Source of the DNA: Candidatus Latescibacterota bacterium
GTDB taxonomy: Bacteria > Latescibacterota > UBA2968
Assembly: GCA_965208125.1 (NCBI GenBank)
Contig: OZ242320.1
Location: 5,632,001-5,696,000 of the forward strand
Length of the DNA stretch: 64,000 nucleotides
Reading direction: 5' to 3'
Positions 1-64,000 of this stretch are shown here, one piece after another (positions within the stretch are counted from its first letter, which is position 1; every line of letters starts with the position of its first letter). Both the position numbers and the translations under genes were made by a program. A model generated the notes under the pieces. It had not been told where the DNA came from. It did not search any database and saw only the letters and a program-made list of their open reading frames with translations.

Positions 1-114
1 GTACTCATTGGCATGCACCCGGACAACGACCGAGAAAAAATAGACGAACTTGCAGATGCCATCCGGGAATCTGCACATATCGTAAAACATCGTGAAAAGG
101 AGATTCTGGCATGA
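1..114 (+). CDS. 3' end of an upstream gene, possibly a DegT/DnrJ/EryC1/StrS aminotransferase (partial)
   Basis: Frame 1 reads VLIGMHPDNDREKIDELADAIRESAHIVKHREKEILA*, and its stop overlaps the next start (ATGA at 111-114). It resembles the LPMHP..EEID..I C-terminus of DegT-family proteins. Confidence 0.45.
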   Translation, partial: VLIGMHPDNDREKIDELADAIRESAHIVKHREKEILA

Positions 115-734
115 AAATGCAATGGATGTTGATTCTGATTTTGACTCTGAGTAACACTGTATTGGCTGCGCCGAGTAAACCCGCACCTCGCAAACCCAAG
201 GAAGGCCAAAACGAAGTCGCGATCCGTCACCACAAAGAAGGCTTGCGCCATCGGGATGCGGCCTGGGTCTATGAAGAAAAAATGTCGGGCATAGAAGGAG
301 AAGAGCGAGAAAAATACGCGCGGTTTATCCAGGACCTGTACAATCGCGCAAAGGGAGAGTTTGCAAAAGCAACCGAGTTGGACTCCACCTATTACCAGGC
401 ATTTAGCAGTTTGGGATACGTCAAGCGCAAAACCGGGGATATAGACGGAGCAATGGCAGCGTACAATCGCGCTTTGACATTAAATCCAAACTACGCAGAA
501 GCCATTGAATATCGCGCAGAAGCGTATTTGATCATGGGACAGGTGGAAGAAATGAAAAAAGCGTATGGGGTATTGGCCGCACTGAACCGCCCTCACGCAG
601 CGCGATTGTTGACCTTTGTAACACAATGGGCAGATGGCGCAACCGATGCAGATATGGCGACCTCTTTGCGGACATGGGCATCTGAACAAAAAGAAAAACT
701 CGGTGAGGTAAAAACATTTGTCGAGAAGTGGTGA
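111..734 (+). CDS. Secreted tetratricopeptide repeat protein
   Basis: Signal peptide; TPR motifs AFSSLGYV..GDIDGAMAAYNRALTLNPNYAEA; AGGAG RBS upstream. Confidence 0.8.
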   Translation: MKMQWMLILILTLSNTVLAAPSKPAPRKPKEGQNEVAIRHHKEGLRHRDAAWVYEEKMSGIEGEEREKYARFIQDLYNRAKGEFAKATELDSTYYQAFSSLGYVKRKTGDIDGAMAAYNRALTLNPNYAEAIEYRAEAYLIMGQVEEMKKAYGVLAALNRPHAARLLTFVTQWADGATDADMATSLRTWASEQKEKLGEVKTFVEKW

Positions 735-778
735 TCCGCAGATGACGCAGATGAAAAAGAGGGGCTGGGGTGTGCGGG

Positions 779-803
779 CTGACTACTGACTACTGACTAC
801 TGA
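779..803 (+). repeat. 7-bp tandem repeat (CTGACTA)x3.5 overlapping the DUF445 stop
   Basis: ctgacta ctgacta ctgacta ctga read directly. Confidence 0.8.
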
Positions 804-1496
804 AGTAATCAAACCAATAAAACCACCAAAAACCCCGCCCCAAACAACCAGCCAGCCCAGATGTTTGTGAATCATATCCTGGACTATGGTCTTAACCATT
901 TCGGGTGTCAACTCGTTTAGACGCTGCATAACAATGGCATCGACCCTATCAATCATTTCGTCCGTATAACTCGCGGTATTCAATCCCCTCTGGATGGCAT
1001 CGAGAAATTTGGGTGAAGAGAGCAAGAGGCGAATTTCTGCCTGAACTTTTTCGACAAAAGGATCTTTGAGAGGCTGTAATATCGCCGCACCGCCGATCAT
1101 ATTGATCATGCCGCCAAAAGGAGAAGTCATAACAGCCTCCATCAGGCGACTGAAGATGCGGTCGCAGTCAACGGCCTCAATAATGGGGTCGGCATCAAAT
1201 TCATCTGGAATTTTTTGTTCGGCGAGAAATTTTTTAACATTTTCAGCGGTAAAAAACTGATTCATAATCAAAGCGTGGATACCCGTCTTAAATTCTTCAA
1301 ATCGGCTCGGCACAACGCCCGAACCGTAGAGTCCCGGTACTTTCTCAAAAAGCATGTAAACCGCCAACCAGTTGGTCAAAGCGCCCGAAGTTGCAAAAAG
1401 CCCAACCGCGAGTAAATGATCGGAATAAACAGGACTGACATAACCTGCGCCGATCGTGCCAACCGCGAGCAGATTTGTCACAAGACTTTTATTCAT
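783..1496 (-). CDS. DUF445 family membrane protein
   Basis: MNKSLVTN..GALTNWLAVYMLFEKVPGLYGSGVVP and C-terminal HLGWLVVWGGVFGG; start taken at the internal Met (1496). Confidence 0.85.
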   Translation of the reverse strand: MNKSLVTNLLAVGTIGAGYVSPVYSDHLLAVGLFATSGALTNWLAVYMLFEKVPGLYGSGVVPSRFEEFKTGIHALIMNQFFTAENVKKFLAEQKIPDEFDADPIIEAVDCDRIFSRLMEAVMTSPFGGMINMIGGAAILQPLKDPFVEKVQAEIRLLLSSPKFLDAIQRGLNTASYTDEMIDRVDAIVMQRLNELTPEMVKTIVQDMIHKHLGWLVVWGGVFGGFIGLITSVVSSQ

Positions 1497-1518
1497 ACTG
1501 GTTTCCTTACAGGGAATC

Positions 1519-2595
1519 TCATGCGTGGAGATAACAGAACAACGTGGCAATCAGATTGTCAAAAACGCGCAGACGGCAGACCTCATAACCATGGGAATTT
1601 TCTCTCGGATACCCAATAGTTGCAGCCCGGGGCGCGTGGCCCGCCTGAAGAACGCCCGAGGCATCGGACGCCGCGCGATCGTACACGGCGTATTGCAACT
1701 CTGTACCCGCGCGTTGAGCCGCTGCTGCGAGGTCGGCAATCAGGCCCTGATCAAAATGCATCTGGCTATCTCTTGACCAGATCGCCGGACGACCATCGAG
1801 CTGAAGTTGTTGGTTCCTCGGCATAGGGGCAGAATCAACCGCGATAAAAATTTCGACCGGATTTCGCGCTGTCCAACCGCGTGCCCCAATCAATCCAGTT
1901 TCTTCCTGAACGAGAAAACACAAACAGGTAGTGCGACTGGGCTGTGTCTTTTCTTCCGAAATGCGCTGAAGCAGGCGCAACAGTGTGAGACTCCCGCCCC
2001 GGTTGTCAAATAACCACGCGGAAACGAGCGGATCGTCGGGTGGCCCAAAAAAATGAGGACCGCGCACACCGGCCACTGGCACAGCAGTCGATCCAACGCG
2101 CACGCCTGCGCGGGAAAGCTGATCAGGTGTCAAACCAGTAAGCAAATGACAATAGGGCCAGGTAATGCCGCTTTGCCCCGTTGCAAATTGCGTGTTGGGA
2201 TCCGAGGGATCAGTCGTATGCGTAGAACCAAAACAGAGATGTGCCGCAACCGTCTCTGCGCCATCTGAAACGATTTCAACAGGACATTCGCCGAGTTTCC
2301 AGGGATGCAACCCACCACTCGGGCGCACCTGCAACGTACCATCGGCATTAATCGCGGTAATCACCATAGCGAGTTCGTCCATGTGGCTGGCAAGCGCGAT
2401 GCGCCCCAGATCGGGATTTTGCCCGGGAATTTCCACCCAAACATTGCCCTGCTGGTCTTGTTTCGGTGCATGCCCCAAATCGGCAATGCGATCCATAATA
2501 ACCCGGGCCATAAGTTCTTCGCGGCCCGATGGCGCAGGAACGCGCAAAAGGTCTGACAGCAGAAGTACATTGGGATCATCTTGAGGATAGGACAT
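1519..2595 (-). CDS. M42 family (TET-like) metallopeptidase
   Basis: Motifs PSGRE, SHMDE, DNR, QEETG, VDS, H-x-x-E. Confidence 0.85.
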   Translation of the reverse strand: MSYPQDDPNVLLLSDLLRVPAPSGREELMARVIMDRIADLGHAPKQDQQGNVWVEIPGQNPDLGRIALASHMDELAMVITAINADGTLQVRPSGGLHPWKLGECPVEIVSDGAETVAAHLCFGSTHTTDPSDPNTQFATGQSGITWPYCHLLTGLTPDQLSRAGVRVGSTAVPVAGVRGPHFFGPPDDPLVSAWLFDNRGGSLTLLRLLQRISEEKTQPSRTTCLCFLVQEETGLIGARGWTARNPVEIFIAVDSAPMPRNQQLQLDGRPAIWSRDSQMHFDQGLIADLAAAAQRAGTELQYAVYDRAASDASGVLQAGHAPRAATIGYPRENSHGYEVCRLRVFDNLIATLFCYLHA

Positions 2596-2714
2596 AGATC
2601 TTCACCTTTTCGTTTCATGTTTATTATCGACCATTAAGAATACGCTGGCGTGTACAATTTATCAAGTGCTTTCAAAATTCCTGAAGCCTTTTGGTGTATT
2701 ATCCGTCCAATGAT

Positions 2715-2746
2715 TTGACATAAACTCTTACACCCTTTTATATAAA
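2715..2746 (+). promoter_or_regulatory. Putative sigma70 promoter for the RND gene, possibly giving a near-leaderless transcript
   Basis: TTGACA at 2715-2720, TATATA/TATAAA at 2739-2746, ATG at 2752 with no SD sequence. Confidence 0.45.
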
Positions 2747-2751
2747 AAAAT

Positions 2752-5700
2752 ATGAACCGCCAATCTTCCCTACTACCGCGCATTTCAGTGAATCGCCCCG
2801 TTACGGTTGCGATGTGCCTGGTCGCGTTATTACTGGTGGGTATTATGGCCTATTTTCGCGTACCGGTGAAATTTTTCCCCTCGGGATTTACACCGGCTTT
2901 TTTGTATGTGGATATTGAATACAATCACCGCAATGCCTCGCCCCAGGAAGCCGAACAACAAATCGCTCGCCCGCTGGAAGAGCAATTGCGCGCCGTAAAA
3001 GGCATAAAGAAAATTCGCACGTACAGCGCGTCTTATGGCGTGGATGCGCCCATTGAGTTTCAGCCCGATACAGATATGGTCCTGGCTTATAATCAGGTGG
3101 TCGATCGCCTTGAGCGTCTCAAATTAGAATTGCCCGAGGAAGTGCGCGATCAAGTCTATGTGTATAAATTTAATGTAGATAGCTGGTCCATTATGTGGGC
3201 GGGCGTCTCTCTGGATTCATCGGTTGTCGATCCCTACCAGTTCTTAAACCTGCATGTGAAACGGCGTTTGGAGCGGGTCGAGGGCGTGGGCAGAGTCAGC
3301 TTTTGGGGCGTGGATGAGAAAGAAGTCATGATTGAACTCAGCCACGAGCGATTGATGACCCGGGGGGTGGATTTGGGAACGGTGGTGCAATCGCTGCGCT
3401 CGGACAACTTCGCGCTTTCGGTCGGGCATGTTCGCGAAGGCGGCAAGCGATTTTTTGTGCGATCGCTCGCCAAATATCAAAGTATAGATGAAATCAAAAA
3501 TATTCTCATCCGCACGCCACGGGGTGAAGTCCGCCTTGGAGATATATCAGACGTGGTTTACGATATTCCCGGACGGTCATGGTTTCAGCGCATTGATGGG
3601 CGAGAGGCTGTATCGATCGCGATTTATCAAGAATCGGGCGCCAATATTGTAGAAGTATGCGAGCGCGTGGTGGTGGCTTTTCAGGAGATTGAAAACGATC
3701 CGTTGATGGAAAAAAAGATCGATTTTAATGTGTTTTTTAATCAGGGCGAATACATCAGCGATTCGATTCGCAATTTGGAAACCACAGGACTTTGGGGTGG
3801 GCTATTTGCCGCAATGGTCTTGCTATTCTTTTTGCGAACATTGCGGATGACGGCGATTATCACCCTATCTATCCCCCTGTGTGTGATGATTACAATTACG
3901 GCACTTTATTTTCTCGGTTGGTCGCTCAATGTCCTGACCATGATGGGACTGATGGTAGGCGTGGGGATGGTGGTCGATAATGCCATTGTGATCCTGGAAA
4001 ACATCTATCGCATGCGCGGCAAAGGGCTACCCACCAAAGAAGCGGCCATCGCAGGTGCTGGCGAAGTCGGGTTGGCGATCACCATGGCAACGCTGACAAC
4101 CGTCGTCGTATTTTTGCCGCTGATGCTGATGAGCGGCAGTGTAGAACTGACCTTTTTTCTCGCGCGCATTGGTGTGCCAGTTGTGGTCGCACTTGTTGGA
4201 TCGCTATTTGTGGCACTCATTTTTATTCCACAGGCATCATTGCGCTTTGGAAGTTCCCAGGTCAAATCCGACCCCGCGATAATTCAACGCACGCGCCATT
4301 ATTACGCACGCATGCTGAACTGGACACTCACCCACCGGCGCGATGCATTTTTGATCGCCCTCGCCCTGCTCGGAAGCATCAGCTATCCAATGAACGAACT
4401 CAAACGCGGCGATTCGGACGGCAGCATGCTCAACGATTTTCGCATCGAGTTTAGTTTTCCAAAGGATTTTGGCATTCGCGATGCCAGCGACACAATCGCA
4501 GAAGTCGAGGATTTTTTAGATGCCCGCCGCGAGAAATACGGGATTGAAACCATGCGCGTGTGGTTCAGATCTACGTATGGCTCCATTCACGTCTTTCTGA
4601 AAAAGACCAATGAGGCGTGGTGGCAGACAACCTATAAATCCGTACGCGCATTGATCGGTATTCCCATACAACAGCACTTACCGCGCAACGCCGTGATCGA
4701 AGACCTGAAAAAGCACGCCCCCCAATTTGTAGGTGTCAAAGTGGCTGTACAGGGGCAAAGCAGAAGCGGTGGTGAAGGCGGTGATTCTGCCGTTTCACTG
4801 GCTCTCTATGGAGATGATGTCGATGTGCTCGCGGATCTGGTGCAAGAGGTTGACCGACGGCTAAAAGAAATCCCATCGGTCATAAGCGTAGATTCAGACC
4901 TGGAACGCGCCAATGATGAGGTACAGGTCATTATTGACCGGGAACGCGCACAAAAATTAGGACTCGTAGCTCGAGACGTGGGACGCAGCATTGGTTTCGC
5001 CCTCCAGGGCGTACAATTGCCCTATCTCCAGTCTGACAACCACGAAATCAGGGTGCGGCTGTATTTGGAAAAATTGAACCAGCAAACACTGCAACGCCTG
5101 AAGCGTTTGACTTTTCCTTCTGAAACGGGCGCACAGGTTTCATTGCTGGATTTTGCCACCCTGCGCGTAAATCAGGGGCGCGGCACCATCAGACGCGAAG
5201 ATGGCAAAACGAGGTTGCGGGTGCGGGCTTTCACGACTGAAGAAGATGTCAAAGAGCTATATGGAGAAATTGACCGCGCAATGGAAGGATTTGAAATGCC
5301 GCGCGGTTATACCTGGGACAAAGGCGAAAGATATTCCAAGCTGAGGGAAGAAGATTATACTATGTATTTTGCCGCGATTATGGCCGTGACCTGTGTCTTC
5401 CTTTTGATGGGCGTTTTGTTCGAATCTTTTATACTGCCATTTTCTGTTTTGTTTTCCATCCCCTTTGCCTTTCTGGGAGTTTATTGGACATTATTTGCGA
5501 CCCAAACACCTATGGAAGGGTTGGCCATGGTAGGCATCATTGTGCTCATCGGTGTGGTCGTCAACAATGCGATTGTACTGGTCGATATGGTGAACCGCCT
5601 GCGCGCAGAGGGCATGCATCGAACCGCTGCAATCATGGAGGCAGGCGCAAATCGTTTCCGCCCCATTATGATGACGACATTTACAACAGTCTGCGGCCTT

Positions 5701-5925
5701 TTGCCAATGGCTCTGGGAAGCAGTAAAGTTCTGGGCCAGCCCTATGCACCTATGGGATTCACCATGATCGGTGGCCTGCTCTCTTCGACCCTGCTCACCC
5801 TGCTGCTCGTACCCCTGTTTTACACATTTTTGGATGACTTGCGCTCAGCCCTCAAAAGGTTGACAAGCAGTACCCTCAACGCGCTAAAAGTTGGCGATAC
5901 ACAAGCGGCGGACCTGGCGGATTAA
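2752..5925 (+). CDS. RND efflux transporter permease subunit (AcrB/AcrD/AcrF family)
   Basis: 1057 aa; GMVVDNAIVILENI, GVVVNNAIVLVD, RFRPIMMTT motifs. Confidence 0.95.
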   Translation: MNRQSSLLPRISVNRPVTVAMCLVALLLVGIMAYFRVPVKFFPSGFTPAFLYVDIEYNHRNASPQEAEQQIARPLEEQLRAVKGIKKIRTYSASYGVDAPIEFQPDTDMVLAYNQVVDRLERLKLELPEEVRDQVYVYKFNVDSWSIMWAGVSLDSSVVDPYQFLNLHVKRRLERVEGVGRVSFWGVDEKEVMIELSHERLMTRGVDLGTVVQSLRSDNFALSVGHVREGGKRFFVRSLAKYQSIDEIKNILIRTPRGEVRLGDISDVVYDIPGRSWFQRIDGREAVSIAIYQESGANIVEVCERVVVAFQEIENDPLMEKKIDFNVFFNQGEYISDSIRNLETTGLWGGLFAAMVLLFFLRTLRMTAIITLSIPLCVMITITALYFLGWSLNVLTMMGLMVGVGMVVDNAIVILENIYRMRGKGLPTKEAAIAGAGEVGLAITMATLTTVVVFLPLMLMSGSVELTFFLARIGVPVVVALVGSLFVALIFIPQASLRFGSSQVKSDPAIIQRTRHYYARMLNWTLTHRRDAFLIALALLGSISYPMNELKRGDSDGSMLNDFRIEFSFPKDFGIRDASDTIAEVEDFLDARREKYGIETMRVWFRSTYGSIHVFLKKTNEAWWQTTYKSVRALIGIPIQQHLPRNAVIEDLKKHAPQFVGVKVAVQGQSRSGGEGGDSAVSLALYGDDVDVLADLVQEVDRRLKEIPSVISVDSDLERANDEVQVIIDRERAQKLGLVARDVGRSIGFALQGVQLPYLQSDNHEIRVRLYLEKLNQQTLQRLKRLTFPSETGAQVSLLDFATLRVNQGRGTIRREDGKTRLRVRAFTTEEDVKELYGEIDRAMEGFEMPRGYTWDKGERYSKLREEDYTMYFAAIMAVTCVFLLMGVLFESFILPFSVLFSIPFAFLGVYWTLFATQTPMEGLAMVGIIVLIGVVVNNAIVLVDMVNRLRAEGMHRTAAIMEAGANRFRPIMMTTFTTVCGLLPMALGSSKVLGQPYAPMGFTMIGGLLSSTLLTLLLVPLFYTFLDDLRSALKRLTSSTLNALKVGDTQAADLAD

Positions 5926-5951
5926 AGAGAGATTTTCTTCATGTTTGAACC

Positions 5952-6977
5952 TCACGAAAGTTCGACATCCACAGGAGCTTTTCGCTCAATACTATCGCAA
6001 ATCGCCTCGCATACCACCATCGCCTGACACGCATCTCTCAGAGTTGGCGAATTTGACACACCCTTTTGTACAGCCCGCGCAAAAGCCTGCATTTGCCCCC
6101 AGTACCCACCTCGTTTTTCCGCATTGTCCCGCACCGCGGGTAAATAAGACTGGGCTGGAATACCGGGCGAAGGCTGGTATCCCCCTTCGGGCGAGTGGGG
6201 TTCAAAATCCAGCGTATGCAAATTCACCAGACGCAAATGCGCTCGTGCATCGCCTGCCGCTTCAATCTTACACGTCCAATTTGGGGTACAACCCGTCAGC
6301 GTAATCATTCCAGTAGCACCACTATCAAAATGCGCGGTACAGGCAATTGCAAATCGCCCGCCCTCACCGACCGACAAATCCGCGTAAACCCGCTCGATTT
6401 CCCCGCCCAAAAAACGCGCGAGATCTACCGCATGCGTTGACTGAAAAATCATATACTGCCAGCCCGCGCGATAGTCCATATCGTCTGGCCACATCGGACC
6501 TGGCATAAAATATCGACTCTCCAAAAAAAGCAATTTTCCAAACTCGGGCGTCGCCATCAGTTCTCGAAATTTTTGTACCCCAGGCGCGTGTCGCATATTG
6601 TGACCAATCTGCGTAATCAGCCCTCGTCCCTCAGCCATATCGGCCAACTCCCGCGCATGGGCGGTTAAACGCGCCGGAGGCTTCTCCATCATCAACGGCA
6701 ACCCCGCCGCCAGCACCTGCCTGCCGCACTCAAAATGCATATCCGGCGGCCCCACGACCATCACGGCATCCAGGTCTTCCTTCTCTATCATATCAGACAA
6801 ATTTGTGTACCATCTTCTCGCCCCAAAAAACCGCGCATTCCGCTCGGCCAGCGCCGCTTGCAGATCACAGCAGGCGTATAAATCCAATTCTGGTATGGTT
6901 GCAAAATTGGGATACCACGATGCACTCGCCTGTTTCCCACAGCCAACAAACCCAACGCGAACAGGTGCATCACTCAT
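5952..6977 (-). CDS. Gfo/Idh/MocA family oxidoreductase
   Basis: RVGFVGCG Rossmann motif, MEKP, HAVD. Confidence 0.9.
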   Translation of the reverse strand: MSDAPVRVGFVGCGKQASASWYPNFATIPELDLYACCDLQAALAERNARFFGARRWYTNLSDMIEKEDLDAVMVVGPPDMHFECGRQVLAAGLPLMMEKPPARLTAHARELADMAEGRGLITQIGHNMRHAPGVQKFRELMATPEFGKLLFLESRYFMPGPMWPDDMDYRAGWQYMIFQSTHAVDLARFLGGEIERVYADLSVGEGGRFAIACTAHFDSGATGMITLTGCTPNWTCKIEAAGDARAHLRLVNLHTLDFEPHSPEGGYQPSPGIPAQSYLPAVRDNAEKRGGYWGQMQAFARAVQKGVSNSPTLRDACQAMVVCEAICDSIERKAPVDVELS

Positions 6978-7522
6978 TTCTCACCTCTCAGTTTATTGCG
7001 AAACGACTTGCGAAACTTTTGCACCTTGGGATTGATGACAAAGATGCAATAAGGTTGATATGGATTATCGACAAAATAATTCTGATGATACGCTTCCCCC
7101 TCGTAAAATATTGGAAGCGGAGCAATCTCAGTCACAATCGGATCGGCCCACAAATCCGACGCATCTGTCTCGGCCTTTGACTGCTCGGCAATGCTCTTCT
7201 GCTGTTCATCGTGATAATAGATCACCGACCGATACTGCGTACCCACGTCATTCCCCTGGCGATTCAATGTCGTTGGATCATGTGTGCGCCAGAAAATGAA
7301 CAAAATCTCCTCAAACGAAATCACAGTCGGATCAAACACAATCTGCACCACCTCGGCGTGCCCTGTGGTACCTGAACACACCTCATGGTACGTCGGGTTC
7401 TCTACCGCTCCCCCTGCGTACCCTGACACGACTTTATGCACGCCAATCACATCCTGATAAATCGCCTCCACACACCAAAAACACCCGCCTCCAAGCGTCG
7501 CGGTCTCCATTGTCCTGGACAT
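6974..7522 (-). CDS. msrA: Peptide methionine sulfoxide reductase A
   Basis: GGGCFWCVE, GTTGHAEVVQ, QGNDVGTQYRS, EAYHQNY. Confidence 0.97.
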   Translation of the reverse strand: MSRTMETATLGGGCFWCVEAIYQDVIGVHKVVSGYAGGAVENPTYHEVCSGTTGHAEVVQIVFDPTVISFEEILFIFWRTHDPTTLNRQGNDVGTQYRSVIYYHDEQQKSIAEQSKAETDASDLWADPIVTEIAPLPIFYEGEAYHQNYFVDNPYQPYCIFVINPKVQKFRKSFRNKLRGEK

Positions 7523-7570
7523 ATCGATACTCCTTATTTAGGTGCTTATGTCTTGCACGCCCGATGTTCT

Positions 7571-8698
7571 TCAGAAAACCTGTGAAAAGGTGATGTAGAT
7601 CGCCCTGCGACCACCCGAGATGCCGTAGTCGGCCCGCACGATCGTGCTCTGCCAGTGACAACGCAGACCCATGCCGATACCACCGCGCCATCCGTCGCGC
7701 GTCGGCAGCGCGTCGCGGGCAAAGATCTGCCCCATGTCGCCGAAGGCCACCAGCCCCAGATACAGGTGCTGCCGGTGCCATACCGGCATCCCGCGCCAGC
7801 GCAACTCGCCGTTGAACACGATCCGCGCCGCGCCCCGGTCCCTGGCATGGGCTATGCCGCGGACCGTGCTGCCGCCTCCCAGTTCCAGTTCTTCGTAGAA
7901 GGGCAAGTCCCCGATGGTCCAGTTGACGCGCAGGCGATTGGCGACCACCAGTCCGCGCCCCAAGGTGTTGAAGTGTCGGTGGTCGAAACCGAGCGTCACC
8001 CCCTGGTAATCTCCACCGCCGCCAACCCCAAAGTCCACCAGCAACTCCTCCAGCACGCCCGAGGTCGCATTGTTGTAATTGTCGCGGGTGTCGTAGCGCA
8101 ACGAACCGACAAACTGCGCGAACGCGCCCCCGTCCGCGCCGAGAGGGTCGAGCGTGGAGAGGACGCCATCGGCGGCATTCGGCTCAATATCGCAGTGGCT
8201 TAAACGCCCCCCGAGACGCAGGTGCCAAGGGATGCGCAGGGTGCGGATCCACTTGACCTTGAACTCCGGAAAAGCTTGTCGGAACGTCCTCTGTTCCCGC
8301 GAATACCCGGCGATATCCTCGTCGCTGAGGCCGCCGTAGTAATTGGCGAATTCCTCCTTCTCGTAAACCAGTTCGGCCTCGAGCCGCTGCTTGGCCCGAA
8401 ATTCAGGCGTATCCACGAGCAAGCGGTGTACCCACTTGCCCTTGGTTGAAATAAATACCTGGGCACTGTATTTGCGGCGATAGGGTACGCTCTGACCGTC
8501 GTATTCGAAGAGATTGACCCGCAGCCCGTATCCCATGCCATCGTCCGAGTTGAAATTCAGCAGCGGTACCGCGGTCGGTCGCCAGCCGACTGTCTCGTGG
8601 ACCTGTTGTGCCTCACTCGGACAAGCCCACGCGAGCACCAGGGCCACCACAATGTTTCGATTCAGCATAGGCCGATCCTCACGTTTGATGAACTGCAA
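7571..8698 (-). CDS. Omp85/BamA-TamA family beta-barrel without POTRA domains
   Basis: YDTRDN, LGGGSTVRG (VRGF-like loop), ELRW, GIGMGLR, RADYG, C-terminal Phe; signal peptide (start may be 8668). Confidence 0.8.
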   Translation of the reverse strand: MQFIKREDRPMLNRNIVVALVLAWACPSEAQQVHETVGWRPTAVPLLNFNSDDGMGYGLRVNLFEYDGQSVPYRRKYSAQVFISTKGKWVHRLLVDTPEFRAKQRLEAELVYEKEEFANYYGGLSDEDIAGYSREQRTFRQAFPEFKVKWIRTLRIPWHLRLGGRLSHCDIEPNAADGVLSTLDPLGADGGAFAQFVGSLRYDTRDNYNNATSGVLEELLVDFGVGGGGDYQGVTLGFDHRHFNTLGRGLVVANRLRVNWTIGDLPFYEELELGGGSTVRGIAHARDRGAARIVFNGELRWRGMPVWHRQHLYLGLVAFGDMGQIFARDALPTRDGWRGGIGMGLRCHWQSTIVRADYGISGGRRAIYITFSQVF

Positions 8699-8871
8699 AT
8701 GCTGAAAACTGCGTCACTATTTTTACTTCCTTATCCACCGTTTGTCAAGGCGAAATCGGAATCCCGCCGCACAACAGATGGCGATTTTCTATTTGACACA
8801 CGCGCTCTATCCTATCAAATTAAACCCTTGTTTTAGACCGCTACTTTTCCCCAACCTTAAAGGAGATTTAC

Positions 8872-9696
8872 ATGCCCCAACGGGAATTTAACCTCAAATA
8901 CGCCCCGCACTACGGACATTTCTCACACAGCGCGGGCGATGACTACCTCGACCAGCTCAAATACGCCGCGGATCAGGGCTTTACAGCCTGGGAAGACAAT
9001 GGCATGCCCAAACGCGATGTGGGAATGCAAGAAAAAATCGCCGCAGAAATGACCCGATTAAACCTCGAAATGGGCGTTTTTGTCGCCACGGGATCTTTTT
9101 CAGACGTCACATTTGCCGGCGACGACGAAGATGCAAAACAGGCCGTGTTAAAAGATATCAAAGCCGCCATTGAAGTTGCCAAGCGCGTAAATGCAAAATG
9201 GTGTACGGTCGTGCCCGGGCTTTACGACTTAAAACTCGCGTGGGATTATCAAACAGCCAATGTGATCGAACTGCTCAAACGATGCTGCGACATTCTCGAA
9301 GAATCGGGTCTGGTAATGGTCTTAGAACCGCTCAACCGCCTGACGAACCACCCCCGCGTTTATCTGGCTGAATCGCCGCAAGCCTACCTGATCTGCCAGA
9401 CCGTCAACCACCCGTGTTGCAAAATCCTCTTTGACATCTACCACCAGCAAATCACCGAAGGCAATCTCATTCCCAACATCGACCGCTGCTGGTCTGAAAT
9501 CGGTGTTTTTCAAGTAGGCGATAATCCCGGTCGCAAAGAACCCACCACCGGCGAAATCAACTACAAAAGTATCTTCAAGCATCTACACGAAAAAGGCTGC
9601 ACGAGCATCGTCGGCATGGAACACGGCATCAGCCTGCCCGGCAAAGAAGGCGAAGACCGCCTTATCCAGGCTTATGTCGAATCGGATGATTTTTAG
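8872..9696 (+). CDS. Hydroxypyruvate isomerase-like / xylose isomerase-like TIM barrel protein
   Basis: VLEPLN, KILFDIYHQQITEGN, QVGDNPGRKEPTTGEINY, GMEH. Confidence 0.9.
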   Translation: MPQREFNLKYAPHYGHFSHSAGDDYLDQLKYAADQGFTAWEDNGMPKRDVGMQEKIAAEMTRLNLEMGVFVATGSFSDVTFAGDDEDAKQAVLKDIKAAIEVAKRVNAKWCTVVPGLYDLKLAWDYQTANVIELLKRCCDILEESGLVMVLEPLNRLTNHPRVYLAESPQAYLICQTVNHPCCKILFDIYHQQITEGNLIPNIDRCWSEIGVFQVGDNPGRKEPTTGEINYKSIFKHLHEKGCTSIVGMEHGISLPGKEGEDRLIQAYVESDDF

Positions 9697-9712
9697 GTAA
9701 GGAGTCCATCTC

Positions 9713-10711
9713 ATGAAAGCAATTCTCGTCGGCCTCGGTGGTCGTGCGCGTCACTGGCAGACCGCGTGTGAAGCACATCCCGAAGTCGAATTGGTCGCCT
9801 ATGTTGAACCCTCAGAAGAAAATAAAAAACGCGCGATAGAAGAACGCGGCGTACCCGCGAATCTCATCTACGACGACCTCAGCGATGCCGCCTCAGTAGA
9901 AGCGGACTTTGTCGTTGATGTCACCCCACCCGCTGTTCACGAAACCATCGCGATGAAAGCCTTTGATGCGGGCCTCAACCTGTTGGGCGAAAAACCCCTG
10001 AGCGATAATTTCGAAGCCGCCAAACGCATCGTTGAAGCGGGCAAAAAAGCGGGTGTCAAACACATGATCACACAGAACTATCGCTTTAATGAACTGCCCC
10101 GAACCACGCGGCGCTTGCTCGAAGCCAGACATATTGGCGACGTGTCGCAACTCGACGTGTCGCTTTATGTCGATTGGGCAGACAACCCGGGCAGCCACTA
10201 TGTGACGGAACCCTATATGTTCCTCACCGACATGGGCATCCACCACTTTGACATGATGCGCTATACCCTCAATACCGACCCCGTCAGCGCACACGCCATC
10301 ACCTGGAATTTGCCCTGGGGCTGGCATCGGGGCGACGCCTGCCAGATTATCGTCTTCAAATTTGAAAATGGCATAGTCGCCACACACCGCGGTATTGGCT
10401 GCACGATGGGACATGTCCCCGCGGGACACAACGGCGAATGGCGTTACGAAGGGCCAAAAGGCACGCTCACGTGGGAGGGCTTTGACCTCTTTTACACACT
10501 CAAGCACAAACAGAATCCACAAATCCGCGAACAAATCGAACTCGATGAAATCGACGGACCAAATCCCGTGCTCAACGAATTTGTTCGCGCCCTTAGTGAA
10601 GATCGCCAACCCGAATGCAATGCCGAAGACAATTTAAAATCCATGTCCATGGTCTTCGGCGCCGTCACAAGTGCGATGGAAGGACGAGAAGTACAGCTAT
10701 CAGAACTTTAA
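9713..10711 (+). CDS. Gfo/Idh/MocA family oxidoreductase
   Basis: LVGLGG, GEKP, DMGIHHFD. Confidence 0.9.
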   Translation: MKAILVGLGGRARHWQTACEAHPEVELVAYVEPSEENKKRAIEERGVPANLIYDDLSDAASVEADFVVDVTPPAVHETIAMKAFDAGLNLLGEKPLSDNFEAAKRIVEAGKKAGVKHMITQNYRFNELPRTTRRLLEARHIGDVSQLDVSLYVDWADNPGSHYVTEPYMFLTDMGIHHFDMMRYTLNTDPVSAHAITWNLPWGWHRGDACQIIVFKFENGIVATHRGIGCTMGHVPAGHNGEWRYEGPKGTLTWEGFDLFYTLKHKQNPQIREQIELDEIDGPNPVLNEFVRALSEDRQPECNAEDNLKSMSMVFGAVTSAMEGREVQLSEL

Positions 10712-10766
10712 GTAAAGGATCTGTGAGATTCTTGAACTGACATCAAAACAGATTGCACAATCTCGA

Positions 10767-10958
10767 GTGATCGCCAAAGGCAATCGCATTCGCGAAGTTC
10801 AACGTCTGGTTCATACTTATGGTGGGCGCGCATCAAGATGGGTTAAAAAGAGCAGTCCCCGCTATGAAATTGCCGGATATCAATACGAAATTCACTGGTA
10901 TGAACATCCCGATATTGGTCGCATTGAGTTGAAACAAAAACGAGTTAATCCGCTATGA
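10767..10958 (+). CDS. Small basic hypothetical protein, resembling an orphan polymorphic-toxin tip
   Basis: IREVQRLV..YGG..WVKKSS..EIHWYE..G..E.K; ATGA overlap with the next gene; the frame stays open upstream to 10716. Confidence 0.55.
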   Translation: MIAKGNRIREVQRLVHTYGGRASRWVKKSSPRYEIAGYQYEIHWYEHPDIGRIELKQKRVNPL

Positions 10959-11290
10959 TTGTCCAATTTAGAGAACAGAATACCGAATATCTCGATCTCA
11001 CACCCAATCAATACTATGTTGTAATTGGGATAGAAGCCGATGATTTTAGAATCTTGAACGACGCAGGCAGGCCCTTTCTCTATGATGCTACGTTGTTTGA
11101 GATAGTCGATTCCAAAGAGCCTGACGATTGGGTCACAGAGATTGGTGAAGATGGCGAGCGTTATGCCTATCCATTGCCGTTAAATTCGGTTGGTTTTTTT
11201 GAGGACTTTTTTGACGGGAAAAAAGATGCGGTCATCACATTCTGGCAGGTTGTCAATCATCAACTTGCTGCTGCATCGGAAACTGTTTGA
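10955..11290 (+). CDS. Small acidic hypothetical protein, putative immunity partner
   Basis: 111 aa acidic protein, translationally coupled; YVVIGIEADDFRILND.G.P.LY...FEIVD motif. Confidence 0.65.
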   Translation: MIVQFREQNTEYLDLTPNQYYVVIGIEADDFRILNDAGRPFLYDATLFEIVDSKEPDDWVTEIGEDGERYAYPLPLNSVGFFEDFFDGKKDAVITFWQVVNHQLAAASETV

Positions 11291-11305
11291 GATAAGGGAG
11301 AAATC

Positions 11306-12613
11306 ATGGCAGATTTACAAGGTGACACGAACTGGTTTACACATGATCGATTTGGATTGTTCATCCACTGGGGATTGTACGCATTGCCCGCGCGACACGA
11401 GTGGGTGAAGCAGCGAGAAGAAATACCCGACGCACAATACGACCGGTACTTAAAATACTTCGATCCGGATTTGTACGATCCCGAAGCCTGGGCAGATGCG
11501 GCAGCCAACGCGGGCATGAAATATTTTTGTGTCACCACCAAACACCACGAAGGCTTCGCGCTGTGGGACTCCAAACTGACGGAATACAAAGCGACCAATA
11601 CACCCGCACGCAGGGATTTGTTAAAACCCATGGTAGAAGCGTTTCGGTCGCGGGGTATGAAGATCGGCTTTTACCACTCCCTGATCGACTGGCACCACCC
11701 GCATTTCAGAATTGACGCCATTCACAGCATGCGGAATCACCCCGATAAAGATAAACTGAACGAACCCCGCGATCAGGCCCAATACGCGGCGTATTTACAC
11801 GGTCAAGTCCGCGAACTGCTCACCGAATACGGCAAAGTGGATATGCTATTTTACGATTTTAGCTATCCGGCTGGTGCAAGGGGCAGACCCGAGGGTTTTG
11901 ACGGCAAAGGGCGAGATGATTGGAATAGCATTCAACTGATGAAAATGACGCGCGAGTTGCAGCCGGGTATTGTGATTAACGACCGACTGGATCTGGACGA
12001 TGTAGAAGGCGGATGGGATTATCGCACACCCGAACAATTTATGCCGCGCGAATGGGTCACCTATCAGGGCGAGCGCGTATTGTGGGAGACCTGTCAAACA
12101 TTTTCGGGGTCGTGGGGCTATCACCGCGATGAAACAAGTTGGAAAAGCATCGAGCAACTGGTGCAAATGCTGGTCGGCGTGGTAAGCCGCGGGGGCAATT
12201 TATTGCTCAATGTCGGACCGACCGGGCGCGGGGTATTTGACGATCGAGCATTGGATTGCCTGAACGGAATGGGCGAATGGATGAAATGGCACAGCCGATC
12301 CATTTATGGCTGTACTGCCGCGCCAGAGGAATTTCAGACGCCGGAGGATTGCCGCCTGACCTACAATCCCGACACCAATCGGCTGTACGTACACCTGTTC
12401 ACCTACCCGTTCCGCCATCTGCATCTCGACGGATTTGCTGGCAAGGTAGAATACGCACAGTTATTAAACGATGCCTCAGAAGTGCGATTTCACCAGCCCC
12501 GCGCTGGACACACGGGAGACAGCAGTATCGAAAGAGAGACCCTCACACTGGAATTGCCCGTGCAAAAACCCAATGTGACAGTGCCCGTAGTCGAGTTGTT
12601 TTTAAAGGAGTGA
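11306..12613 (+). CDS. Alpha-L-fucosidase (GH29)
   Basis: WF..DRFGLFIHWGLY, TTKHHEGFALWDS, YHSLIDW, RGGNLLLNVGP. Confidence 0.95.
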   Translation: MADLQGDTNWFTHDRFGLFIHWGLYALPARHEWVKQREEIPDAQYDRYLKYFDPDLYDPEAWADAAANAGMKYFCVTTKHHEGFALWDSKLTEYKATNTPARRDLLKPMVEAFRSRGMKIGFYHSLIDWHHPHFRIDAIHSMRNHPDKDKLNEPRDQAQYAAYLHGQVRELLTEYGKVDMLFYDFSYPAGARGRPEGFDGKGRDDWNSIQLMKMTRELQPGIVINDRLDLDDVEGGWDYRTPEQFMPREWVTYQGERVLWETCQTFSGSWGYHRDETSWKSIEQLVQMLVGVVSRGGNLLLNVGPTGRGVFDDRALDCLNGMGEWMKWHSRSIYGCTAAPEEFQTPEDCRLTYNPDTNRLYVHLFTYPFRHLHLDGFAGKVEYAQLLNDASEVRFHQPRAGHTGDSSIERETLTLELPVQKPNVTVPVVELFLKE

Positions 12614-12617
12614 AAAA

Positions 12618-13325
12618 ATGACAATGACTGAAACAGACTTGCGAAAACTCAGTGCCGACGAGGTGGCGATCTATCGCGAACAGGGCTATGTGATTGTGCC
12701 AGATATATTTCCGCTGGAGGAACTCGCGGAAATCGACCGCGAGATCGATCGACTTCAGGAAACACAAAAAAAAACGGGGCGCAACAAGGGATGGATCATG
12801 CAGTTGGGATTGCGCTCAGAAGTGACCCGCCAATTTGTACAGGATGAGCGGGTATTGACACTGATCGAAGACATTGTAAAACCCGGCATTTCGATTTATT
12901 CGGCCAAATTGACGGCAAAAGTGCCGCATTCCAACGACATCTGCCACTGGCACCAGGACGACGCGTATTACAATACACGCGCCCTGAGCAAAACGCGCAT
13001 GTCCACCTGGATACCACTACAGGACGCGGATGAGACAAATGGGTGTTTGTGGGTCGTGCCACAAAGCCATAAGGGCGGCGTGGTCACGCATGGACCATTT
13101 GGCGGACAATGCCCAAAGTGTATGGGACCCGCCGATCTCATGTTCGACGATGCGATCCCCTGTCCTGTAAAAGCCGGGGATATCCTGTTATTCCACGCCT
13201 GTTTATGGCATCATTCCAAAGGCAATCAGACAGACCACGTGCGGCGGGCATTTATAGTCTCGTATCAAGAGGCCACTGTACCGCGTGGCAATGGCGATCA
13301 GTATAAAATTCTGAGGTCCGCATAA
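12618..13325 (+). CDS. Phytanoyl-CoA dioxygenase (PhyH) family protein
   Basis: WHQD, NGCLWVVPQSH, H-x-S-x-x-N, R. Confidence 0.92.
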   Translation: MTMTETDLRKLSADEVAIYREQGYVIVPDIFPLEELAEIDREIDRLQETQKKTGRNKGWIMQLGLRSEVTRQFVQDERVLTLIEDIVKPGISIYSAKLTAKVPHSNDICHWHQDDAYYNTRALSKTRMSTWIPLQDADETNGCLWVVPQSHKGGVVTHGPFGGQCPKCMGPADLMFDDAIPCPVKAGDILLFHACLWHHSKGNQTDHVRRAFIVSYQEATVPRGNGDQYKILRSA

Positions 13326-13381
13326 GGAGATGGTAGAACAGGAGTTTAGGATCTGTTGTTCCCGCTCGACCTTCACCTTGT

Positions 13382-16300
13382 ATGAAATATAAAATCCCAA
13401 AACTAAAGTTTTTCTCGCTTCTCCCCCCCATCTGCGTATTATCCTTCCTATTCTTGTGCGCTACCCTATTGCACGCACCCACCTGGGCGCAATCTCAGGC
13501 GACCACCGGCGTTATCCGCGGCTTTGTCTGGGATCAGTTCGACAACCCCATTGGCAATGCCACCATCGCCCTCAAAGAAACCAGCACCAATTACCGGCGC
13601 ACCCTCACATCATCCAATCTGGGGATATTCACCGCGACTCTGTTACCCCTGGGGTTTTACGACATCACAGTACAGGCAGCGGGACAGGCAGAAGTGCGTC
13701 AAACAGGGGTGCAGGTACGGGTTGGCGAGACAGTGGAACTCGTCTTCAAAATGGCATTACAAATGGATGAGGTCCTTATCGAAGCGACGAGACCTGCCGT
13801 TGACATCACCCAGAGCGAAACAGCCACGCGCCTGCCCGAAGCAGCCGTGCAGGACTTGCCCAACAACGGGCGCAATTTCCTCAACCTCACGCTGTTGACC
13901 CCGGGCGTGAGCATCGTGCAAGGACCTGACGGCGATGAATTAACCATTGCCGGTCAGCGCGGCATACACAACAACATCTCGGTAGATGGTGCGGATTTCA
14001 ACAACCCCTTCTTCGGCGAACAGCGCGGCGGACAGCGCCCCGCCTTCACTTTTAATTTAAACGCAGTAGCGGAAATGGTAGTCATACCCCAGGGAGCCAA
14101 TGCCGAATTTGGCCGCTCCAGCGGGGGCTTTGTCAATGTCATCACCAAATCGGGCACCAACCAATTCCACGGCTCCGTGCATTTTTTTGGCAAACACGAC
14201 GCCCTGTCCAGCACAGCCAAGCATAACGGGATAGAACGCACGCCCAATTTCAAACAGGGGCAAGTCGGCTTCACCCTGGGTGGCCCACTAAAAAAGGACA
14301 GGGCATTTTTCTTTGCCGCGTATGACCAGCAGATTTTCAGAGATACCAAACAGAATAATATCGAGCGCGGAGATGCCCGCCTGCGCCGCTTCATGGCCTC
14401 CGCGTTCAACCTATCCGACGACTACGGCGCCATTGACCGCACCAACGATGCCCGCGCTTTTCTCCTCAAGGTCGATTACCACCTGTCGGAGGAACACTCC
14501 GCCACCTTCAAATACAATTACACCTGGTCCGAACAGGAAAACGGCACCTTTGATGTTGACTCGTGGGCGCGCAGCGCCAATGCGATTGAAAGGGACTGGT
14601 CACACGCCTTCAACGGCAGTTTGATCTCGCTTCTATCCCCCAGCACGATCAACGAATTCCGCTTCCAAATCGCCCGCGAAGACCGTCCCCGTCCCTACGG
14701 TGGACCACATAACCCCAATACCGGCAGGCCCTTTCCTGACACGGGCATGGACTTTGTACACGGATATCGCTTTGGCATGCCCTTCTTCATCCCAATCGAA
14801 TACCACGATAGCCGCATCCAGTTGCTCAACAACATCTCCATAAGCAAGGACAATCACCTGATCAAAGCCGGGGTCGAATGGAACCGCGTCGAATCCGTGC
14901 AAACCTTTATCGGTTTTGCCAATGGACGCTACATCTTCAATTCCGTGGATGGCTTTCTCAACTTCGTCCAGCAGGGCAATACCTATGTCGAATGCTCCGA
15001 CGGCAGCACCAGCACCACCGGAACCTGTCCCGACGGAACGGAAATTACCGGGCCTGTTCTCATCTACTTGCAGCAGTCCGGCGTCGGCGGCCTGAGCGTG
15101 GAAGAAGCGGGCACACAGAAGATCCCTCAGCACGAACTGGCTCTGTTTATACAGGACAGTTGGCAACCCTCAAACAAACTCACACTCAATTATGGCTTGC
15201 GCTGGGAAGCGCAGATTCAGCCCGATGTAATCACAGATCCAGACGAAGTCTTCTTCGCCGATTTCATTGGCAAAACAGTCACCAATCAGACAGGTACATA
15301 CACATTCCCATCCAACGGCAAAATCCCCTCTACCTGGGATATGTTCCAGCCGCGGTTGGGCATAGCTTACGATGTACACGGCGACAATAAGACCCTGTTG
15401 CGAGGTAGCGCGGGGATCTATTACGCCCGCATCCCCGGCTTGAACCTGGCGGGCACCCGCTCGACCAATGGCTCGCGCGGGCAATCCATCTTCCGATCCA
15501 GCGCACTGACGCCCGTGTTGGGTCCGCCCCCGACCTACGGCGAGTTATTGCCTGCACCCACAGGCGATCCCTTTCGCCCCAATATCTTTGTCTTCGACAA
15601 AAATTTTAAAAACCCCCGCACCATCAGCACGCATGTGGGTCTCGAACGCGAATTGCATGCAAAGGGGGTAGTCGGTACCTTCGGCTATACATACTCCCGC
15701 ACCGACAATCTCACGCGTTTTATCAACCGCAACGACGCGGTCTTCGGTTCTCCCTGGTCAACGGGTTTAGGTCCTGACAACGGCGTCGGTGACTTGACCG
15801 TGGTCGAGAGTACTGCCAAATCGCGCTATCACGGCCTCAGCTTTGGACTGCGCCAGATGGTGCGAGACGACTTCCAGTTCCAGATGAACTATACCCTGTC
15901 CTGGGACAAATCCGACGACGACAACGAGCGCGACCCCTTCACTTTCCGCTACGTCGATGCAACGCGATTGGATCGCGAATGGGGCTATTCAGACCGCGAC
16001 CAGCGCCACCGCTTCAATCTGTGGACCCTATCCAGATTGCCCGGCGATCTATTCCTCAACAATCGCATAAGCTATTATTCGGCACAACCCACCTCCGCAT
16101 CATGCACGGGCAAGCCAACGACCAACCCGTGGGGCCCTACCTCCGACCGTATATGCGCCGACGGCAGTATTATCCAGCGCAACACCCTCCGTAAAGACAA
16201 TGCGTTTTTCTCATGGGATACGCGCCTGTCCCGCCCCATTCCATTGGGCAACGGCCATCTGGAAGCCATCGTCGAAATCTTCAACCTGCTCAACACAGAC

Positions 16301-16411
16301 AACTTCCGCGACCCCTCCACCGCGGGCCTGCTCTTCAACTTTGACGGCACCGTACAATCGGGCCTCGGCGACCCACGCGAAGTGCAAATCGGCATGCGCT
16401 ACGTTTTTTGA
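13382..16411 (+). CDS. TonB-dependent receptor (Oar-like) with N-terminal carboxypeptidase-regulatory-like domain
   Basis: LPNNGRNFLNL, AEFGRSSGGFVNVITKSGTN, FIQDSW, PREVQIGMRYVF C-terminus. Confidence 0.93.
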   Translation: MKYKIPKLKFFSLLPPICVLSFLFLCATLLHAPTWAQSQATTGVIRGFVWDQFDNPIGNATIALKETSTNYRRTLTSSNLGIFTATLLPLGFYDITVQAAGQAEVRQTGVQVRVGETVELVFKMALQMDEVLIEATRPAVDITQSETATRLPEAAVQDLPNNGRNFLNLTLLTPGVSIVQGPDGDELTIAGQRGIHNNISVDGADFNNPFFGEQRGGQRPAFTFNLNAVAEMVVIPQGANAEFGRSSGGFVNVITKSGTNQFHGSVHFFGKHDALSSTAKHNGIERTPNFKQGQVGFTLGGPLKKDRAFFFAAYDQQIFRDTKQNNIERGDARLRRFMASAFNLSDDYGAIDRTNDARAFLLKVDYHLSEEHSATFKYNYTWSEQENGTFDVDSWARSANAIERDWSHAFNGSLISLLSPSTINEFRFQIAREDRPRPYGGPHNPNTGRPFPDTGMDFVHGYRFGMPFFIPIEYHDSRIQLLNNISISKDNHLIKAGVEWNRVESVQTFIGFANGRYIFNSVDGFLNFVQQGNTYVECSDGSTSTTGTCPDGTEITGPVLIYLQQSGVGGLSVEEAGTQKIPQHELALFIQDSWQPSNKLTLNYGLRWEAQIQPDVITDPDEVFFADFIGKTVTNQTGTYTFPSNGKIPSTWDMFQPRLGIAYDVHGDNKTLLRGSAGIYYARIPGLNLAGTRSTNGSRGQSIFRSSALTPVLGPPPTYGELLPAPTGDPFRPNIFVFDKNFKNPRTISTHVGLERELHAKGVVGTFGYTYSRTDNLTRFINRNDAVFGSPWSTGLGPDNGVGDLTVVESTAKSRYHGLSFGLRQMVRDDFQFQMNYTLSWDKSDDDNERDPFTFRYVDATRLDREWGYSDRDQRHRFNLWTLSRLPGDLFLNNRISYYSAQPTSASCTGKPTTNPWGPTSDRICADGSIIQRNTLRKDNAFFSWDTRLSRPIPLGNGHLEAIVEIFNLLNTDNFRDPSTAGLLFNFDGTVQSGLGDPREVQIGMRYVF

Positions 16412-16430
16412 TTGCGGTGAGAGATGAAAA

Positions 16431-17045
16431 ATGAGTGAATTTCAGTCAAGTTATCGCGAACCGGAGCCGCTTAAGCCTGAAACTCTCTTTACCCAAAAGG
16501 GCCAGCCGACCTCCTTTTCGGTACTGGACTTCTGGGTCTGGATGGCTTCCGACGTATTGAACAACACCCTGCGTGGCATGGTCGCGGAGTACATCGTAAG
16601 TCAAGCCCTGGAGGCATGTACACCGGTCAGGGTCGAGTGGGATACTGTCGATAGAACGACGCCCGAGGGGATTAAAATCGAAGTCAAGTCATCCGCTTAT
16701 CTCCAGTCCTGGCATCAGAATCGACCATCTGCAATTTCATTCAATATCGCAAAGAAACGTCCCTGGGATCCAGAAACAAACCAGTACGGAAAAACGCGAG
16801 TTCGCAGTGCCGATGTATATGTCTTTTGCCTTCTCACTCCTAAGGATGGTCGAACCGTCAATCCCCTTGAACTGACGCAGTGGGAGTTTTATATTCTACC
16901 AAAGCGCACGCTTAATTCCTCTCTTGGAAATCAGAAGACAGTATCGCTCTCGCGTCTAAAAGATCTGGGAGCCGTAGCACTGGGTTATGACCAAATCCGC
17001 AACGCCGTTCTGGAAGCGTACGGTGATAGAGGAAAAAACACATAA
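16431..17045 (+). CDS. Hypothetical protein with a PD-(D/E)xK nuclease-like motif
   Basis: RGMVAEYIV..W..D..IKIEVKSSAYLQSW..ADVYVFC. Confidence 0.65.
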   Translation: MSEFQSSYREPEPLKPETLFTQKGQPTSFSVLDFWVWMASDVLNNTLRGMVAEYIVSQALEACTPVRVEWDTVDRTTPEGIKIEVKSSAYLQSWHQNRPSAISFNIAKKRPWDPETNQYGKTRVRSADVYVFCLLTPKDGRTVNPLELTQWEFYILPKRTLNSSLGNQKTVSLSRLKDLGAVALGYDQIRNAVLEAYGDRGKNT

Positions 17046-17051
17046 CAACTT

Positions 17052-17258
17052 ATGACTATTAATACGACTCACTGGGATTCAGCCGAGTACCTCAAAACTG
17101 AAGAAGATGTGCAGTTGTACCTGGAAGCGTGCCTTGAAGAAGCAGGAGATGACCCCGCTTTTATAGCCCATGCATTGGATATAATCAATCGCTCGAGATG
17201 GGGTAACTCCAGGATTGTATTGATAACCCGACAAACAAACAGAGGCGAGTATGATTAG
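17052..17258 (+). pseudogene. Truncated addiction-module antidote protein (HTH part missing)
   Basis: WDSAEYLKTEED..YLEACLEEAGDDPAFIAHAL matches the N-terminus of HI1420-like antidotes; the sequence diverges after about residue 49 and no HTH follows. Confidence 0.7.
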
Positions 17259-17424
17259 AAGTTTCACATTGGATTTTTGGATAGACGATGGTTGGTATGT
17301 TGGGAAACTACGTGAGGTTCCTGGTGTATTCAGTCAGGGTGCAAACCTGGAAGAATTAAAAATAAACATCAAAGACGCTTATGATCTGATGATGGCAGAA
17401 ACAACGCAGAGGATAGACTCCTAA
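17251..17424 (+). CDS. Short HicB family antitoxin (57 aa, not in the ORF track)
   Basis: Translated by hand: MIRSFTLDFWIDDGWYVGKLREVPGVFSQGANLEELKINIKDAYDLMMAETTQRIDS*, with the HicB-type PG..SQG...EE...NI.DA pattern. Confidence 0.8.
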   Translation: MIRSFTLDFWIDDGWYVGKLREVPGVFSQGANLEELKINIKDAYDLMMAETTQRIDS

Positions 17425-17502
17425 CAATATATCATAAATGCCCGACATCATACTCATTCGCATCCTGAGTTCAACACAGCATCATCAGAGAGGACGATAA
17501 CC

Positions 17503-18051
17503 ATGGCTATCCCAAATCCTCTCGTTAAATTTACCTACGAAGATTACCTGAACACGCCCGAAGACAAGCGTTACGAACTTCTGGACGGGAATTTAGTTGC
17601 GCTTTCTTCACCGGAAGAATTTCATCAACGAGTTTCCATCCTATTAGGGTCGAAATTGGTTCAGGTCGCAGTTGAGAATCGCCTAGGGAAGGTCTATCAC
17701 GCACCCTTCGACGTGGTGCTATCGAACACGGATGTGGTGCAACCCGATCTGATCTTCGTCTCCAATGAACGCGCCGATATCATCACCCCCGCGAACATTC
17801 AGGGCGCGCCGGACCTCGTCGTCGAAATCCTATCTCCCTCCACAGCCACACGCGACAAGACCATCAAGCGCAGCCTGTATGCCAGGCACGGTATAAACGA
17901 GTATTGGATGGTAGATCTGACCGAAAAAACCATAACAATCCTGCGTCTCGGCGAGCGTGGATTCGAGGTCGTCGATACCTACGGCGAAGGGGAAATATTG
18001 ACTTCGCCCACATTGCAAGGATTCACTTTAAGCCTCGACGACATATTTTAA
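17503..18051 (+). CDS. Uma2 (DUF820) family endonuclease-like protein
   Basis: RYELLDG, HQ, VQPDLIFV, GAPDLVVEILSPST, D...K..LY, EYWMVD. Confidence 0.93.
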   Translation: MAIPNPLVKFTYEDYLNTPEDKRYELLDGNLVALSSPEEFHQRVSILLGSKLVQVAVENRLGKVYHAPFDVVLSNTDVVQPDLIFVSNERADIITPANIQGAPDLVVEILSPSTATRDKTIKRSLYARHGINEYWMVDLTEKTITILRLGERGFEVVDTYGEGEILTSPTLQGFTLSLDDIF

Positions 18052-18070
18052 GACAGCCTTGACAACATTA

Positions 18071-18117
18071 AAAAGTTCGGCTATTTTGCAATCCCACTGC
18101 AAAATAGCCGAGTTTTT
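18071..18117 (+). terminator. Intrinsic, probably bidirectional terminator
   Basis: 14-bp perfect stem tcggctattttgca/tgcaaaatagccga with an A-tract before and a T-tract after. Confidence 0.75.
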
Positions 18118-18188
18118 CATCTCAAAATGTACATTTTCCGTACACTTGAATCCTTTGTCGCATCTTCCCGATTTCCCTTCTCATCTTA

Positions 18189-19148
18189 ATGATACCCGAC
18201 CTCTTACCCTTAAAACCCTACCTCCGCGAAACCGTCTGGGGGGGGCGCAGTCTGGGGACATACTACAACAAAGCACTTCCCCCGGATGTGCCCATTGGCG
18301 AATCGTGGGAAGTCTCGGCTTACAAAGGGATGGAAAGCATCGTTGCAGACGGTCCCCTTGCCGGACAAAACCTCGCCGACCTCGTCGCAATTTATGGCGC
18401 AGAACTCCTCGGACAAAGCGTTATCCAGCGTTACGGTACTGAATTCCCATTGCTCATCAAGCTCCTCGACGCGCGCGACGACCTCTCCATCCAGGTACAT
18501 CCCGACGATACTTATACCCGTACAGAAAACCTGGGTACCTATGGCAAAACAGAAGCGTGGTACGTACTCAAATCAGACCAGGGGCGCGTAGCGTGCGGCT
18601 TGAAAGACGGCGTGGACAAACACAGCTTGAAATCATCCATCCGAGAAAACCGCGTCCAGGACACCGTGCAATTCTTCAATGTACAGGAAGGCGATGTAAT
18701 CTTCGTACCGCCCGGCACAGTACACGCCCTGTGCCAGAACGTCATGATCTACGAAGTACAACAATCCAGCGACCTCACCTTTCGCATCTACGACTACAAC
18801 CGCCCCGGCACCGACGGCAAGCCGCGCGAACTGCACATTGATCGCGCCCTCGACGTCATCGCCTTTGACGCACCCGCGCCAGAACCGTGGAACTCACGCC
18901 ACGAAGCAAACACCACACTCATCGGAGCAGAAGACACCGAATACTTCCGTCTCGAACGCTTCGCTCCTGCAGGCACCGTCCAGCACACCTATCCCACATT
19001 CGCGGCACTCACCATCCTCTCTGGCAAGGCTCGACTCAACAAAACTTACACAGCTCAAACAGGCGACACCTTCTTCATCCCGGCCAATCGCACCATCACC
19101 GTCTCACCTGATGAACAGGTAGAATATTTGATCTCATCATGTGGGTAA
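18189..19148 (+). CDS. manA: Mannose-6-phosphate isomerase, class I
   Basis: VWGG, IGESW, FPLLIKLLDA..DLSIQVHP, GKTEAW, HAL, EVQQSSDLTFRIYDYNR. Confidence 0.92.
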   Translation: MIPDLLPLKPYLRETVWGGRSLGTYYNKALPPDVPIGESWEVSAYKGMESIVADGPLAGQNLADLVAIYGAELLGQSVIQRYGTEFPLLIKLLDARDDLSIQVHPDDTYTRTENLGTYGKTEAWYVLKSDQGRVACGLKDGVDKHSLKSSIRENRVQDTVQFFNVQEGDVIFVPPGTVHALCQNVMIYEVQQSSDLTFRIYDYNRPGTDGKPRELHIDRALDVIAFDAPAPEPWNSRHEANTTLIGAEDTEYFRLERFAPAGTVQHTYPTFAALTILSGKARLNKTYTAQTGDTFFIPANRTITVSPDEQVEYLISSCG

Positions 19149-19152
19149 ATCG

Positions 19153-19419
19153 CTAAACCTGTGCTTCGCCGTAGAGGTCAATGCGGGCGCGGAGGGAGGG
19201 TTTGATGAAAACATCATCGAGGGGCAATTGGGAAAAGGCGTGTGCGAGGATATCGACCTGCGTGGGCACGTCGAGGCGGTAATCGAGAATCAGGCGCTGT
19301 TCGCCGCGCACCACACACAGGCCACCTGTACCACCCATGAGATCTTCGCGGAATAGGGGAATATTCAGGCGATGAGCAAGGGCTTCAAATTCTTGCAGAA
19401 GTTGGGAATCGGTCATCAT
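19153..19419 (-). CDS. Conserved hypothetical protein
   Basis: 88 aa filling the gap between genes; GGLC.VRG...I.D..L pattern seen in small conserved hypotheticals. Confidence 0.65.
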   Translation of the reverse strand: MMTDSQLLQEFEALAHRLNIPLFREDLMGGTGGLCVVRGEQRLILDYRLDVPTQVDILAHAFSQLPLDDVFIKPSLRARIDLYGEAQV

Positions 19420-19523
19420 ATAAAAATTGGGAAAGAAACTGGAGGAAAGTCACATCTGATATTTGCAAATATAGCGAAAAAAAAGAAATGCACAACTGGA
19501 TCGGCGAAGGTCGGTCCAGTTTT

Positions 19524-21143
19524 TTATGTAATAATATGCTCTTTGATATATTCTTTCAGAGCAGATAACGTATTTACATCCCCCGGCAAGAGCGGGAGAC
19601 CACCAATGCCATAGGACAGACTGGTGTAAAAAGCATGAGTCTGATACGCGGAATCTACCTGAGCGGGAAACAGAACAACAGCACTTTTGAGAATGCGTTG
19701 AAAATCTGTATCTATCACCTGGCCAATAGCGTCTCTATAAGCGTGCATCTTGTCAATATCTTCGCGCATGGGAATCCACGTCCCATTGTAATCTTCGCGG
19801 CGATATTTGGCGTCAAATGCATAAATAGCGCGCTCGCTACTGGATTTAGGCATTCCAGCACATGCATTCGAGTTGTTGATCTCGATAATCATATCGGGTC
19901 TCAGATCGTGGGTGAGCGCGCGTCCCGACGAAGTGGTATAGGTCATATTGTAGAGACAACGGATGCGGTGTTCGCCGCGCTGAAGATATATCGCAGAGGC
20001 TTCGCCCTGCGCGGGAGAAACGCTCAGACCGCGGTTGGTCAGGTGAAAAAGGTTATCGTCGCGGATCGGAACAAAGCCGATATCACATAAAGTGTGAACG
20101 AGCGTAAAATAGACCCAGTATTCGTAAAGTGCGTGCGTATCGCGAAAGGATAGATCAAACGGGCCACCCGTACAGGGCGCGAGCGCGTAGTTGAGATCCC
20201 GGATGAGCGCGAAAGCCGTCTGGTAACGCACATCGATATGAACGGGTAAAGTGTCATCGCGTCGCGCAGGGGGCAAAGGGAGCAAACGCAAGCAGCGATC
20301 CACGTATATTTTTAAACGATGTCCCAAATCGGTATGTGCGATAGATCTCGCGCGCAGTGACAGACGCTTTAAGCGTGCAACGAGATGGCGATTGAGCGGC
20401 GTGTCAATATCGGAATGGCGATGGGTCTCGCGCAAATGCGTACAGGCGACATCGTCCGCTATAGGCAAGTGTGAGAGATCGGTCCCTCTATGCGTCCAGA
20501 ATTGTGGCGAGCGAATCATATCGACAATCGCATCGGGGTCGCGGCCCTGTGCGCGATCAACCGCGCGGATGTGTTGAACGGTTTTGAGACGGCGATGCGG
20601 GCGTTTGAGAATCGCATGTAAAGCGCGGACCAGTTGATTCAGAAGACGATCCAGCACTTGATGAAAGTCTAAATTGCTGCCCCTATCATCTATCAGACGA
20701 GTCGTAATACGGGTTTGATCGGGCAAAAGGTAAACGAGTTCGCGGCTGATGCGATCGAGATCGGCGCGCATGATTTGATAATCGGTTTCGTAGTCGAGAT
20801 GTGAGGGGCGCACATCGAGTTCGGCATAGAGTAGATCGACATGATCTGAGCGAATGCAAAAACGAATATGTCCCGGATGATCGCCCGTAGCGAGCCGCCC
20901 CCACAGCGCGTGACCGTCGCGGAGAAAACCGAGGGTCTCAGCAGGTTGATCGTCAATATAGACCGAAATATCTTTCTCATTGAGCGGACGAATGAGGCAG
21001 TTGCATTCAGTAGCTTCAAATAGATGGTCAGCAATCACATTACCCTGCACGGGAGAGAGCAAAATGCGGGCGTGTTCATTTTCTGCGACAAGACCATCGG
21101 ATGTCTGGGTGAAGGATGTGCGGATATGTTGACCTGAGTCCAT
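19524..21143 (-). CDS. DUF2357 / PD-(D/E)xK nuclease (McrC-like)
   Basis: DTPLNR, LYEYWVYF, LRPDM, FDAKYR, DIDKMHAYRDAI; ATG start at 21143 (the track extends to TTG 21161). Confidence 0.85.
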   Translation of the reverse strand: MDSGQHIRTSFTQTSDGLVAENEHARILLSPVQGNVIADHLFEATECNCLIRPLNEKDISVYIDDQPAETLGFLRDGHALWGRLATGDHPGHIRFCIRSDHVDLLYAELDVRPSHLDYETDYQIMRADLDRISRELVYLLPDQTRITTRLIDDRGSNLDFHQVLDRLLNQLVRALHAILKRPHRRLKTVQHIRAVDRAQGRDPDAIVDMIRSPQFWTHRGTDLSHLPIADDVACTHLRETHRHSDIDTPLNRHLVARLKRLSLRARSIAHTDLGHRLKIYVDRCLRLLPLPPARRDDTLPVHIDVRYQTAFALIRDLNYALAPCTGGPFDLSFRDTHALYEYWVYFTLVHTLCDIGFVPIRDDNLFHLTNRGLSVSPAQGEASAIYLQRGEHRIRCLYNMTYTTSSGRALTHDLRPDMIIEINNSNACAGMPKSSSERAIYAFDAKYRREDYNGTWIPMREDIDKMHAYRDAIGQVIDTDFQRILKSAVVLFPAQVDSAYQTHAFYTSLSYGIGGLPLLPGDVNTLSALKEYIKEHIIT

Positions 21144-21222
21144 TGTTCGCGTAGATTTCAAAAGGGTTTGTCTTCAACCATTTTACGGAGGTCGCCTGTG
21201 ATAGTGAATATAAGGAGGAGTT

Positions 21223-21861
21223 GTGATTCGTGCAATTTTGTGGGACAATGATGGCGTGCTGGTAGATACCGAAGGTCTGTACTTTCAGGCGGGACATGAG
21301 ATATTGGCAACACAAGGCGTTGAACTAACGCATAGGGATTTTGCCGAACAGTCGCTACAAAAAGGACTGAGTGTATTCGATTTTCTGCCCGATCAAAATG
21401 CCGAATTGATTGAGGAACTGCGCTTGAAACGCAATGCGCGGTACAGCGCATTATTAGCCGAAGGCGTGCAGGTCGTGGATGGCGTGGTCGAAACACTCGA
21501 AATATTCCATGGCAGCGTACAAATGGGCATTGTAACGGGTTCTCGCAGAGATCACTTCGACATTGTTCACGCAAAGACGGATTTACTCCCATTCTTCGAT
21601 TTTGTGCTGGCAAGAGAAGATTACGAAGAAGCAAAACCACATCCAGATGCGTATTTGACGGCCATGCGATTGCACGGGCTACAACCCGATGAGTGTGTTG
21701 TTGTGGAGGATTCTGAGCGCGGATGTGTCGCGGCAGCAGCGGCTGGCTTGCGCGTACTCGCTGTGCCAAATGCACTGTCGAAATACGGAGACTTTTCATC
21801 TGCGTACAAAATACTGAACTCGGTGCGAGATGTCGTAGATGAAATAGAGAAGTTGGATTGA
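21223..21861 (+). CDS. HAD family phosphatase (beta-PGM/CbbY-like)
   Basis: WDNDGVLVDTE, VTGS, KPHPDAY, VVEDSERG; AGGAGG RBS. Confidence 0.92.
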   Translation: MIRAILWDNDGVLVDTEGLYFQAGHEILATQGVELTHRDFAEQSLQKGLSVFDFLPDQNAELIEELRLKRNARYSALLAEGVQVVDGVVETLEIFHGSVQMGIVTGSRRDHFDIVHAKTDLLPFFDFVLAREDYEEAKPHPDAYLTAMRLHGLQPDECVVVEDSERGCVAAAAAGLRVLAVPNALSKYGDFSSAYKILNSVRDVVDEIEKLD

Positions 21862-21873
21862 AAAGGATAAAAT

Positions 21874-21898
21874 GTAGGGGCGACCCTCGTGGTCGCCC
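21874..21898 (+). repeat. GTAG-type REP palindrome
   Basis: GTAG + gggcgacc-ctcgt-ggtcgccc hairpin in the intergenic space. Confidence 0.7.
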
Positions 21899-21930
21899 GC
21901 ACACTTAACAAACAAAATGAGGTATGTGTG

Positions 21931-24003
21931 ATGAGTGAATTAAAAAACAATCCTTTACTTGTCAAAGAAGGATTGCCGCGGTACGACGAAATTGATCCAG
22001 AGCACGTTGTACCGGGCGTAAAACATATGCTATCAGAAGCAGAGAAACAGATTGCGGCATTAGAGCAAAACATGACCCCATCGTGGGATGGATTGCTCGT
22101 CCCGCTCGAAGAACTCGACGTACCCTTTTCTTATGCCTGGGGACCGGTGAGCCATCTCCTAAGTGTAAAAAATTCCGATGACTTGCGCGAAGCACACGAG
22201 GCCGTTTTGCAAGATGTCGTGGCATTTGGGCTGCGCGTGCGGCAAAGCCGACCCATTTACGAAGGCCTGGTGGCAATTCGAAACGGCGAGGAATGGGCAA
22301 AGCTGGACGAGGCTCAAAAGCGATGTATCGAGCTGAAAATTCGCACAGCCGAACACGCCGGAGTGGGATTAGAGGGCACAGCAAAGGAACGCTTTAACGA
22401 AATCGCCAAAGAATTGTCGCAAATCAGCACAGATTTTTCCAATCATGTACTGGATGCGACCAAAGCCTATGAACTAATTATTGAAAATAAAAAAGATATA
22501 GAAGACTGGCCGAACAGTTTGAGACAAGTGACCGCGCAATCATACGCGCAGGCCAATGAGGGCAGCGAAGCCACACCGGAAAATGGTCCCTGGCGCATTA
22601 CACTGGATTTCCCGAGCTTTTATCCCTTTATGCAACACCATCGCGTGCGCGACCACCGCGAGCAAGTGTACAAAGCCTATGTCCAGCGCGCATCCTCTGG
22701 CGAATGGGACAACAGCAAGTTGATAGCGCGCACCTTAAAATTGCGCAAAGAGCAATCTGCACTCCTGGGTTTTGAGACGTATGCGGACAGGAGTCTGAAT
22801 ATCAAAATGGCCCCCGATGTCGCCGCAGTCGAGCGCATGATCGGCGAATTGCAGGCGGCTTCGCAGCCCCATAGTGAAAATGATTTTGGCGCGCTGGAAG
22901 CACTGGCAAAGGCAAATGGTCAGGAAGAGCCAGTCATGCACTGGGATACGTCCTTCTGGTCAGAGCGATTGCGCGAGCAAAAATTTGATTATACCGACGA
23001 CCAGTTGCGCCCATATTTTCCACTTCCCAAAGTACTCGATGGCATGTTTGCATTGGCAGAACGCCTTTTTGATATTGAGATCGCGCGGGCAGATGATGAA
23101 AACGCGCACAAATGGCATGACGATGTGCAATTCTTCAAAGTGCTCCGCGATGGCGAGCGCATCGCGTCGTTTTATCTGGACCCCTATTCTCGTCCAGCAG
23201 AAAAGCGCGGTGGCGCGTGGATGAACGACTGCCTGGGAAGGCGATGGCTCAACGGCGAACTTCGCTTGCCCGTAGTACATCTCGTGTGCAACGGCACGCC
23301 ACCTGTGGGAGACACGCCATCGCTGATGAGTTTTTCAGAAGTAGAAACCCTGTTCCACGAGTTTGGACACGGGTTGCAGGGCATGTTGACAACCGTTGAT
23401 TATGCCGATGTAGCGGGGTTGCACGGCGTGGAATGGGATGCCGTGGAGATTGCCAGCCAGTTCATGGAAAACTGGTGCTACCAAAAGCCCACACTGATTG
23501 GAATGACCGCACACGTAGAAACGGGTGAGCCTTTGCCTGATGATCTATTTGAAAAAATCGTCGCCGCACGCACATTTCAGGCGGGATCTCTTATGATGCG
23601 CCAGTTGTCCTTCGGAAAAACGGACATGCTACTGCATTCTGCCTACGACCCGGATGGCGAAGAAACGGCTTTTGATATAGAGCGCCGGGTAACCGAGGAA
23701 ATGTCCGTATTACCCCCCCTACCAGAGAGTCGATTCTTGTGCTCATTCTCCCATATTTTTGCCGGAGGCTATGCCGCCGGATATTACAGCTACAAATGGT
23801 CAGAGGTGTTGAGCGCAGATGCCTTCGGCGCGTTTGAAGAGGCCGGACTGGATGACGAAGAAGCCGTGAAAGCAACCGGACGCAAATTCCGCGACACGAT
23901 TCTCGCACAGGGCGGCAGCAAACACCCGATGGATGTGTATCGAGAATTTCGCGGACGCGAGCCGAGCACAGAGGCATTGCTGCGACACAATGATCTGTTG
24001 TAA
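21931..24003 (+). CDS. prlC: Oligopeptidase A (M3A)
   Basis: NPLL, KRGGAWM, FHEFGHGL, WDAVE, HIFAGGYAAGYYSYKW, FRGREP. Confidence 0.93.
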   Translation: MSELKNNPLLVKEGLPRYDEIDPEHVVPGVKHMLSEAEKQIAALEQNMTPSWDGLLVPLEELDVPFSYAWGPVSHLLSVKNSDDLREAHEAVLQDVVAFGLRVRQSRPIYEGLVAIRNGEEWAKLDEAQKRCIELKIRTAEHAGVGLEGTAKERFNEIAKELSQISTDFSNHVLDATKAYELIIENKKDIEDWPNSLRQVTAQSYAQANEGSEATPENGPWRITLDFPSFYPFMQHHRVRDHREQVYKAYVQRASSGEWDNSKLIARTLKLRKEQSALLGFETYADRSLNIKMAPDVAAVERMIGELQAASQPHSENDFGALEALAKANGQEEPVMHWDTSFWSERLREQKFDYTDDQLRPYFPLPKVLDGMFALAERLFDIEIARADDENAHKWHDDVQFFKVLRDGERIASFYLDPYSRPAEKRGGAWMNDCLGRRWLNGELRLPVVHLVCNGTPPVGDTPSLMSFSEVETLFHEFGHGLQGMLTTVDYADVAGLHGVEWDAVEIASQFMENWCYQKPTLIGMTAHVETGEPLPDDLFEKIVAARTFQAGSLMMRQLSFGKTDMLLHSAYDPDGEETAFDIERRVTEEMSVLPPLPESRFLCSFSHIFAGGYAAGYYSYKWSEVLSADAFGAFEEAGLDDEEAVKATGRKFRDTILAQGGSKHPMDVYREFRGREPSTEALLRHNDLL

Positions 24004-24059
24004 TACTAATCGTATGAATTAACTTGGCATGGTCTATTGCCTGCTTAATCTGTCGCAGA

Positions 24060-24121
24060 GTCGGGAAAAGGATTTCCCTCCTACAACTCGCTTACTGTTG
24101 GAGCGGCATCCCAGCCGCGAT
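24060..24121. repeat. Inverted pair of REP-like palindromes
   Basis: Minus strand GTAGGAGGGAAATCCTTTTCCCGAC (24060-24084) and plus strand GTTGGAGCGGCATCCCAGCCGCGAT (24097-24121). Confidence 0.55.
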
Positions 24122-24194
24122 CACCCAATTTCGAGAACCTAATGCAAGATTGCTATATCTGATTAGTATAACTCAGGGGATAAAGGGATTCACA

Positions 24195-25487
24195 ATGTTA
24201 GAGTTCATGTACGACTGGTCACTCAGCCTGGGTGTCGAACCAGAGATGGCTAAAAATTGGACTGCACCACTATTGGTGGGCCTGTGCATTCTGTTGCTCA
24301 GTGTAATTGCCGATTTTATCGTGAAGCGCATAGCCCTGCGAACGCTAAAGTATGTGATTGAAAAAACGACAACACCCTGGGACGATGCATTTGTGGAGCA
24401 TCGGGTTCTGGACCGGTTGGCACATCTGGCCCCAGCGGTGGTCATCTACCTTTTGGCCGATTTGCCATTTGCGGGAATGACAGAAGCAGACCGGGATTAT
24501 TGCGTAGCGATTGTTCGGGATGCCGTACAGATTTTTGTCGTAATCATCAGCATCTGGGTGGTTGCAGCATTTCTCAATGCCGCGCTATCTGTTTATCAGA
24601 CATTTGAGATCTCTCGCGAAGTCCCCGGCAGGGGTTTCGTGCAGGTCTTGAAAATAGTGACGTATTTTGTAGGCGGCATTTTGATTTTGTCAATTTTGTT
24701 AGATCGCAATCCCGTATATTTCCTGAGCGGGTTGGGTGCATTGATGGCCGTACTTTTGCTGGTATTCAAAGACGCCATCCTGGGACTGGTCGCGGGCATA
24801 CAACTGAGCGCGAATAAAATGGTCGCCGTGGGCGATTGGATTGAGATGCCGAAATACGGTGCAGACGGGGATGTCATTGAAGTGGCATTGACCACCATAA
24901 AAGTGCAAAATTGGGACAAAACAATTACTTCAATCCCTTCCTATTCATTGATCAGCGAATCGTTTAAAAACTGGCGCGGCATGCAGGAATCGGGTGGCCG
25001 TCGGATCAAGCGGTCCATTTTAATCGATATTCAAACAATCAAATTTTGCGACGAAGAGATGTTGACGCGGTTTTCAAAAATCAAATACATCGCTGCCTAT
25101 ATCGAACACAAGAAAGACGAACTCGCAAAATTCAATCAGACGCAAGAGATAGATGAGTCGAGCCTGGTAAATGGGCGCCGCATGACCAACGTAGGCACGT
25201 TTCGGGCATACATCGTCGCGTATTTGCGTAATCATCCAAAAGTCAACATGGAAATGACATTTTTGGTGCGACAACTGCCGCCACAAGAACACGGCTTACC
25301 AATAGAAATTTACGTTTTCTGCAGCGATACGGTATGGGCGAATTACGAAGCGATTCAGGCGGATATTTTCGACCACATCCTATCCGTAGTGCCCGAATTT
25401 GACCTCAGCGTATTTCAGGCACCAACAGGACACGATTTTAAGCATCTCAGTAAAAGATTTATACCGCCACCGGGCCGAAGAGGCTGA
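24195..25487 (+). CDS. Small-conductance mechanosensitive channel, YbdG-like
   Basis: LVFKDAILGLVAGIQLSAN, GDWIEMPKYGADGDV, FKNWRGMQESGGRRIKRS, LPIEIYVF. Confidence 0.93.
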   Translation: MLEFMYDWSLSLGVEPEMAKNWTAPLLVGLCILLLSVIADFIVKRIALRTLKYVIEKTTTPWDDAFVEHRVLDRLAHLAPAVVIYLLADLPFAGMTEADRDYCVAIVRDAVQIFVVIISIWVVAAFLNAALSVYQTFEISREVPGRGFVQVLKIVTYFVGGILILSILLDRNPVYFLSGLGALMAVLLLVFKDAILGLVAGIQLSANKMVAVGDWIEMPKYGADGDVIEVALTTIKVQNWDKTITSIPSYSLISESFKNWRGMQESGGRRIKRSILIDIQTIKFCDEEMLTRFSKIKYIAAYIEHKKDELAKFNQTQEIDESSLVNGRRMTNVGTFRAYIVAYLRNHPKVNMEMTFLVRQLPPQEHGLPIEIYVFCSDTVWANYEAIQADIFDHILSVVPEFDLSVFQAPTGHDFKHLSKRFIPPPGRRG

Positions 25488-25570
25488 AAGCCCAATTCGC
25501 AAATATTAAATTACTGGTTTTTTATATTCTGAATCCTGAATATCGGCAAAAAATCGACTTTATATTTTTT

Positions 25571-25604
25571 AAGCCCTGCTCAAGCAAGCAGGGCTTTTAT
25601 TTTT
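25571..25604 (+). terminator. Intrinsic terminator after the MscS gene
   Basis: aagccctgct / agcagggctt stem followed by T-rich sequence. Confidence 0.75.
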
Positions 25605-25619
25605 GGGATTCTATATCAA

Positions 25620-25707
25620 TATCGCAAAAAAATGGAAACTGGGACAAATTTTGAACTTCAGGACAAACTTACGAGGTTGACATCTAAGGGCAAATAGGGC
25701 CTATTTT
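25620..25707 (+). promoter_or_regulatory. Conserved element copy A (AraC 3'-end remnant + GGACAAA direct repeats + TTGACA)
   Basis: tatcgcaaaaaaatggaaactgggacaaattttgaacttcaggacaaacttacgaggttgacatc, homologous to 28231-28293 and 28751-28838. Confidence 0.7.
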
Positions 25708-25814
25708 TTAGAGCGATATATCGTCTATAAGGACGCGGTAGTTCAAACCGTGTGCAGGACACACATCCGTTGAGATTGCTCTCAACACAACCATTTTTCA
25801 AAGGAGTAGCAGCT

Positions 25815-26456
25815 ATGAAACACCTGCGTAAATCTATCGTTATAGGCGTCATGGCTCTGGTAGCCATAAACTTCCCCACCTCCATTTTCGGCCAGACTGC
25901 AATCGCCATTCAGGGCGGCCTGAGCCGGGCGACAGTGGGCGGAAATGATGCAGAAAATGCGGACGCGCGCATCGGCATCACGCTCGGTGCTTCTGCTACT
26001 ATCCCAATACAGGACAAATTCAGCCTTCGACTCGGTGGCAACTATGTGCAGAAGGGAGCCAAGACCGAGGAGGAGGGGCTTGAGGGTAAGCTCAATGCAG
26101 ATTACATCGAGCTTTCGGGCCTGGGCGTCTTCAACCTCGCGCCATCTGAAAGTCAGGCTTCAGTATATATGCTCGTTGGGCCATCAGTGGCATTCAATAC
26201 CAAGTGTGAAGGCTCTGTCTCAGGCACCATTCTCTCAGAGAGCATCAACATATCATCGGACTGCGGTGAGGAGACCAAAAGTTTTGACTTGGGTATTACT
26301 GGAGGGATCGGTACTGAGATGGCGATGTCCGAAGGAATGACATTCTCAGTCGAGTTGCTGTACACTTTGGGAATCCTATCGATTGCCGAAGGAGAGGATG
26401 TTAAGAACCGAGCCATTGCTCTCCAGGTCGGTGTCGGCTTTCCTATAGGAAAATAG
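25815..26456 (+). CDS. Outer membrane beta-barrel (porin/PorT-like) protein
   Basis: Signal peptide; YVQKG, YIEL, GPSVAF, DLGITGGIG strands; AAGGAG RBS. Confidence 0.8.
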   Translation: MKHLRKSIVIGVMALVAINFPTSIFGQTAIAIQGGLSRATVGGNDAENADARIGITLGASATIPIQDKFSLRLGGNYVQKGAKTEEEGLEGKLNADYIELSGLGVFNLAPSESQASVYMLVGPSVAFNTKCEGSVSGTILSESINISSDCGEETKSFDLGITGGIGTEMAMSEGMTFSVELLYTLGILSIAEGEDVKNRAIALQVGVGFPIGK

Positions 26457-26471
26457 TGACAGGCAAAATTT

Positions 26472-26516
26472 AAAAAAGGCGATCCATTATGCAATGGATT
26501 TGGATCGCCTTTTTTT
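26472..26516 (+). terminator. Bidirectional intrinsic terminator
   Basis: aaaaaaggcgatcca ... tggatcgcctttttt. Confidence 0.85.
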
Positions 26517-26913
26517 AAATGTCAATCACTCAGGCGCGCCACAATTCACCGTGGATATTAACTTCAAATCGGACACTTGATTGATAAATTTTCGACCCAT
26601 AAAAATTATAAATCTCTATAATACGATTTATAGAATTGTCAATTTTTTTGAAACTTTATACGGGACAAAGCGTGAGAAACAGAACAGGGGCAGATGGCAA
26701 AATTGATTGACAAGCCTTATCGCGCCTTTCCTACCATATCAGCAGCATTGACGTTGTTTTCGTATTCTTTCGGGAGGGAATTGCCACGATCAATAGTGTG
26801 AACGGTTTTCTTTAAGCTGTTGACAAACAAATATTTATGCAACTTGGAATTCGGAGTCTGTAAGTTGTTCAGACAAATCCTTACAAATCCAATTTGCAAA
26901 ACTATTCACACGG

Positions 26914-27135
26914 TTGGTCATGGCACTTTCTCTCACATCCTTTCCCTTCGCGCTCGGCTTCACCAGTCTGCTGAGCCGGATATCCTCGTTTTACCCGCGG
27001 TCGCTTTCCCCCCAGACCAGCAGCTTTTCCCCTTCTCTGGATCTGGATAGTTCTAAAAGCGATCGTGCAGTATCCTCTCTTGGTGTACCTCCCAATCACG
27101 CTGTTTTCCTTCAGATTTTCCGCATAGATATTCCA
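26914..27135 (+). pseudogene. Remnant of the 5' end of a secreted surface-protein gene
   Basis: LGFTSLLSRISSFYPRSLSPQTSS matches LGITSLLSLIFLIYPRSLSPQTSS of the 33696 gene at DNA level (ctcggc.tcaccagtctgctgagcc.gat...tacccgcggtcgct.tcccc.cagaccagcagc). Confidence 0.65.
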
Positions 27136-27470
27136 GGCATGTACCACATGGACTTGTCTCGTGATGACTCTACACGGGACAGGTCTATGCGGTATATCAG
27201 CGGTATTTCTGCGTGTATTGAATCCGATGTAACTCGGTGCATCGTGGCAAGAAGCGCATATCGATTTTGCTATCGTCATTGCGGCATGCTTAAAGCCGTA
27301 ATCCACAGGTAAACCTGCCATACTGGACTCCTGCCCCAGCAGGAGTGACGGTAATCTATATGAAATACGCCATGATGTAACTCAGAGTGTTTGCAAAGGA
27401 TCTGATGCAGGCGATGTATTGCCCAATGCCCGGTCCCTTTCACAGCAAAATTCAACAATGCGGGGAATAT

Positions 27471-28199
27471 ATGGACAAGCAGAAAATTCTGATTGTAGAT
27501 CATGAGCCACATGTAATCTCAGCACTTGAAAGATTCCTGAGAGACAAATCGTATGAAATATTCACTGCTGAAAATGGGCACAAAAGCCTTGAAATTTTGC
27601 ACAAGGAGAAAATTGACCTCGCTGTGGTTGAGGCACAGGTAGAGGATATGGATGGGATAACACTGCTGACGCATGTGCAGGCAGAGAAAATTCAGACAGC
27701 TATACTGATCATGACGAGTTTGAGATCCGCAGAATTGGGCGAGCAACTGATCAAGGCCGGTGCCGTGAGTGTACTTGATAAACCCATAGCGAGAGATAGA
27801 TTTTTGACCAAAGTAAAAAGATATATGCCATCACAGTATATGTGGAAAGACCGGTTGGAATCATTTTTGGAAGATAATTACAGCAACCCAGACCTGAAAT
27901 TTGAAGACGTCATGCACTATTTCAGGTTCTCCAAGACCTATGGCTATGAATTGTTCAAAAAATATTTTGGCGAATCATTCAGGATGTGCCTGCGGAATGT
28001 GCGTCTGACAAAGGCTGAAGAAGCATTGAAGCACACATCGAATTCCATTTCAGAAATTGCCTATCGGTGTGGTTTTACGTCCTTATCGACTTTTAGCAGG
28101 GTTTTCAAAGCGAAATATGGAAATAACCCAACCACATACCGGAAATTCCATTTCAAAAACTACTTATCTATATGGTTTTACACCCTTATCGACTTTTAG
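27471..28199 (+). CDS. Atypical response regulator: receiver domain + AraC HTH
   Basis: KILIVDHE..DLAVVE..IMTS..LDKP receiver; ISEIAYRCGFTSLSTFSRVFKAKYGNNPTTYR AraC HTH. Confidence 0.88.
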   Translation: MDKQKILIVDHEPHVISALERFLRDKSYEIFTAENGHKSLEILHKEKIDLAVVEAQVEDMDGITLLTHVQAEKIQTAILIMTSLRSAELGEQLIKAGAVSVLDKPIARDRFLTKVKRYMPSQYMWKDRLESFLEDNYSNPDLKFEDVMHYFRFSKTYGYELFKKYFGESFRMCLRNVRLTKAEEALKHTSNSISEIAYRCGFTSLSTFSRVFKAKYGNNPTTYRKFHFKNYLSIWFYTLIDF

Positions 28200-28230
28200 C
28201 AGAGTTTTTATATGGAATAATCCGACCACA

Positions 28231-28293
28231 TATCGCAAAAAAGTGGAAACTGGAACAAATTTTGAACATTAGGACAAATCTTACAACTTGATT
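28231..28293 (+). promoter_or_regulatory. Conserved element copy B
   Basis: tatcgcaaaaaagtggaaactggaacaaattttgaacattaggacaaatcttacaacttgatt. Confidence 0.65.
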
Positions 28294-28378
28294 CTCTCTA
28301 ATTTGGAGCAATATATTTTTTATACGAATCTGTCGAAGCGCGACAGGTCGATCAAAATCTGATCGAACGGCTGGTGCC

Positions 28379-28792
28379 GTGAGTGTATTTGATAAACCAA
28401 TAGAGAGAGAGCAATTCTTGGCCAGAGTTAAAAGATATATGCTTTCACAAGATATGTGGAAGAACCGATTGGAATCATTTCTGGAAGACAATTACACCAA
28501 TCCAGACCTGAAATTTGAAGACCTCGTGCACTATTTCAAGTTTTCTAAGACCTATGGCTATGAATTGTTCAAAAAACATTTGGGCGAATCATTCAGGATG
28601 TGCCTGCGGAATGTGCGCCTGACAAAGGCTGAAGAAGCGTTAAAGAACACATCGGACTCCATTTCAGAAATTGCCTATCAGTGTGGCTTTGCGTACTTAT
28701 CGACGTTTAGCAGGGTTTTCAAAGCGACGTATGGGGAAAATCCAACGACATATCGCAGAAAATGGAAACTGGAACAAATTTCGAAACAGTAG
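28379..28792 (+). pseudogene. 5'-truncated duplicate of the RR-AraC gene (AraC domain intact)
   Basis: DNA homology starts at ggctggtgccgtgagtgtatttgataaacc, matching ggccggtgccgtgagtgtacttgataaacc at about 27755; most of the receiver domain is missing. Confidence 0.75.
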
Positions 28793-28838
28793 GACAAATT
28801 CGCAGAGTTGACATCGCAAGCGCAAATAGGACTATTCT
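28751..28838 (+). promoter_or_regulatory. Conserved element copy C (overlaps the AraC stop; TTGACA 28808, TATTCT 28833)
   Basis: tatcgcagaaaatggaaactggaacaaatttcgaaacagtaggacaaattcgcagagttgacatcgcaagcgcaaataggactattct. Confidence 0.7.
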
Positions 28839-29007
28839 GAGAACCTACCATCAATAGGACTTGCTTGTTGTATTAAGATGCGAAATATGCCATAACATCT
28901 TATGAATATAATTCTTTTGCACTCGTTTGCCTGATATCTTAATAATTAAAATATACCATATTTTTCCGTGTAATTTCCATTTCATAAATTTTATAGGGAG
29001 GTTCCAA

Positions 29008-29502
29008 ATGCGTAACACAGGAATAGCAGTCATGCTGACCATCATCGTCGCCTTCGCCACTTTTACCGGCTGTGCAACGCCCCAGGCCAAGTCCCAGTTG
29101 CAGAGACGCGAGTTCCAAACCCGCAGTTTCGAGACCACGGACGTTAAGGCTGTCCTCAAGGCTATAATCAATGTCTTACAAGACGAGGGATACGTGATAA
29201 AGCAGGCTAACCTGGAACTGGGATTTATTAATGCCACAAAGGAGCATGAAGAGGGCATGAAATTCTCGGAATTGTTATTCAGGCCTCGCGGGGAGTGGTC
29301 GAGCAATACTATCATTGACGCGACATGTAATGTCTCTCAGTACGGTGAAACATGTCGTGTTCGAGCTAACTTCCAGATAAAGACTTTGAATAGGACAGGT
29401 GGTGTTAACAAGGTCAAGCAGCACGACTCCGAAGAGTTCTACACCGACTTCTTCGCCAAAGTGAGTAAGGGGATTTTCATCAACGTTGACCAGGGACTTT
29501 GA
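29008..29502 (+). CDS. Lipoprotein, hypothetical
   Basis: GGGAGG RBS; lipobox FTGC. Confidence 0.8.
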   Translation: MRNTGIAVMLTIIVAFATFTGCATPQAKSQLQRREFQTRSFETTDVKAVLKAIINVLQDEGYVIKQANLELGFINATKEHEEGMKFSELLFRPRGEWSSNTIIDATCNVSQYGETCRVRANFQIKTLNRTGGVNKVKQHDSEEFYTDFFAKVSKGIFINVDQGL

Positions 29503-29565
29503 TCCATCAGGGACTCGTAGTAGGTACTGACCTTGTCGGTCATCATCCACAGAAGGAGGAGTAAC

Positions 29566-30006
29566 ATGAAAAAATTACTGATCTCAGCAATAGCTATGGT
29601 GTTCCTATCGGGTTGCATGATGACCCCGCAGCATCGAAGGGCTGTGCGGGATGATTCTGGTGACCGGATGACTGTTGGAAAGGTTCAAAAAGAAATAAGA
29701 GTCGGTATGAGCGGTGCCGAAGTTGCCCAGGTCCTCGGATCGCCAAATATCGTTTCAACAGATGAAGAACGGCGTGAAGTATGGATATATGACAAAATCT
29801 CGACGGAAACAGCATACTCGACCAGTGAGGGTGGTGTTGCTTCTCTCATCCTTGTAGGTCTGACTGATGTTTTTCTTGGCGGAGGTGGCGGACTATCGGG
29901 TTCATCCGGAGCCAGTTCAACATCTCAGAGAACCCTTACTGTAATAATAAAATTTGATGAAAATAAGCAAGTACGAGATTTTGCGTATCACACATCGCGG
30001 TTCTGA
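29566..30006 (+). CDS. Lipoprotein with BamE/SmpA-like domain
   Basis: Lipobox LSGC; IRVGMS..EV..LGSP..EVWIY..LTVIIKFD..V. Confidence 0.8.
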   Translation: MKKLLISAIAMVFLSGCMMTPQHRRAVRDDSGDRMTVGKVQKEIRVGMSGAEVAQVLGSPNIVSTDEERREVWIYDKISTETAYSTSEGGVASLILVGLTDVFLGGGGGLSGSSGASSTSQRTLTVIIKFDENKQVRDFAYHTSRF

Positions 30007-30320
30007 GCAATAAAGAGTTTTACTATGAAAAGGAGGGCAGACTCGACAACTCACAGAAGGGTTTTACATCCTTTTAATATACATCATTCACCAATGGGTG
30101 CGTAACATCAATAAATTAGTTGAGTTTTGGCACTATAATGTATATATAATTCCCTAAAATTTCTTCACATCTCTGGCAAAATTGATGTTTCTGACCGCTC
30201 AGAAGGTTAAATAAACGACTATATCCCGCATCCTCGTGCTCGCTTTTTCCTCAGACCTATAGCCTTCCCTTTCTCTGCATAGTTCTACAGGCAACCAGGC
30301 CTTCTCCCTTCCGATATTGA

Positions 30321-33300
30321 GTGAAACCCATGAAAAAATTCATTCTTTATTCCACCTTTTTTTTCCTCGTCCTCTTGCCATTCGTACAGGACAGCCGCGC
30401 CCAAAATACCCTTGAGGGGCATACCAATGCAGTCGAATCCGTGGCATTTTCACAAGATGGCACCATGCTCGTCTCCGGGGCAAGAGATGGCACGGTTGTG
30501 CTGTGGAACGTGACGACCAGACGCAATACCGACACCTTTGAAGGGCATACAGATGTAGTCAGTGCTGTGGCGTATGCTCCCGATGGAACACTACTCGCTT
30601 CCGGATCATCAGTAGATGGTACAGTCAAGCTGTGGAACGTGCAGGCGGGCACAAATATTGCCATTCTTGAGGATCAGACAGATGTGGTCAGTGCTGTAGC
30701 ATTTACCTCAGATGGAATATTGCTCGCCTCCGGGTTCGTGAATGGCACAATCCTGCTGTGGGATGTCGCGACAAAGAATGCCACCTCCCTTGAGGGGCAC
30801 AGGAATGCCGTGAGTTCTATGGCATTTTCGCAAGATGGAACGCTACTCGCTTCCGGATCAGCGAATGGCACAATCCTCCTGTGGGACGTACAGGCAGGCA
30901 CAAATATCGCCACCTTTGAAGAGCATACGGATGATGTCTCATCTGTGGCGTTTTCACGCGATGGCACAATCCTCGCTTCTGGATCTGATGATAACACAGT
31001 CAAACTGTGGGACGTACAGGCAGGCACAAATATCGCCACCTTTGAGGAGCATACGGATGCCGTCAGTTCCGTAGCGTTTTCGCAAGATGGAACTGTACTA
31101 TCCTCCGGATCAGTGGATGGCATGGTTATACTGTGGAATGTTGCAAAAAGAAAACAAATCACCACTCTTGAGGAAGATAAAAATGCCGTCAGTTCTATGA
31201 CGTTTTCCTCTGATGGAACGCTACTCGCTTCCGGAGCCGTAAATGGCAGGATCTGGCTTTGGAACGTATCTGAATGGACGCAGCCTCGCCCCGATATCCT
31301 GAGAAAAATCTCCGGCGACGACCAGCAGGGCACAACCAGAGCAATGTTGGCGAATCCCCTGATCGTCGAAGTACGAGATCAGAACGATAACCCCTTACCA
31401 GATGTGCAGGTCACGTTCAGAGTTACCGCTGGTGCGGGAAAACTCAGCGGACGATTCACGATTGAGTACGCAACAACCGATGCAGATGGCCGCGCAGAGG
31501 CTACGCTTACCCCTGGTCCCAATCCGGGGACAAACACCGTTGAAGTATCTATCGCCGGACGTGAGCCGATAACATTTCATGCAATGAGCATTGGAACGCC
31601 GACGGTGCCAAACCTGGACGGGGATTATCCAACATGGCATGTACCCGACGGTGCAATCGCACGCCTGGGCAAAGGACCTATTGGTACAGGGGACAAAGCG
31701 GTCGCATTTTCGCCGAACGGTCAAAGTCTCGCTGTGGCAAGTGGCATTGGCGTATGGCTTTACGACGTGGCGACCTCTCGTGAACTCATGCTATTACCCT
31801 CTGCGAGTGCCGTCAATTCTGTGGCGTTTTCAAGAAATGGGATGCAACTCGCTTCCGGATCCGTAGATGGCACGGTTGCACTGTGGGACATCGCGAAGGG
31901 ACAAAATACCCATACTTTTGAGGCGCGCAGGGGCAAGATCTCTCCCGTAGCATTTTCACAAAAAGAGACACTGACAGCATCCAGGTCTGTCGAATCGGTA
32001 GCATTTTCCCCCGATGGGAAGCTTATAGCTTCTGGGCGAAAAGACGGTACGGTTGTGTTGTTGGATATTGCAACCGGAAACGCCACCACACTTGAAGGCC
32101 ATACAGATTGGGTCAGTTCTGTGGCGTTTTCCCGCCAGGGGCTACTGGCTTCCGGGTCTTTGGATAGAACGATCAAACTATGGAACGTACAGACAGGCAC
32201 AAGAACAGCCATCTTGGAAGCGCGTAGCGGCAATGTCTTTTCCGTAGCCTTTTCACCCGATGGGACAAGACTCGCTTCCGGGTTAGGAGATGGCACTATA
32301 CTTCTGTGGGACATTGCGACAGAAAACGCCATCCCCCTTGAAGGACATACAGATGATGTCCGTTCCGTGTCCTTTTCACCCGATGGAACAATACTATCTT
32401 CCGGATCTGATGATAATACGATCAAGCTGTGGAACATTGCAACGCGCACAAATATCGCCACCTTTGAGGAGCATACAGATCATGTCAATTCTGTATCTCT
32501 ATCTCAGGATGCGGCTGATAGACTGCTACTATCTTCCGGATCTCTGGATGGCACGGTTAAACTATGGGATGTGGCGACGGAAAACGCTACCACCCTTGAA
32601 GGACATACACAGTCAGTCAGTTCTGTCGCGTTCTCGCCCGATGAGGATGAAACGCTACTCGCTTCCGGGTCTCTGGATGGAAACATCCTTCTGTGGGACA
32701 CAGCGAGAAGAGAGCAGATTACCACTCTTGAGGAACATTCGGAAGATGTCTTTTCTGTATCGTTTTCACCAGATGGGAGGCTGATAGCTTCCGGGTCTCT
32801 GGATGGAAACATCCTTCTGTGGGACATTACTACGAAAAACGCTACCACCCTTGAAGGACATACACAGTCAGTCAGTTCTGTCGCATTCTCGCTCAATGAG
32901 GATGAAACGCTACTCGCTTCTGGGTCTTTGGACGGAACAATTCTGCTATGGAACGTAACCACGCGCACAACAACAGCTCCACTTAAAGGACAGGCAGTCA
33001 GTTCCATGGCATTTTCACCCGATGGAACAAGACTCGCTTCTGGGTCTTTGGACGGAACAATTCTGCTATGGAACGTAACCACGCGCACAACAACAGCCCC
33101 ACTTGAAGAACATACGCAGGTGATCAGTTCTATGGCATTTTCGCAGGATGAGGATGGGGAGCTACTACTCGCTTCCGGGTCAGTAGATGGCACGATCCTC
33201 CTGTGGGATGTAGCAACGCGCACAACAACAGCCCTGCTTACAGGACATACAGAGGCAATCACTTCTGTGTCCTTTTCACCTGATGGGACACTACTCGCTT

Positions 33301-33677
33301 CTGGGTCTCTGGATAATACGATCCTCCTGTGGGATGTAGCGACGGAAAACGCCACCCTTCTTGAAGGACATACGGACAATGTCTTTTCCGTGGCGTTTTC
33401 TCCAGATGGGATGCTGTTATCTTCCGGATCAAGAGATGGCACAATCCTGTTGTGGGATATGTCGCCATATATCACACCTCAAACGCCCAATCCCGACTTT
33501 GATGGCGATGGGACTGTTGGTATTCCCGACTTTTTGCTATTTGTAGATCATTTCGGATTAACTCAAAGCGATGCGGAGTATGATGCACGATACGATCTGG
33601 ATGGGAATGGCACAATTGGGGTGGGTGATTTCCTGATCTTTGCCAATGCCTTCGAAAAAGAAGGATCCTCGAATTAA
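30321..33677 (+). CDS. Secreted WD40 repeat protein with a central Big_1-like Ig domain and C-terminal dockerin-like EF-hand pair
   Basis: About 20 LEGH..V.SVAFS.DG..LASGS.D.T..LW repeats; ISGDDQQG..NPLIVEVRDQ..VTF Ig domain; PDFDGDGTVGIPDFL...YDLDGNGTIGVGDFL. Confidence 0.92.
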   Translation: MKPMKKFILYSTFFFLVLLPFVQDSRAQNTLEGHTNAVESVAFSQDGTMLVSGARDGTVVLWNVTTRRNTDTFEGHTDVVSAVAYAPDGTLLASGSSVDGTVKLWNVQAGTNIAILEDQTDVVSAVAFTSDGILLASGFVNGTILLWDVATKNATSLEGHRNAVSSMAFSQDGTLLASGSANGTILLWDVQAGTNIATFEEHTDDVSSVAFSRDGTILASGSDDNTVKLWDVQAGTNIATFEEHTDAVSSVAFSQDGTVLSSGSVDGMVILWNVAKRKQITTLEEDKNAVSSMTFSSDGTLLASGAVNGRIWLWNVSEWTQPRPDILRKISGDDQQGTTRAMLANPLIVEVRDQNDNPLPDVQVTFRVTAGAGKLSGRFTIEYATTDADGRAEATLTPGPNPGTNTVEVSIAGREPITFHAMSIGTPTVPNLDGDYPTWHVPDGAIARLGKGPIGTGDKAVAFSPNGQSLAVASGIGVWLYDVATSRELMLLPSASAVNSVAFSRNGMQLASGSVDGTVALWDIAKGQNTHTFEARRGKISPVAFSQKETLTASRSVESVAFSPDGKLIASGRKDGTVVLLDIATGNATTLEGHTDWVSSVAFSRQGLLASGSLDRTIKLWNVQTGTRTAILEARSGNVFSVAFSPDGTRLASGLGDGTILLWDIATENAIPLEGHTDDVRSVSFSPDGTILSSGSDDNTIKLWNIATRTNIATFEEHTDHVNSVSLSQDAADRLLLSSGSLDGTVKLWDVATENATTLEGHTQSVSSVAFSPDEDETLLASGSLDGNILLWDTARREQITTLEEHSEDVFSVSFSPDGRLIASGSLDGNILLWDITTKNATTLEGHTQSVSSVAFSLNEDETLLASGSLDGTILLWNVTTRTTTAPLKGQAVSSMAFSPDGTRLASGSLDGTILLWNVTTRTTTAPLEEHTQVISSMAFSQDEDGELLLASGSVDGTILLWDVATRTTTALLTGHTEAITSVSFSPDGTLLASGSLDNTILLWDVATENATLLEGHTDNVFSVAFSPDGMLLSSGSRDGTILLWDMSPYITPQTPNPDFDGDGTVGIPDFLLFVDHFGLTQSDAEYDARYDLDGNGTIGVGDFLIFANAFEKEGSSN

Positions 33678-33695
33678 CTACTGCTCTAACATGAC

Positions 33696-36600
33696 ATGAA
33701 AATGAAACCTCCTGTTAAATTTCTCTCCCTCGTGCTCGGCATCACCAGTCTGCTGAGCCTGATCTTTTTGATCTACCCGCGGTCGCTATCCCCACAGACC
33801 AGCAGCGTAGCCTTAGAGACCACTGCGCCACCTTCTCTCGACTTTGACGGCAGTGGGATTGTGGATTTTCCCGACTATTTGATGTTTATAAGCGCGTTTG
33901 GATCTGAGGAGGGCCAGGATAAATACGATGCAAAATACGACCTCAATGGCGATGGTAAAATTGCTTTTGAAGACTTTCTAATTTTAACCGACAACTTTGG
34001 CAAAAATGTTGTAGCACAGAAGTCTCCAACGTCATCGGATCAGAACGCGAGCACGACTCAAAGCATGGCGGAGAACACGGGGACCACCGGTGCGACATTG
34101 CCCATTACCTCGCTGGAGGAATCATTGGTCGCGTCAACGCCACAGCCATTGACAGAAGCAACATTGAATGGCAGTGTGGTCACACTGACGCTGAGCGGTG
34201 CTACTTACGAGTCGTTTTCCTTCTCCATTAGTAATGCAGTAAAAGTATCCGGCATTTCCGGGGTTACCTTTAACAGTTTCTTCCATGTAGAGCGCGTGAG
34301 CGATACAGTGGTAACCGTTGAGCTTACATTTAATGGAGACATCGACACCGATGGCACGCTGACCTTCACGGTAGAGGCAGGTGCCATAGCGGGCTACAGC
34401 GGCTCTGCGCTCACTGCGACATTGCCCGTTACTGCGATACAGGAATCGATGGTCGCGTCAACGCCACAGCCATTGACAGAAGCAACATTGAATGGCAGTG
34501 TGGTCACACTGACGCTGACAGGACGTTCTTATGAGTGGTCTTTCGCCATTAGTCCTGCGCTGACAGTATCCGGCATTTCCGGGGTTACTTTTGACGGTTT
34601 CTTCGATGTAGATCGCGTAAGCGATACAGTAGTAACCGTTGAGCTTACATTTAACGGGAATATGACCACCGATGGCACACTGACCTTCACCTTAGAGGCA
34701 AGCGCCATAGCGGCCTATAACGGTGCTCCATTCACAGCGACATTACCCGTTACTGATAGCTCTGATAATGGAGGCCAACCACCACCGCAACCACCACCGC
34801 AACCACCACCGCAACCACCACCGCAACCACCACCGGGCGGGGGCACGCCTACTGAAAGTCCCGATTTAATTGTCGAAACGCCTACAGTCAGCGATAGCAG
34901 CCCAGATGCAGGTTCATCCTTCACGTTGAGTGCGACTGTTCGCAACCAGGGTGGCAGTCGGTCTGCCTCTACCACATTGCGCTACTATCTGTCAACAGAT
35001 GCGACCATCACGACAGGCGATACGGAAGTAGAAACGGACTACGTGAGCCGCATTAATCCTTCTGGAACCAGCGATGAGTCCGCCCGGATAGAGGCACCAT
35101 CGAGTGAGGGCACATATTACTATGGTGCCTGTGTCGATGTGGTGGATGGCGAATCTGATACAGGAAATAACTGCTCCAGTGCTGTCACTGTCACTGTTCT
35201 TGGTTCTGACTTAATCGTTGAATCGCCTGCAGTCAGCGAAAGTAGCCCGGGACCAGGCGCATCCTTCATATTGAGTGCCACTGTTCGCAACCAGGGCGGC
35301 GGGCGGTCTGCCTCCACGACATTGCGCTATTATCTCTCAACCGATGCCACCATCACGACCAGTGATACGGAGGTAGAAACAGACTATGTGAGCTACCTTG
35401 ATACTTCTGAAACCAGCGATGAGAGGGCTTATTTGGAAGCACCATCGAGTGAAGGCACGTATTACTACGGCGCCTGTGTCGAAAGCGTCACCGGGGAGAA
35501 CGATACGGGTAACAACTGCTCCAGCGCTGTCACTGTCACGGTTAGTGGTTCTGACTTAATCGTTGATTCGCCTACAGTCAGCGAAAGTAACCCGAAAGCA
35601 GGTGCATCCTTCAGGCTATATGCCACCGTTCGCAATCAGGGTGGCAGTCGGTCTGAATCTACGACATTGCGCTATTATCTCTCAACCGATGTGACGATAA
35701 ATACGAACGATCAGGAAATAGAAACGGACTATGTGAGCCGCCTTGCCCCTTCTGAAACCAGCGAGGAATCTGCTTATTTGAACGCCCCGTCGAGTGCGGG
35801 CACGTATTACTACGGAGCCTGTGTCGAAGCAGTCACTGGCGAATCCGACACAGGTAACAATTGCTCCAGTGCTGTCACCGTCACTGTGGGCGGCACAACT
35901 CCCCCACCCCCACCCACTCCCAATCAGCCCCCAGTATTCAGCGAGGGAACAAGCACGACCCGCAGCATAGCAGAAAACACAGGCGCAGGGCAGAACATAG
36001 GAATTCCGATCAGCGCGACAGATGGCGACGGTGACCGGCTCACTTATAGCCTCGAAGGCGCGGATGCCAGAGCATTCACCATCATCTCAGGCAGTGGTCA
36101 ACTCAGGACCCGATCAGGTGTGACGTATGACTATGAGACAAAGAACAGCTATTCAGTAACCGTGCGAGTACAGGACAGCAAAGGCGGGAGTGCAACCATC
36201 GCCGTGACCATCACCCTCACCGATGAGAACGAAGCACCCGGCAGGCCAGATGCGCCCACAGTCACAGCCTCAACACTGAACAGCCTGAGCCTGCGATGGA
36301 CAGCACCGACGGCCTCCGGGTCTGCCATCAGCGACTACGACGTGCAATACAAAGCAGCAGGCGGCAGTTTCACCGACTGGCCCCATACGGGCACGAGCAC
36401 GAACACGACAATCACGGGCTTGACTGCAAATACCCGTTACGAGATACAGGTGCGCGCGCGCAATGCACAAGGCGTGAGCAACTGGTCGCCATCGGCCACC
36501 GGAACGACCACAGCCAATCAGGCCCCAGTGTTCAGCGAGGGCGCGAGCACGACGCGCAGCATCGCAGAAAACACAGGGACAGGGCAGAACATCGGGAACC

Positions 36601-39600
36601 CCGTCAGCGCGACAGATGGCGACAATGACCAGATCACCTACAGCCTCGAAGGTAGGGATGCCTCTGCATTCACCATCCAGTCCAATAGCGGTCAACTCAA
36701 AACCAGATCAGGTCAGACGTATGACTACGAGACCAAGGACCGCTATTCGGTAACCGTGCGGGCGCAGGACGGCAAAGGCGGCAGTGCGACCATCGCCGTA
36801 ACAATAACTCTCACCGATGAAAACGAACCCCCGGGCAGACCCGCTGCACCCACGGTCACAGCTTCGTCGAATAGCCTGAGCCTGCGCTGGACAGCACCGG
36901 AGAATACAGGTCCTGCCATCAGCGACTACGATATACAATACAGGACGTCAGGAGGCAACTTCACCGACTGGCCCCATACTGGTACGAACACCAACACGAC
37001 AATCACGGGCTTGACAGCTAATACCAGTTACGAGGTGCAGGTGCGGGCGACTAATGGCGAAGGCACAGGCGACTGGTCGCCATCGGGCAGTGGGACGACC
37101 AGTAGTACTGATGCTAATAATCCCGATCTGATTGTCGAATCACCTTCCGTCGATAATAACACCCTGTCACCCGAGCAATCCTTCAGGCTCAGAGCGACTG
37201 TTCGCAATCGGGGTGGGGAGCGGTCTGCCTCCACGACATTGCGCTATTATCTCTCAACCGACAATACGATCTCGACAAGTGATACGGAAGTGGGTACGGA
37301 CTATGTGAGCCGCCTTAATGCTTCTGCAAGTAGTGATGAGTCTGTTCGTTTGAACGCCCCATCGAGTGAGGGCACATATTACTATGGCGCCTGTGTCGAA
37401 AGCGTCAGCGGAGAGAGCGATACGGGTAACAACTGCTCCAGTGCGGTCACCGTCACTGTTATGGGTTCTGACTTAATCGTCGAATCGCCTTCGGTCAGCA
37501 ATAGTAGTCCGGGACCAGGTGCATCCTTCACATTGAGTGCAACTGTTCGCAATCGGGGTAGCGGTCGATCTTCCTCTACGACATTGCGCTATTATCTCTC
37601 AACCGACCAGACGATTGACCAGAGTGATACAGAAATAGATACGGACTATGTTAGCTCCCTTGATCCTTCTGAAACCAGTGACGAGTTGGTTTTCTTGTCA
37701 GCCCCGTCAAGTGCTGGCAGATATTACTACGGCGCCTGTGTCGATGCAGTCACTGGAGAATCCGACACGGGTAACAACTGCTCCAGTACTGTCATCGTGA
37801 CCGTGAGGAGCGCCCCTCCTCCACCCGCACCCAATCAGCCTCCAGTATTCAGCGAGGGCACAAGCACGACTCGCAGCATGGCAGAGAACACAGGCGCAGG
37901 GCAGAACATCGGAAACCCGGTCAGCGCGACAGATAGCGACGGCGACCGACTCACCTATAGCCTTCAGGGCGGGGATGCCTCTGCATTTACCATCATCTCA
38001 GGCAGCGGGCAACTCAAGACCAGATCGGGTGTGACGTATGACTATGAGACAAAGGATACCTATTCGGTAACCATGCGAGTACAGGACGGTGAAGGTGGCA
38101 GTGCAACCATCGCCGTGACCATCACCCTCACAGATGAGAATGAACCACCAGATAGACCAGATGCACCAGTAGTCACGGCCTCGACCTTGAACAGCCTGAG
38201 TCTGCGCTGGACAGCACCGACGAACCCCGGGCCTGCGATCAGCGATTACGACGTGCAATACAAAGCAGCAGGCGGCAGCTTCACCGACTGGCCCCATACC
38301 GGGACTGGTACGACGACGACAATCACGGGCCTGACCGCAAACACCCGTTACGAGATACAGGTACGAGCACACAATGCACAGGGCGTGAGCGACTGGTCGC
38401 CATCGGTTACCGGGACAACCATAGCCAATCAGTCTCCAGTGTTCAGCGAGGGAACAAGCACAACCCGCAGCATAGCCGAGAACACAGGCACAGGTCAGAA
38501 CACCGGAAACCCGGTCAGTGCGACAGACGGCGATAACGACCCGATCACCTACAGCCTCGAAGGCAGGGATGCTTCTGCATTTACCATAGTCTCAGACAGC
38601 GGGCAACTCAAGACCCAATCAGGTGAGACGTATGACTATGAGACAAAGGATACGTATTCAGTAACCGTGCGGGCACAGGACAACAAAGGCGGCAGTGCGA
38701 CCATTGCCGTGACCATCACTCTCACCGATGAAAACGAACCCCCGGGCAGACCTGCTGCACCCACAGTCACAGCCTCATCGAATAGCCTGAGCCTGCGTTG
38801 GACAGCACCGGAGAATACCGGTCCTGCGATCAGCGACTACGATGTGCAGTACAGGGCGACAGGCGGCAGTTTCACCGACTGGTCCCATATTGGGCCGGGT
38901 CTGAGCACGACAATTACGGGTTTGATGTCTGAGACCACTTACGAGGTACAGGTGCGGGCGACCAATGATGAAGGCACGAGCGGCTGGTCGCCATCGGGTA
39001 ATGGTACGACCAGTCGTCCCGCGCCCGGCTTTGCCCCGGTAGATCAGAATGCATTCAATACATTTGTTAGCGACAAAGTCCTATCCGTAGAATCCTATTA
39101 TATCGAATTCTTGTCTGCTGGCCGATTTGAGGAAAACAATGCATATCCGGGAAGTTATACATTTTCAAATACTGGCTCGAATACTGGCATATTTACGCAA
39201 AACTATGATGGGGGGCATTTGGGTGGTACCTGTACAATCGAAATGACCTTCTCTTCAACAACCACAGGGACTTTACGCGCCAAATGTGGTAGCGAACAAA
39301 ACTACGATTCACCCCAGGCGTGGCAGTTTTCCGATCCGCCCGACCCCAATGCCTTTAATATCGAAGTCATTTGGGTCGGCAGCCAGCCATCTGCAGCTCA
39401 TCAGGCAGCTTTCAATGCCGCGGTTACGCGTTGGGAGAGCATCATCACGAGTGACATCCCCGATGTTTTTGTCAGTTCAGATGAAGGGGGCACGATAGAC
39501 GGCGTTAAGGTCTTCGGTCTTGTAGATGACCTGAGAATCTACGCGCGCCTCGCCAATATTGACGGCCCAGGAGAAACCCTGGGGAGTGCGGGTCCCCGAA

Positions 39601-40238
39601 AAATGCGCGAGCAATCAAAATTGCCAATCGTAGCGCGAATGACATTCGATACGTCTGACCTGGGTGATTTTACGCTTGAAGCCCTGCAAGATCTCTATCT
39701 ACATGAGATGGGTCATTGTTTGGGAATCGGTACCGCGTGGAAACCCCTCGGCTTGTTAAAAGATCCGTCAATTAAATTCCAATTTTTTATTATTCCCATA
39801 TTAGTGGATGGTGCCGATACGCATTTCGCGGGTTCAAGTGCTATTGAGGCGTTCAATGACGCAGGCGGAACGAACTACACGGATGGGAAAGTGCCGGTGG
39901 AGAATGAAAAAGGCGGAGTGGGTACACGAGACGGTCATTGGCGGCAGTCCGTGTTTGGTCCCAATGAACTCATGGAGGGATTCGCTTCTCCCGGTGCTGC
40001 AATGCGCCAACCGTTGAGCGCGATCACGATCCAGTCTCTATCTGATCTGGGCTACATCGTCGATGTCAGCCAGGCTGACGCGTACACCCTCCCCTCTCCT
40101 GCCGCTGCTAAATTGGCGATAGCGTCTGAGCACCTGATCCCGATTAACTGCCTCCTGACAGAACCCATCGGCGTAATTGATGAATACAAGCAGATCGAGT
40201 TGAAGCCCAAACGCTCAAGGATACGTGAGGATCAATAA
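33696..40238 (+). CDS. 2180-aa surface protein: dockerin-like module, 2 unknown beta repeats, 5 CARDB-like, 4 cadherin-like and 4 FN3 domains, C-terminal leishmanolysin (M8)-like zinc protease
   Basis: LDFDGSGIVDFPDY..YDLNGDGKIAFEDF; DLIV..ATVRNQG..YYYGACVD x5; NQ.PVF..AENT..DYETK..DENE x4; LRWTAP..YDVQY..Y..QVRA x4; HEMGH..GHW..ELM. Confidence 0.9.
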   Translation: MKMKPPVKFLSLVLGITSLLSLIFLIYPRSLSPQTSSVALETTAPPSLDFDGSGIVDFPDYLMFISAFGSEEGQDKYDAKYDLNGDGKIAFEDFLILTDNFGKNVVAQKSPTSSDQNASTTQSMAENTGTTGATLPITSLEESLVASTPQPLTEATLNGSVVTLTLSGATYESFSFSISNAVKVSGISGVTFNSFFHVERVSDTVVTVELTFNGDIDTDGTLTFTVEAGAIAGYSGSALTATLPVTAIQESMVASTPQPLTEATLNGSVVTLTLTGRSYEWSFAISPALTVSGISGVTFDGFFDVDRVSDTVVTVELTFNGNMTTDGTLTFTLEASAIAAYNGAPFTATLPVTDSSDNGGQPPPQPPPQPPPQPPPQPPPGGGTPTESPDLIVETPTVSDSSPDAGSSFTLSATVRNQGGSRSASTTLRYYLSTDATITTGDTEVETDYVSRINPSGTSDESARIEAPSSEGTYYYGACVDVVDGESDTGNNCSSAVTVTVLGSDLIVESPAVSESSPGPGASFILSATVRNQGGGRSASTTLRYYLSTDATITTSDTEVETDYVSYLDTSETSDERAYLEAPSSEGTYYYGACVESVTGENDTGNNCSSAVTVTVSGSDLIVDSPTVSESNPKAGASFRLYATVRNQGGSRSESTTLRYYLSTDVTINTNDQEIETDYVSRLAPSETSEESAYLNAPSSAGTYYYGACVEAVTGESDTGNNCSSAVTVTVGGTTPPPPPTPNQPPVFSEGTSTTRSIAENTGAGQNIGIPISATDGDGDRLTYSLEGADARAFTIISGSGQLRTRSGVTYDYETKNSYSVTVRVQDSKGGSATIAVTITLTDENEAPGRPDAPTVTASTLNSLSLRWTAPTASGSAISDYDVQYKAAGGSFTDWPHTGTSTNTTITGLTANTRYEIQVRARNAQGVSNWSPSATGTTTANQAPVFSEGASTTRSIAENTGTGQNIGNPVSATDGDNDQITYSLEGRDASAFTIQSNSGQLKTRSGQTYDYETKDRYSVTVRAQDGKGGSATIAVTITLTDENEPPGRPAAPTVTASSNSLSLRWTAPENTGPAISDYDIQYRTSGGNFTDWPHTGTNTNTTITGLTANTSYEVQVRATNGEGTGDWSPSGSGTTSSTDANNPDLIVESPSVDNNTLSPEQSFRLRATVRNRGGERSASTTLRYYLSTDNTISTSDTEVGTDYVSRLNASASSDESVRLNAPSSEGTYYYGACVESVSGESDTGNNCSSAVTVTVMGSDLIVESPSVSNSSPGPGASFTLSATVRNRGSGRSSSTTLRYYLSTDQTIDQSDTEIDTDYVSSLDPSETSDELVFLSAPSSAGRYYYGACVDAVTGESDTGNNCSSTVIVTVRSAPPPPAPNQPPVFSEGTSTTRSMAENTGAGQNIGNPVSATDSDGDRLTYSLQGGDASAFTIISGSGQLKTRSGVTYDYETKDTYSVTMRVQDGEGGSATIAVTITLTDENEPPDRPDAPVVTASTLNSLSLRWTAPTNPGPAISDYDVQYKAAGGSFTDWPHTGTGTTTTITGLTANTRYEIQVRAHNAQGVSDWSPSVTGTTIANQSPVFSEGTSTTRSIAENTGTGQNTGNPVSATDGDNDPITYSLEGRDASAFTIVSDSGQLKTQSGETYDYETKDTYSVTVRAQDNKGGSATIAVTITLTDENEPPGRPAAPTVTASSNSLSLRWTAPENTGPAISDYDVQYRATGGSFTDWSHIGPGLSTTITGLMSETTYEVQVRATNDEGTSGWSPSGNGTTSRPAPGFAPVDQNAFNTFVSDKVLSVESYYIEFLSAGRFEENNAYPGSYTFSNTGSNTGIFTQNYDGGHLGGTCTIEMTFSSTTTGTLRAKCGSEQNYDSPQAWQFSDPPDPNAFNIEVIWVGSQPSAAHQAAFNAAVTRWESIITSDIPDVFVSSDEGGTIDGVKVFGLVDDLRIYARLANIDGPGETLGSAGPRKMREQSKLPIVARMTFDTSDLGDFTLEALQDLYLHEMGHCLGIGTAWKPLGLLKDPSIKFQFFIIPILVDGADTHFAGSSAIEAFNDAGGTNYTDGKVPVENEKGGVGTRDGHWRQSVFGPNELMEGFASPGAAMRQPLSAITIQSLSDLGYIVDVSQADAYTLPSPAAAKLAIASEHLIPINCLLTEPIGVIDEYKQIELKPKRSRIREDQ
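34776..34835 (+). repeat. Perfect 12-bp tandem repeat x5 encoding (QPPP)5 linker
   Basis: (caaccaccaccg)5. Confidence 0.95.
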
Positions 40239-40270
40239 CACGCAACCTTCAGCAAAAGGAGAACTCTCAG

Positions 40271-42403
40271 ATGAAAAAGAGCCGCTTATTTTCCCTCGCT
40301 CTCTTGTTGGTCGGGGTCCTGTTAGTGCAGGACAGCCGAGGCCAGACCACCCTTGAAGGACATACGGGTGATGTCACTTCCGTAGCATTTTCACATGACG
40401 GGACTATCCTCGCTTCAGGAGGGGGAACATTTGATGATACGGTGAAGCTATGGGATGTGGCGAAAAGAGAAATTATCGCTACACTGGAAGGGCATAGAGG
40501 GGGGGTTACGTCAGTAGCGTTTTCATCCAATGGAATGTTGGCTTCCGGATCAGGGGATGGCACGGTCGTGCTGTGGGACGTGGCGACACGCGAAGTTATC
40601 GCTACACTGGAGGGGCAAGGTAGTCGGGGTGCTTCCACCATAGCGTTTTCTCCTGATGGGATGATTCTCGCTTCAGGAGGAAGGGTAGGTCTGGATGGAA
40701 CGGTCAGGTTGTGGGACGTGGCGAAAAGAGAGCTCATCGCCACTCTGGAAGATGGGGATGCGGTTTCTTCGGTAGCATTTTCGTCCGATGGGACGATTCT
40801 CGCTTCAGGAGGAAGGGATGGACTTGATGGCACGGTCAGGTTGTGGGATGTGGCGACACACACAAATATCGCCACCCTGAGGCATTGGAGCGAAGTTGTT
40901 TCGGTAGCGTTTTCCCGGGATGGTACGATCCTCGCTTCAGGGTCAAGTGACAACATAGAGTTGTGGGACGTGGCGAAAAGAGAAAGTATCGCTACCCTGG
41001 AAGGGCATACGCAGGGTGTCACTTCGGTGGCGTTTGCACCAGATGGGACACTGGCTTCAGGATCAAGAGATGACACCGTGAAGCTGTGGGACGTGGCGAA
41101 AAGAGAGCTCATCGCCACTCTGGAAGATGGGGATAATGTCACTTCGGTAGCGTTTTCACCAGATGGAGTGCTACTGGCTTCAGGGTCAGAGGATAGAACG
41201 GTGAAGCTGTGGAATGTGGCGACAATAGAACCGACCGAAGACACAAATATCGCTACTCTGGAAGGGCATAGCTATGATGTCACTTCAGTGGCGTTTTCAC
41301 CACCGGATGGAAAGATACTCGCTGTTGGATCAGAGGACAATACCTTCAGTTTATGGAATATCCAAACAAAAGAACGTGTCGCTACGGTCTTTGGAGATGG
41401 TAGGGGTGCGGTTACTTCGGTGGCATTTTCACCACCGGATGGAAAGATACTCGCTACCGCACGGGATAACAACCGAATTGAGTTATGGGACGCGGCGACA
41501 CGCACAAATACCGAGTTAGAGGTAATCACACGCAAAAGTATCGCCATCCTTGGAGAATATATGGAGAATTTGGATGTCCGTTCGGTAGCGTTTTCACCCG
41601 ATGGGAAGATACTCGCTGCCGTGTATAGTGATAACACGATGAAACTATGGAATGTGGAGACGCGCGAAGTTATTGCGACTCTGAAAGGGCATGGTAGTCG
41701 GGGTGCTTCCATAGCATTTTCGCGTGATGGGATGCTGCTGGCTTCCGGAGGGGGAGCATTTGATGAAGAAACGGTTTTGCTGTGGAACGCAACGACACGC
41801 GAAGTTATCGCGACCCTGGAGGGGCAAGGTCCGGTAGCATTTTCGCGTGATGGGATGCTGCTGGCTTCTGGAGGGGGGAACAGAGGATACACGGTTTTGC
41901 TGTGGGACGTGGCGAAAAGAGAACTTATCGCTACCCTGGAAGGGCATAGCAGTGATGTCACTTCAGTAGCGTTTTCACCCGATGGGATGCTGCTGGCTTC
42001 CGGAGGAGGGGCATTCGATGAAACAGTGAAACTGTGGGACGTGGCGAAAAGAGAACTTATCGCTACCCTGAGGGGGCATAGCAATGAAGTCACTTCGGTG
42101 GCGTTTTCACCCGATGGGATGCTGCTCGCTTCAGGGTCAGAGGATGCAACTGTAAAGCTGTGGGATATCTCGTCGTATAGCACATCTCAACCTCCTGCAC
42201 CACCTCAACCGCCTACTCCCGACTTTGATGGCGATGGGACTGTTGGCTTTGCCGACTTTTTGCAGTTTGTAGCGCTATTTGGATTGAGCCGAGATGATGC
42301 GGGATATGACGCGCGGTACGATCTGGATGGCGATGGCACCATTGGGTTTGGTGACTTTCTGCTCTTTGTCAACGCCTTTGGCAAAGAAGGGGCCTCGAAT
42401 TGA
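40271..42403 (+). CDS. Secreted WD40 repeat protein with C-terminal dockerin-like module
   Basis: Signal peptide ..VQDSRGQ; about 14 WD40 repeats; PDFDGDGTVGFADFL..YDLDGDGTIGFGDFL. Confidence 0.92.
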   Translation: MKKSRLFSLALLLVGVLLVQDSRGQTTLEGHTGDVTSVAFSHDGTILASGGGTFDDTVKLWDVAKREIIATLEGHRGGVTSVAFSSNGMLASGSGDGTVVLWDVATREVIATLEGQGSRGASTIAFSPDGMILASGGRVGLDGTVRLWDVAKRELIATLEDGDAVSSVAFSSDGTILASGGRDGLDGTVRLWDVATHTNIATLRHWSEVVSVAFSRDGTILASGSSDNIELWDVAKRESIATLEGHTQGVTSVAFAPDGTLASGSRDDTVKLWDVAKRELIATLEDGDNVTSVAFSPDGVLLASGSEDRTVKLWNVATIEPTEDTNIATLEGHSYDVTSVAFSPPDGKILAVGSEDNTFSLWNIQTKERVATVFGDGRGAVTSVAFSPPDGKILATARDNNRIELWDAATRTNTELEVITRKSIAILGEYMENLDVRSVAFSPDGKILAAVYSDNTMKLWNVETREVIATLKGHGSRGASIAFSRDGMLLASGGGAFDEETVLLWNATTREVIATLEGQGPVAFSRDGMLLASGGGNRGYTVLLWDVAKRELIATLEGHSSDVTSVAFSPDGMLLASGGGAFDETVKLWDVAKRELIATLRGHSNEVTSVAFSPDGMLLASGSEDATVKLWDISSYSTSQPPAPPQPPTPDFDGDGTVGFADFLQFVALFGLSRDDAGYDARYDLDGDGTIGFGDFLLFVNAFGKEGASN

Positions 42404-42434
42404 AACAATTTCAATAGGAAAAGAGATTATTGCC

Positions 42435-44351
42435 ATGTCCATTTTCAAACCCCTATCACTCTGTTTCCTATTCGTATCACTGCTTTTGCCCTCCTCATTT
42501 GCGATCATCACTTTTACTGGCCCTGCAACTGGCCCTGGTGATTTTGATGGCAACGGGAATGTAAATATAGCGGACTTTCTACTATTTATGGACGTGTTCG
42601 GCAAGTCATCGTCGGATGTGGGATTTGATGCGCGGATGGATTTTGATGGCAATGGGAATGTAAATATAGCGGACTTTCTGCTCTTTGTAGATGTGTTTGG
42701 CACAACGTATTCCACAGGTGGCGGGCAAGGCGATGACGACAGTAGTGTTATACCGCCCTCACCTGCCAATGTACGGTATCAGTGGGCAGAGGGACAATAT
42801 CAAATCTCCTGGGATCCTTCCCCTAACGCAACTTCTTATCGGGTATATTACGACAATGCTACAGCCTTCGCTGATGTTAGTTGCCCAGGGAGTTGTAGCG
42901 AAATAGTCACTGTGAGTAACACAACCATTAGTCACTTTAAGCACCGTGAAGGTGAACGCAAAATAGGGTACTGGGTACGGGCCTGTAATGACGCAGGCTG
43001 TTCAAACTATGTTAGAGCATCCAGGAGCGGTGGTGACAGTAGTGCCCCGCCCCCACCCAGCAATGTAAAATATCAATGGGATGGATCTATTTCTCAATAC
43101 AGAATCTCCTGGGATCCTTCCCCTAACGCGACTTCTTATCGGGTATATTACGACAATGCTACAGCCTTTGATGTTAGTTGCCCAGGGAGTTGTAGCGAAA
43201 TAGTCACTGTGAGTAACACAACCATTAGTCACTTTAAGCACCGTGAAGGTGAACTCGCTGGCTTTCTAAACCTCTACACACGCAAAATAGGGTACTGGGC
43301 ACGGGCCTGTAATGACGCAGGCTGTTCAAACTATGTTAGAGCATCCAGGGGCGATGATATTGGTCCAGACCTGATTGTTGAATCGGCTTCTGTAAATAAT
43401 GGCAGCCCCAACGCGGGCCAGTCCTTCACGCTGAGTGTCACGGTTCGCAACCAGGGCAATCGTCAGTCTCCCGCTACAATGCTACGCTATTATCGCTCGT
43501 CAAATTCGACTATATCAAGGAATGATACGGCAGTGGGCACGGACGCTGTGAGCAGTCTTTCAACTTCTGGTGTGACTTCTAAATCAATCAGCCTGACAGC
43601 ATCATCAAGCTATTACTACGGTGCTTGTGTGGATGCCGTCAATTATGACATTGACGAAAGCAATGACTGTTCCAGCGGTGTTCCTGTCATTGTTGGTGGG
43701 CAACCTCTATCAACAATAACAGTCATTGAACTGGATGCCTCTAATAATTCTCCTGAAGGTATCACCTACGCTAATGACAGATTCTATGTCGTTGATAGTT
43801 TCCGAAATAAGGTATATGCGTACATGAGTTCTGGACAACGCGATGCTACTTCGGACTTTGAAATATCTGCCAGTATTCACTGGCCTGAAGGTATCACCTA
43901 CGCCAATGACAGATTCTATGTCGTTAATGATCGGGACGACAAGGTATATGCGTACATGAATTCTGGACAACGCGATGCTGCTTCAGACTTTGAACTATCT
44001 TCCGATAATAATTCTCCTACAGGTATCACCTATGCCAATGACAGATTCTATGTCGTTGAGACCGGAGGTAGAGTATATGCATATATGAGTTCTGGGCAGC
44101 GCGATGCTGCTTCAGACTTTGAACTATCTTCCGGCAATAATTCTCCTGAAGGTATCACCTACGCCAATGACAGATTCTATGTCGTTGAGACCGGAGGTAA
44201 AGTATATGCATACATGAGTTCTGGGCAACGCGATGCTGCTGCTTCAGACTTTGAACTATCTTCCGGCCATACTACCGGTATCACCTACGGCAATGGCAGA
44301 TTCTATGCCGTTGATAGGTCAAGGGGTAAAGTATATGTGTTCAATCCCTAA
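42435..44351 (+). CDS. Secreted protein: dockerin-like + 2 Cys-containing FN3-like + CARDB-like + 5 GITYANDRFYVV propeller repeats
   Basis: Start taken at MSIFKPL (42435); motifs read directly from the translation. Confidence 0.85.
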   Translation: MSIFKPLSLCFLFVSLLLPSSFAIITFTGPATGPGDFDGNGNVNIADFLLFMDVFGKSSSDVGFDARMDFDGNGNVNIADFLLFVDVFGTTYSTGGGQGDDDSSVIPPSPANVRYQWAEGQYQISWDPSPNATSYRVYYDNATAFADVSCPGSCSEIVTVSNTTISHFKHREGERKIGYWVRACNDAGCSNYVRASRSGGDSSAPPPPSNVKYQWDGSISQYRISWDPSPNATSYRVYYDNATAFDVSCPGSCSEIVTVSNTTISHFKHREGELAGFLNLYTRKIGYWARACNDAGCSNYVRASRGDDIGPDLIVESASVNNGSPNAGQSFTLSVTVRNQGNRQSPATMLRYYRSSNSTISRNDTAVGTDAVSSLSTSGVTSKSISLTASSSYYYGACVDAVNYDIDESNDCSSGVPVIVGGQPLSTITVIELDASNNSPEGITYANDRFYVVDSFRNKVYAYMSSGQRDATSDFEISASIHWPEGITYANDRFYVVNDRDDKVYAYMNSGQRDAASDFELSSDNNSPTGITYANDRFYVVETGGRVYAYMSSGQRDAASDFELSSGNNSPEGITYANDRFYVVETGGKVYAYMSSGQRDAAASDFELSSGHTTGITYGNGRFYAVDRSRGKVYVFNP

Positions 44352-44473
44352 TGAGCAAGTCCGCCGATTTCGCGGGACTTTAGCGAAGAGACATGCTATT
44401 CTCGCGCATCTGATACTTCTTTTGAGCGAGAAGCCTCGCGACACTCAGCCTTCAGAGCAAGGAGGGTGCTCAC

Positions 44474-46474
44474 ATGAAAAAGGCCCTATTGTTCAACCTC
44501 ATCCTCTCTTTCCTATTCGCATCACTGCTTTTTATCCCCTCATTTGCCCAACACTTTTTAGGCGCATTGTCGGGGTTGGTACTCCAGGTGGATACGCAGA
44601 TCGAAAGCCCTGTTCAAAACAACAATGTGCAAATCCTTCCCGAACAAAAGGCGGGGGATACGATCCAGTTTCAGCTTTTCGTTCCGGCAGGTGCGGGTCA
44701 ATCTACCAATGGTTATACAGTGGAGCTCGATCTGCCGGGCAAGACATTTTCCAGCTATATTGGAAATGTATCGGGCACGGATTGGACAGGAGGAGCGCTG
44801 ATAAGCACTGGATCTACAAAGTTATCCGCGTTATTCCCCACGGGTGCTTCTTTGCCCTCAACGGGTTATTTGGGGCAGCTTGATTTGCAGGTGGTGAGGT
44901 CGCTTGAAGGCAGTGCAACACTAATCGTCAAAAGCCTTTCAATAACCAGTGAGAGCGATGTTGACGTATTAGATGTATCCAATGCGATTATCACCTTTAC
45001 AGCACCTGCAACTAACCCCGGTGATTTTGATGGTAATGGCAACGTAAATTTGGCGGACTTTCTGCTCTTTGTCTCAGTTTTTAACAAGTCATCGTCGGAT
45101 ATGGGATTTGATGCACGGATGGATTTTGATGGCAATGGGAACGTAAATCTGGCGGACTTTCTGCTCTTTGTAGATGTGTTTGGCACAACGTATCCCACAG
45201 GCGGCGGGCAAAGCGGCGGCGACAGTAATGTTATACCGCCTCCACCTGACAATGCACAGTATCAATGGGATCCTTCTACTTCTTTATATCAAATCTTCTG
45301 GGATCCTTCTCCTAACGCAACTTCTTATCGGGTATATTACGACAGTGCTGATTTATTGGATGTTAGTTGCCCAGGGGGCTGTAGACAAATAGCTAATGTG
45401 AGTAACACAACCTTTGCTCACTTTAGCAGTCATGGCATCATAGGATACTGGGTACGGGCCTGTAATGACGCAGGCTGTTCAAACTATGTTAGAGCATCCA
45501 GGAACGGCGATGACAGTAGTGCCCCACCCTCACCTGACAATGTACGGTATTGGTGGGATACTTCTATTTATGAATATAGAATCTCCTGGGATCCTTCTCC
45601 TGGCGCAACTTCTTATCGGGTATATTACGACAGTGCGACTTTCTTTAATGTTAGTTGCCCGGGGGGCTGTAGGCGAATAGCTACTGTGGGTGACACGACC
45701 ATTACTCATATTAGTAGTCATTTCAAAATAGGATACTGGGTAAGAGCCTGCGATGACGCGAACTGTTCAAACTATGTTAGAGCATCCTATGTTAGAGCAT
45801 CGGAGGTTGGGGGGTACCCCCCAACAACAACAATCTTCGAACTGGATACCTCTCATGATTCTCCTAAAGGGATCACCTACGCCAATGACAGATTCTATGT
45901 GGTTGATGATATTTCCTTCCGTAGCGGCAAGGTATATGCGTACCTGAGTTCTGGGCAACGCGATCCTGCTTCCGACTTCGACCTATCTCCTCAATGGACG
46001 CCTGAAGGGATCACCTACGCCAATGACAGATTCTATGTGGTTGATGATTACCGGGATAAAGTATTTGCGTACCTGAGTTCTGGGCAGCGCGATCCTGCTT
46101 CCGACTTCGACCTATCTTCCAACACCGAAAGGGCTAAAGGGATCACCTACGCCAATAACAGGTTCTATGTGGTTGATGATCGCCGGGATAAAGTATTTGC
46201 GTATATGAGTTCTGGGCAGCGCGACCCTGCTTCCGATTTCGACCTATCTCCCCAAAATTGGTCGTCTGAAGGGATCACCTACGCCAATGACAGGTTCTAT
46301 GTGGTTGATGGTCACCGGTACAAGGTATTTGCGTATATGGGTTCTGGGCAGCGCGACCCTGCTTCCGACTTCAATCTGTCTCCCGAAAGAGGATCGCCCA
46401 GAGGGATCACCTACGCCAATGGCAAATTCTACCTGGTTGTGTATAGTATAGTCTATGAGGTTGATCCCCAATGA
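44474..46474 (+). CDS. Secreted paralog: cohesin-like beta domain + dockerin-like + 2 FN3-like + 5 propeller repeats
   Basis: AGGAGG RBS; GDTIQFQLFV..GYTVEL..GYLGQLDLQV beta-sandwich; two DFDGNGNVNLADFL loops. Confidence 0.85.
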   Translation: MKKALLFNLILSFLFASLLFIPSFAQHFLGALSGLVLQVDTQIESPVQNNNVQILPEQKAGDTIQFQLFVPAGAGQSTNGYTVELDLPGKTFSSYIGNVSGTDWTGGALISTGSTKLSALFPTGASLPSTGYLGQLDLQVVRSLEGSATLIVKSLSITSESDVDVLDVSNAIITFTAPATNPGDFDGNGNVNLADFLLFVSVFNKSSSDMGFDARMDFDGNGNVNLADFLLFVDVFGTTYPTGGGQSGGDSNVIPPPPDNAQYQWDPSTSLYQIFWDPSPNATSYRVYYDSADLLDVSCPGGCRQIANVSNTTFAHFSSHGIIGYWVRACNDAGCSNYVRASRNGDDSSAPPSPDNVRYWWDTSIYEYRISWDPSPGATSYRVYYDSATFFNVSCPGGCRRIATVGDTTITHISSHFKIGYWVRACDDANCSNYVRASYVRASEVGGYPPTTTIFELDTSHDSPKGITYANDRFYVVDDISFRSGKVYAYLSSGQRDPASDFDLSPQWTPEGITYANDRFYVVDDYRDKVFAYLSSGQRDPASDFDLSSNTERAKGITYANNRFYVVDDRRDKVFAYMSSGQRDPASDFDLSPQNWSSEGITYANDRFYVVDGHRYKVFAYMGSGQRDPASDFNLSPERGSPRGITYANGKFYLVVYSIVYEVDPQ

Positions 46475-46523
46475 GCAATCCGCAGATTTCGCAGGAACCG
46501 GGCAAGGGCAGAGGAACAAACTC

Positions 46524-47849
46524 ATGAAAACGCCAGCTATGAATTATAAATTTCTCCTACTGATTTTAGTCTTGTCGGCCTTCGCACAGGGTATCGGCTA
46601 CGGGCAAGAATCTGTCCCCTCGGTGAATGAATCAGGGGCGGATGCCACACTAAGCAGGCTGACGGCCAGCCCGGTGGACATTATCGGCTTCGACAGCGAT
46701 GTAACCGAATACCATGTCGGCGTTGCGAACTCGGTAACTCAGGTCACCATAACGGCAACCACTACAGATGCAGGTGCGACCATCGAGATGGGTAAGAGTG
46801 AGACAGACAAGAACACCGTCGCCAGTGGTTCAGCGCAGGTGTTCTTGCTGGATGAGGGTCGGAACACCGTGTATGTATGGGTTACGTCCCAAAGCGGAAC
46901 TATAAAGAAAATCTATACAATCATAGTGGGCAGGAGCGTCGATTCTGCGTTCAGCTGGAAGACCGTTGACGACTTCAACACGCTGCGTGCTGCTGGAAAT
47001 CGAAGCATTGACGGCATCTGGTCGGACGGGACGACTATGTGGGTGGCGGACGAAAGCGGCGACGAGAAATTGTATGCCTATGACATGACATCCAAGGAGC
47101 ATGTTCCGGAAAAAGACATCAATACGCTGGATGCCGCCGATAACGATGCCCCAGACGGTATCTGGTCGGACGGGGTGACGATGTATGTCGCGAACGACCC
47201 GTCCTTCTTCGAGAAGATTTATGCGTACGACCTGGCGACCGGGATCAGGGACCGAGACAAAGACATAAATGCACTGGAAATTGCGGGAAACGACAACCCG
47301 GAAGGCATCTGGTCGGACGGAACGACCATGTGGGTGGCAGACATCTCTGACGAGAAATTGTATGCCTATGACCTGACGACCAAGGAGCGTGTCCCGAACA
47401 AAGACTTCAACACGCTGGATGCCGCCGGAAACGACGATCCGACGGGCATCTGGTCGGATGGGACGACCATGTGGGTAGCGGACGACTGGGACGAGAAATT
47501 GTATGCCTATGACCTGATGTCTAAAGAGCGTGTCCCGGACAAAGATTTCAATACACTGAAATCTGCTGGAAACAGTAGCCCGGAAGGCATCTGGTCGGAT
47601 GGGACGACCATGTGGGTGGCGGACGACTGGGACGAAAAAATATATGCCTACAACATGCCGTCCAACGGAGGCGCAACAGCGGGCGTGACCGACTTCAATG
47701 GCGACGGTCGGACCGATTTGGCTGACTTCTTACTGTTCGTCAATGCGTTCGGCGGTACCGACGCCCGCTTTGATCTGGATGGGGATGGCACCGTCGGGCT
47801 TGGTGATTTTCTGATCTTTGTGGATGCCTTTGGCAAAGAAGGGGCATAG
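46524..47849 (+). CDS. Secreted protein: cadherin-like beta-sandwich + 5 GIWSDGTTMWV repeats + dockerin-like module
   Basis: DATLSRL..F....TEY...V.N..VTITAT; 5 repeats; DFNGDGRTDLADFL..FDLDGDGTVGLGDFL. Confidence 0.85.
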   Translation: MKTPAMNYKFLLLILVLSAFAQGIGYGQESVPSVNESGADATLSRLTASPVDIIGFDSDVTEYHVGVANSVTQVTITATTTDAGATIEMGKSETDKNTVASGSAQVFLLDEGRNTVYVWVTSQSGTIKKIYTIIVGRSVDSAFSWKTVDDFNTLRAAGNRSIDGIWSDGTTMWVADESGDEKLYAYDMTSKEHVPEKDINTLDAADNDAPDGIWSDGVTMYVANDPSFFEKIYAYDLATGIRDRDKDINALEIAGNDNPEGIWSDGTTMWVADISDEKLYAYDLTTKERVPNKDFNTLDAAGNDDPTGIWSDGTTMWVADDWDEKLYAYDLMSKERVPDKDFNTLKSAGNSSPEGIWSDGTTMWVADDWDEKIYAYNMPSNGGATAGVTDFNGDGRTDLADFLLFVNAFGGTDARFDLDGDGTVGLGDFLIFVDAFGKEGA

Positions 47850-47983
47850 AATTGGCCTATCTGTGTATCCACGCCTTTAGATAATATGTATGGGGATGAT
47901 AGGATAGTTTTGGTAGGCGTCTTAAGTGCTTTTTGAGTTCCAATAGTTTTAAAACGGCATCTTAACAGTAAAAGAGATCCTCC

Positions 47984-49648
47984 ATGAAATGCTTAAAAAA
48001 GAATACTCTTCTTCGCACCTTTACAACTGCGTTGAGCGCGTGCTTTTTTGTGTTGATATTCTTCACCTCTGTCAGCTATGCATCGCCCGAATATATAGTG
48101 CGGATAATCTACTTTGTTCCAAGCGACCGCACGCCCCAGAAAGACATAGACACACAACTGGATAAGCTGATAAAAGAAGCACAGCAGTTTTGTGCAGATC
48201 TGATGGAAAGCCACGGATTTGATAGAAAAACATTTAGACTTGAAACCGACGCGACCGGAAAGGTTGTGGTGCATCACGTGAACGGAAAATTCAACGATGC
48301 ATATTATCAGAGTCCATCCACTTCAGTAGCCTGGAGGGAAATCAATGAACAGTTTGATATGTCGAAAAATATCTATCTCACCGCGATAGATATCAGTAGC
48401 GAAGTCCTTAGTGGTAAAGCGTGTGGTCGAGGGAGTGGAGGAAGCCATAATGGACGGGTACTCATGCCCGCCTCAGGTCGTTGTTTTCACCTCGGTCTTA
48501 TGAACCATGAACTCGGACATGCCTTTGGCTTGAAACACGATTTTCGCCCCCGCACTACCCCACCCTCATTTACTTTCACCGACAACGAACCAATGCTCAC
48601 CTCTTTCTGTGCTGCTGAATGGTGGGATGCCCATCGCTACTTCAACCCAACCCAAATCGCCTTCGATGAACCCACAATGGTTGAGATGTTCTCCCCAAGT
48701 CCCGCCTCTTCACCGTATGCTATCCGCCTTCAATTTGAGATATCTGACCTTGATGGACTCCATCAGGCACAGTTGGTGAATGCCTCAGGATTATTAATCG
48801 ATTATAAGCGATTAAACGGCAAAAGCAACACCGTTGAATTTGTAGTAACCACCTACATAGCATCCCTCATTAAGAGTTTCGTAACCCTTAGAGTTATGGA
48901 TGTACATGGCAACATCAGAAACCAGAGGTTTCCAATTGATATTACCTCCCTGCTACCTCCGTCTGAAGTTGTGTCTATACCAGACCTAAATTTAGCAGCG
49001 GCGGTCCGGGAAACCCTCGGATTAACACCCGGGGGTACTATTACACAACTGGATATGCTGAGATTCGGAATAGTAAATGATAAAAGGAGTTTTAATGCTT
49101 CCGGTCGCCAGATAACTGACCTTACTGGACTTAAATATACAATGAATACACTGAGGACTTTAGTGATTAGGCACAATCAAATTAGCGATGTAAGTCCACT
49201 CGAGGAGCTAGTAAATCTTGAAAATTTAAATCTCGTTTCCAATCAGATTACCGATGTAAGTCCACTCGCAAAGTTGACGAATTTACGCATATTAGACCTT
49301 AAAAACAATCAGATTACCGATGTAAGTCCGCTCGCAGGGTTGGTAAATCTACAATTTTTATGGCTTAGGGGGAATCCAATTGCGGATATGTCCCCTCTTC
49401 ACAAACTCCTGCGTCAGAATTCTAATTTGAAAATAGATATTGATATCGGTGATGTGCCGCCTACGCCCGACTTTGATGGCGATGGTATTGTTGGTGTTCC
49501 CGACTTTTTGCTATTTGTGGAACAGTTCGGGTTAAGTCGTGGCGATGTGGGATATAACACGCGGTACGATCTGGATGGCGATGGGACAATTGGTGTTAGC
49601 GATTTTCTGATCTTTATGGATGCCTTTGGCAAAGAAGGGACTGGGTGA
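47984..49648 (+). CDS. Secreted metzincin-type zinc protease + internalin-like LRRs + dockerin-like module
   Basis: HELGHAFGLKH; NQI(S/T)DVSPL..L.NL..L.L repeats; PDFDGDGIVGVPDFL. Confidence 0.88.
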   Translation: MKCLKKNTLLRTFTTALSACFFVLIFFTSVSYASPEYIVRIIYFVPSDRTPQKDIDTQLDKLIKEAQQFCADLMESHGFDRKTFRLETDATGKVVVHHVNGKFNDAYYQSPSTSVAWREINEQFDMSKNIYLTAIDISSEVLSGKACGRGSGGSHNGRVLMPASGRCFHLGLMNHELGHAFGLKHDFRPRTTPPSFTFTDNEPMLTSFCAAEWWDAHRYFNPTQIAFDEPTMVEMFSPSPASSPYAIRLQFEISDLDGLHQAQLVNASGLLIDYKRLNGKSNTVEFVVTTYIASLIKSFVTLRVMDVHGNIRNQRFPIDITSLLPPSEVVSIPDLNLAAAVRETLGLTPGGTITQLDMLRFGIVNDKRSFNASGRQITDLTGLKYTMNTLRTLVIRHNQISDVSPLEELVNLENLNLVSNQITDVSPLAKLTNLRILDLKNNQITDVSPLAGLVNLQFLWLRGNPIADMSPLHKLLRQNSNLKIDIDIGDVPPTPDFDGDGIVGVPDFLLFVEQFGLSRGDVGYNTRYDLDGDGTIGVSDFLIFMDAFGKEGTG

Positions 49649-49806
49649 GTGCGTTCGGTTCTAATCCAACGTATAAGGAGGATGCCTGAGCGGGTACATG
49701 CGGTCACCAACAAGGGGGTTGATCTCTGCATTTTTGTATGGTATTTCTACTTTGTATCACATAATTTGAGTTATATAACACAAGTTGATAATTTTTTGAG
49801 AATTGG

Positions 49807-51258
49807 TTGATGCGCTCATTTTTATTTTTTCTTCCTTTGTGTGTCTTTGTCTTCTGTCAGTTGGGCATCCCCAAGAACGCGCATACCTCAACTTCGGTGG
49901 CTAAGCCTGACAGTCTTTACAAGCACGATCCCTACGATATATCGCAAGCCAGAGTTACCGACAGTACGGATGTCTATGTTACAAAAACTTCAAAAGTGAA
50001 ATATCTCTTGCGATCCCCCCGGTATATCTTGCTGACGATGGTCTATCCTTTGGAGAAAATCGCCCTTCAAGTAGAGTACGCAAAACTGTGGATTCGTTAC
50101 TATAAATTTTTCACCAATAAAGCGGGTACATTTGGTCTTTTCCCGCACGGGCAATTGGGAGGGGAAACGGGCACAGGGGTTGGGGTGCGTCTTTTCCATA
50201 CCAATATCCAGGGGCGCAAAAACGCATTGACTGCACACTATATCTATTCGGGCGAGCAGGGGCAATTTTGCGAAGGTCTGTATATTGACCCCAATCTATT
50301 GGGTGCAGGGCTCATTTGGAAAATTCAGGGGGGATATTTGCAAACAAAAAATAGAAATGCCAATATAAACGGCGCAATAGATGACGACGAGTCGAGGCTT
50401 TTTGAATTCAAAAAAGTTGATGTTGAGACCTCTGTTGAATGGCGTTTGAAAACGGATGAGGTCGCGTCTATAGTGCCGCAGTTTAAAATGGTGGGCAGGA
50501 TTGGGTTTTCACAGCGCGATTTTATGCCTGTATTGGGTGAATTGCAACCGCTTTCCGACCCGGGATCATCACCACAGGCGCGTCTGGTTAAGGGGTTGGG
50601 CACAAAATTCAAATTTTATCGCATTGGACTTCAGGTGACGTATGATGACCGCGATTATAAAAAACCAGTTCGCCAGCTTTCTCATCCACCCAATTATCGT
50701 TTTCCAGGCAGGATGGTTACACAACTTGGAGATCAGTTTTATTTCGCGCGAGATATTGGCTTTCCCGAACGCGGTGGATTTATCACTTTAGAAGGCGACT
50801 GGGTGACAGGCCCTGATCGCATTGCGTTCTACAAGATACGCGCCGAAGCTGCCCGTTATATCACGCTGTTTTGGAAGAACCGCATTCTGGTTCTGCACGC
50901 ACGGGTGGATAAAGTGCGGTCAGTGGGGGATGGATTTGTTCCTTATACCGAGTTGATTCAATTGGGCGGCAATGAATCGGCACGCGGATACACGCGCGGT
51001 TATTTTCGCGGACAGGGTGCATTGCAATTTAATGTGGAGTATCGATATCCAATATGGGATTATTCGAATATGTTTTTGTTTTGGGATGAAGGACAAATTT
51101 TCGACCATTTTGGCGATTTGAGGTGGGGAGGGTTCCATTCTTCATGGGGTGGAGGCATTGCATTTCGCACGGAGGCCGATTTGCTCGGCAAAATTAAAAT
51201 TGGGCATAGTACTGCCAATCGTTTCCTCATCGGATTTACAATGAATCAGGCATTTTAG
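49807..51258 (+). CDS. Omp85/BamA-TamA family outer membrane barrel
   Basis: Signal peptide; YDDRD..PERG, LGGNESARGYTRGYFRG, NVEYRYPIW, WGGGIAF, C-terminal QAF. Confidence 0.8.
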   Translation: MMRSFLFFLPLCVFVFCQLGIPKNAHTSTSVAKPDSLYKHDPYDISQARVTDSTDVYVTKTSKVKYLLRSPRYILLTMVYPLEKIALQVEYAKLWIRYYKFFTNKAGTFGLFPHGQLGGETGTGVGVRLFHTNIQGRKNALTAHYIYSGEQGQFCEGLYIDPNLLGAGLIWKIQGGYLQTKNRNANINGAIDDDESRLFEFKKVDVETSVEWRLKTDEVASIVPQFKMVGRIGFSQRDFMPVLGELQPLSDPGSSPQARLVKGLGTKFKFYRIGLQVTYDDRDYKKPVRQLSHPPNYRFPGRMVTQLGDQFYFARDIGFPERGGFITLEGDWVTGPDRIAFYKIRAEAARYITLFWKNRILVLHARVDKVRSVGDGFVPYTELIQLGGNESARGYTRGYFRGQGALQFNVEYRYPIWDYSNMFLFWDEGQIFDHFGDLRWGGFHSSWGGGIAFRTEADLLGKIKIGHSTANRFLIGFTMNQAF

Positions 51259-51281
51259 AAGACGCGGGGAAGACAGTCTTT

Positions 51282-52961
51282 ATGAAAAAGGATTTAAGTA
51301 AATTGTGGGTATGGATGCTTATGGCCTGTGTTGCTGCCGAGGCTGAAGCGATCGACCGTCATTTGTCAACTGCGCCAATCAAGTGGTTTGATCCCGATAA
51401 TCGCAGTATTGCGCAACCCAAAGTAATTAAAAGGAATCTGATATGGGACATGGTCGATCACTCTTTTGTTTATCCAATGACTAAGAAACTGGATTTGGGA
51501 AGGAGTGCGCGGCGGGTCGGGAATATTCTGAATATTGCGCCATCTCGTCAGGCAGATAATGTCAATGTGTTGGATGAAGTACCCAATTCATCTTGGTACA
51601 CGAATCGGCATTTTCTTGTGCGGATGGATGCGGCAGCGTTGGCTGAAGGGCCTGGACACGCGTATCCTGATACGAGCGGTTCTTGGGAGATTATATCGGG
51701 AAAATTAGAGGGCCAGGCACCTGAGCTTACAATTCGGGACGCAAAAGAGGATGTTTATTTTTTGAAGTTTGACGCAAAAGGTTATGAGGAGTTGGCGACA
51801 ACTGCCGAGGTTGTATCGACAAAAATTCTGTATGCTGCGGGCTATCATGTGCCGCAAAATTCCGTTGTTTTTTTTCGCGCCGAATGGCTTACCATCGGTC
51901 CTGATGCAAAGGTATCTGATGATGAGGGAAGGCGCAGGGACCTGACGGATACATACTTGCAAAATGTACTGTCTTCTATTGAGAAGCAAGCCAACGGGTA
52001 TATCCGGTGCCTGGCAAGCAAGAGATTAACGGGTATTCCTCTCGGTGTTTTTGATTTTCACAGTCGGCGGAAAGACGATCCCAATGATCGCGTGAAACAC
52101 CAGCATCGAAGGGAGTTACGGGGGTTGCGAGCGATCTCTTCGTGGATCAATGATGTAGATCGACGTGCAGCCAACACCCTGAATATGTTTGTGACTGATG
52201 AACAGGGACGTCACTATATCAAACACTATTTGATCGATATGGACGCGACTTTGGGTAGTAATTCAGTGCGGCCTCACACGCCCAGGTCAGGAAATGAGTA
52301 TTTTGTCGATTTTCGCTATATTGTCCCATCAGTTTTGGGGCTGGGGCTGTATCGAAAGGCGTGGGAAGATGCAAAGCCCATACATTTTCCATCAATTGGT
52401 TATTTGGAGAGCGATGTATTTTCGCCCAGGCGGTGGGTTACCAATTATCCCAATCCGGCTTTTCAGCGGTGTACAAATCGCGATGGGTACTGGGGAGCAA
52501 AAATCGCAATGGCGTTTAGCGATGCGGATTTGGCAGCTATTGTGAAGACGGGGCATTTGAGCGACAAGAAGGCTGAAGAGAGACTCATTCAACTTTTGAT
52601 TGCACGCCGCGATAAGGTGGGCGATTACTGGTTTCGACGCATAAATCCGCTAGATCGCTTTTGGATTGACAGACGAGGATTGCATTTTGAGGATCTGGCG
52701 ATTGTGGGAAATCTGGCTACTGAAGCAAAGACCCGGTATTTTTATCAATTTTTGAGTCGCGATGGAAAGGCGCAGGGTGCTGTGCGTCAACTCGATACGT
52801 CAGGGCACATACCCATACCACGCGATTTGCCGGATGGACAATATTACGGGATAGAGATTCGGACCGTGAGGTCTGGATGGGCAGATAAATACGTTCGGGT
52901 TTATTTTTTTGTTTGGAATGTCGGGCTATATCAGATTGTACGGGTTGATCGGCAGGAGTAG
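51282..52961 (+). CDS. Secreted hypothetical protein with a predicted atypical kinase fold
   Basis: Signal peptide AEA; GKLEGQAP loop, YFLKFD (Lys), TTAE (Glu), NDVDRRAAN, YLIDMD. Confidence 0.65.
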   Translation: MKKDLSKLWVWMLMACVAAEAEAIDRHLSTAPIKWFDPDNRSIAQPKVIKRNLIWDMVDHSFVYPMTKKLDLGRSARRVGNILNIAPSRQADNVNVLDEVPNSSWYTNRHFLVRMDAAALAEGPGHAYPDTSGSWEIISGKLEGQAPELTIRDAKEDVYFLKFDAKGYEELATTAEVVSTKILYAAGYHVPQNSVVFFRAEWLTIGPDAKVSDDEGRRRDLTDTYLQNVLSSIEKQANGYIRCLASKRLTGIPLGVFDFHSRRKDDPNDRVKHQHRRELRGLRAISSWINDVDRRAANTLNMFVTDEQGRHYIKHYLIDMDATLGSNSVRPHTPRSGNEYFVDFRYIVPSVLGLGLYRKAWEDAKPIHFPSIGYLESDVFSPRRWVTNYPNPAFQRCTNRDGYWGAKIAMAFSDADLAAIVKTGHLSDKKAEERLIQLLIARRDKVGDYWFRRINPLDRFWIDRRGLHFEDLAIVGNLATEAKTRYFYQFLSRDGKAQGAVRQLDTSGHIPIPRDLPDGQYYGIEIRTVRSGWADKYVRVYFFVWNVGLYQIVRVDRQE

Positions 52962-52989
52962 TTTCAATTCTTTCAAAGCCGAGAATCAG

Positions 52990-55230
52990 ATGAGAAACAA
53001 AAAGTTATACGCAACAAAATGCGGGATAGTTCAAAGTCTATTTGTTTTTTTTCTGTGTTTCGGTTTTGTCCTGTTCAGCACGCTTCCTTCTTTTGCAAAA
53101 CAGAAGCCCCGAGTCGCACTGGTGCTCAGTGGAGGAGGCGCGCGTGGAGGGGCACATATCGGCGTGCTGCGCGTACTCGAGCGCGAAGGTATTCCCATTG
53201 ATTTGATCGTGGGCGTGAGTTATGGGGCACTGGTGGGAGGACTGTACGCTGCCGGATACACTGTTGATAATGTCGAACGCATTATTGTAGGAACAGATTG
53301 GTGGGAAATAACCAACAATCACCCCAACCGCCGTCTGTCGAATTTGAATCGCAAACCAATAGCTGATCGCCAGATGCTTGCATTGCGCCTCGATAAATTC
53401 GATCTAAAATTGCCTTATGGAGTTTTTGCCGGGCAAAAAATTCAGCATTTTCTCAATCAATTGACCCTTGGCGCAATTTATCGGGCGCGAAACGATTTTG
53501 ATCGGCTGCCAACGCCTTTTCGTGCAATTGCAACAGATATTTTATCTGGCGAACAGGTCGTGATAAAAAATGGCTCACTCGGCACGGCAATCAGAGCGAG
53601 TATTTCTGTTCCCGGGGTGTTTGCCCCGATAAGTACAGAACAAACCCATCTCGTAGATGGCGGTATTGTCAATAACTTGCCTGTAGATGTCGCATTAGAC
53701 GCCGGGGCTGATTTGGTTATTGCCGTGGATTGTGCCACACCTTTGCGCACTCAAAAGCACGAAGTTGAAGATATTATCGACGTCATCGATCAGGCTGTTA
53801 GTTTTCGAATTGAAGAAAAAAAAATTGCAAATCGAAAACGCGCCCATGTGCTGATCATGCCCGATTTAAAAAAATTTGATGGAGGCAATTTTAATCTGTC
53901 GTACACCTTGATTCCAATTGGCGAAAAAGAAGCCGAAAAACATCTGGATGCGATCTGGAAGGCTCTGCAAAAGCTCGGCATTTCAAAACGCGTTGAAAAG
54001 TCGAGACCGTCGATATTGCCAGATAATTTTGATTTCAGAACCTGGGTGGATATACCATCGGATATTGTGATTGATCGGGTGCGGATTGAGGGTTTAGAGC
54101 GCTATTCACAAGAGAAATTTACATCGCGGTTAGAAAAGTTCATCAACAAGCCGATATCGTTTCGGAAACTGGAAAACGAATCTGGCCGGTTCTATGCGAC
54201 CGGATTATTTCAAACAGTAGATTACGAGGTTATCTACCATGAAGACTATACCGAATTGGTTTTTCAGGTGCTTGAAAACCCCCCCAGTGAGTTGAAAATA
54301 GGACTTCATTACGACAATGATTTTGGGGTTGCAGCACTGACCGAGTTTGCACATCAAAATGCTTATGGCCCCGTAGCAGAGTTTTATTTTCGCGGCCTGT
54401 TGGGCAATTTGAAGCTCGCTGAAATGGATTTAATTTTTCGCTCATCCAGGCGCCTGGGTTTCTTCGGGAAGATTCGAGGGTGGAATCAAGACCGGTTGTA
54501 TTTTCAAAATGGGCAACGCCAGGACACATATAACGAGAAGCGTTTTCGCGCGCGATTGGGCATGCAGGTTTTGTTCCACAGTTGGGGAGGTTTTAAAGTG
54601 GGGTATCAAGTTGAGCATGTCCGCATTCGCGATGCGGACAGTTCAATAGGCAATGCGTCTAAAGATCTGCCCGCCTTGTGGTTATCTACAGGTATTGACA
54701 CCCGAGACGATGCGTTTTTGACAAGACATGGCATCTATTTTCAAACGCAAGCAAAATGGGTTCATCGAACATTTTCACATAAGCAGGTGCAAACACAACT
54801 CGCGTACTTCACCAGCCCCCATCCGCAATTGAGTGTGGGCCTCTGGTCTCACGGAGGCTATATGACACAGCCTGCACCGATTTATGAACACTTCGCATTA
54901 GGTGGTGGAGGACACTTTAGTAACGCAGCATTGCGCGTTGTCGGTCTCAAACGCGACAAACTGAGAGCTTTTAGGTTCGTCTCGGCGGGCATTTCTATTT
55001 GGAGCCACATGAAATTTTGGGGATCCATACCGCTCAGTGCTGTTGGAATTTTCTATCAGGGCGGTCTGTACAATAAGTCTTCCAATCCGGATCAGCCCAA
55101 TACCCGTATCCACGGTTTTGGTATTGGTGGTTATATCAGCACGACGTTTTTAGGCCCCATTCGCATTGATATTGTGAGCACAGAAGAAAAGGATATCCGG
55201 ATTTATACCGCAGTCGGATTTGCGTTTTGA
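52990..55230 (+). CDS. Patatin-like phospholipase + POTRA + Omp85 barrel (PlpD / type Vd-like)
   Basis: LSGGGARGGAHIG, GVSYG, VDGG; I..V.IEG..YATGLF POTRA; DTRDD, GPIRID, VGFAF. Confidence 0.9.
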   Translation: MRNKKLYATKCGIVQSLFVFFLCFGFVLFSTLPSFAKQKPRVALVLSGGGARGGAHIGVLRVLEREGIPIDLIVGVSYGALVGGLYAAGYTVDNVERIIVGTDWWEITNNHPNRRLSNLNRKPIADRQMLALRLDKFDLKLPYGVFAGQKIQHFLNQLTLGAIYRARNDFDRLPTPFRAIATDILSGEQVVIKNGSLGTAIRASISVPGVFAPISTEQTHLVDGGIVNNLPVDVALDAGADLVIAVDCATPLRTQKHEVEDIIDVIDQAVSFRIEEKKIANRKRAHVLIMPDLKKFDGGNFNLSYTLIPIGEKEAEKHLDAIWKALQKLGISKRVEKSRPSILPDNFDFRTWVDIPSDIVIDRVRIEGLERYSQEKFTSRLEKFINKPISFRKLENESGRFYATGLFQTVDYEVIYHEDYTELVFQVLENPPSELKIGLHYDNDFGVAALTEFAHQNAYGPVAEFYFRGLLGNLKLAEMDLIFRSSRRLGFFGKIRGWNQDRLYFQNGQRQDTYNEKRFRARLGMQVLFHSWGGFKVGYQVEHVRIRDADSSIGNASKDLPALWLSTGIDTRDDAFLTRHGIYFQTQAKWVHRTFSHKQVQTQLAYFTSPHPQLSVGLWSHGGYMTQPAPIYEHFALGGGGHFSNAALRVVGLKRDKLRAFRFVSAGISIWSHMKFWGSIPLSAVGIFYQGGLYNKSSNPDQPNTRIHGFGIGGYISTTFLGPIRIDIVSTEEKDIRIYTAVGFAF

Positions 55231-55279
55231 TGCATATTCATCTGTCTTATCCAAATCACCTTGAAACGAAAGGAAAAGC

Positions 55280-57997
55280 ATGATATTTTCCAGATGGAAC
55301 GCTATTTTATTCTTCCTGGTGCTCGCTTTTTCCGTTCCGATAGAATCCACATCTGAAGAGGATTCCCCTGCTCCAGGATATAGGATTCACCGATCTATTC
55401 CTCCACCGGGTGCTAAGACCCACATGGTGGTTCCAGGAGAAAGATTCCGAGCCAGCGGGTTTAAACGCTGGTTCTACGGCAACAATAACCGGGACCTCTG
55501 GACCACTCCTATCGAGGTTGCAGTCCTCGACCTCAACAGCGTAGGAGGTGGTTTGACGCCGCTTCGCACTGGCGGATTCGGGCAGTCCATCTCGCTTCAC
55601 TTTACAGGGGAAGACGGCCGCCGCTATACAGTTCGTTCCCTGGATAAAGATCCCACCAAAAGAATATGGGACGAACTCAAGGATACCATTGTCGATGACG
55701 TCCTTCAGGACTTGATCAGCGCGCTTTTACCAACAGGGGCACTCGTAGCTGACCCGCTGATGGAAGCCACTGGTATTCTCCATTCCAAACACACGCTCGT
55801 AGTTATTCCGGATGATCCGAGACTGGGGGAATACCGCGAAGAGTTTGCCGGCCTTATCGGAACGCTACAAGAACACCCGTCTGAAGGACCGGACGATACG
55901 CCCGGCTTTGCGGGTTCCCGGAGGATCAGCGGAACAGAGAGACTGTGGGAACACCTTGAAGAAAGTCCTTGCAACCGCGTCGATGCCCGTGCCTATCTAA
56001 AGGCGAAACTAATGGATCTTTTCATCGGCGATAAGGACCGCCATTACGGCCAGTGGAGATGGGCGCAATTCCCCGATGGCGATTGTTATACATGGCTTCC
56101 AATACCCGAGGACCGCGACCAGGCTTTTATCGGCTTCGAGGGATTTGCTATGGCAATGGCGCGCAAAAGGCTCCCCAGGCAAATCACGTTTGGAGACAAG
56201 TATCCAAGCCTGGTGGGCCTATCGACTACTGGTTGGGAGATGGACCGCGAGTTTCTGGTCGAACTCAATAAGACCGCGTGGGATTCAGTAGTAACAGCGT
56301 TTCGCAGAGACTTACCGGATTCGGTCATTGAGGATGCCGTGCGGAGGCTCCCACCACCGTATTACAAAATGATTGGGGAAGCTCTTACACAAGCCCTCAA
56401 ATCAAGGCGGGACGCATTGCCCGATTTTGCCAGTAGATACTATGAATTGATTACCCGCCAGGTCGAAATCCAGGCGACCGATAAGGATGAGTACGCCCAT
56501 TGTGAACACCTGACGAATGGTGACCTCGCAGTTCGTATCGGTCTGATAGAAGGTCCCGGAGGAGAAAGAAAAACACCCTATTTCCAAAGGACATTCCACC
56601 CTCAGGAAACCCGAGAAGTCCGAATATACCTCCGGGGCGGAGATGACCGCGCGGAAATATCGGGGACAAAGGGACAGATTGTCGTTCGCATTGATGGCGG
56701 AGGTGGGGATGACACACTTACAAACGCATCCCAATCTGGCGCCTCAAAAACCCGGTTTTATGATTATCGCGGAAAAAATCAGTTCGCCAAAGGCGAGGGG
56801 GCGAAAATCGACGAGCGACCCTACAAGCGTCCTCCCGCACGGCTTCTCCGTGCAAGGTATGCACTGGACTGGGGTGGACAGGCTATTACCGCTCCGATTA
56901 TCAGGGTAAACCCGGATATGGATGTATTCTTGGGGGCGACCTACCATCGGCAGCATTTCGGGTATCGAAAAGATCCTTTCTCTTCGCAACATTTTTTCAA
57001 GATCGGGCTGGCGAAAGACAATGATCTCAAGGGAATCAAGCCCTTTGCCTCCTATACCGGCAATTTTCGCGAATTCATGCGCGACTTCGACGCGAGAATC
57101 TACTTAAAATACTCCGGATTCCAGACAATCCGGTTTAACGGATTTGGTAACAAAACGGAAATTCCTGAGCCGTCTTCCTTCTATAAGGTGGAACAAAGAC
57201 ATTTCGTTTTCGCACCTGCCCTCGAATTTCGAGCGGGAGATCATAAAGAAGATATGCCTCATGTTGGTATGGGATCGCTCCGCTCGAAATTAACCATTGA
57301 CTTTGGACCGATTATCAAGTATTCAAACACCCCCCTCAGTTCCAATCGGGAAAAATATATCGGTTCGCTCGATCAACCACTTTACGGTACGGATTCCTTC
57401 GGCCAGGTAGGCGCACTGGGTGAAGTCGTGTACGACACGCGCAACAGTTTAGGGTATCCCACTCAGGGGGTCAGGGTCAGGGTTGCCGGAGACATCTATC
57501 CGGGCGTCTGGGATGTAGAATCGACCTTTGGCAGCATAAATGGGGAAGCCAGTACTTACCTGACTGCCCCTATACCGACTACCCCGACCCTTGCCTTAAG
57601 AGCAGGTGGCAAGAAGGTATGGGGAACCTTTCCCTTTCACGAAAGTGCCTTTCTGGGCGGGTCCGGTTTTGTCGGTAGTGGCATATCCAGTGGCAATTTG
57701 CGTGGTTTCCGGAAAAACAGGTTCGCTGGAGAAACTGCGCTGTATGGAAATTCCGAACTGCGACTGGTTCTGACCAAAATCAAGCTTCTGGTATCGGGAG
57801 AATTCGGATTGTTCGGTACGGGTGATGCCGGACGGGTAATTTATGACGGAGATCCGGGCAATGCTGATAAATGGCACACCAGTATCGGAGGTGGATTCTG
57901 GCTGTCTTTTCTCAAGCGCCAGCAGACCTTTAGCGCGGCAGTCGTAAAAGGCGATGACCTGACGGGCGTATATCTGCGCGCTGGTTTTATGTTTTAG
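55280..57997 (+). CDS. Kinase-like N-terminal domain fused to an Omp85-type barrel
   Basis: GGFGQS, YTVRS, GDKDRHYGQW, PEDRDQAF; barrel motifs YDTRN..PTQG, NLRGFRKNRFAG, ELR, C-terminal GFMF. Confidence 0.75.
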   Translation: MIFSRWNAILFFLVLAFSVPIESTSEEDSPAPGYRIHRSIPPPGAKTHMVVPGERFRASGFKRWFYGNNNRDLWTTPIEVAVLDLNSVGGGLTPLRTGGFGQSISLHFTGEDGRRYTVRSLDKDPTKRIWDELKDTIVDDVLQDLISALLPTGALVADPLMEATGILHSKHTLVVIPDDPRLGEYREEFAGLIGTLQEHPSEGPDDTPGFAGSRRISGTERLWEHLEESPCNRVDARAYLKAKLMDLFIGDKDRHYGQWRWAQFPDGDCYTWLPIPEDRDQAFIGFEGFAMAMARKRLPRQITFGDKYPSLVGLSTTGWEMDREFLVELNKTAWDSVVTAFRRDLPDSVIEDAVRRLPPPYYKMIGEALTQALKSRRDALPDFASRYYELITRQVEIQATDKDEYAHCEHLTNGDLAVRIGLIEGPGGERKTPYFQRTFHPQETREVRIYLRGGDDRAEISGTKGQIVVRIDGGGGDDTLTNASQSGASKTRFYDYRGKNQFAKGEGAKIDERPYKRPPARLLRARYALDWGGQAITAPIIRVNPDMDVFLGATYHRQHFGYRKDPFSSQHFFKIGLAKDNDLKGIKPFASYTGNFREFMRDFDARIYLKYSGFQTIRFNGFGNKTEIPEPSSFYKVEQRHFVFAPALEFRAGDHKEDMPHVGMGSLRSKLTIDFGPIIKYSNTPLSSNREKYIGSLDQPLYGTDSFGQVGALGEVVYDTRNSLGYPTQGVRVRVAGDIYPGVWDVESTFGSINGEASTYLTAPIPTTPTLALRAGGKKVWGTFPFHESAFLGGSGFVGSGISSGNLRGFRKNRFAGETALYGNSELRLVLTKIKLLVSGEFGLFGTGDAGRVIYDGDPGNADKWHTSIGGGFWLSFLKRQQTFSAAVVKGDDLTGVYLRAGFMF

Positions 57998-58000
57998 CTC

Positions 58001-58927
58001 ATGAAGGAGGATGCGATGCTCAACAACATCATCATACGTCTCGCCATTTACTATATCACCTGGCTTTTGATTCTCAACGCGATTTTTCACATATTCCCCG
58101 AAATTCTCTATTACGTCGCCCAGGAGCGCGAACGCATCTTTGTAGGATCATCCCTTGACTCCGGGGCCGATCCGCCCATTCCGCTTGGAAACATCCAAGA
58201 AGGGGTAAACCGGCTCGCCGATCCGGAACACACGATTCCAGTTGTAGTCGCTTTGGTACTGGCTTTCGGGGTTACCCTCCCAATTACCTGGGTATATGCC
58301 TGGACGCATCCACCCAAGAAATACAGTCAAGCCTTTGTACAAACTCTGCTCGTGATACCTGTCGCGATCTCACTGGTTGTTTTTTTGGTGAAGGGTAGTC
58401 TTGCCCTTGCGTTCAGTCTGGCGGGTATCGTGGCCGCCGTCACCTTTCGGCTCTCACTCAAATCGACCATAGAGGGCGTGTACATGTTTATGGTCATCGG
58501 GATAGGGCTGGCGGCTGGCACCCAGCTTACGACTGTGGCCTACCTCGCATCGCTGGCTTTCGTCACCATAACACTGGGCGTGTGGAAAATCAATTATGGC
58601 GCGCAGCCACCAGTACTATCCGGCTGGAGAATTGTTTCACCTGATCACTCGGCCCAGACCTCTGGGACAAAGGCTACTGGGAATTCTTATGATGCCCGGA
58701 TTGAAGTACACACAACGAAGGTCGAAACAGCTCAAAAAGCAACCGCTCAAATCCTGAAATCCGGGACCAAACAGTGGCAAGTAGCAGATGTGATCGAGAA
58801 AGAAGATGGAACGGCCATCGTTGTATATGATATTTTGTTAAAACAATCCGTCGCTCTGCCTATCCTCATCCGGGATATTGAAAAAAGCAAAAAAAGTATC
58901 AAAAACGCAACGCTGACAAGAGTTTAA
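58001..58927 (+). CDS. DUF4956 family inner membrane protein
   Basis: SLALAFSLAGIVAAVTFR..K..YMFMVIGIGLAAG signature; start may be 58016. Confidence 0.8.
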   Translation: MKEDAMLNNIIIRLAIYYITWLLILNAIFHIFPEILYYVAQERERIFVGSSLDSGADPPIPLGNIQEGVNRLADPEHTIPVVVALVLAFGVTLPITWVYAWTHPPKKYSQAFVQTLLVIPVAISLVVFLVKGSLALAFSLAGIVAAVTFRLSLKSTIEGVYMFMVIGIGLAAGTQLTTVAYLASLAFVTITLGVWKINYGAQPPVLSGWRIVSPDHSAQTSGTKATGNSYDARIEVHTTKVETAQKATAQILKSGTKQWQVADVIEKEDGTAIVVYDILLKQSVALPILIRDIEKSKKSIKNATLTRV

Positions 58928-58998
58928 AATTGGTATTCTCAAAGCCTCCCTGTCACCAGAGAGATCAGGTAGGCACACTCATAACGGTATAATTACAA

Positions 58999-60165
58999 AT
59001 GAAGAATCACACAGATAAATTTCTGCTGGGCTTTCTTGGTTTTGGCATTTTTCTCTACCTGTTGTCGATGGGCTATGATCCATCTTCAGATTTTAGTGAA
59101 AATTCGTCAAACGCAGATCCAGATACTTCTATTTTAGACACTTCTACCGTCCTTCCTTTGGCGGACACGACGGCGGTATTAATATCTCCTGAAAGCTATA
59201 CCCTGAACGAAGAGACCGCTTCAGACACTTCTATCGTCTCCCCTTTGGCGGATACAATGGCTGTATTAGACTATGAAGAGGATTCATCCTCAGATTTTAG
59301 TAGAAATCCGTCAGACACAGTTCCAGATACTCCGACCAACCGCCCTTTGGCGGATACAATGGCAGCAGTACAAAGGAAAATATCTCTCGAAAGCTATACA
59401 CTAAACGAAGAGACCGCGACACACTGGAAGCTGTCCGAGCATCTTGAGGAAATCTCTGGTTTGGCAATGACCAGAGACAACCGGCTCCTGGCGCACAATG
59501 ATGAAAGAGGGATCATTTTCGAGATCGATTATCAGAATGGATCAATAGCAAAAGCATTCCAACTGACGGACATGAAGAACCCGGTAGCCAGTGATTTTGA
59601 GGGCATTGCAACAATTGACAACCAGATCTATCTGGTCACGAGTTCAGGGCGACTATACGAGTGTCGTGAGGGAACTACTGGCGAGTCCGTTCTCTTCAAT
59701 GTCTATACAACTGGCATCGGCAGAGACTGCGAAATTGAGGGCCTGGCATACGACGAGAGCAAGCGGGCACTCTTACTGATGTGCAAGGACGCTCGCAGTG
59801 CAGACATGGAGGGAAAGTTAGCAGTATATCACTGGTCAATTGACGAGAAACAGCTAAGAAAAGATGCACATACTGTAATACCTGTCGTGGAATTCTCCCG
59901 ACACATCAAAGGGAAAAATTTCCAGCCATCGGGAATCGAGCGACACCCAATATCGGGGAATTACTTTATCGTAGCTGCTCGTCAGGGAGCTATCGCGGAG
60001 ATCACGCCGGGTGGCCAGGTTGTTGCGGTCAGAGAGTTTCCCGCCCAGTGGCATCGTCAGGCTGAAGGTATTACCTTCGCCGCGGACGGCACGCTAATCG
60101 TTTCCGATGAAGGCGCAGGGAAGAGAGCGAGACTAACCCTTTATCCGGTCTCGGATAGTCAATAA
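58999..60165 (+). CDS. Membrane-anchored SdiA-regulated (YjiK-like) beta-propeller protein with acidic repeat stalk
   Basis: N-terminal TM segment; LEEISGL, HNDE, DFEGIA, EIEGLAYD, PSGI, QAEGITF, VSDEG. Confidence 0.8.
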   Translation: MKNHTDKFLLGFLGFGIFLYLLSMGYDPSSDFSENSSNADPDTSILDTSTVLPLADTTAVLISPESYTLNEETASDTSIVSPLADTMAVLDYEEDSSSDFSRNPSDTVPDTPTNRPLADTMAAVQRKISLESYTLNEETATHWKLSEHLEEISGLAMTRDNRLLAHNDERGIIFEIDYQNGSIAKAFQLTDMKNPVASDFEGIATIDNQIYLVTSSGRLYECREGTTGESVLFNVYTTGIGRDCEIEGLAYDESKRALLLMCKDARSADMEGKLAVYHWSIDEKQLRKDAHTVIPVVEFSRHIKGKNFQPSGIERHPISGNYFIVAARQGAIAEITPGGQVVAVREFPAQWHRQAEGITFAADGTLIVSDEGAGKRARLTLYPVSDSQ

Positions 60166-60217
60166 CAACAGTATAAACCCAACCTATTTCAAAATCGCTA
60201 AAAATACAGGACACGCA

Positions 60218-61705
60218 ATGGCACATTCAAAACCCAACCTGCTCTACATTCACTCCGACCAGCACGACCCTTATGTGACGGGCTGTTATGGCGACAAAGT
60301 CGTACAAACCCCCCATCTCGACAGCCTCGCGGCAAATGGCGTTGTATTTGAAAACTGCTATTGCCCCTCGCCGATATGCGTACCTTCGCGCATGTCCATG
60401 CTATCGGGGCGCTATCCCTTTGAAAACGAAGTGTGGACAAACTCCCATATTCTCAACTCGAGCATTCCCACATTTGCCCATGCAATGGGCGCGGGAGGTT
60501 ATGACCCCGTGCTCGTCGGACGCATGCATTCCAATGGACCGGATCAGCTACACGGATATGCCCAGCGTCTCGTCGGCGATCACGGGCCCAATCATCCCGG
60601 TGGTGGCGGCGTCAACCACGGAATGCTTTCGGGCACAGCAGGTCCCGCCCGCGTCAGCCTGACGAAATCGGGCATTGGACAAAGCGCGTACCAGGTACAC
60701 GACGAAGACGTAACCGCAGCAACCGTTGCATACCTCGACCGTATAGGCGTAAAAAAACGCGCGGGACAACCTTCAGAGCCTTTCTCTCTAACCGTTGGGT
60801 ATATGCTCCCCCACCAGCCATTTGTCGCGCGCCGCGCCGACTACGAACGTTACGATGGTCGCGTACCACCCCCAACTGTCTCTATCCCCTTCTCCGACGA
60901 CCTGCATCCCCACATCAAACAATGGCGCGAACGCTGCGGTATTACAACCGTCACAGAAGCCGAAATCCACCGCGCGCGCACCGCATACTGGGCACTCGTT
61001 GACCGCATGGATTACATGATCGGGCAGATCCTCACAGCCCTCCGTCAAAACGATTTGATCAACGACACCCTCGTCATTTACATGTCAGACCACGGCGAAC
61101 AAGCCGGCGAACACGGCCTGTGGTGGAAACAAACCTTTTACGAACACTCCGCCAAAGTACCCGCCATACTCTCCTGGCCCGGTCACCTGCCCGAAGGCAA
61201 GTGCTTTGACAACGTCATCTCTTCTGTCGATCTCAACGCCACCATGATCAACGCCCTGCAATGTCCCGAACTCCCCCACTCTCGCGGACGATCACTCCTG
61301 CCGCTTATGCGCGGCGAAAACACATCCTGGGACAACCTCGCCTTCTCCGAATTTTGTCAGGACAGAGCAGGCGGTGGCGGACCCTTCTCCGCCGAAGGCG
61401 TGTACCAGCGCATGATTCGGCAGGACGAATGGAAATTCAATTACTACCACAACCAGCCCTGTCAACTCTTCAACCTGCAAGAAGACCCCAACGAATTGCA
61501 CGACCGCGCAAACGACCCGTCCTGTCAAAGCCTGATCAAAAATTTCACCGCCCGCATCCTCGACGGCTGGGATCCCGACGCCATCGCCTCTCAACTCGCC
61601 GCCCGAAACAGGGACACCCGCATCCTCTCGGCATGGGCGCGCCACACCAAACCCGCAGATACGATCCGCTGGGACTTGCGACCCGAAATGGATTATCTGG
61701 AATAG
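60218..61705 (+). CDS. Sulfatase (choline-sulfatase-like)
   Basis: PNLLYIHSDQH, CVPSR (formylglycine motif), GRMH, PH, SDHGE..GEHGLWWK. Confidence 0.93.
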   Translation: MAHSKPNLLYIHSDQHDPYVTGCYGDKVVQTPHLDSLAANGVVFENCYCPSPICVPSRMSMLSGRYPFENEVWTNSHILNSSIPTFAHAMGAGGYDPVLVGRMHSNGPDQLHGYAQRLVGDHGPNHPGGGGVNHGMLSGTAGPARVSLTKSGIGQSAYQVHDEDVTAATVAYLDRIGVKKRAGQPSEPFSLTVGYMLPHQPFVARRADYERYDGRVPPPTVSIPFSDDLHPHIKQWRERCGITTVTEAEIHRARTAYWALVDRMDYMIGQILTALRQNDLINDTLVIYMSDHGEQAGEHGLWWKQTFYEHSAKVPAILSWPGHLPEGKCFDNVISSVDLNATMINALQCPELPHSRGRSLLPLMRGENTSWDNLAFSEFCQDRAGGGGPFSAEGVYQRMIRQDEWKFNYYHNQPCQLFNLQEDPNELHDRANDPSCQSLIKNFTARILDGWDPDAIASQLAARNRDTRILSAWARHTKPADTIRWDLRPEMDYLE

Positions 61706-61718
61706 TTGGCGGACGCCT

Positions 61719-62861
61719 ATGAAAACCGAACTTACCAGACTCGATTTGGCCTGCTGGGGCGGGTTTATGATGTTTGCCACCAGCGGTGTCGTCACCCCAA
61801 TATGCCTACCCGAAATATCCAGCGCCCTGTCCATCTCCCTCTCTGAAAGCGGCGGCCTGGAAACCGCGCGAACATGTCTTTTGCTCGTCGTCTTAATCAT
61901 GTCCGGCATCCTCGCGCGCAAATGGGGCAAAAAACATTTTGTGACCTGGGGACAATATCTCCTCGCCATCGGCCTTCTCATGATCAGCTATGCCGATAGC
62001 TACCCTGTGCTCATCCTGTCCCTCATGGTCACTGGCATAGGCGGTGGATTCACCGAAGCACTCATCAATCCCCTCGTCATCGACATTCACCCCAGAGACT
62101 CGGGCAAATACCTCAACATCACCAACGCATTTTACCCCGTCGGCGTCCTGGTCTCCGCGCTCCTCTTTGGCGAACTCTTGACCCTCGGATATTCCTGGCG
62201 GCTCGTATTTCGCATTGCCGCAGCGGGCGCGCTTTCCATGGGCATCTTATTCCACCTATCGCGCTTTCCCATACCCGTAGCAGATCAGCAATCATCTAAA
62301 CACCTGATTGCACAAATCCTCAAAACGCCCAAATTTTGGCTCTTTGCCATCGCCATATTTTTGGGCGCAGGTATCGAAGCGGCATTCACATTCTGGAGCC
62401 GCAGCTATGTGGAAACCTACCTCCAGGACATGCCCCGCGCCGGTGCAATCGCAGTTGTCCTCTTTGCGATCACAATGGCTCTGGGCCGCTTGCTTTCCGC
62501 AAAATTGTCCCAGATAATCAGCCTGAAAACCCTGATGCTCGGTTCCGCTATCCTCGGTGTCGTCGTCAGCAGCGGCATTCCCTTCTCCGAAAATCTGATC
62601 GGATTTTACATCCTGCTCCTTTTCGCTGGATTTGCAACTGCCTGCTTCTGGCCCACCATACTCGCCGAAGCCGCGGAACACCTGTCCTTTGACGCCACCA
62701 TGCTCTTTGTCGTACTCGCCTGCTTTGGCATTGCCGGATTTGGCCTCATCCCCTGGATCATGGGCGTGATCGGAGATAGCGCTGGCCTGAAAGCGGGTTT
62801 CTCTATTATACCCGGTCTCTTTATTGGCTTGATCATCGTACTCGCCATCACAAAGCGTTAA
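61719..62861 (+). CDS. MFS transporter (fucose permease-like)
   Basis: About 12 hydrophobic segments; GIGGGFTE..INP, GIE, MALGRL. Confidence 0.88.
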   Translation: MKTELTRLDLACWGGFMMFATSGVVTPICLPEISSALSISLSESGGLETARTCLLLVVLIMSGILARKWGKKHFVTWGQYLLAIGLLMISYADSYPVLILSLMVTGIGGGFTEALINPLVIDIHPRDSGKYLNITNAFYPVGVLVSALLFGELLTLGYSWRLVFRIAAAGALSMGILFHLSRFPIPVADQQSSKHLIAQILKTPKFWLFAIAIFLGAGIEAAFTFWSRSYVETYLQDMPRAGAIAVVLFAITMALGRLLSAKLSQIISLKTLMLGSAILGVVVSSGIPFSENLIGFYILLLFAGFATACFWPTILAEAAEHLSFDATMLFVVLACFGIAGFGLIPWIMGVIGDSAGLKAGFSIIPGLFIGLIIVLAITKR

Positions 62862-64000
62862 TCACCCGGCGGCCAAACCGTCTCTTTCGTATATGCCTCT
62901 TTTAAATCGCGCCAATACCGCCTGCCTTTGTGAACCAGATTTGTCGGCGCAAACCGCTTGTTCAAACCCCTCTCGTGACTCGACCGTCCCGTATCGGTTC
63001 GATATTGCAATGTGAACCGCATCAATTGTGCGAGCAAATCAAAGCGCACATCTGCATATTCTGGATCGGCCCAAACATTTGCGATCTCGCCCGGGTCATT
63101 GCGATGATCGTACAACTCTCCCTCATCCAGACTCCCGTAAAACACCAACCGAAAATCGCGCGTGCGAATCGCCGACACCTTGCCCCCGGGATTGCCCCAA
63201 TCCCACTCGCAAAATGCCGCGCCTTTCCCATCTGTCTTGCCATTCACAACGGGAACCAGATCGCGCCCATCGCGCCCACTGGGAATGGGAATATCGCAGA
63301 GACGGCACAGCGTGGGATACCAATCGACCGATTCGACAATCGCATCACATGTCGCGCCCGATGGACCACCCGGATAACGCAATACAAAAGGAATGCGGTG
63401 AATCGAATCGTAAATCCCAAAATTCTTGTGAAACAACCCGTGATCACCCGCAAAATCTCCGTGATCCGCGCAATACAAAACAATCGTATTCTCCAACTCC
63501 CCCACATCATCCAGATAATCCAGCACCCGCCCAATCTCGGAATCAATCGCCGTAATCAGCGCGTAATAACTCGCCAAACAGCGCTTCAGGCGATCGGGAT
63601 TTGGATCGGCCAGTGGATACCCACACCCATCGGCCAACCGCTCTTGCATAAACTCGGGCTTGCTGGCAAAACGACACTCAAAATAATCAACCGCACTATC
63701 GGGCAAAACCATCTCATCCGGATTGTACATATCAAAATGCTCTGCCGCAGGCGCAATCGGTGCATGGGGCCTTTGAAAACTCATGTGCAAAAAAAACGGC
63801 CGATCATCGTCCCGCTCCTTCAAAAACACCAGCGACTCATTGCCCGTATAATGCTCAATCGAATGCTGATATGGCAGTTTGGCTGGCGCACTGCCATCCA
63901 TCGTATATTCCTGTCCGGGTCTGGCCGAGCCTTCTTCGTAAAAATCCGACAACCCCAGATCTTCCAGATACTTAAAATAGTGCGTCTCGGTCGGATCCAA
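62858..64000 (-). CDS. Sulfatase-like hydrolase (5' end outside the window)
   Basis: RPFFLHMSFQRPHAP, ADHGDFAGDHGLFHK, LYDHRNDPGE..N. Confidence 0.88.
   Translation of the reverse strand: MDPTETHYFKYLEDLGLSDFYEEGSARPGQEYTMDGSAPAKLPYQHSIEHYTGNESLVFLKERDDDRPFFLHMSFQRPHAPIAPAAEHFDMYNPDEMVLPDSAVDYFECRFASKPEFMQERLADGCGYPLADPNPDRLKRCLASYYALITAIDSEIGRVLDYLDDVGELENTIVLYCADHGDFAGDHGLFHKNFGIYDSIHRIPFVLRYPGGPSGATCDAIVESVDWYPTLCRLCDIPIPSGRDGRDLVPVVNGKTDGKGAAFCEWDWGNPGGKVSAIRTRDFRLVFYGSLDEGELYDHRNDPGEIANVWADPEYADVRFDLLAQLMRFTLQYRTDTGRSSHERGLNKRFAPTNLVHKGRRYWRDLKEAYTKETVWPPGD

What the first reader, a model, noticed from the sequence alone, without database searches (positions are those of the whole stretch)
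30321..49648. Seven consecutive secreted proteins all tagged with a dockerin-like module, plus a cohesin-like domain: candidate non-cellulolytic cellulosome-like surface complex
Seen: paired DFDGDG.V...DFL.F loops at about 33492, 33837, 42218, 42537, 45020, 47691 and 49466, one per gene, N- or C-terminal. Cargoes are WD40, CARDB/cadherin/FN3, 5-repeat propellers, LRR and two zinc proteases, with no glycoside hydrolase. Gene 44474 adds a roughly 146-aa beta-rich domain with a cohesin-like pattern. Established: dockerins are duplicated Ca-binding loop-helix units that bind cohesins, and eukaryote-like repeat proteins are enriched in sponge symbionts. Inference: a plug-and-play display system assembling adhesins and proteases on a scaffold for host interaction, or a new sorting tag.
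Basis: partly seen in the sequence, partly recalled or inferred. Interest (0 to 1): 0.85.

Follow-up and report, generated by a model that had tools for sequence, protein, structure and literature searches.

The report
Dockerin tags with cohesin secretion adaptor
These seven genes are one cluster among about ninety exported proteins in this bacterium that carry a calcium-binding docking tag, and they probably reach or stay on the cell surface by plugging into a small separate receptor protein that carries the export signal they lack, which would be a new way of using a known secretion system.

Summary
In detail: seven co-oriented genes, each with a signal peptide and one type II-like dockerin. 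Domain 44549-45001 has a cohesin fold (Z 11.0). It is not a private seven-part complex. This Candidatus Latescibacterota genome has 92 tagged proteins, including glycosaminoglycan lyases and two glycoside hydrolases; the scan noted the tag before elsewhere in this genome. The likelier receptor lies outside the window: cohesin family D, fused to a type IX secretion (T9SS) C-terminal domain (CTD). Across the class, D sits in a cassette, cargo-dockerin-linker-cohesin-CTD (30 of 30 best loci in outer families). In this order D also exists alone as a conserved ~270-aa signal-cohesin-CTD protein, while 91 of 92 tagged proteins lack a CTD. The genome has SprA and PorV but no secretin. Best reading (0.55): the cassette split, and the free cohesin-CTD protein anchors, and possibly escorts out, dockerin-tagged cargo in trans. 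Binding, cleavage and export are inferred. Latescibacterial dockerins are in print (seen second-hand); my searches did not find the T9SS coupling. New variant; interest 0.72.

The parts
30321..33677 (+). Gene 1 (1118 aa): signal peptide, WD40 repeats, C-terminal dockerin
33489..33659 (+). Dockerin of gene 1
33696..40238 (+). Gene 2 (2180 aa): signal peptide, N-terminal dockerin, CARDB/cadherin/FN3 repeats, C-terminal HExxH domain (39702)
33834..34004 (+). Dockerin of gene 2 (Pfam Dockerin_1 over cut-off)
40271..42403 (+). Gene 3 (710 aa): signal peptide, WD40 repeats, C-terminal dockerin
42215..42385 (+). Dockerin of gene 3
42435..44351 (+). Gene 4 (ORF from 42294, likely start 42435): signal peptide, dockerin, two FN3-like domains, CARDB, 5-repeat propeller; paralogue of gene 5 without the cohesin-fold domain
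42537..42704 (+). Dockerin of gene 4 (Pfam over cut-off)
44474..46474 (+). Gene 5 (666 aa): signal peptide, cohesin-fold domain B, dockerin, two FN3-like domains, 5-repeat propeller
44549..45001 (+). Cohesin-fold domain, family B (6 paralogues in the genome, each directly before a dockerin)
45017..45187 (+). Dockerin of gene 5 (Pfam over cut-off; model matches solved dockerins)
46524..47849 (+). Gene 6 (ORF from 46455, likely start 46524): signal peptide, cadherin-like domain, 5-repeat propeller, C-terminal short-linker dockerin
47688..47837 (+). Dockerin of gene 6
47984..49648 (+). Gene 7 (554 aa): signal peptide, HExxH domain (48506), internalin-type LRR, C-terminal dockerin
49463..49633 (+). 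Dockerin of gene 7

Best explanation
The seven genes are interchangeable clients of a lineage-wide dockerin tagging system tied to type IX secretion. SHOWN: each client has a signal peptide and one symmetric, Phe-rich, type II-like dockerin, but no T9SS C-terminal domain (CTD), and 91 of 92 have no predicted membrane anchor. A cohesin (family D) fused to a CTD occurs in every genome of the order. It sits in a cis cassette (cargo-dockerin-short linker ending in Lys-cohesin D-CTD) and also as a stand-alone ~270-aa signal-cohesin-CTD protein (G000: 1729281 and 4832074). INFERRED: (1) D is the cognate receptor of this dockerin, with Ca2+-dependent binding in either orientation. (2) The cassette split in the ancestor of this order, so cargo kept the dockerin and the D-CTD half now works in trans. 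(3) The stand-alone protein is delivered to SprA/PorV by its CTD and holds the tagged cargo at the outer surface, like the single-cohesin anchor SdbA of clostridia (recalled), and may also carry it through the translocon. (4) Cohesin-fold domains A, B and C on some clients, including gene 5, let further tagged proteins stack onto them as small adaptors. The product is a modular surface coat of repeat-domain binders, peptidases and glycosaminoglycan lyases, not a cellulosome.
For: Dockerin identity: the profile's best solved match is a type II dockerin, 2y3n_B, E 2e-11, without gaps; the model matches 2ozn_B at Z 7.6, rmsd 1.9 over 55; both repeats keep D1, D12 and F13/F16/F20 in 80-92 of 92 sequences. 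D is a cohesin: Pfam over cut-off, Z 14.6 with ranks 1-19 all cohesin entries, and its profile hits include 2y3n_A, the solved partner of the best dockerin match. D is in 53 of 53 order genomes. A dockerin precedes D in 30 of 30 best loci from families f3, f4 and f9 and in 29 of 30 from the order, the other cut by a contig end. Cis and free dockerins share the same helix pattern. D in a frame under 400 aa: at least 48 of 53 order genomes in the listed rows (139 rows unlisted) against 2 of 32 genomes tested from f4. Only 1 of 92 tagged proteins carries a CTD; 74 of 92 pass a crude signal-peptide rule against 516 of 1787 background ORFs, with 3 lipoboxes. SprA, 18 PorV-family genes over cut-off and a C25 PorU-like protein are present; CTDs pass TIGR04183. 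No secretin in G000 or in 20 of 20 congeners, while the control rang in 6 of 14 genomes. Stand-alone D genes have a dockerin gene within about 4 kb in 10 of 26 loci against 11% background. Contigs of close relatives in 4 of 4 RNA libraries laid cover all or part of the stand-alone D gene.
Against: The neighbourhood enrichment is not independent (several loci share a genome) and 16 of 26 loci show no dockerin neighbour. The lysine linker pattern is loose and has no chance control (56 of 59); short tails after a terminal domain are expected anyway. PorV genes are not enriched near dockerin genes (8 of 22, p 0.14). The T9SS motor needed to extract substrates (PMC10994853 passages) was not found, although those searches had no ringing control. 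One cohesin per anchor for about 90 clients, some above 2000 aa, strains a piggyback route. D could be only a spacer in an extended C-terminal signal. Other cohesin-fold families (A, B, C) could be the true receptors.
Confidence: 0.55

Rival explanations
1. The dockerin is itself the sorting or anchoring signal, read directly by a PorV-family barrel, another outer-membrane protein or a lipid, without any cohesin; the cohesin-fold domains are structural spacers.
For: Strictly one module per protein at either terminus. 18 PorV-family genes. The best PorV match is directly followed by a tagged gene. NCBIfam holds a related 'GC-type dockerin domain-anchored protein' family. CTD loss matches dockerin gain.
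Against: It does not explain the invariant dockerin-cohesin-CTD cassette or a cargo-free signal-cohesin-CTD protein kept at 81-95% identity across the genus. Most PorV paralogues viewed sit in TonB-receptor operons, not near tagged genes (output partly cut). The window proteins score below the GC-dockerin cut-off.
Confidence: 0.15
2. The tagged proteins stay in the periplasm, or the module is only a Ca2+-binding stabiliser spread by recombination, with no receptor function today.
For: No known outer-membrane route for proteins without a CTD, and no secretin. Four of 92 modules are single loop-helix halves. The locus varies in gene content between relatives.
Against: Four to six aromatic positions are nearly invariant in both repeats across unrelated cargo. 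Cargo includes chondroitinase-type lyases, cadherin/FN3 stalks and internalin-type LRRs, which act on large external substrates (function from family knowledge). The tag is kept at 21 or more copies in 52 of 52 relatives in the order.
Confidence: 0.13
3. One reading: a cellulosome-like complex on a multi-cohesin scaffold, with the gene-5 type cohesin (family B) as the main receptor, assembling these adhesins and proteases for host interaction.
For: B has a cohesin fold. Relatives encode signal-B-B-dockerin, signal-B-B-B-dockerin and signal-B-Ig-CTD proteins. A ~390-aa signal-A-B-dockerin protein is conserved in the genus. A conserved three-gene operon carries several cohesin-like domains and CTDs. 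Relatives occur in sponge RNA libraries.
Against: B was not found in 6 of 53 order genomes, four of them closed single-contig assemblies, that still carry dockerins. Gene 4 is gene 5 without B. No protein in G000 has more than three cohesin-like domains. The seven-gene set is not conserved.
Confidence: 0.14

Closest known systems
Type II cohesin-dockerin anchoring in clostridial cellulosomes (Pseudobacteroides cellulosolvens pair 2y3n; C. thermocellum SdbA, recalled)
   Same: Dockerin sequence, linker length and fold; a single cohesin joined to a cell-surface targeting domain; small cohesin-dockerin adaptors.
   Different: Gram-negative host; the cohesin is fused to a T9SS CTD instead of SLH or sortase signals; no large scaffoldin; one GH5 and one GH113 among 92 clients.
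Non-cellulosomal cohesin-dockerin pairs (Clostridium perfringens NagJ/NagH, Archaeoglobus fulgidus 2xdh, Limihaloglobus Coh-Doc-Coh with 13 dockerin proteins in PMC11557425)
   Same: Best structural matches for both B and D are C. perfringens cohesins; cargo is non-cellulolytic; cohesins ride on cargo proteins.
   Different: Scale (about 90 clients), a conserved cargo-free cohesin-CTD protein, and a class-wide dockerin-cohesin-CTD cassette.
Type IX secretion, type A substrates (SprA/PorV; PMC10994853)
   Same: SprA, PorV-family and C25 proteins present; CTDs pass TIGR04183 and match the PorU CTD fold (Z 8.9, tied with FlgD).
   Different: The clients have no CTD of their own; GldM/GldN not detected (inconclusive); export through a bound carrier protein was not found in my searches.
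Latescibacteria cellulosome-affiliated dockerin proteins (Farag et al. 2017; seen only through PMC7424252 and PMC7081726)
   Same: Same phylum; dockerin-bearing exported proteins.
   Different: Described second-hand as cellulosomal and polysaccharide-degrading; here most cargo is repeat-domain binders. I could not read whether that paper notes the cohesin-CTD fusion.
GC-type dockerin domain-anchored proteins (NCBIfam NF041540)
   Same: A dockerin-like module treated as an anchoring tag.
   Different: Window proteins score 20-27 bits against a cut-off of 29; this tag also occurs at N-termini.

Membership tests
Dockerin (PF00404, type II-like) | Duplicated 12-residue Ca2+ loop with Asp/Asn at 1, 3, 5 and Asp at 12 | tested here: met
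   D1 and D12 invariant in both repeats of 92 aligned modules
Dockerin (PF00404, type II-like) | Loop-helix, linker, loop-helix fold | tested here: met
   Model pLDDT 88-97 with two helices; 2ozn_B Z 7.6, rmsd 1.9 over 55; 2y3n_D Z 6.6
Dockerin (PF00404, type II-like) | Pfam gathering score | tested here: inconclusive
   Over cut-off in genes 2, 4, 5; under in gene 7; not listed for gene 6; lists for genes 1 and 3 cut at 25 families
Dockerin (PF00404, type II-like) | Ca2+-dependent high-affinity binding to a cohesin | not testable with these tools
   Needs pull-down, ITC or SPR
Cohesin (window domain B) | Jelly-roll beta-sandwich of about 140 residues | tested here: met
   Z 11.0, rmsd 2.9 over 124 to 2vo8; 9 of top 10 rows cohesins; best non-cohesin YcnI Z 8.6; Atlas cohesin clusters at 0.92
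Cohesin (window domain B) | Pfam PF00963 sequence match | tested here: not met
   0 of 6 paralogues at E up to 10; profile-profile link to family D only E 3e-4, probability 39.6
Cohesin (family D, outside the window) | Pfam match and cohesin fold | tested here: met
   Over cut-off at 3 of the 4 D sites in G000; Z 14.6, rmsd 2.1 over 115
Cellulosome | Large multi-cohesin scaffoldin | tested here: not met
   At most three cohesin-like domains per protein in G000; more divergent cohesins could be missed
Cellulosome | Dockerin-borne cellulases and hemicellulases dominate the cargo | tested here: not met
   One GH5 and one GH113 among 92 tagged proteins
T9SS type A substrate | C-terminal sorting domain on the seven window proteins | tested here: not met
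   No TIGR04183 hit on genes 1-7; 1 of 92 tagged proteins has a CTD
T9SS type A substrate | C-terminal sorting domain on the cohesin proteins | tested here: met
   TIGR04183 at 34-40 bits, cut-off 23, on the four tested
T9SS machinery | SprA translocon and PorV carrier | tested here: met
T9SS machinery | GldKLMN hub and motor | tested here: inconclusive
   No GldM or GldN hit, but no control genome rang; GldK and GldL not tested
GC-type dockerin anchor (NF041540) | Curated score cut-off | tested here: not met
   Genes 6 and 7 score 27 and 20 against 29; the other five not listed; one tagged protein elsewhere scores 31.6

The most novel reading that the evidence does not exclude
A lineage has replaced the cis T9SS signal on about ninety exported proteins with a dockerin plug. 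A cargo-free cohesin-CTD carrier binds these folded proteins in the periplasm, takes them through SprA and holds them on the surface: type IX secretion by a trans-acting adaptor, born by splitting an ancestral dockerin-cohesin-CTD cassette.
Probability: 0.3. Interest if true: 0.9.

Novelty: new variant of a known kind. Interest (0 to 1): 0.72.

Why it matters
Dockerin-like modules on secreted proteins of uncultured Gram-negative lineages are usually read as cellulosome parts, with no receptor named. Here a candidate receptor is named, and it carries a secretion signal. That makes the question testable with two small soluble domains. If right, it links two well-studied systems, cohesin-dockerin assembly and type IX secretion. 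It would show that T9SS cargo can be missed by CTD-based prediction, and explain how a sponge-associated lineage can shuffle binding domains and matrix-degrading enzymes onto its surface with one 57-residue tag. A trans-acting carrier would also be a practical surface-display tool.

Tried and rejected
Complex prediction of cohesin D (alignment A7) with the gene-3 dockerin (A8) plus two Ca2+ gave no answer: scores 0.13 and 0.10 against a mark of 0.32, controls not folded; it counts neither way. Only one job was allowed, so families A, B and C were not tried. The model of the natural dockerin-D-CTD stretch had pTM 0.49 and gave no readable domain packing. Sequence searches of solved structures with domain B and family A found nothing; a single dockerin returned calmodulins in the rows shown, which the profile search resolved. 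A-to-B and A-to-D profile comparisons were weak (E 0.0017 and 0.034); family A is called cohesin-like only by its link to family C, which hits Pfam Cohesin, and was not folded. PorV adjacency: not enriched. No Rfam family in the window. RNA runs: 19 listed, 16 RNA runs with small shares; 4 were laid, on locus L018, not on the window. All were contigs, so genes cannot be ranked, and the poor cover of the dockerin genes shows nothing. Literature: no held paper has Latescibacter + dockerin + cohesin or four of dockerin, cohesin, Por secretion system, C-terminal sorting, uncultured; listings showed no paper on this coupling, by title and abstract start only. PMC4454575 has no occurrence of dockerin, cohesin, scaffoldin or cellulosom in the main text. 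Farag 2017 is not held. No supplements were read; they may bear on novelty. A words search of earlier findings returned none. Rejected: chance motif, plain EF-hand, true cellulosome, and domain B as an X-module (it matches cohesins best and occurs in tandem and on CTD proteins without a dockerin).
Full report
Setting. The window is G000:C1:5632001-5696000 of a single-contig 5.75-Mb genome (96% complete). The nearest named records for its cohesin gene are Candidatus Latescibacterota (43 of 45 loci; two are labelled Rhodothermaceae). Contigs about 92-93% identical to locus L018 occur in four RNA libraries laid, three labelled sponge metagenome. A sponge habitat is therefore likely for close relatives.

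The observation. Seven + strand ORFs each carry one duplicated loop-helix module at the stated places. The pattern is not chance: 77 ORFs against 0 in ten shuffles. A profile of the seven modules has a type II dockerin as its best solved match (2y3n_B, E 2e-11, no gaps), ahead of calmodulins. The folded module matches solved dockerins. The two repeats are symmetric, with near-invariant Phe at loop-helix positions 13, 16 and 20. By knowledge of dockerins this suggests a hydrophobic binding face usable in two orientations (inference).

The gene-5 domain. It is invisible to Pfam. A model from an 88-row alignment (pLDDT 94.5) matches cohesins first: Z 11.0 to 2vo8, 9 of the top 10 rows. Foldseek and the ESM Atlas point the same way. 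This family B has six copies in G000, each directly before a dockerin, and is found in 47 of 53 order genomes. Relatives have two or three B domains plus a dockerin, and B on a CTD protein. Gene 4 aligns with gene 5 from the end of B onward, so B is dispensable on such a client.

Not a private complex. An HMM finds 92 tagged proteins, one module each: 80 main type, 8 of a DLRxL subtype and 4 half modules; 43 are C-terminal, 35 N-terminal and 14 internal. Of these, 74 pass a crude signal-peptide rule, 3 have a lipobox and 1 a possible membrane helix. Three of the misses begin after an in-frame TGA followed by xxC, as earlier notes proposed for selenoproteins. Cargo is mostly LRR, WD40, NHL, LDL-receptor-b, FG-GAP, FN3, cadherin and ASH repeats. 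It also includes two family-8 lyases with chondroitinase ABC-type architecture, chondroitinase B, GH5, GH113, a sulfatase, two subtilases, M10 and M66 peptidases and a nuclease. The window locus is a variable island: genes 1-2 recur in several relatives, and the rest differ. The tag matches in 140 of 153 phylum genomes, with 21 or more copies in all 52 relatives in the order.

The likelier receptor. Pfam Cohesin hits five places over cut-off in G000, none in the window. They fall in a three-gene operon at 2266947-2280478, a tagged LRR protein and a 268-aa protein. Iterative searches sort the cohesin-like domains into families A/C, B and D. D always precedes a C-terminal domain that passes TIGR04183. 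D folds as a cohesin (Z 14.6), resembles C. perfringens and type II cohesins in sequence, and is in 53 of 53 order genomes. In large proteins it follows a dockerin: 29 of 30 loci in the order and 30 of 30 in families f3, f4 and f9, with a short linker ending in small-small-Lys (56 of 59 by a loose pattern). The order also encodes D alone as signal-D-CTD. This was verified by HMM in 26 fetched loci (81-95% identity) and inferred from short frames in at least 48 of 53 genomes. In f4 only 2 of 32 genomes tested have D in a frame under 400 aa. C-terminally tagged clients mostly stop 1-6 residues after the dockerin (35 of 40 measured), and four keep a stub with the lysine motif (by eye).

The reciprocal pattern. 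Families f1-f3 have many dockerins and 6-32 CTDs per genome. Family f4 has 1-32 dockerins and 28-42+ CTDs, with 63 of 69 at the cap. The CTD model was built from f1-f2 sequences, so the CTD deficit in f1-f3 is not a bias of the model; the dockerin excess could partly be. It is a single contrast between kin and carries no statistical weight. G000 has SprA, 18 PorV-family genes and a PorU-like C25 protein, and no secretin; neither do 20 of 20 congeners. Of 92 tagged proteins, 91 lack a CTD. In Flavobacterium the CTD is what PorV and SprA bind, and a motor extracts the substrate (PMC10994853, passages). The motor genes were not found here, without a valid control.

Mechanism. Shown: tag, receptor candidate, cassette, stand-alone form, translocon, lack of a secretin. 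Inferred: D binds the tag; the cassette split; the free cohesin-CTD anchors clients on the surface and may escort them out; the lysine linker is a processing site; B- and A-type domains build small branches. I put 0.55 on D-mediated anchoring or export, and 0.3 on true piggyback export. Against it: PorV genes are not near tagged genes, 16 of 26 stand-alone loci have no tagged neighbour, and very large clients would have to pass as complexes.

Known and new. Non-cellulosomal cohesin-dockerin pairs are known (solved entries; PMC11557425 passages on Limihaloglobus). Dockerins 'within cellulosomes' in Latescibacteria are credited to Farag et al. 2017 by PMC7424252, and cellulosome-affiliated enzymes by PMC7081726 (passages); I could not read that paper. 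PMC7081726 also reports eukaryote-like domains in free-living relatives with no environmental specificity, so a host-directed role is not established. Searches found no account of a cohesin-CTD adaptor; subscription papers and supplements were not seen. SdbA and the habits of dockerins are recalled. Earlier notes of this scan saw the tag at other loci of this genome. Verdict: real, a new variant of a known kind, interest 0.72.

Noticed in passing
window 49807-57997: Directly downstream: three Omp85-family genes, one a patatin-Omp85 fusion (52909-55230), and a 559-aa protein with no Pfam or NCBIfam hit. No link to the tagged genes was tested.
   Followed up: no
G000:C1:424420-432988 (L110, L056): The best PorV match is followed by a dockerin-tagged propeller protein, a T9SS-dependent M6-like protein with CTD and a 1013-aa TolB-like protein; two more tagged genes lie within 7 kb.
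   Followed up: partly
G000:C1:4774377-4795594 (L015, L016): Four paralogues carry the CTD-like domain near the N-terminus, followed by a different dockerin type and then cargo.
   Followed up: partly
G000:C1:2266947-2280478 (L013, L014): Conserved three-gene operon of large acidic Ig-rich proteins with cohesins and CTDs; two carry dockerin and cohesin in cis and could chain head to tail as a surface layer.
   Followed up: partly
G000:C1:747510, 2391278, 2707561 (L059, L078, L081): Signal peptide, Cache sensor domains and a CTD, with no signalling output: apparently secreted Cache proteins.
   Followed up: no
G000:C1:641054, 857356, 4827044: Three tagged ORFs start after an in-frame TGA followed by xxC, consistent with selenocysteine redoxin heads noted earlier in the scan.
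   Followed up: partly
L156:6512-7051: A 180-aa frame in a relative joins a partial cohesin D to a dockerin, inside an island of tagged genes.
   Followed up: no
G000 genome-wide: Eight dockerins of a DLRxL subtype, resembling the divergent dockerin of the 1606-aa operon protein, may form a second specificity class.
   Followed up: partly
G000 genome-wide: Several PorV-family genes end three-gene operons with a large TonB-receptor-like gene and a 730-890-aa protein with a divergent CTD-like tail (receptor label by eye).
   Followed up: no
G000:C1:2283059-2289631 (L014): Genes after the cohesin operon look like a Pup-proteasome locus (label recalled from a motif, not tested).
   Followed up: no
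window 27387-28792: A receiver-AraC regulator is followed by a shorter near-copy, upstream of two small exported proteins and the tagged cluster.
   Followed up: no
order-wide search: Secretin is undetected in genera g1 (0 of 20), g2 (0 of 15) and g4 (0 of 2) but present in 13 of the 15 other relatives.
   Followed up: partly

Follow-up and report, generated by a model that had tools for sequence, protein, structure and literature searches.

Does the row of six genes at positions 49807 to 60165 of the window (the whole 64,000-nucleotide stretch of DNA analyzed) encode a single trans-envelope phosphorylation machine, as the original prediction proposed, or a junction of separate parts? All six open reading frames lie on the plus strand, and the predicted tight spacing was confirmed, with gaps of 3 to 71 bp. 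From G1 to G6 the gaps are 23, 28, 49, 3, and 71 bp, the second being 28 bp if G3 starts at the ATG at 52990; an alternative TTG start at 52909 would overlap G2. The features are as follows.

49807..51258, plus strand: G1 (module A), POTRA-less Omp85-family barrel of 483 aa with a short N-terminal extension predicted to grip G2
51282..52961, plus strand: G2 (module A), exported atypical kinase-fold protein of 559 aa, eroding in the six-gene clade
52236..52244, plus strand: metal-binding motif D319-M-D321 of G2; Gly is the third residue in 109/109 homologues
52962..52989, no strand: junction of modules A and B; G3 is the first cluster gene in relatives without G1-G2
52990..55230, plus strand: G3 (optional module B member), PlpD-type patatin-POTRA-Omp85 protein of 746 aa from ATG 52990
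55280..57997, plus strand: G4 (module B core), signal peptide, kinase-fold domain, middle region, and Omp85 barrel; 905 aa
58001..58927, plus strand: G5 (module B), DUF4956 inner-membrane protein of 308 aa with several hydrophobic segments
58999..60165, plus strand: G6 (module B), membrane anchor, repetitive linker, and SdiA-regulated/YjiK-type beta-propeller; 388 aa

Spacing alone sets no unit boundary, because the co-oriented run continues past 60165 with a sulfatase gene that starts 52 bp further on in the same orientation. The promoter scan was at chance level (14 sites versus 14.5 expected), and none of the 18 terminator-like sites (11.9 expected; SD, 3.4) was informative. In four RNA runs (shares, 0.05 to 0.10), the matching sequences were all contigs of relatives, and G1-G2 was covered in one run only; one 14-kb contig covers G3 to past an MFS gene, so DNA carry-over is a possible source. 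Values of dN/dS against relatives were 0.09 to 0.35 across all six genes. Signal peptides and the G6 anchor were assigned from hydropathy and by eye; the G2 signal is weakly hydrophobic, with zero hydropathy windows above the threshold. The genes upstream of the row encode eukaryote-like repeat proteins (Pfam).

The distribution of the genes answers the question of unity. The six-gene row occurs only in a single clade, which comprises six genomes. G3, G5, and G6 stand beside a G2 relative in 3/80 loci, all three from the window's own clade, and G2 lies beside G4 in 0/79 distant loci. In seven same-genus genomes examined, G3 to G6 are kept with no G1-G2 upstream, and module B occurs without G1-G2 and without an NTT (ATP/ADP translocase) gene. 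Module A is conserved across phyla, with G1 immediately preceding G2 in 69 of the 78 loci with enough sequence. Thus, the row brings together two separate modules within one lineage and is not one conserved six-gene machine. Among the 79 G4 loci, 6 are NTT linked and 28 are DUF4956 or ppk1 linked; the separation of the two groups (0 overlaps versus ∼2 expected) is by itself not beyond chance, and many contigs are short. The proposal that the row exports or modifies the tagged proteins encoded upstream also fell away, as the tag motif matches 34 times, spread across 23 sites genome-wide, and the tagged-protein array is not conserved as a neighbor.

It could still be argued that module A has since been rewired to DUF4956, which would now serve both kinases, making the six genes a single integrated machine across the envelope. 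Tight co-orientation and retention of the row in one six-genome clade fit this reading, which we consider quite unlikely given the seven genomes with G3 to G6 alone and the missing pairing in distant loci.

The kinase folds themselves, and their placement outside the cytoplasm, were predicted correctly. G2 was modeled as a kinase domain (residues ∼128 to 454) followed by an FnIII-like domain (∼452 to 547; pLDDT 88, pTM 0.89), and the fold search returned CtkA (Z = 13.2), Fam20 (12.5), CotH (11.9), and PI4K2alpha (11.0). G2 aligned with 3akj over 222 residues (Z = 13.2, rmsd 4.1) and with 5xom over 262 residues (Z = 12.5, rmsd 4.3). The G4 kinase-fold domain (residues ∼42 to 397; pLDDT 96, pTM 0.94) retrieved CotH (Z = 14.3) and PI4K2alpha (14.0) within a range, including CtkA, of 12.9 to 14.3, and aligned with 5jda over 252 residues (Z = 14.3, rmsd 4.2). 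With Foldseek, G4 matched CtkA (E = 3.7e-6); Foldseek alone gave no match with an E value of <0.001 for the whole G2 model. The resemblance to CotH, Fam20, and PI4K2 lies in structure and not in family profiles: G2 has no Pfam family, and neither G2 nor G4 has any Pfam or NCBIfam kinase match (including CotH, Fam20C, HipA, and PI3/4-kinase). PDB sequence searches with G2 and G4 returned nothing meaningful, and Atlas scores to kinase-family clusters (0.77 to 0.81) serve as leads only. Taken together, the models support bilobal atypical-kinase folds of the CtkA/HipA/CotH/Fam20/PI4K2 group for both G2 and the G4 N-domain. A profile comparison of the two families gave a probability of 3%, so their kinship is one of fold only.

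Residues K162, D291, D293, N298, and D319 of G2 are invariant (110 rows) and supply a conserved Lys, catalytic Asp, Asn, and metal-binding Asp (K162, D293, N298, and D319). In G4, K123, D251, R254, D278, and D280 occur in 141/141 homologues and D253 in 138; the corresponding set is K123, D253, Q258, and D278, with Q258 at the Asn position (Gln in 126/141, Asn in 14/141). We take these residue roles from analogy with known kinase motifs, not from residue-level superposition. Fold and catalytic motif order are shared with Fam20C/Fam20B, CtkA, HipA, and PI4K2alpha, while identity to them is 7 to 14% with no Pfam match, and the proteins here are bacterial and outer-membrane anchored. Fam20 kinases act outside the cytosol using imported ATP.

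G1 has Omp85 as its sole Pfam domain (E = 3.7e-12), with an invariant lid motif, R393-G394 (43 alignment rows), and fits the noNterm type, a barrel without a recognized N-terminal domain. The G1-G2 complex prediction scored 0.75, against 0.00 for the best of three controls, with contact agreement between runs of at least 85% and partner pLDDT of at least 86. A mark of 0.75 was reached by 116/157 solved and 2/215 mismatched pairs, counts that are only rough with our own alignments. The predicted interface on G1 comprises residues 38 to 100, 292 to 299, 356 to 359, and 412 to 424; the predicted docking site of G2 is on the barrel's periplasmic side. In nature, the two parts also occur fused, as a lipoprotein kinase followed by a barrel (P0392, on four contigs). 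Weaker is P0393, a 1,007-aa frame that runs from an NTT into a G2-type kinase; it comes from one record only, on a 4.9-kb contig, and its kinase retains its own signal peptide, so read-through is possible. Two candidate barrel-kinase fusions were rejected, one (L085) with the barrel in a different frame and the other (L094) consisting of two genes joined by a run of N.

The usual companion of module A is an NTT carrier. NTT genes occur in 50/80 module A loci, lying at most 3 kb downstream in 39/74 (NTT, NTT-HEAT, cNMP, and phosphoesterase neighbors were identified by Pfam and also by PDB 9j3n/9j3j). Within the phylum, an NTT exceeds 300 bits against the operon-type profile in 22/151 genomes, each of which contains G2, adjacent in 19; the 114 genomes without G2 score at most 154 bits. 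At least 8 of these 22 genomes had contributed a row to the profile. As an independent test, 8 of 9 genomes with a fetched G2 locus lacking an NTT, and with no profile row, have an NTT elsewhere at ≥370 bits. Counting against NTT dependence, genome G119, which is 98% complete, encodes a G2 with intact motifs and yielded no match to the operon-type NTT profile. In the window genome no operon-type NTT was found beside or with G1-G2; one distant NTT, a stand-alone gene that scores 131 bits and lies 2.9 Mb off, could substitute for it.

Characterized NTTs import nucleotides (PMC5381601), which counts against ATP export and invites a scavenging and sensing scheme. Here the barrel would admit nucleotides or phosphorylated compounds, the kinase fold bind them, phosphoesterases trim them, and the NTT import them, with NTT-HEAT, a cNMP-binding protein, and a two-component pair reporting supply. 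Consistent with this, phosphoesterase, cNMP, response-regulator, and histidine-kinase genes flank module A, and ppk1, a SixA-type phosphatase, and cyclases flank module B. We regard scavenging as unlikely: outside the six-gene clade, 83/86 G2-type rows keep the complete catalytic set (Lys, Asp, Asn, metal Asp, and Gly), a degree of conservation not required of a protein that only binds; G2 is predicted to cap the barrel's periplasmic face; and module B manages without an NTT.

Module B is organized around G4, whose barrel matches Pfam Omp85 (E = 7e-5) and NCBIfam Omp85_fam (E = 1e-19), both below their own cutoffs. DUF4956 lies beside G4 in 38/39 phylum loci, and within the genus it occurs in the same 13/19 genomes as whole G4 and in 0 of the other 6. 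G5 (Pfam DUF4956, E = 5.5e-12) is the only DUF4956 protein found in the genome; its profile found no solved relative. DUF4956 had been predicted as the inner-membrane link of the whole row; it is a constant G4 partner in the phylum, whereas the usual partner of G1-G2 is the NTT carrier. G5 is thus a candidate donor route or regulator for G4. In two genera, G4 is present in 14/15 and 12/22 genomes, with an NTT match in none. The expected links to metallophosphoesterase (27/79) and ppk1 (19/79) were found among the distant-locus neighbors of the G4 family. No ppk1 was found in the 39 phylum module B loci, and that of the window genome lies elsewhere, away from the row. G6, present in 30/39 phylum and 19/79 distant loci, is SdiA-regulated/phytase-like by Pfam (YjiK 3qqz, E = 3e-8) and combines an N-terminal anchor, a long Ser/Asp/Thr-rich linker, and a propeller with invariant acidic residues.

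G3 occurs in 20/39 phylum module B loci and 1/79 distant loci. It matches Pfam patatin (E = 7e-34), Omp85, and, weakly, POTRA (E = 0.03, below cutoff), and it aligns with the PlpD patatin domain 5fqu (E = 4.7e-62). Its GGGARG, GVSYG, and DGG motifs are intact, giving the PlpD build (glycine loop, GxSxG, DGG, then POTRA, then Omp85 barrel) with the POTRA match weak. The type Vd secretion label for G3 is not supported, since the PlpD enzyme domain stays in the periplasm (PMC11116518). PlpD-type proteins form homodimers with phospholipase A1 activity in the periplasm. POTRA domains number zero in G1, zero in G4, and one, weak, in G3, compared with three to five in BamA/TamA.

These observations bear on a type V-like effector secretion scheme, in which the barrels would export kinase and lipase to the surface or a host. 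The secreted Helicobacter pylori kinase CtkA is the best structural match of G2 and the best Foldseek match of G4, barrel and partner adjoin as in two-partner secretion, and eukaryote-like repeat proteins are encoded upstream. Nevertheless, we consider secretion very unlikely, as G1 and G4 lack POTRA, the family consensus has a lipoprotein signal, stable periplasmic-face docking is predicted, and PlpD itself is not secreted (PMC11116518). The modules are also found in environmental genomes, among them Balneolaceae and Rhodothermales, and the tie to an inner-membrane NTT would be left unexplained.

Within the six-gene clade, G2 is changing. DxG has become DxD in 6/6 genomes, the metal Asp has become Asn in 2/6, and an IS110 insertion breaks the gene in 2/6. 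The six genomes form one clade (support 100/100), and the erosion is one evolutionary event. The window G2 retains K162, D293, N298, and D319. In this NTT-less clade, dN/dS (0.15 to 0.28 for G1, 0.18 to 0.24 for G2) is not clearly above that of G5 or G6; thus, G2 is not simply dead. By motif analogy, the G4 family carries Asp where G2 gained D321, so DxD need not abolish catalysis. Persistent purifying selection on G1 and G2, and a G2 D-M-D now like the D-R-D of the G4 family, would suit the integrated machine; the IS110-broken copies and lost metal Asp do not. The best reading is that in the window genome module B is intact-looking and module A orphaned, with G2 drifting toward a pseudokinase or a structural partner of G1. 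Active-site damage in a carrier-less module A is a hint, short of proof, that a phosphate donor is exported by some bacteria for phosphorylation between the membranes.

We judge it somewhat probable, then, that the row encodes periplasmic kinases anchored to Omp85 barrels and supplied with donor by either of two routes, with module B intact and module A orphaned. The barrel, for which POTRA would not be needed, would keep an atypical kinase attached on the periplasmic side, next to the inner leaflet of the outer membrane, and the phosphoryl donor would come from the cytoplasm by way of a partner in the inner membrane. Module A would be the split form, whose partner in other loci, an NTT antiporter, would send ATP out and return ADP and in which an often-present lipoprotein phosphoesterase would perform the reverse reaction. 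Module B would be the fused form; given the constant DUF4956 partner in the phylum and the frequency of ppk1 near distant loci, polyphosphate or a nucleotide through G5 is the most likely donor. G6 may act as a partner tethered in the periplasm by its membrane anchor, and G3 may be a periplasmic phospholipase that is optional to the module. For the substrate, our first guess, held at a little short of even confidence, is an inner-leaflet lipid of the outer membrane or a lipid-linked glycan; a protein is somewhat less expected, and a small molecule seems doubtful. The tools used show the folds, the conserved motifs, the linkage of genes, the division into two modules, the loss of the NTT, and the erosion of motifs, and they predict G1-G2 binding and its periplasmic side; we infer catalysis, donor identity, transport direction, G5 and G6 roles, and substrate. 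Overall, the original prediction stands in its kinase folds, their placement, and the G4 links, and not in the single machine, the G1-G2/DUF4956 link, the tagged-protein role, or the type Vd label.

Each part of this arrangement has known relatives. G3 shares the build and catalytic motifs of PlpD, and a barrel that keeps its enzyme in the periplasm near the inner leaflet fits G1-G2 and G4 as well (PMC11116518); unlike PlpD, the G2 and G4 folds need a phosphoryl donor, held to be absent from the periplasm. G1 resembles the POTRA-less noNterm barrels, and G4 has the Metallo build minus the N-terminal PF00149 phosphoesterase, types that are related (Heinz and Lithgow 2014, PMC4104836; PMC11358297). 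Two G4 relatives (L221 and L078) combine PF00149 with the kinase domain and barrel; in other loci, the phosphoesterase is a separate gene. The word "kinase" has zero occurrences in the main texts of PMC4104836 and PMC11358297; here, kinase folds form the Metallo middle domain and the partner of G1's noNterm type. The stand-alone NTT, NTT-HEAT fusion, and cNMP-binding gene that usually neighbor G1-G2 recall those of Major, Embley and Williams 2017 (PMC5381601), whose available text gives no function and no barrel or kinase link; the operon-type carriers are missing at the window locus. In Gram-positive pel loci, DUF4956 accompanies a polyphosphate polymerase and a CotH kinase (10.1101/768473), an arrangement shared here in that DUF4956 adjoins an extracytoplasmic atypical kinase with the same class of fold and, in many cases, an enzyme that makes polyphosphate. 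The kinase here is barrel fused and not CotH by profile, and relatives have PPK1; of the VTC-DUF4956-CotH cluster, the 96%-complete window genome yielded DUF4956 and neither VTC nor CotH genes (controls positive in 3 and 4 of 14).

Both barrel-kinase modules appear undescribed. A literature search found neither, with subscription journals largely outside its scope and supplementary gene tables (e.g., of PMC5381601 and PMC4104836) that could bear on novelty; PMC12993501 has zero occurrences of Omp85, kinase, and patatin. As a local rearrangement, the six-gene row is not in its own right the target for study. The prevailing view, noted in passing in PMC11116518, is that the periplasm lacks ATP; a kinase conserved there and equipped with its own supply of donor would therefore represent a new class of envelope chemistry, a bacterial counterpart of the Golgi kinases. 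If true, the clade would be a natural experiment in kinase decay after loss of an ATP carrier, offering a contrast unavailable from intact loci: an eroding kinase that lacks its NTT, next to one of the other type that is intact. Genetics is feasible, since module A with NTT is present in cultured strains (L080 and L084). We suggest tentatively, short of calling it probable, that many diderms run a periplasmic phosphorylation cycle on Omp85-anchored kinases fueled by ATP (NTT) or polyphosphate (DUF4956). Such a cycle would give a function to Metallo and some noNterm Omp85 proteins, to DUF4956, and to the NTT carriers of free-living bacteria, whose role is left open in PMC5381601, and it would make testable together the role of those carriers, the purpose of noNterm and Metallo barrels, and what DUF4956 transports.

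The six co-oriented genes at window positions 49807-60165 had been read as a single trans-envelope machine with two kinase folds. In general, the two kinase folds stood up to further analysis, while the single machine resolved into two modules. Module A consists of a barrel (G1) and a kinase (G2), usually with an ATP/ADP translocase (NTT), while module B consists of a kinase-barrel protein (G4), DUF4956 (G5), a propeller (G6), and an optional lipase (G3). All six open reading frames were confirmed, with intergenic gaps of 23, 28, 49, 3, and 71 bp in order from G1 to G6.

Genes of the row at window positions 49807-60165, with Pfam results
G1, + strand: barrel; Omp85
G2, + strand: kinase-fold protein; no family match
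G3, + strand: patatin-POTRA-barrel protein; patatin, weak POTRA, Omp85
G4, + strand: kinase-barrel protein; Omp85, below the cut-off
G5, + strand: DUF4956 protein; DUF4956
G6, + strand: propeller; SdiA-regulated/phytase-like

Each gene is single copy in the 5.75-Mb, 96%-complete genome, save for one 62-residue patatin fragment, and dN/dS was 0.09 to 0.35 across all six genes (pairwise, against same-genus relatives). Upstream, window positions 30321-49648 encode an array of secreted proteins of the WD40, FnIII/cadherin, NHL-like, and LRR types. Several bear a dockerin-like tag of paired EF-hands, whose pattern gave 34 matches at 23 genome places, 8 of them in this array. The patatin fragment, which has another tagged gene ∼2 kb away, lies in a frame (G000:C1:1733962-1734843, - strand) that opens with 62 residues at 81% identity to the G3 patatin domain, continues as unrelated sequence, and looks like a recombination remnant. 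The G6 linker (window 59080-59390) contains short internal repeats, differs in length among relatives, and carries four D-S/T-hydrophobic motifs that resemble the Bacteroidota O-glycosylation sequon. Downstream, a co-oriented sulfatase and MFS transporter follow (window 60218-62861); conservation after module B is limited to the genus.

Predicted models and structure comparison back the kinase folds of G2 and the G4 N-terminal domain. Scoring 8,000 candidates yielded 1,293 G2 relatives, and the G2 model (110 rows; pLDDT 88) matched CtkA (Z 13.2, rmsd 4.1, 222 aligned), Fam20 (Z 12.5), CotH (Z 11.9), and PI4K2alpha (Z 11.0), with residues 452-547 resembling FnIII domains. Foldseek ranked the same proteins first for G2, none at E < 0.001. 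The G4 domain has 2,765 relatives (50%-identity representatives), and its model (142 rows; pLDDT 96) matched CtkA (Foldseek E 3.7e-6), CotH (Z 14.3), and PI4K2alpha (Z 14.0). The Lys, D-x4-N/Q motif, and metal-binding Asp are kept in both proteins; we assign their catalytic roles by analogy with known motifs. The two families do not align with each other in profile comparison.

For module A, 545 GTDB loci of G2 relatives were confirmed and the 80 best were analyzed; these come from Latescibacterota, KSB1, Calditrichota, Rhodothermales, Balneolaceae, and other groups, with close relatives overrepresented and some loci sharing a genome. Carriers of module A include the cultured, non-pathogenic Aliifodinibius salipaludis (L080) and Halalkalibaculum sp. 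(L084), the latter having a G4-type protein in its genome as well. A G1-type barrel lay directly upstream of the G2 relative in 69 of the 78 loci with sufficient sequence. The next commonest neighbors were a stand-alone NTT/TLC ATP/ADP carrier or an NTT-HEAT fusion (50/80), followed by cNMP-binding genes (n = 17), phosphoesterases (n = 17), and response regulators (n = 12). Neighbor profiles were derived from these 80 loci themselves, with identities assigned via Pfam and PDB. The operon-type NTT, which travels with module A, exceeded 300 bits in 22 of 151 phylum genomes, at least 8 of which had contributed to the NTT profile; all 22 carry G2, adjacent in 19, and the 114 phylum genomes without G2 scored no higher than 154 bits. 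As a circularity check, NTT was sought elsewhere in the genomes of 9 of the 30 loci that lack it: 8 of the 9 encode an operon-type NTT at ≥370 bits, and the ninth has NTT-HEAT and a fragment. In six loci (L034, L043, L052, L054, L061, and L095), the first barrel-kinase pair is accompanied by another, divergent pair whose catalytic-loop sequence differs, which suggests two substrate classes.

The predicted complex of window G1 and G2 scored 0.75 (best control, 0.00), a mark reached by 116/157 solved and 2/215 mismatched pairs and roughly applicable here; contact agreement was at least 85% and partner pLDDT at least 86. On G1, the interface comprises the N-terminal extension together with residues 412-424. 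The latter follow the loop-6 lid motif and precede the FxDxG strand, which by Omp85 topology would probably place them at a periplasmic turn. A natural fusion (P0392; 981 aa, 4 contigs) places a lipoprotein kinase ahead of a barrel, sharing the build of G4; because this domain order is opposite to the gene order, it is not read-through. In a single record (P0393), one 1,007-aa frame covers both an NTT carrier and a kinase of the G2 type, as either a fusion or a read-through.

Module B was sampled as 39 hand-picked phylum loci, each with a whole G4 kinase domain, from a phylum in which 51/151 genomes match G4. The neighbors were G5 (n = 38), G6 (n = 30), G3 (n = 20), phosphoesterase (n = 4), and G2 (n = 2), with NTT and ppk1 absent from all 39. 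Among 79 distant metagenome loci (best of 585), phosphoesterase was found in 27, DUF4956 in 20, propeller in 19, ppk1 in 19 (11 alongside DUF4956), NTT in 6 (never alongside DUF4956 or ppk1), patatin in 1, and G2 in none. The anticipated phosphoesterase and ppk1 neighbors of G4 are borne out in the metagenome loci. Seven loci (L188, L201, L209, L218, L230, L234, and L239) share one row with DUF4956, a kinase-barrel gene, and a CYTH-PPK1 fusion of ∼1,060 aa, most with a phosphoesterase between the first two. Several G4 relatives (L206, L214, L220, L221, L226, L240, and L243) have as recurrent neighbors HD-domain plus Pycsar-type membrane effector genes, along with class III cyclases. Within the window's genus, DUF4956 occurs in exactly those 13/19 genomes bearing whole G4. 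Two genera with G4 in 14/15 and 12/22 genomes gave no NTT match at E 1e-10; module B can therefore do without NTT. The sole phylum locus with whole G4 but without DUF4956 belongs to a genome with five NTT matches (G036). Related genomes are not independent samples, and the separation of NTT-linked from DUF4956-linked loci is only suggestive.

The complete row occurs in G000 (the window's genome), G004, G006, G008, and G014, and was followed in G007 until the contig ends inside G5. That the six genes form one integrated machine is nevertheless improbable, since G3, G5, and G6 lie near a G2 relative in only 3/80 loci, all in the window's clade. The G2 proteins of the six genomes form one clade (support 100/100), sister to those of G010, G016, and G018. 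These three genomes retain G1-NTT-NTT-HEAT-cNMP-regulator, carry G2 in a displaced position, and give no G4 match, and the G016 protein has an intact D-M-G; G001 has a decayed remnant. None of the six genomes has an operon-type NTT; their only NTT is a 130- to 137-bit stand-alone gene common throughout the genus. In the window's genome, this stand-alone NTT/TLC carrier (420 aa) lies at G000:C1:2813997-2815259; it recurs in 20/20 genus genomes searched, unlinked to any kinase.

In this clade, G2 is eroded. The ordinary D-M-G metal-binding motif is replaced by D-M-D or N-M-D in 6/6 proteins (metal Asp to Asn in 2/6), Gly by Glu in the nucleotide-binding loop region in 5/6, and an IS110 element breaks the gene in 2/6. 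The ∼1.58-kb IS110-family element occupies the same codon in L258 (G004) and L260 (G006), which are not grouped in the G2 tree. Window G2 deviates at 19/192 highly conserved columns (median, 4), a deviation reached by 4/110 rows, itself included; outside the clade, 83/86 rows retain the complete motif set, and the remaining 3 have Ala or Ser instead of Gly. Counting against simple decay, dN/dS of G2 is still 0.18 to 0.24, the four main residues are intact in window G2, and G119 has an intact G2 where operon-type NTT was not found. Because the erosion after NTT loss is a single event, it supports, but does not establish, dependence of G2 on NTT.

Most simply, the barrel would be an anchor that perhaps also presents lipids, an arrangement argued for PlpD; the PlpD enzyme domain is periplasmic, and loss of PlpD alters phospholipids (PMC11116518). 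Among alternative readings, nucleotide scavenging and sensing is unlikely, and effector secretion seems very improbable. In module A, an antiporter running outward would deliver ATP and take ADP back, supplying the periplasmic kinase's donor. For module B, the candidate donor route is DUF4956, its sole constant partner in the inner membrane; in Gram-positive loci, it is reported together with polyphosphate polymerase and CotH kinase (10.1101/768473). This scheme is inferred as a whole, with a lipid as the favored substrate, given the predicted membrane-proximal docking, PI4K2-like fold, patatin neighbor, and CDP-lipid enzymes directly upstream of G4 in two loci (L144 and L145); a protein is somewhat less likely.

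The component parts belong to named families. In L078 and L221, a phosphoesterase is fused ahead of the kinase domain, a build matching the Metallo Omp85 subfamily of PMC4104836, whose main text makes no mention of a kinase. A literature search found no description of module A or module B. What the window adds is the contrast of the two modules side by side and the erosion of G2 following NTT loss.
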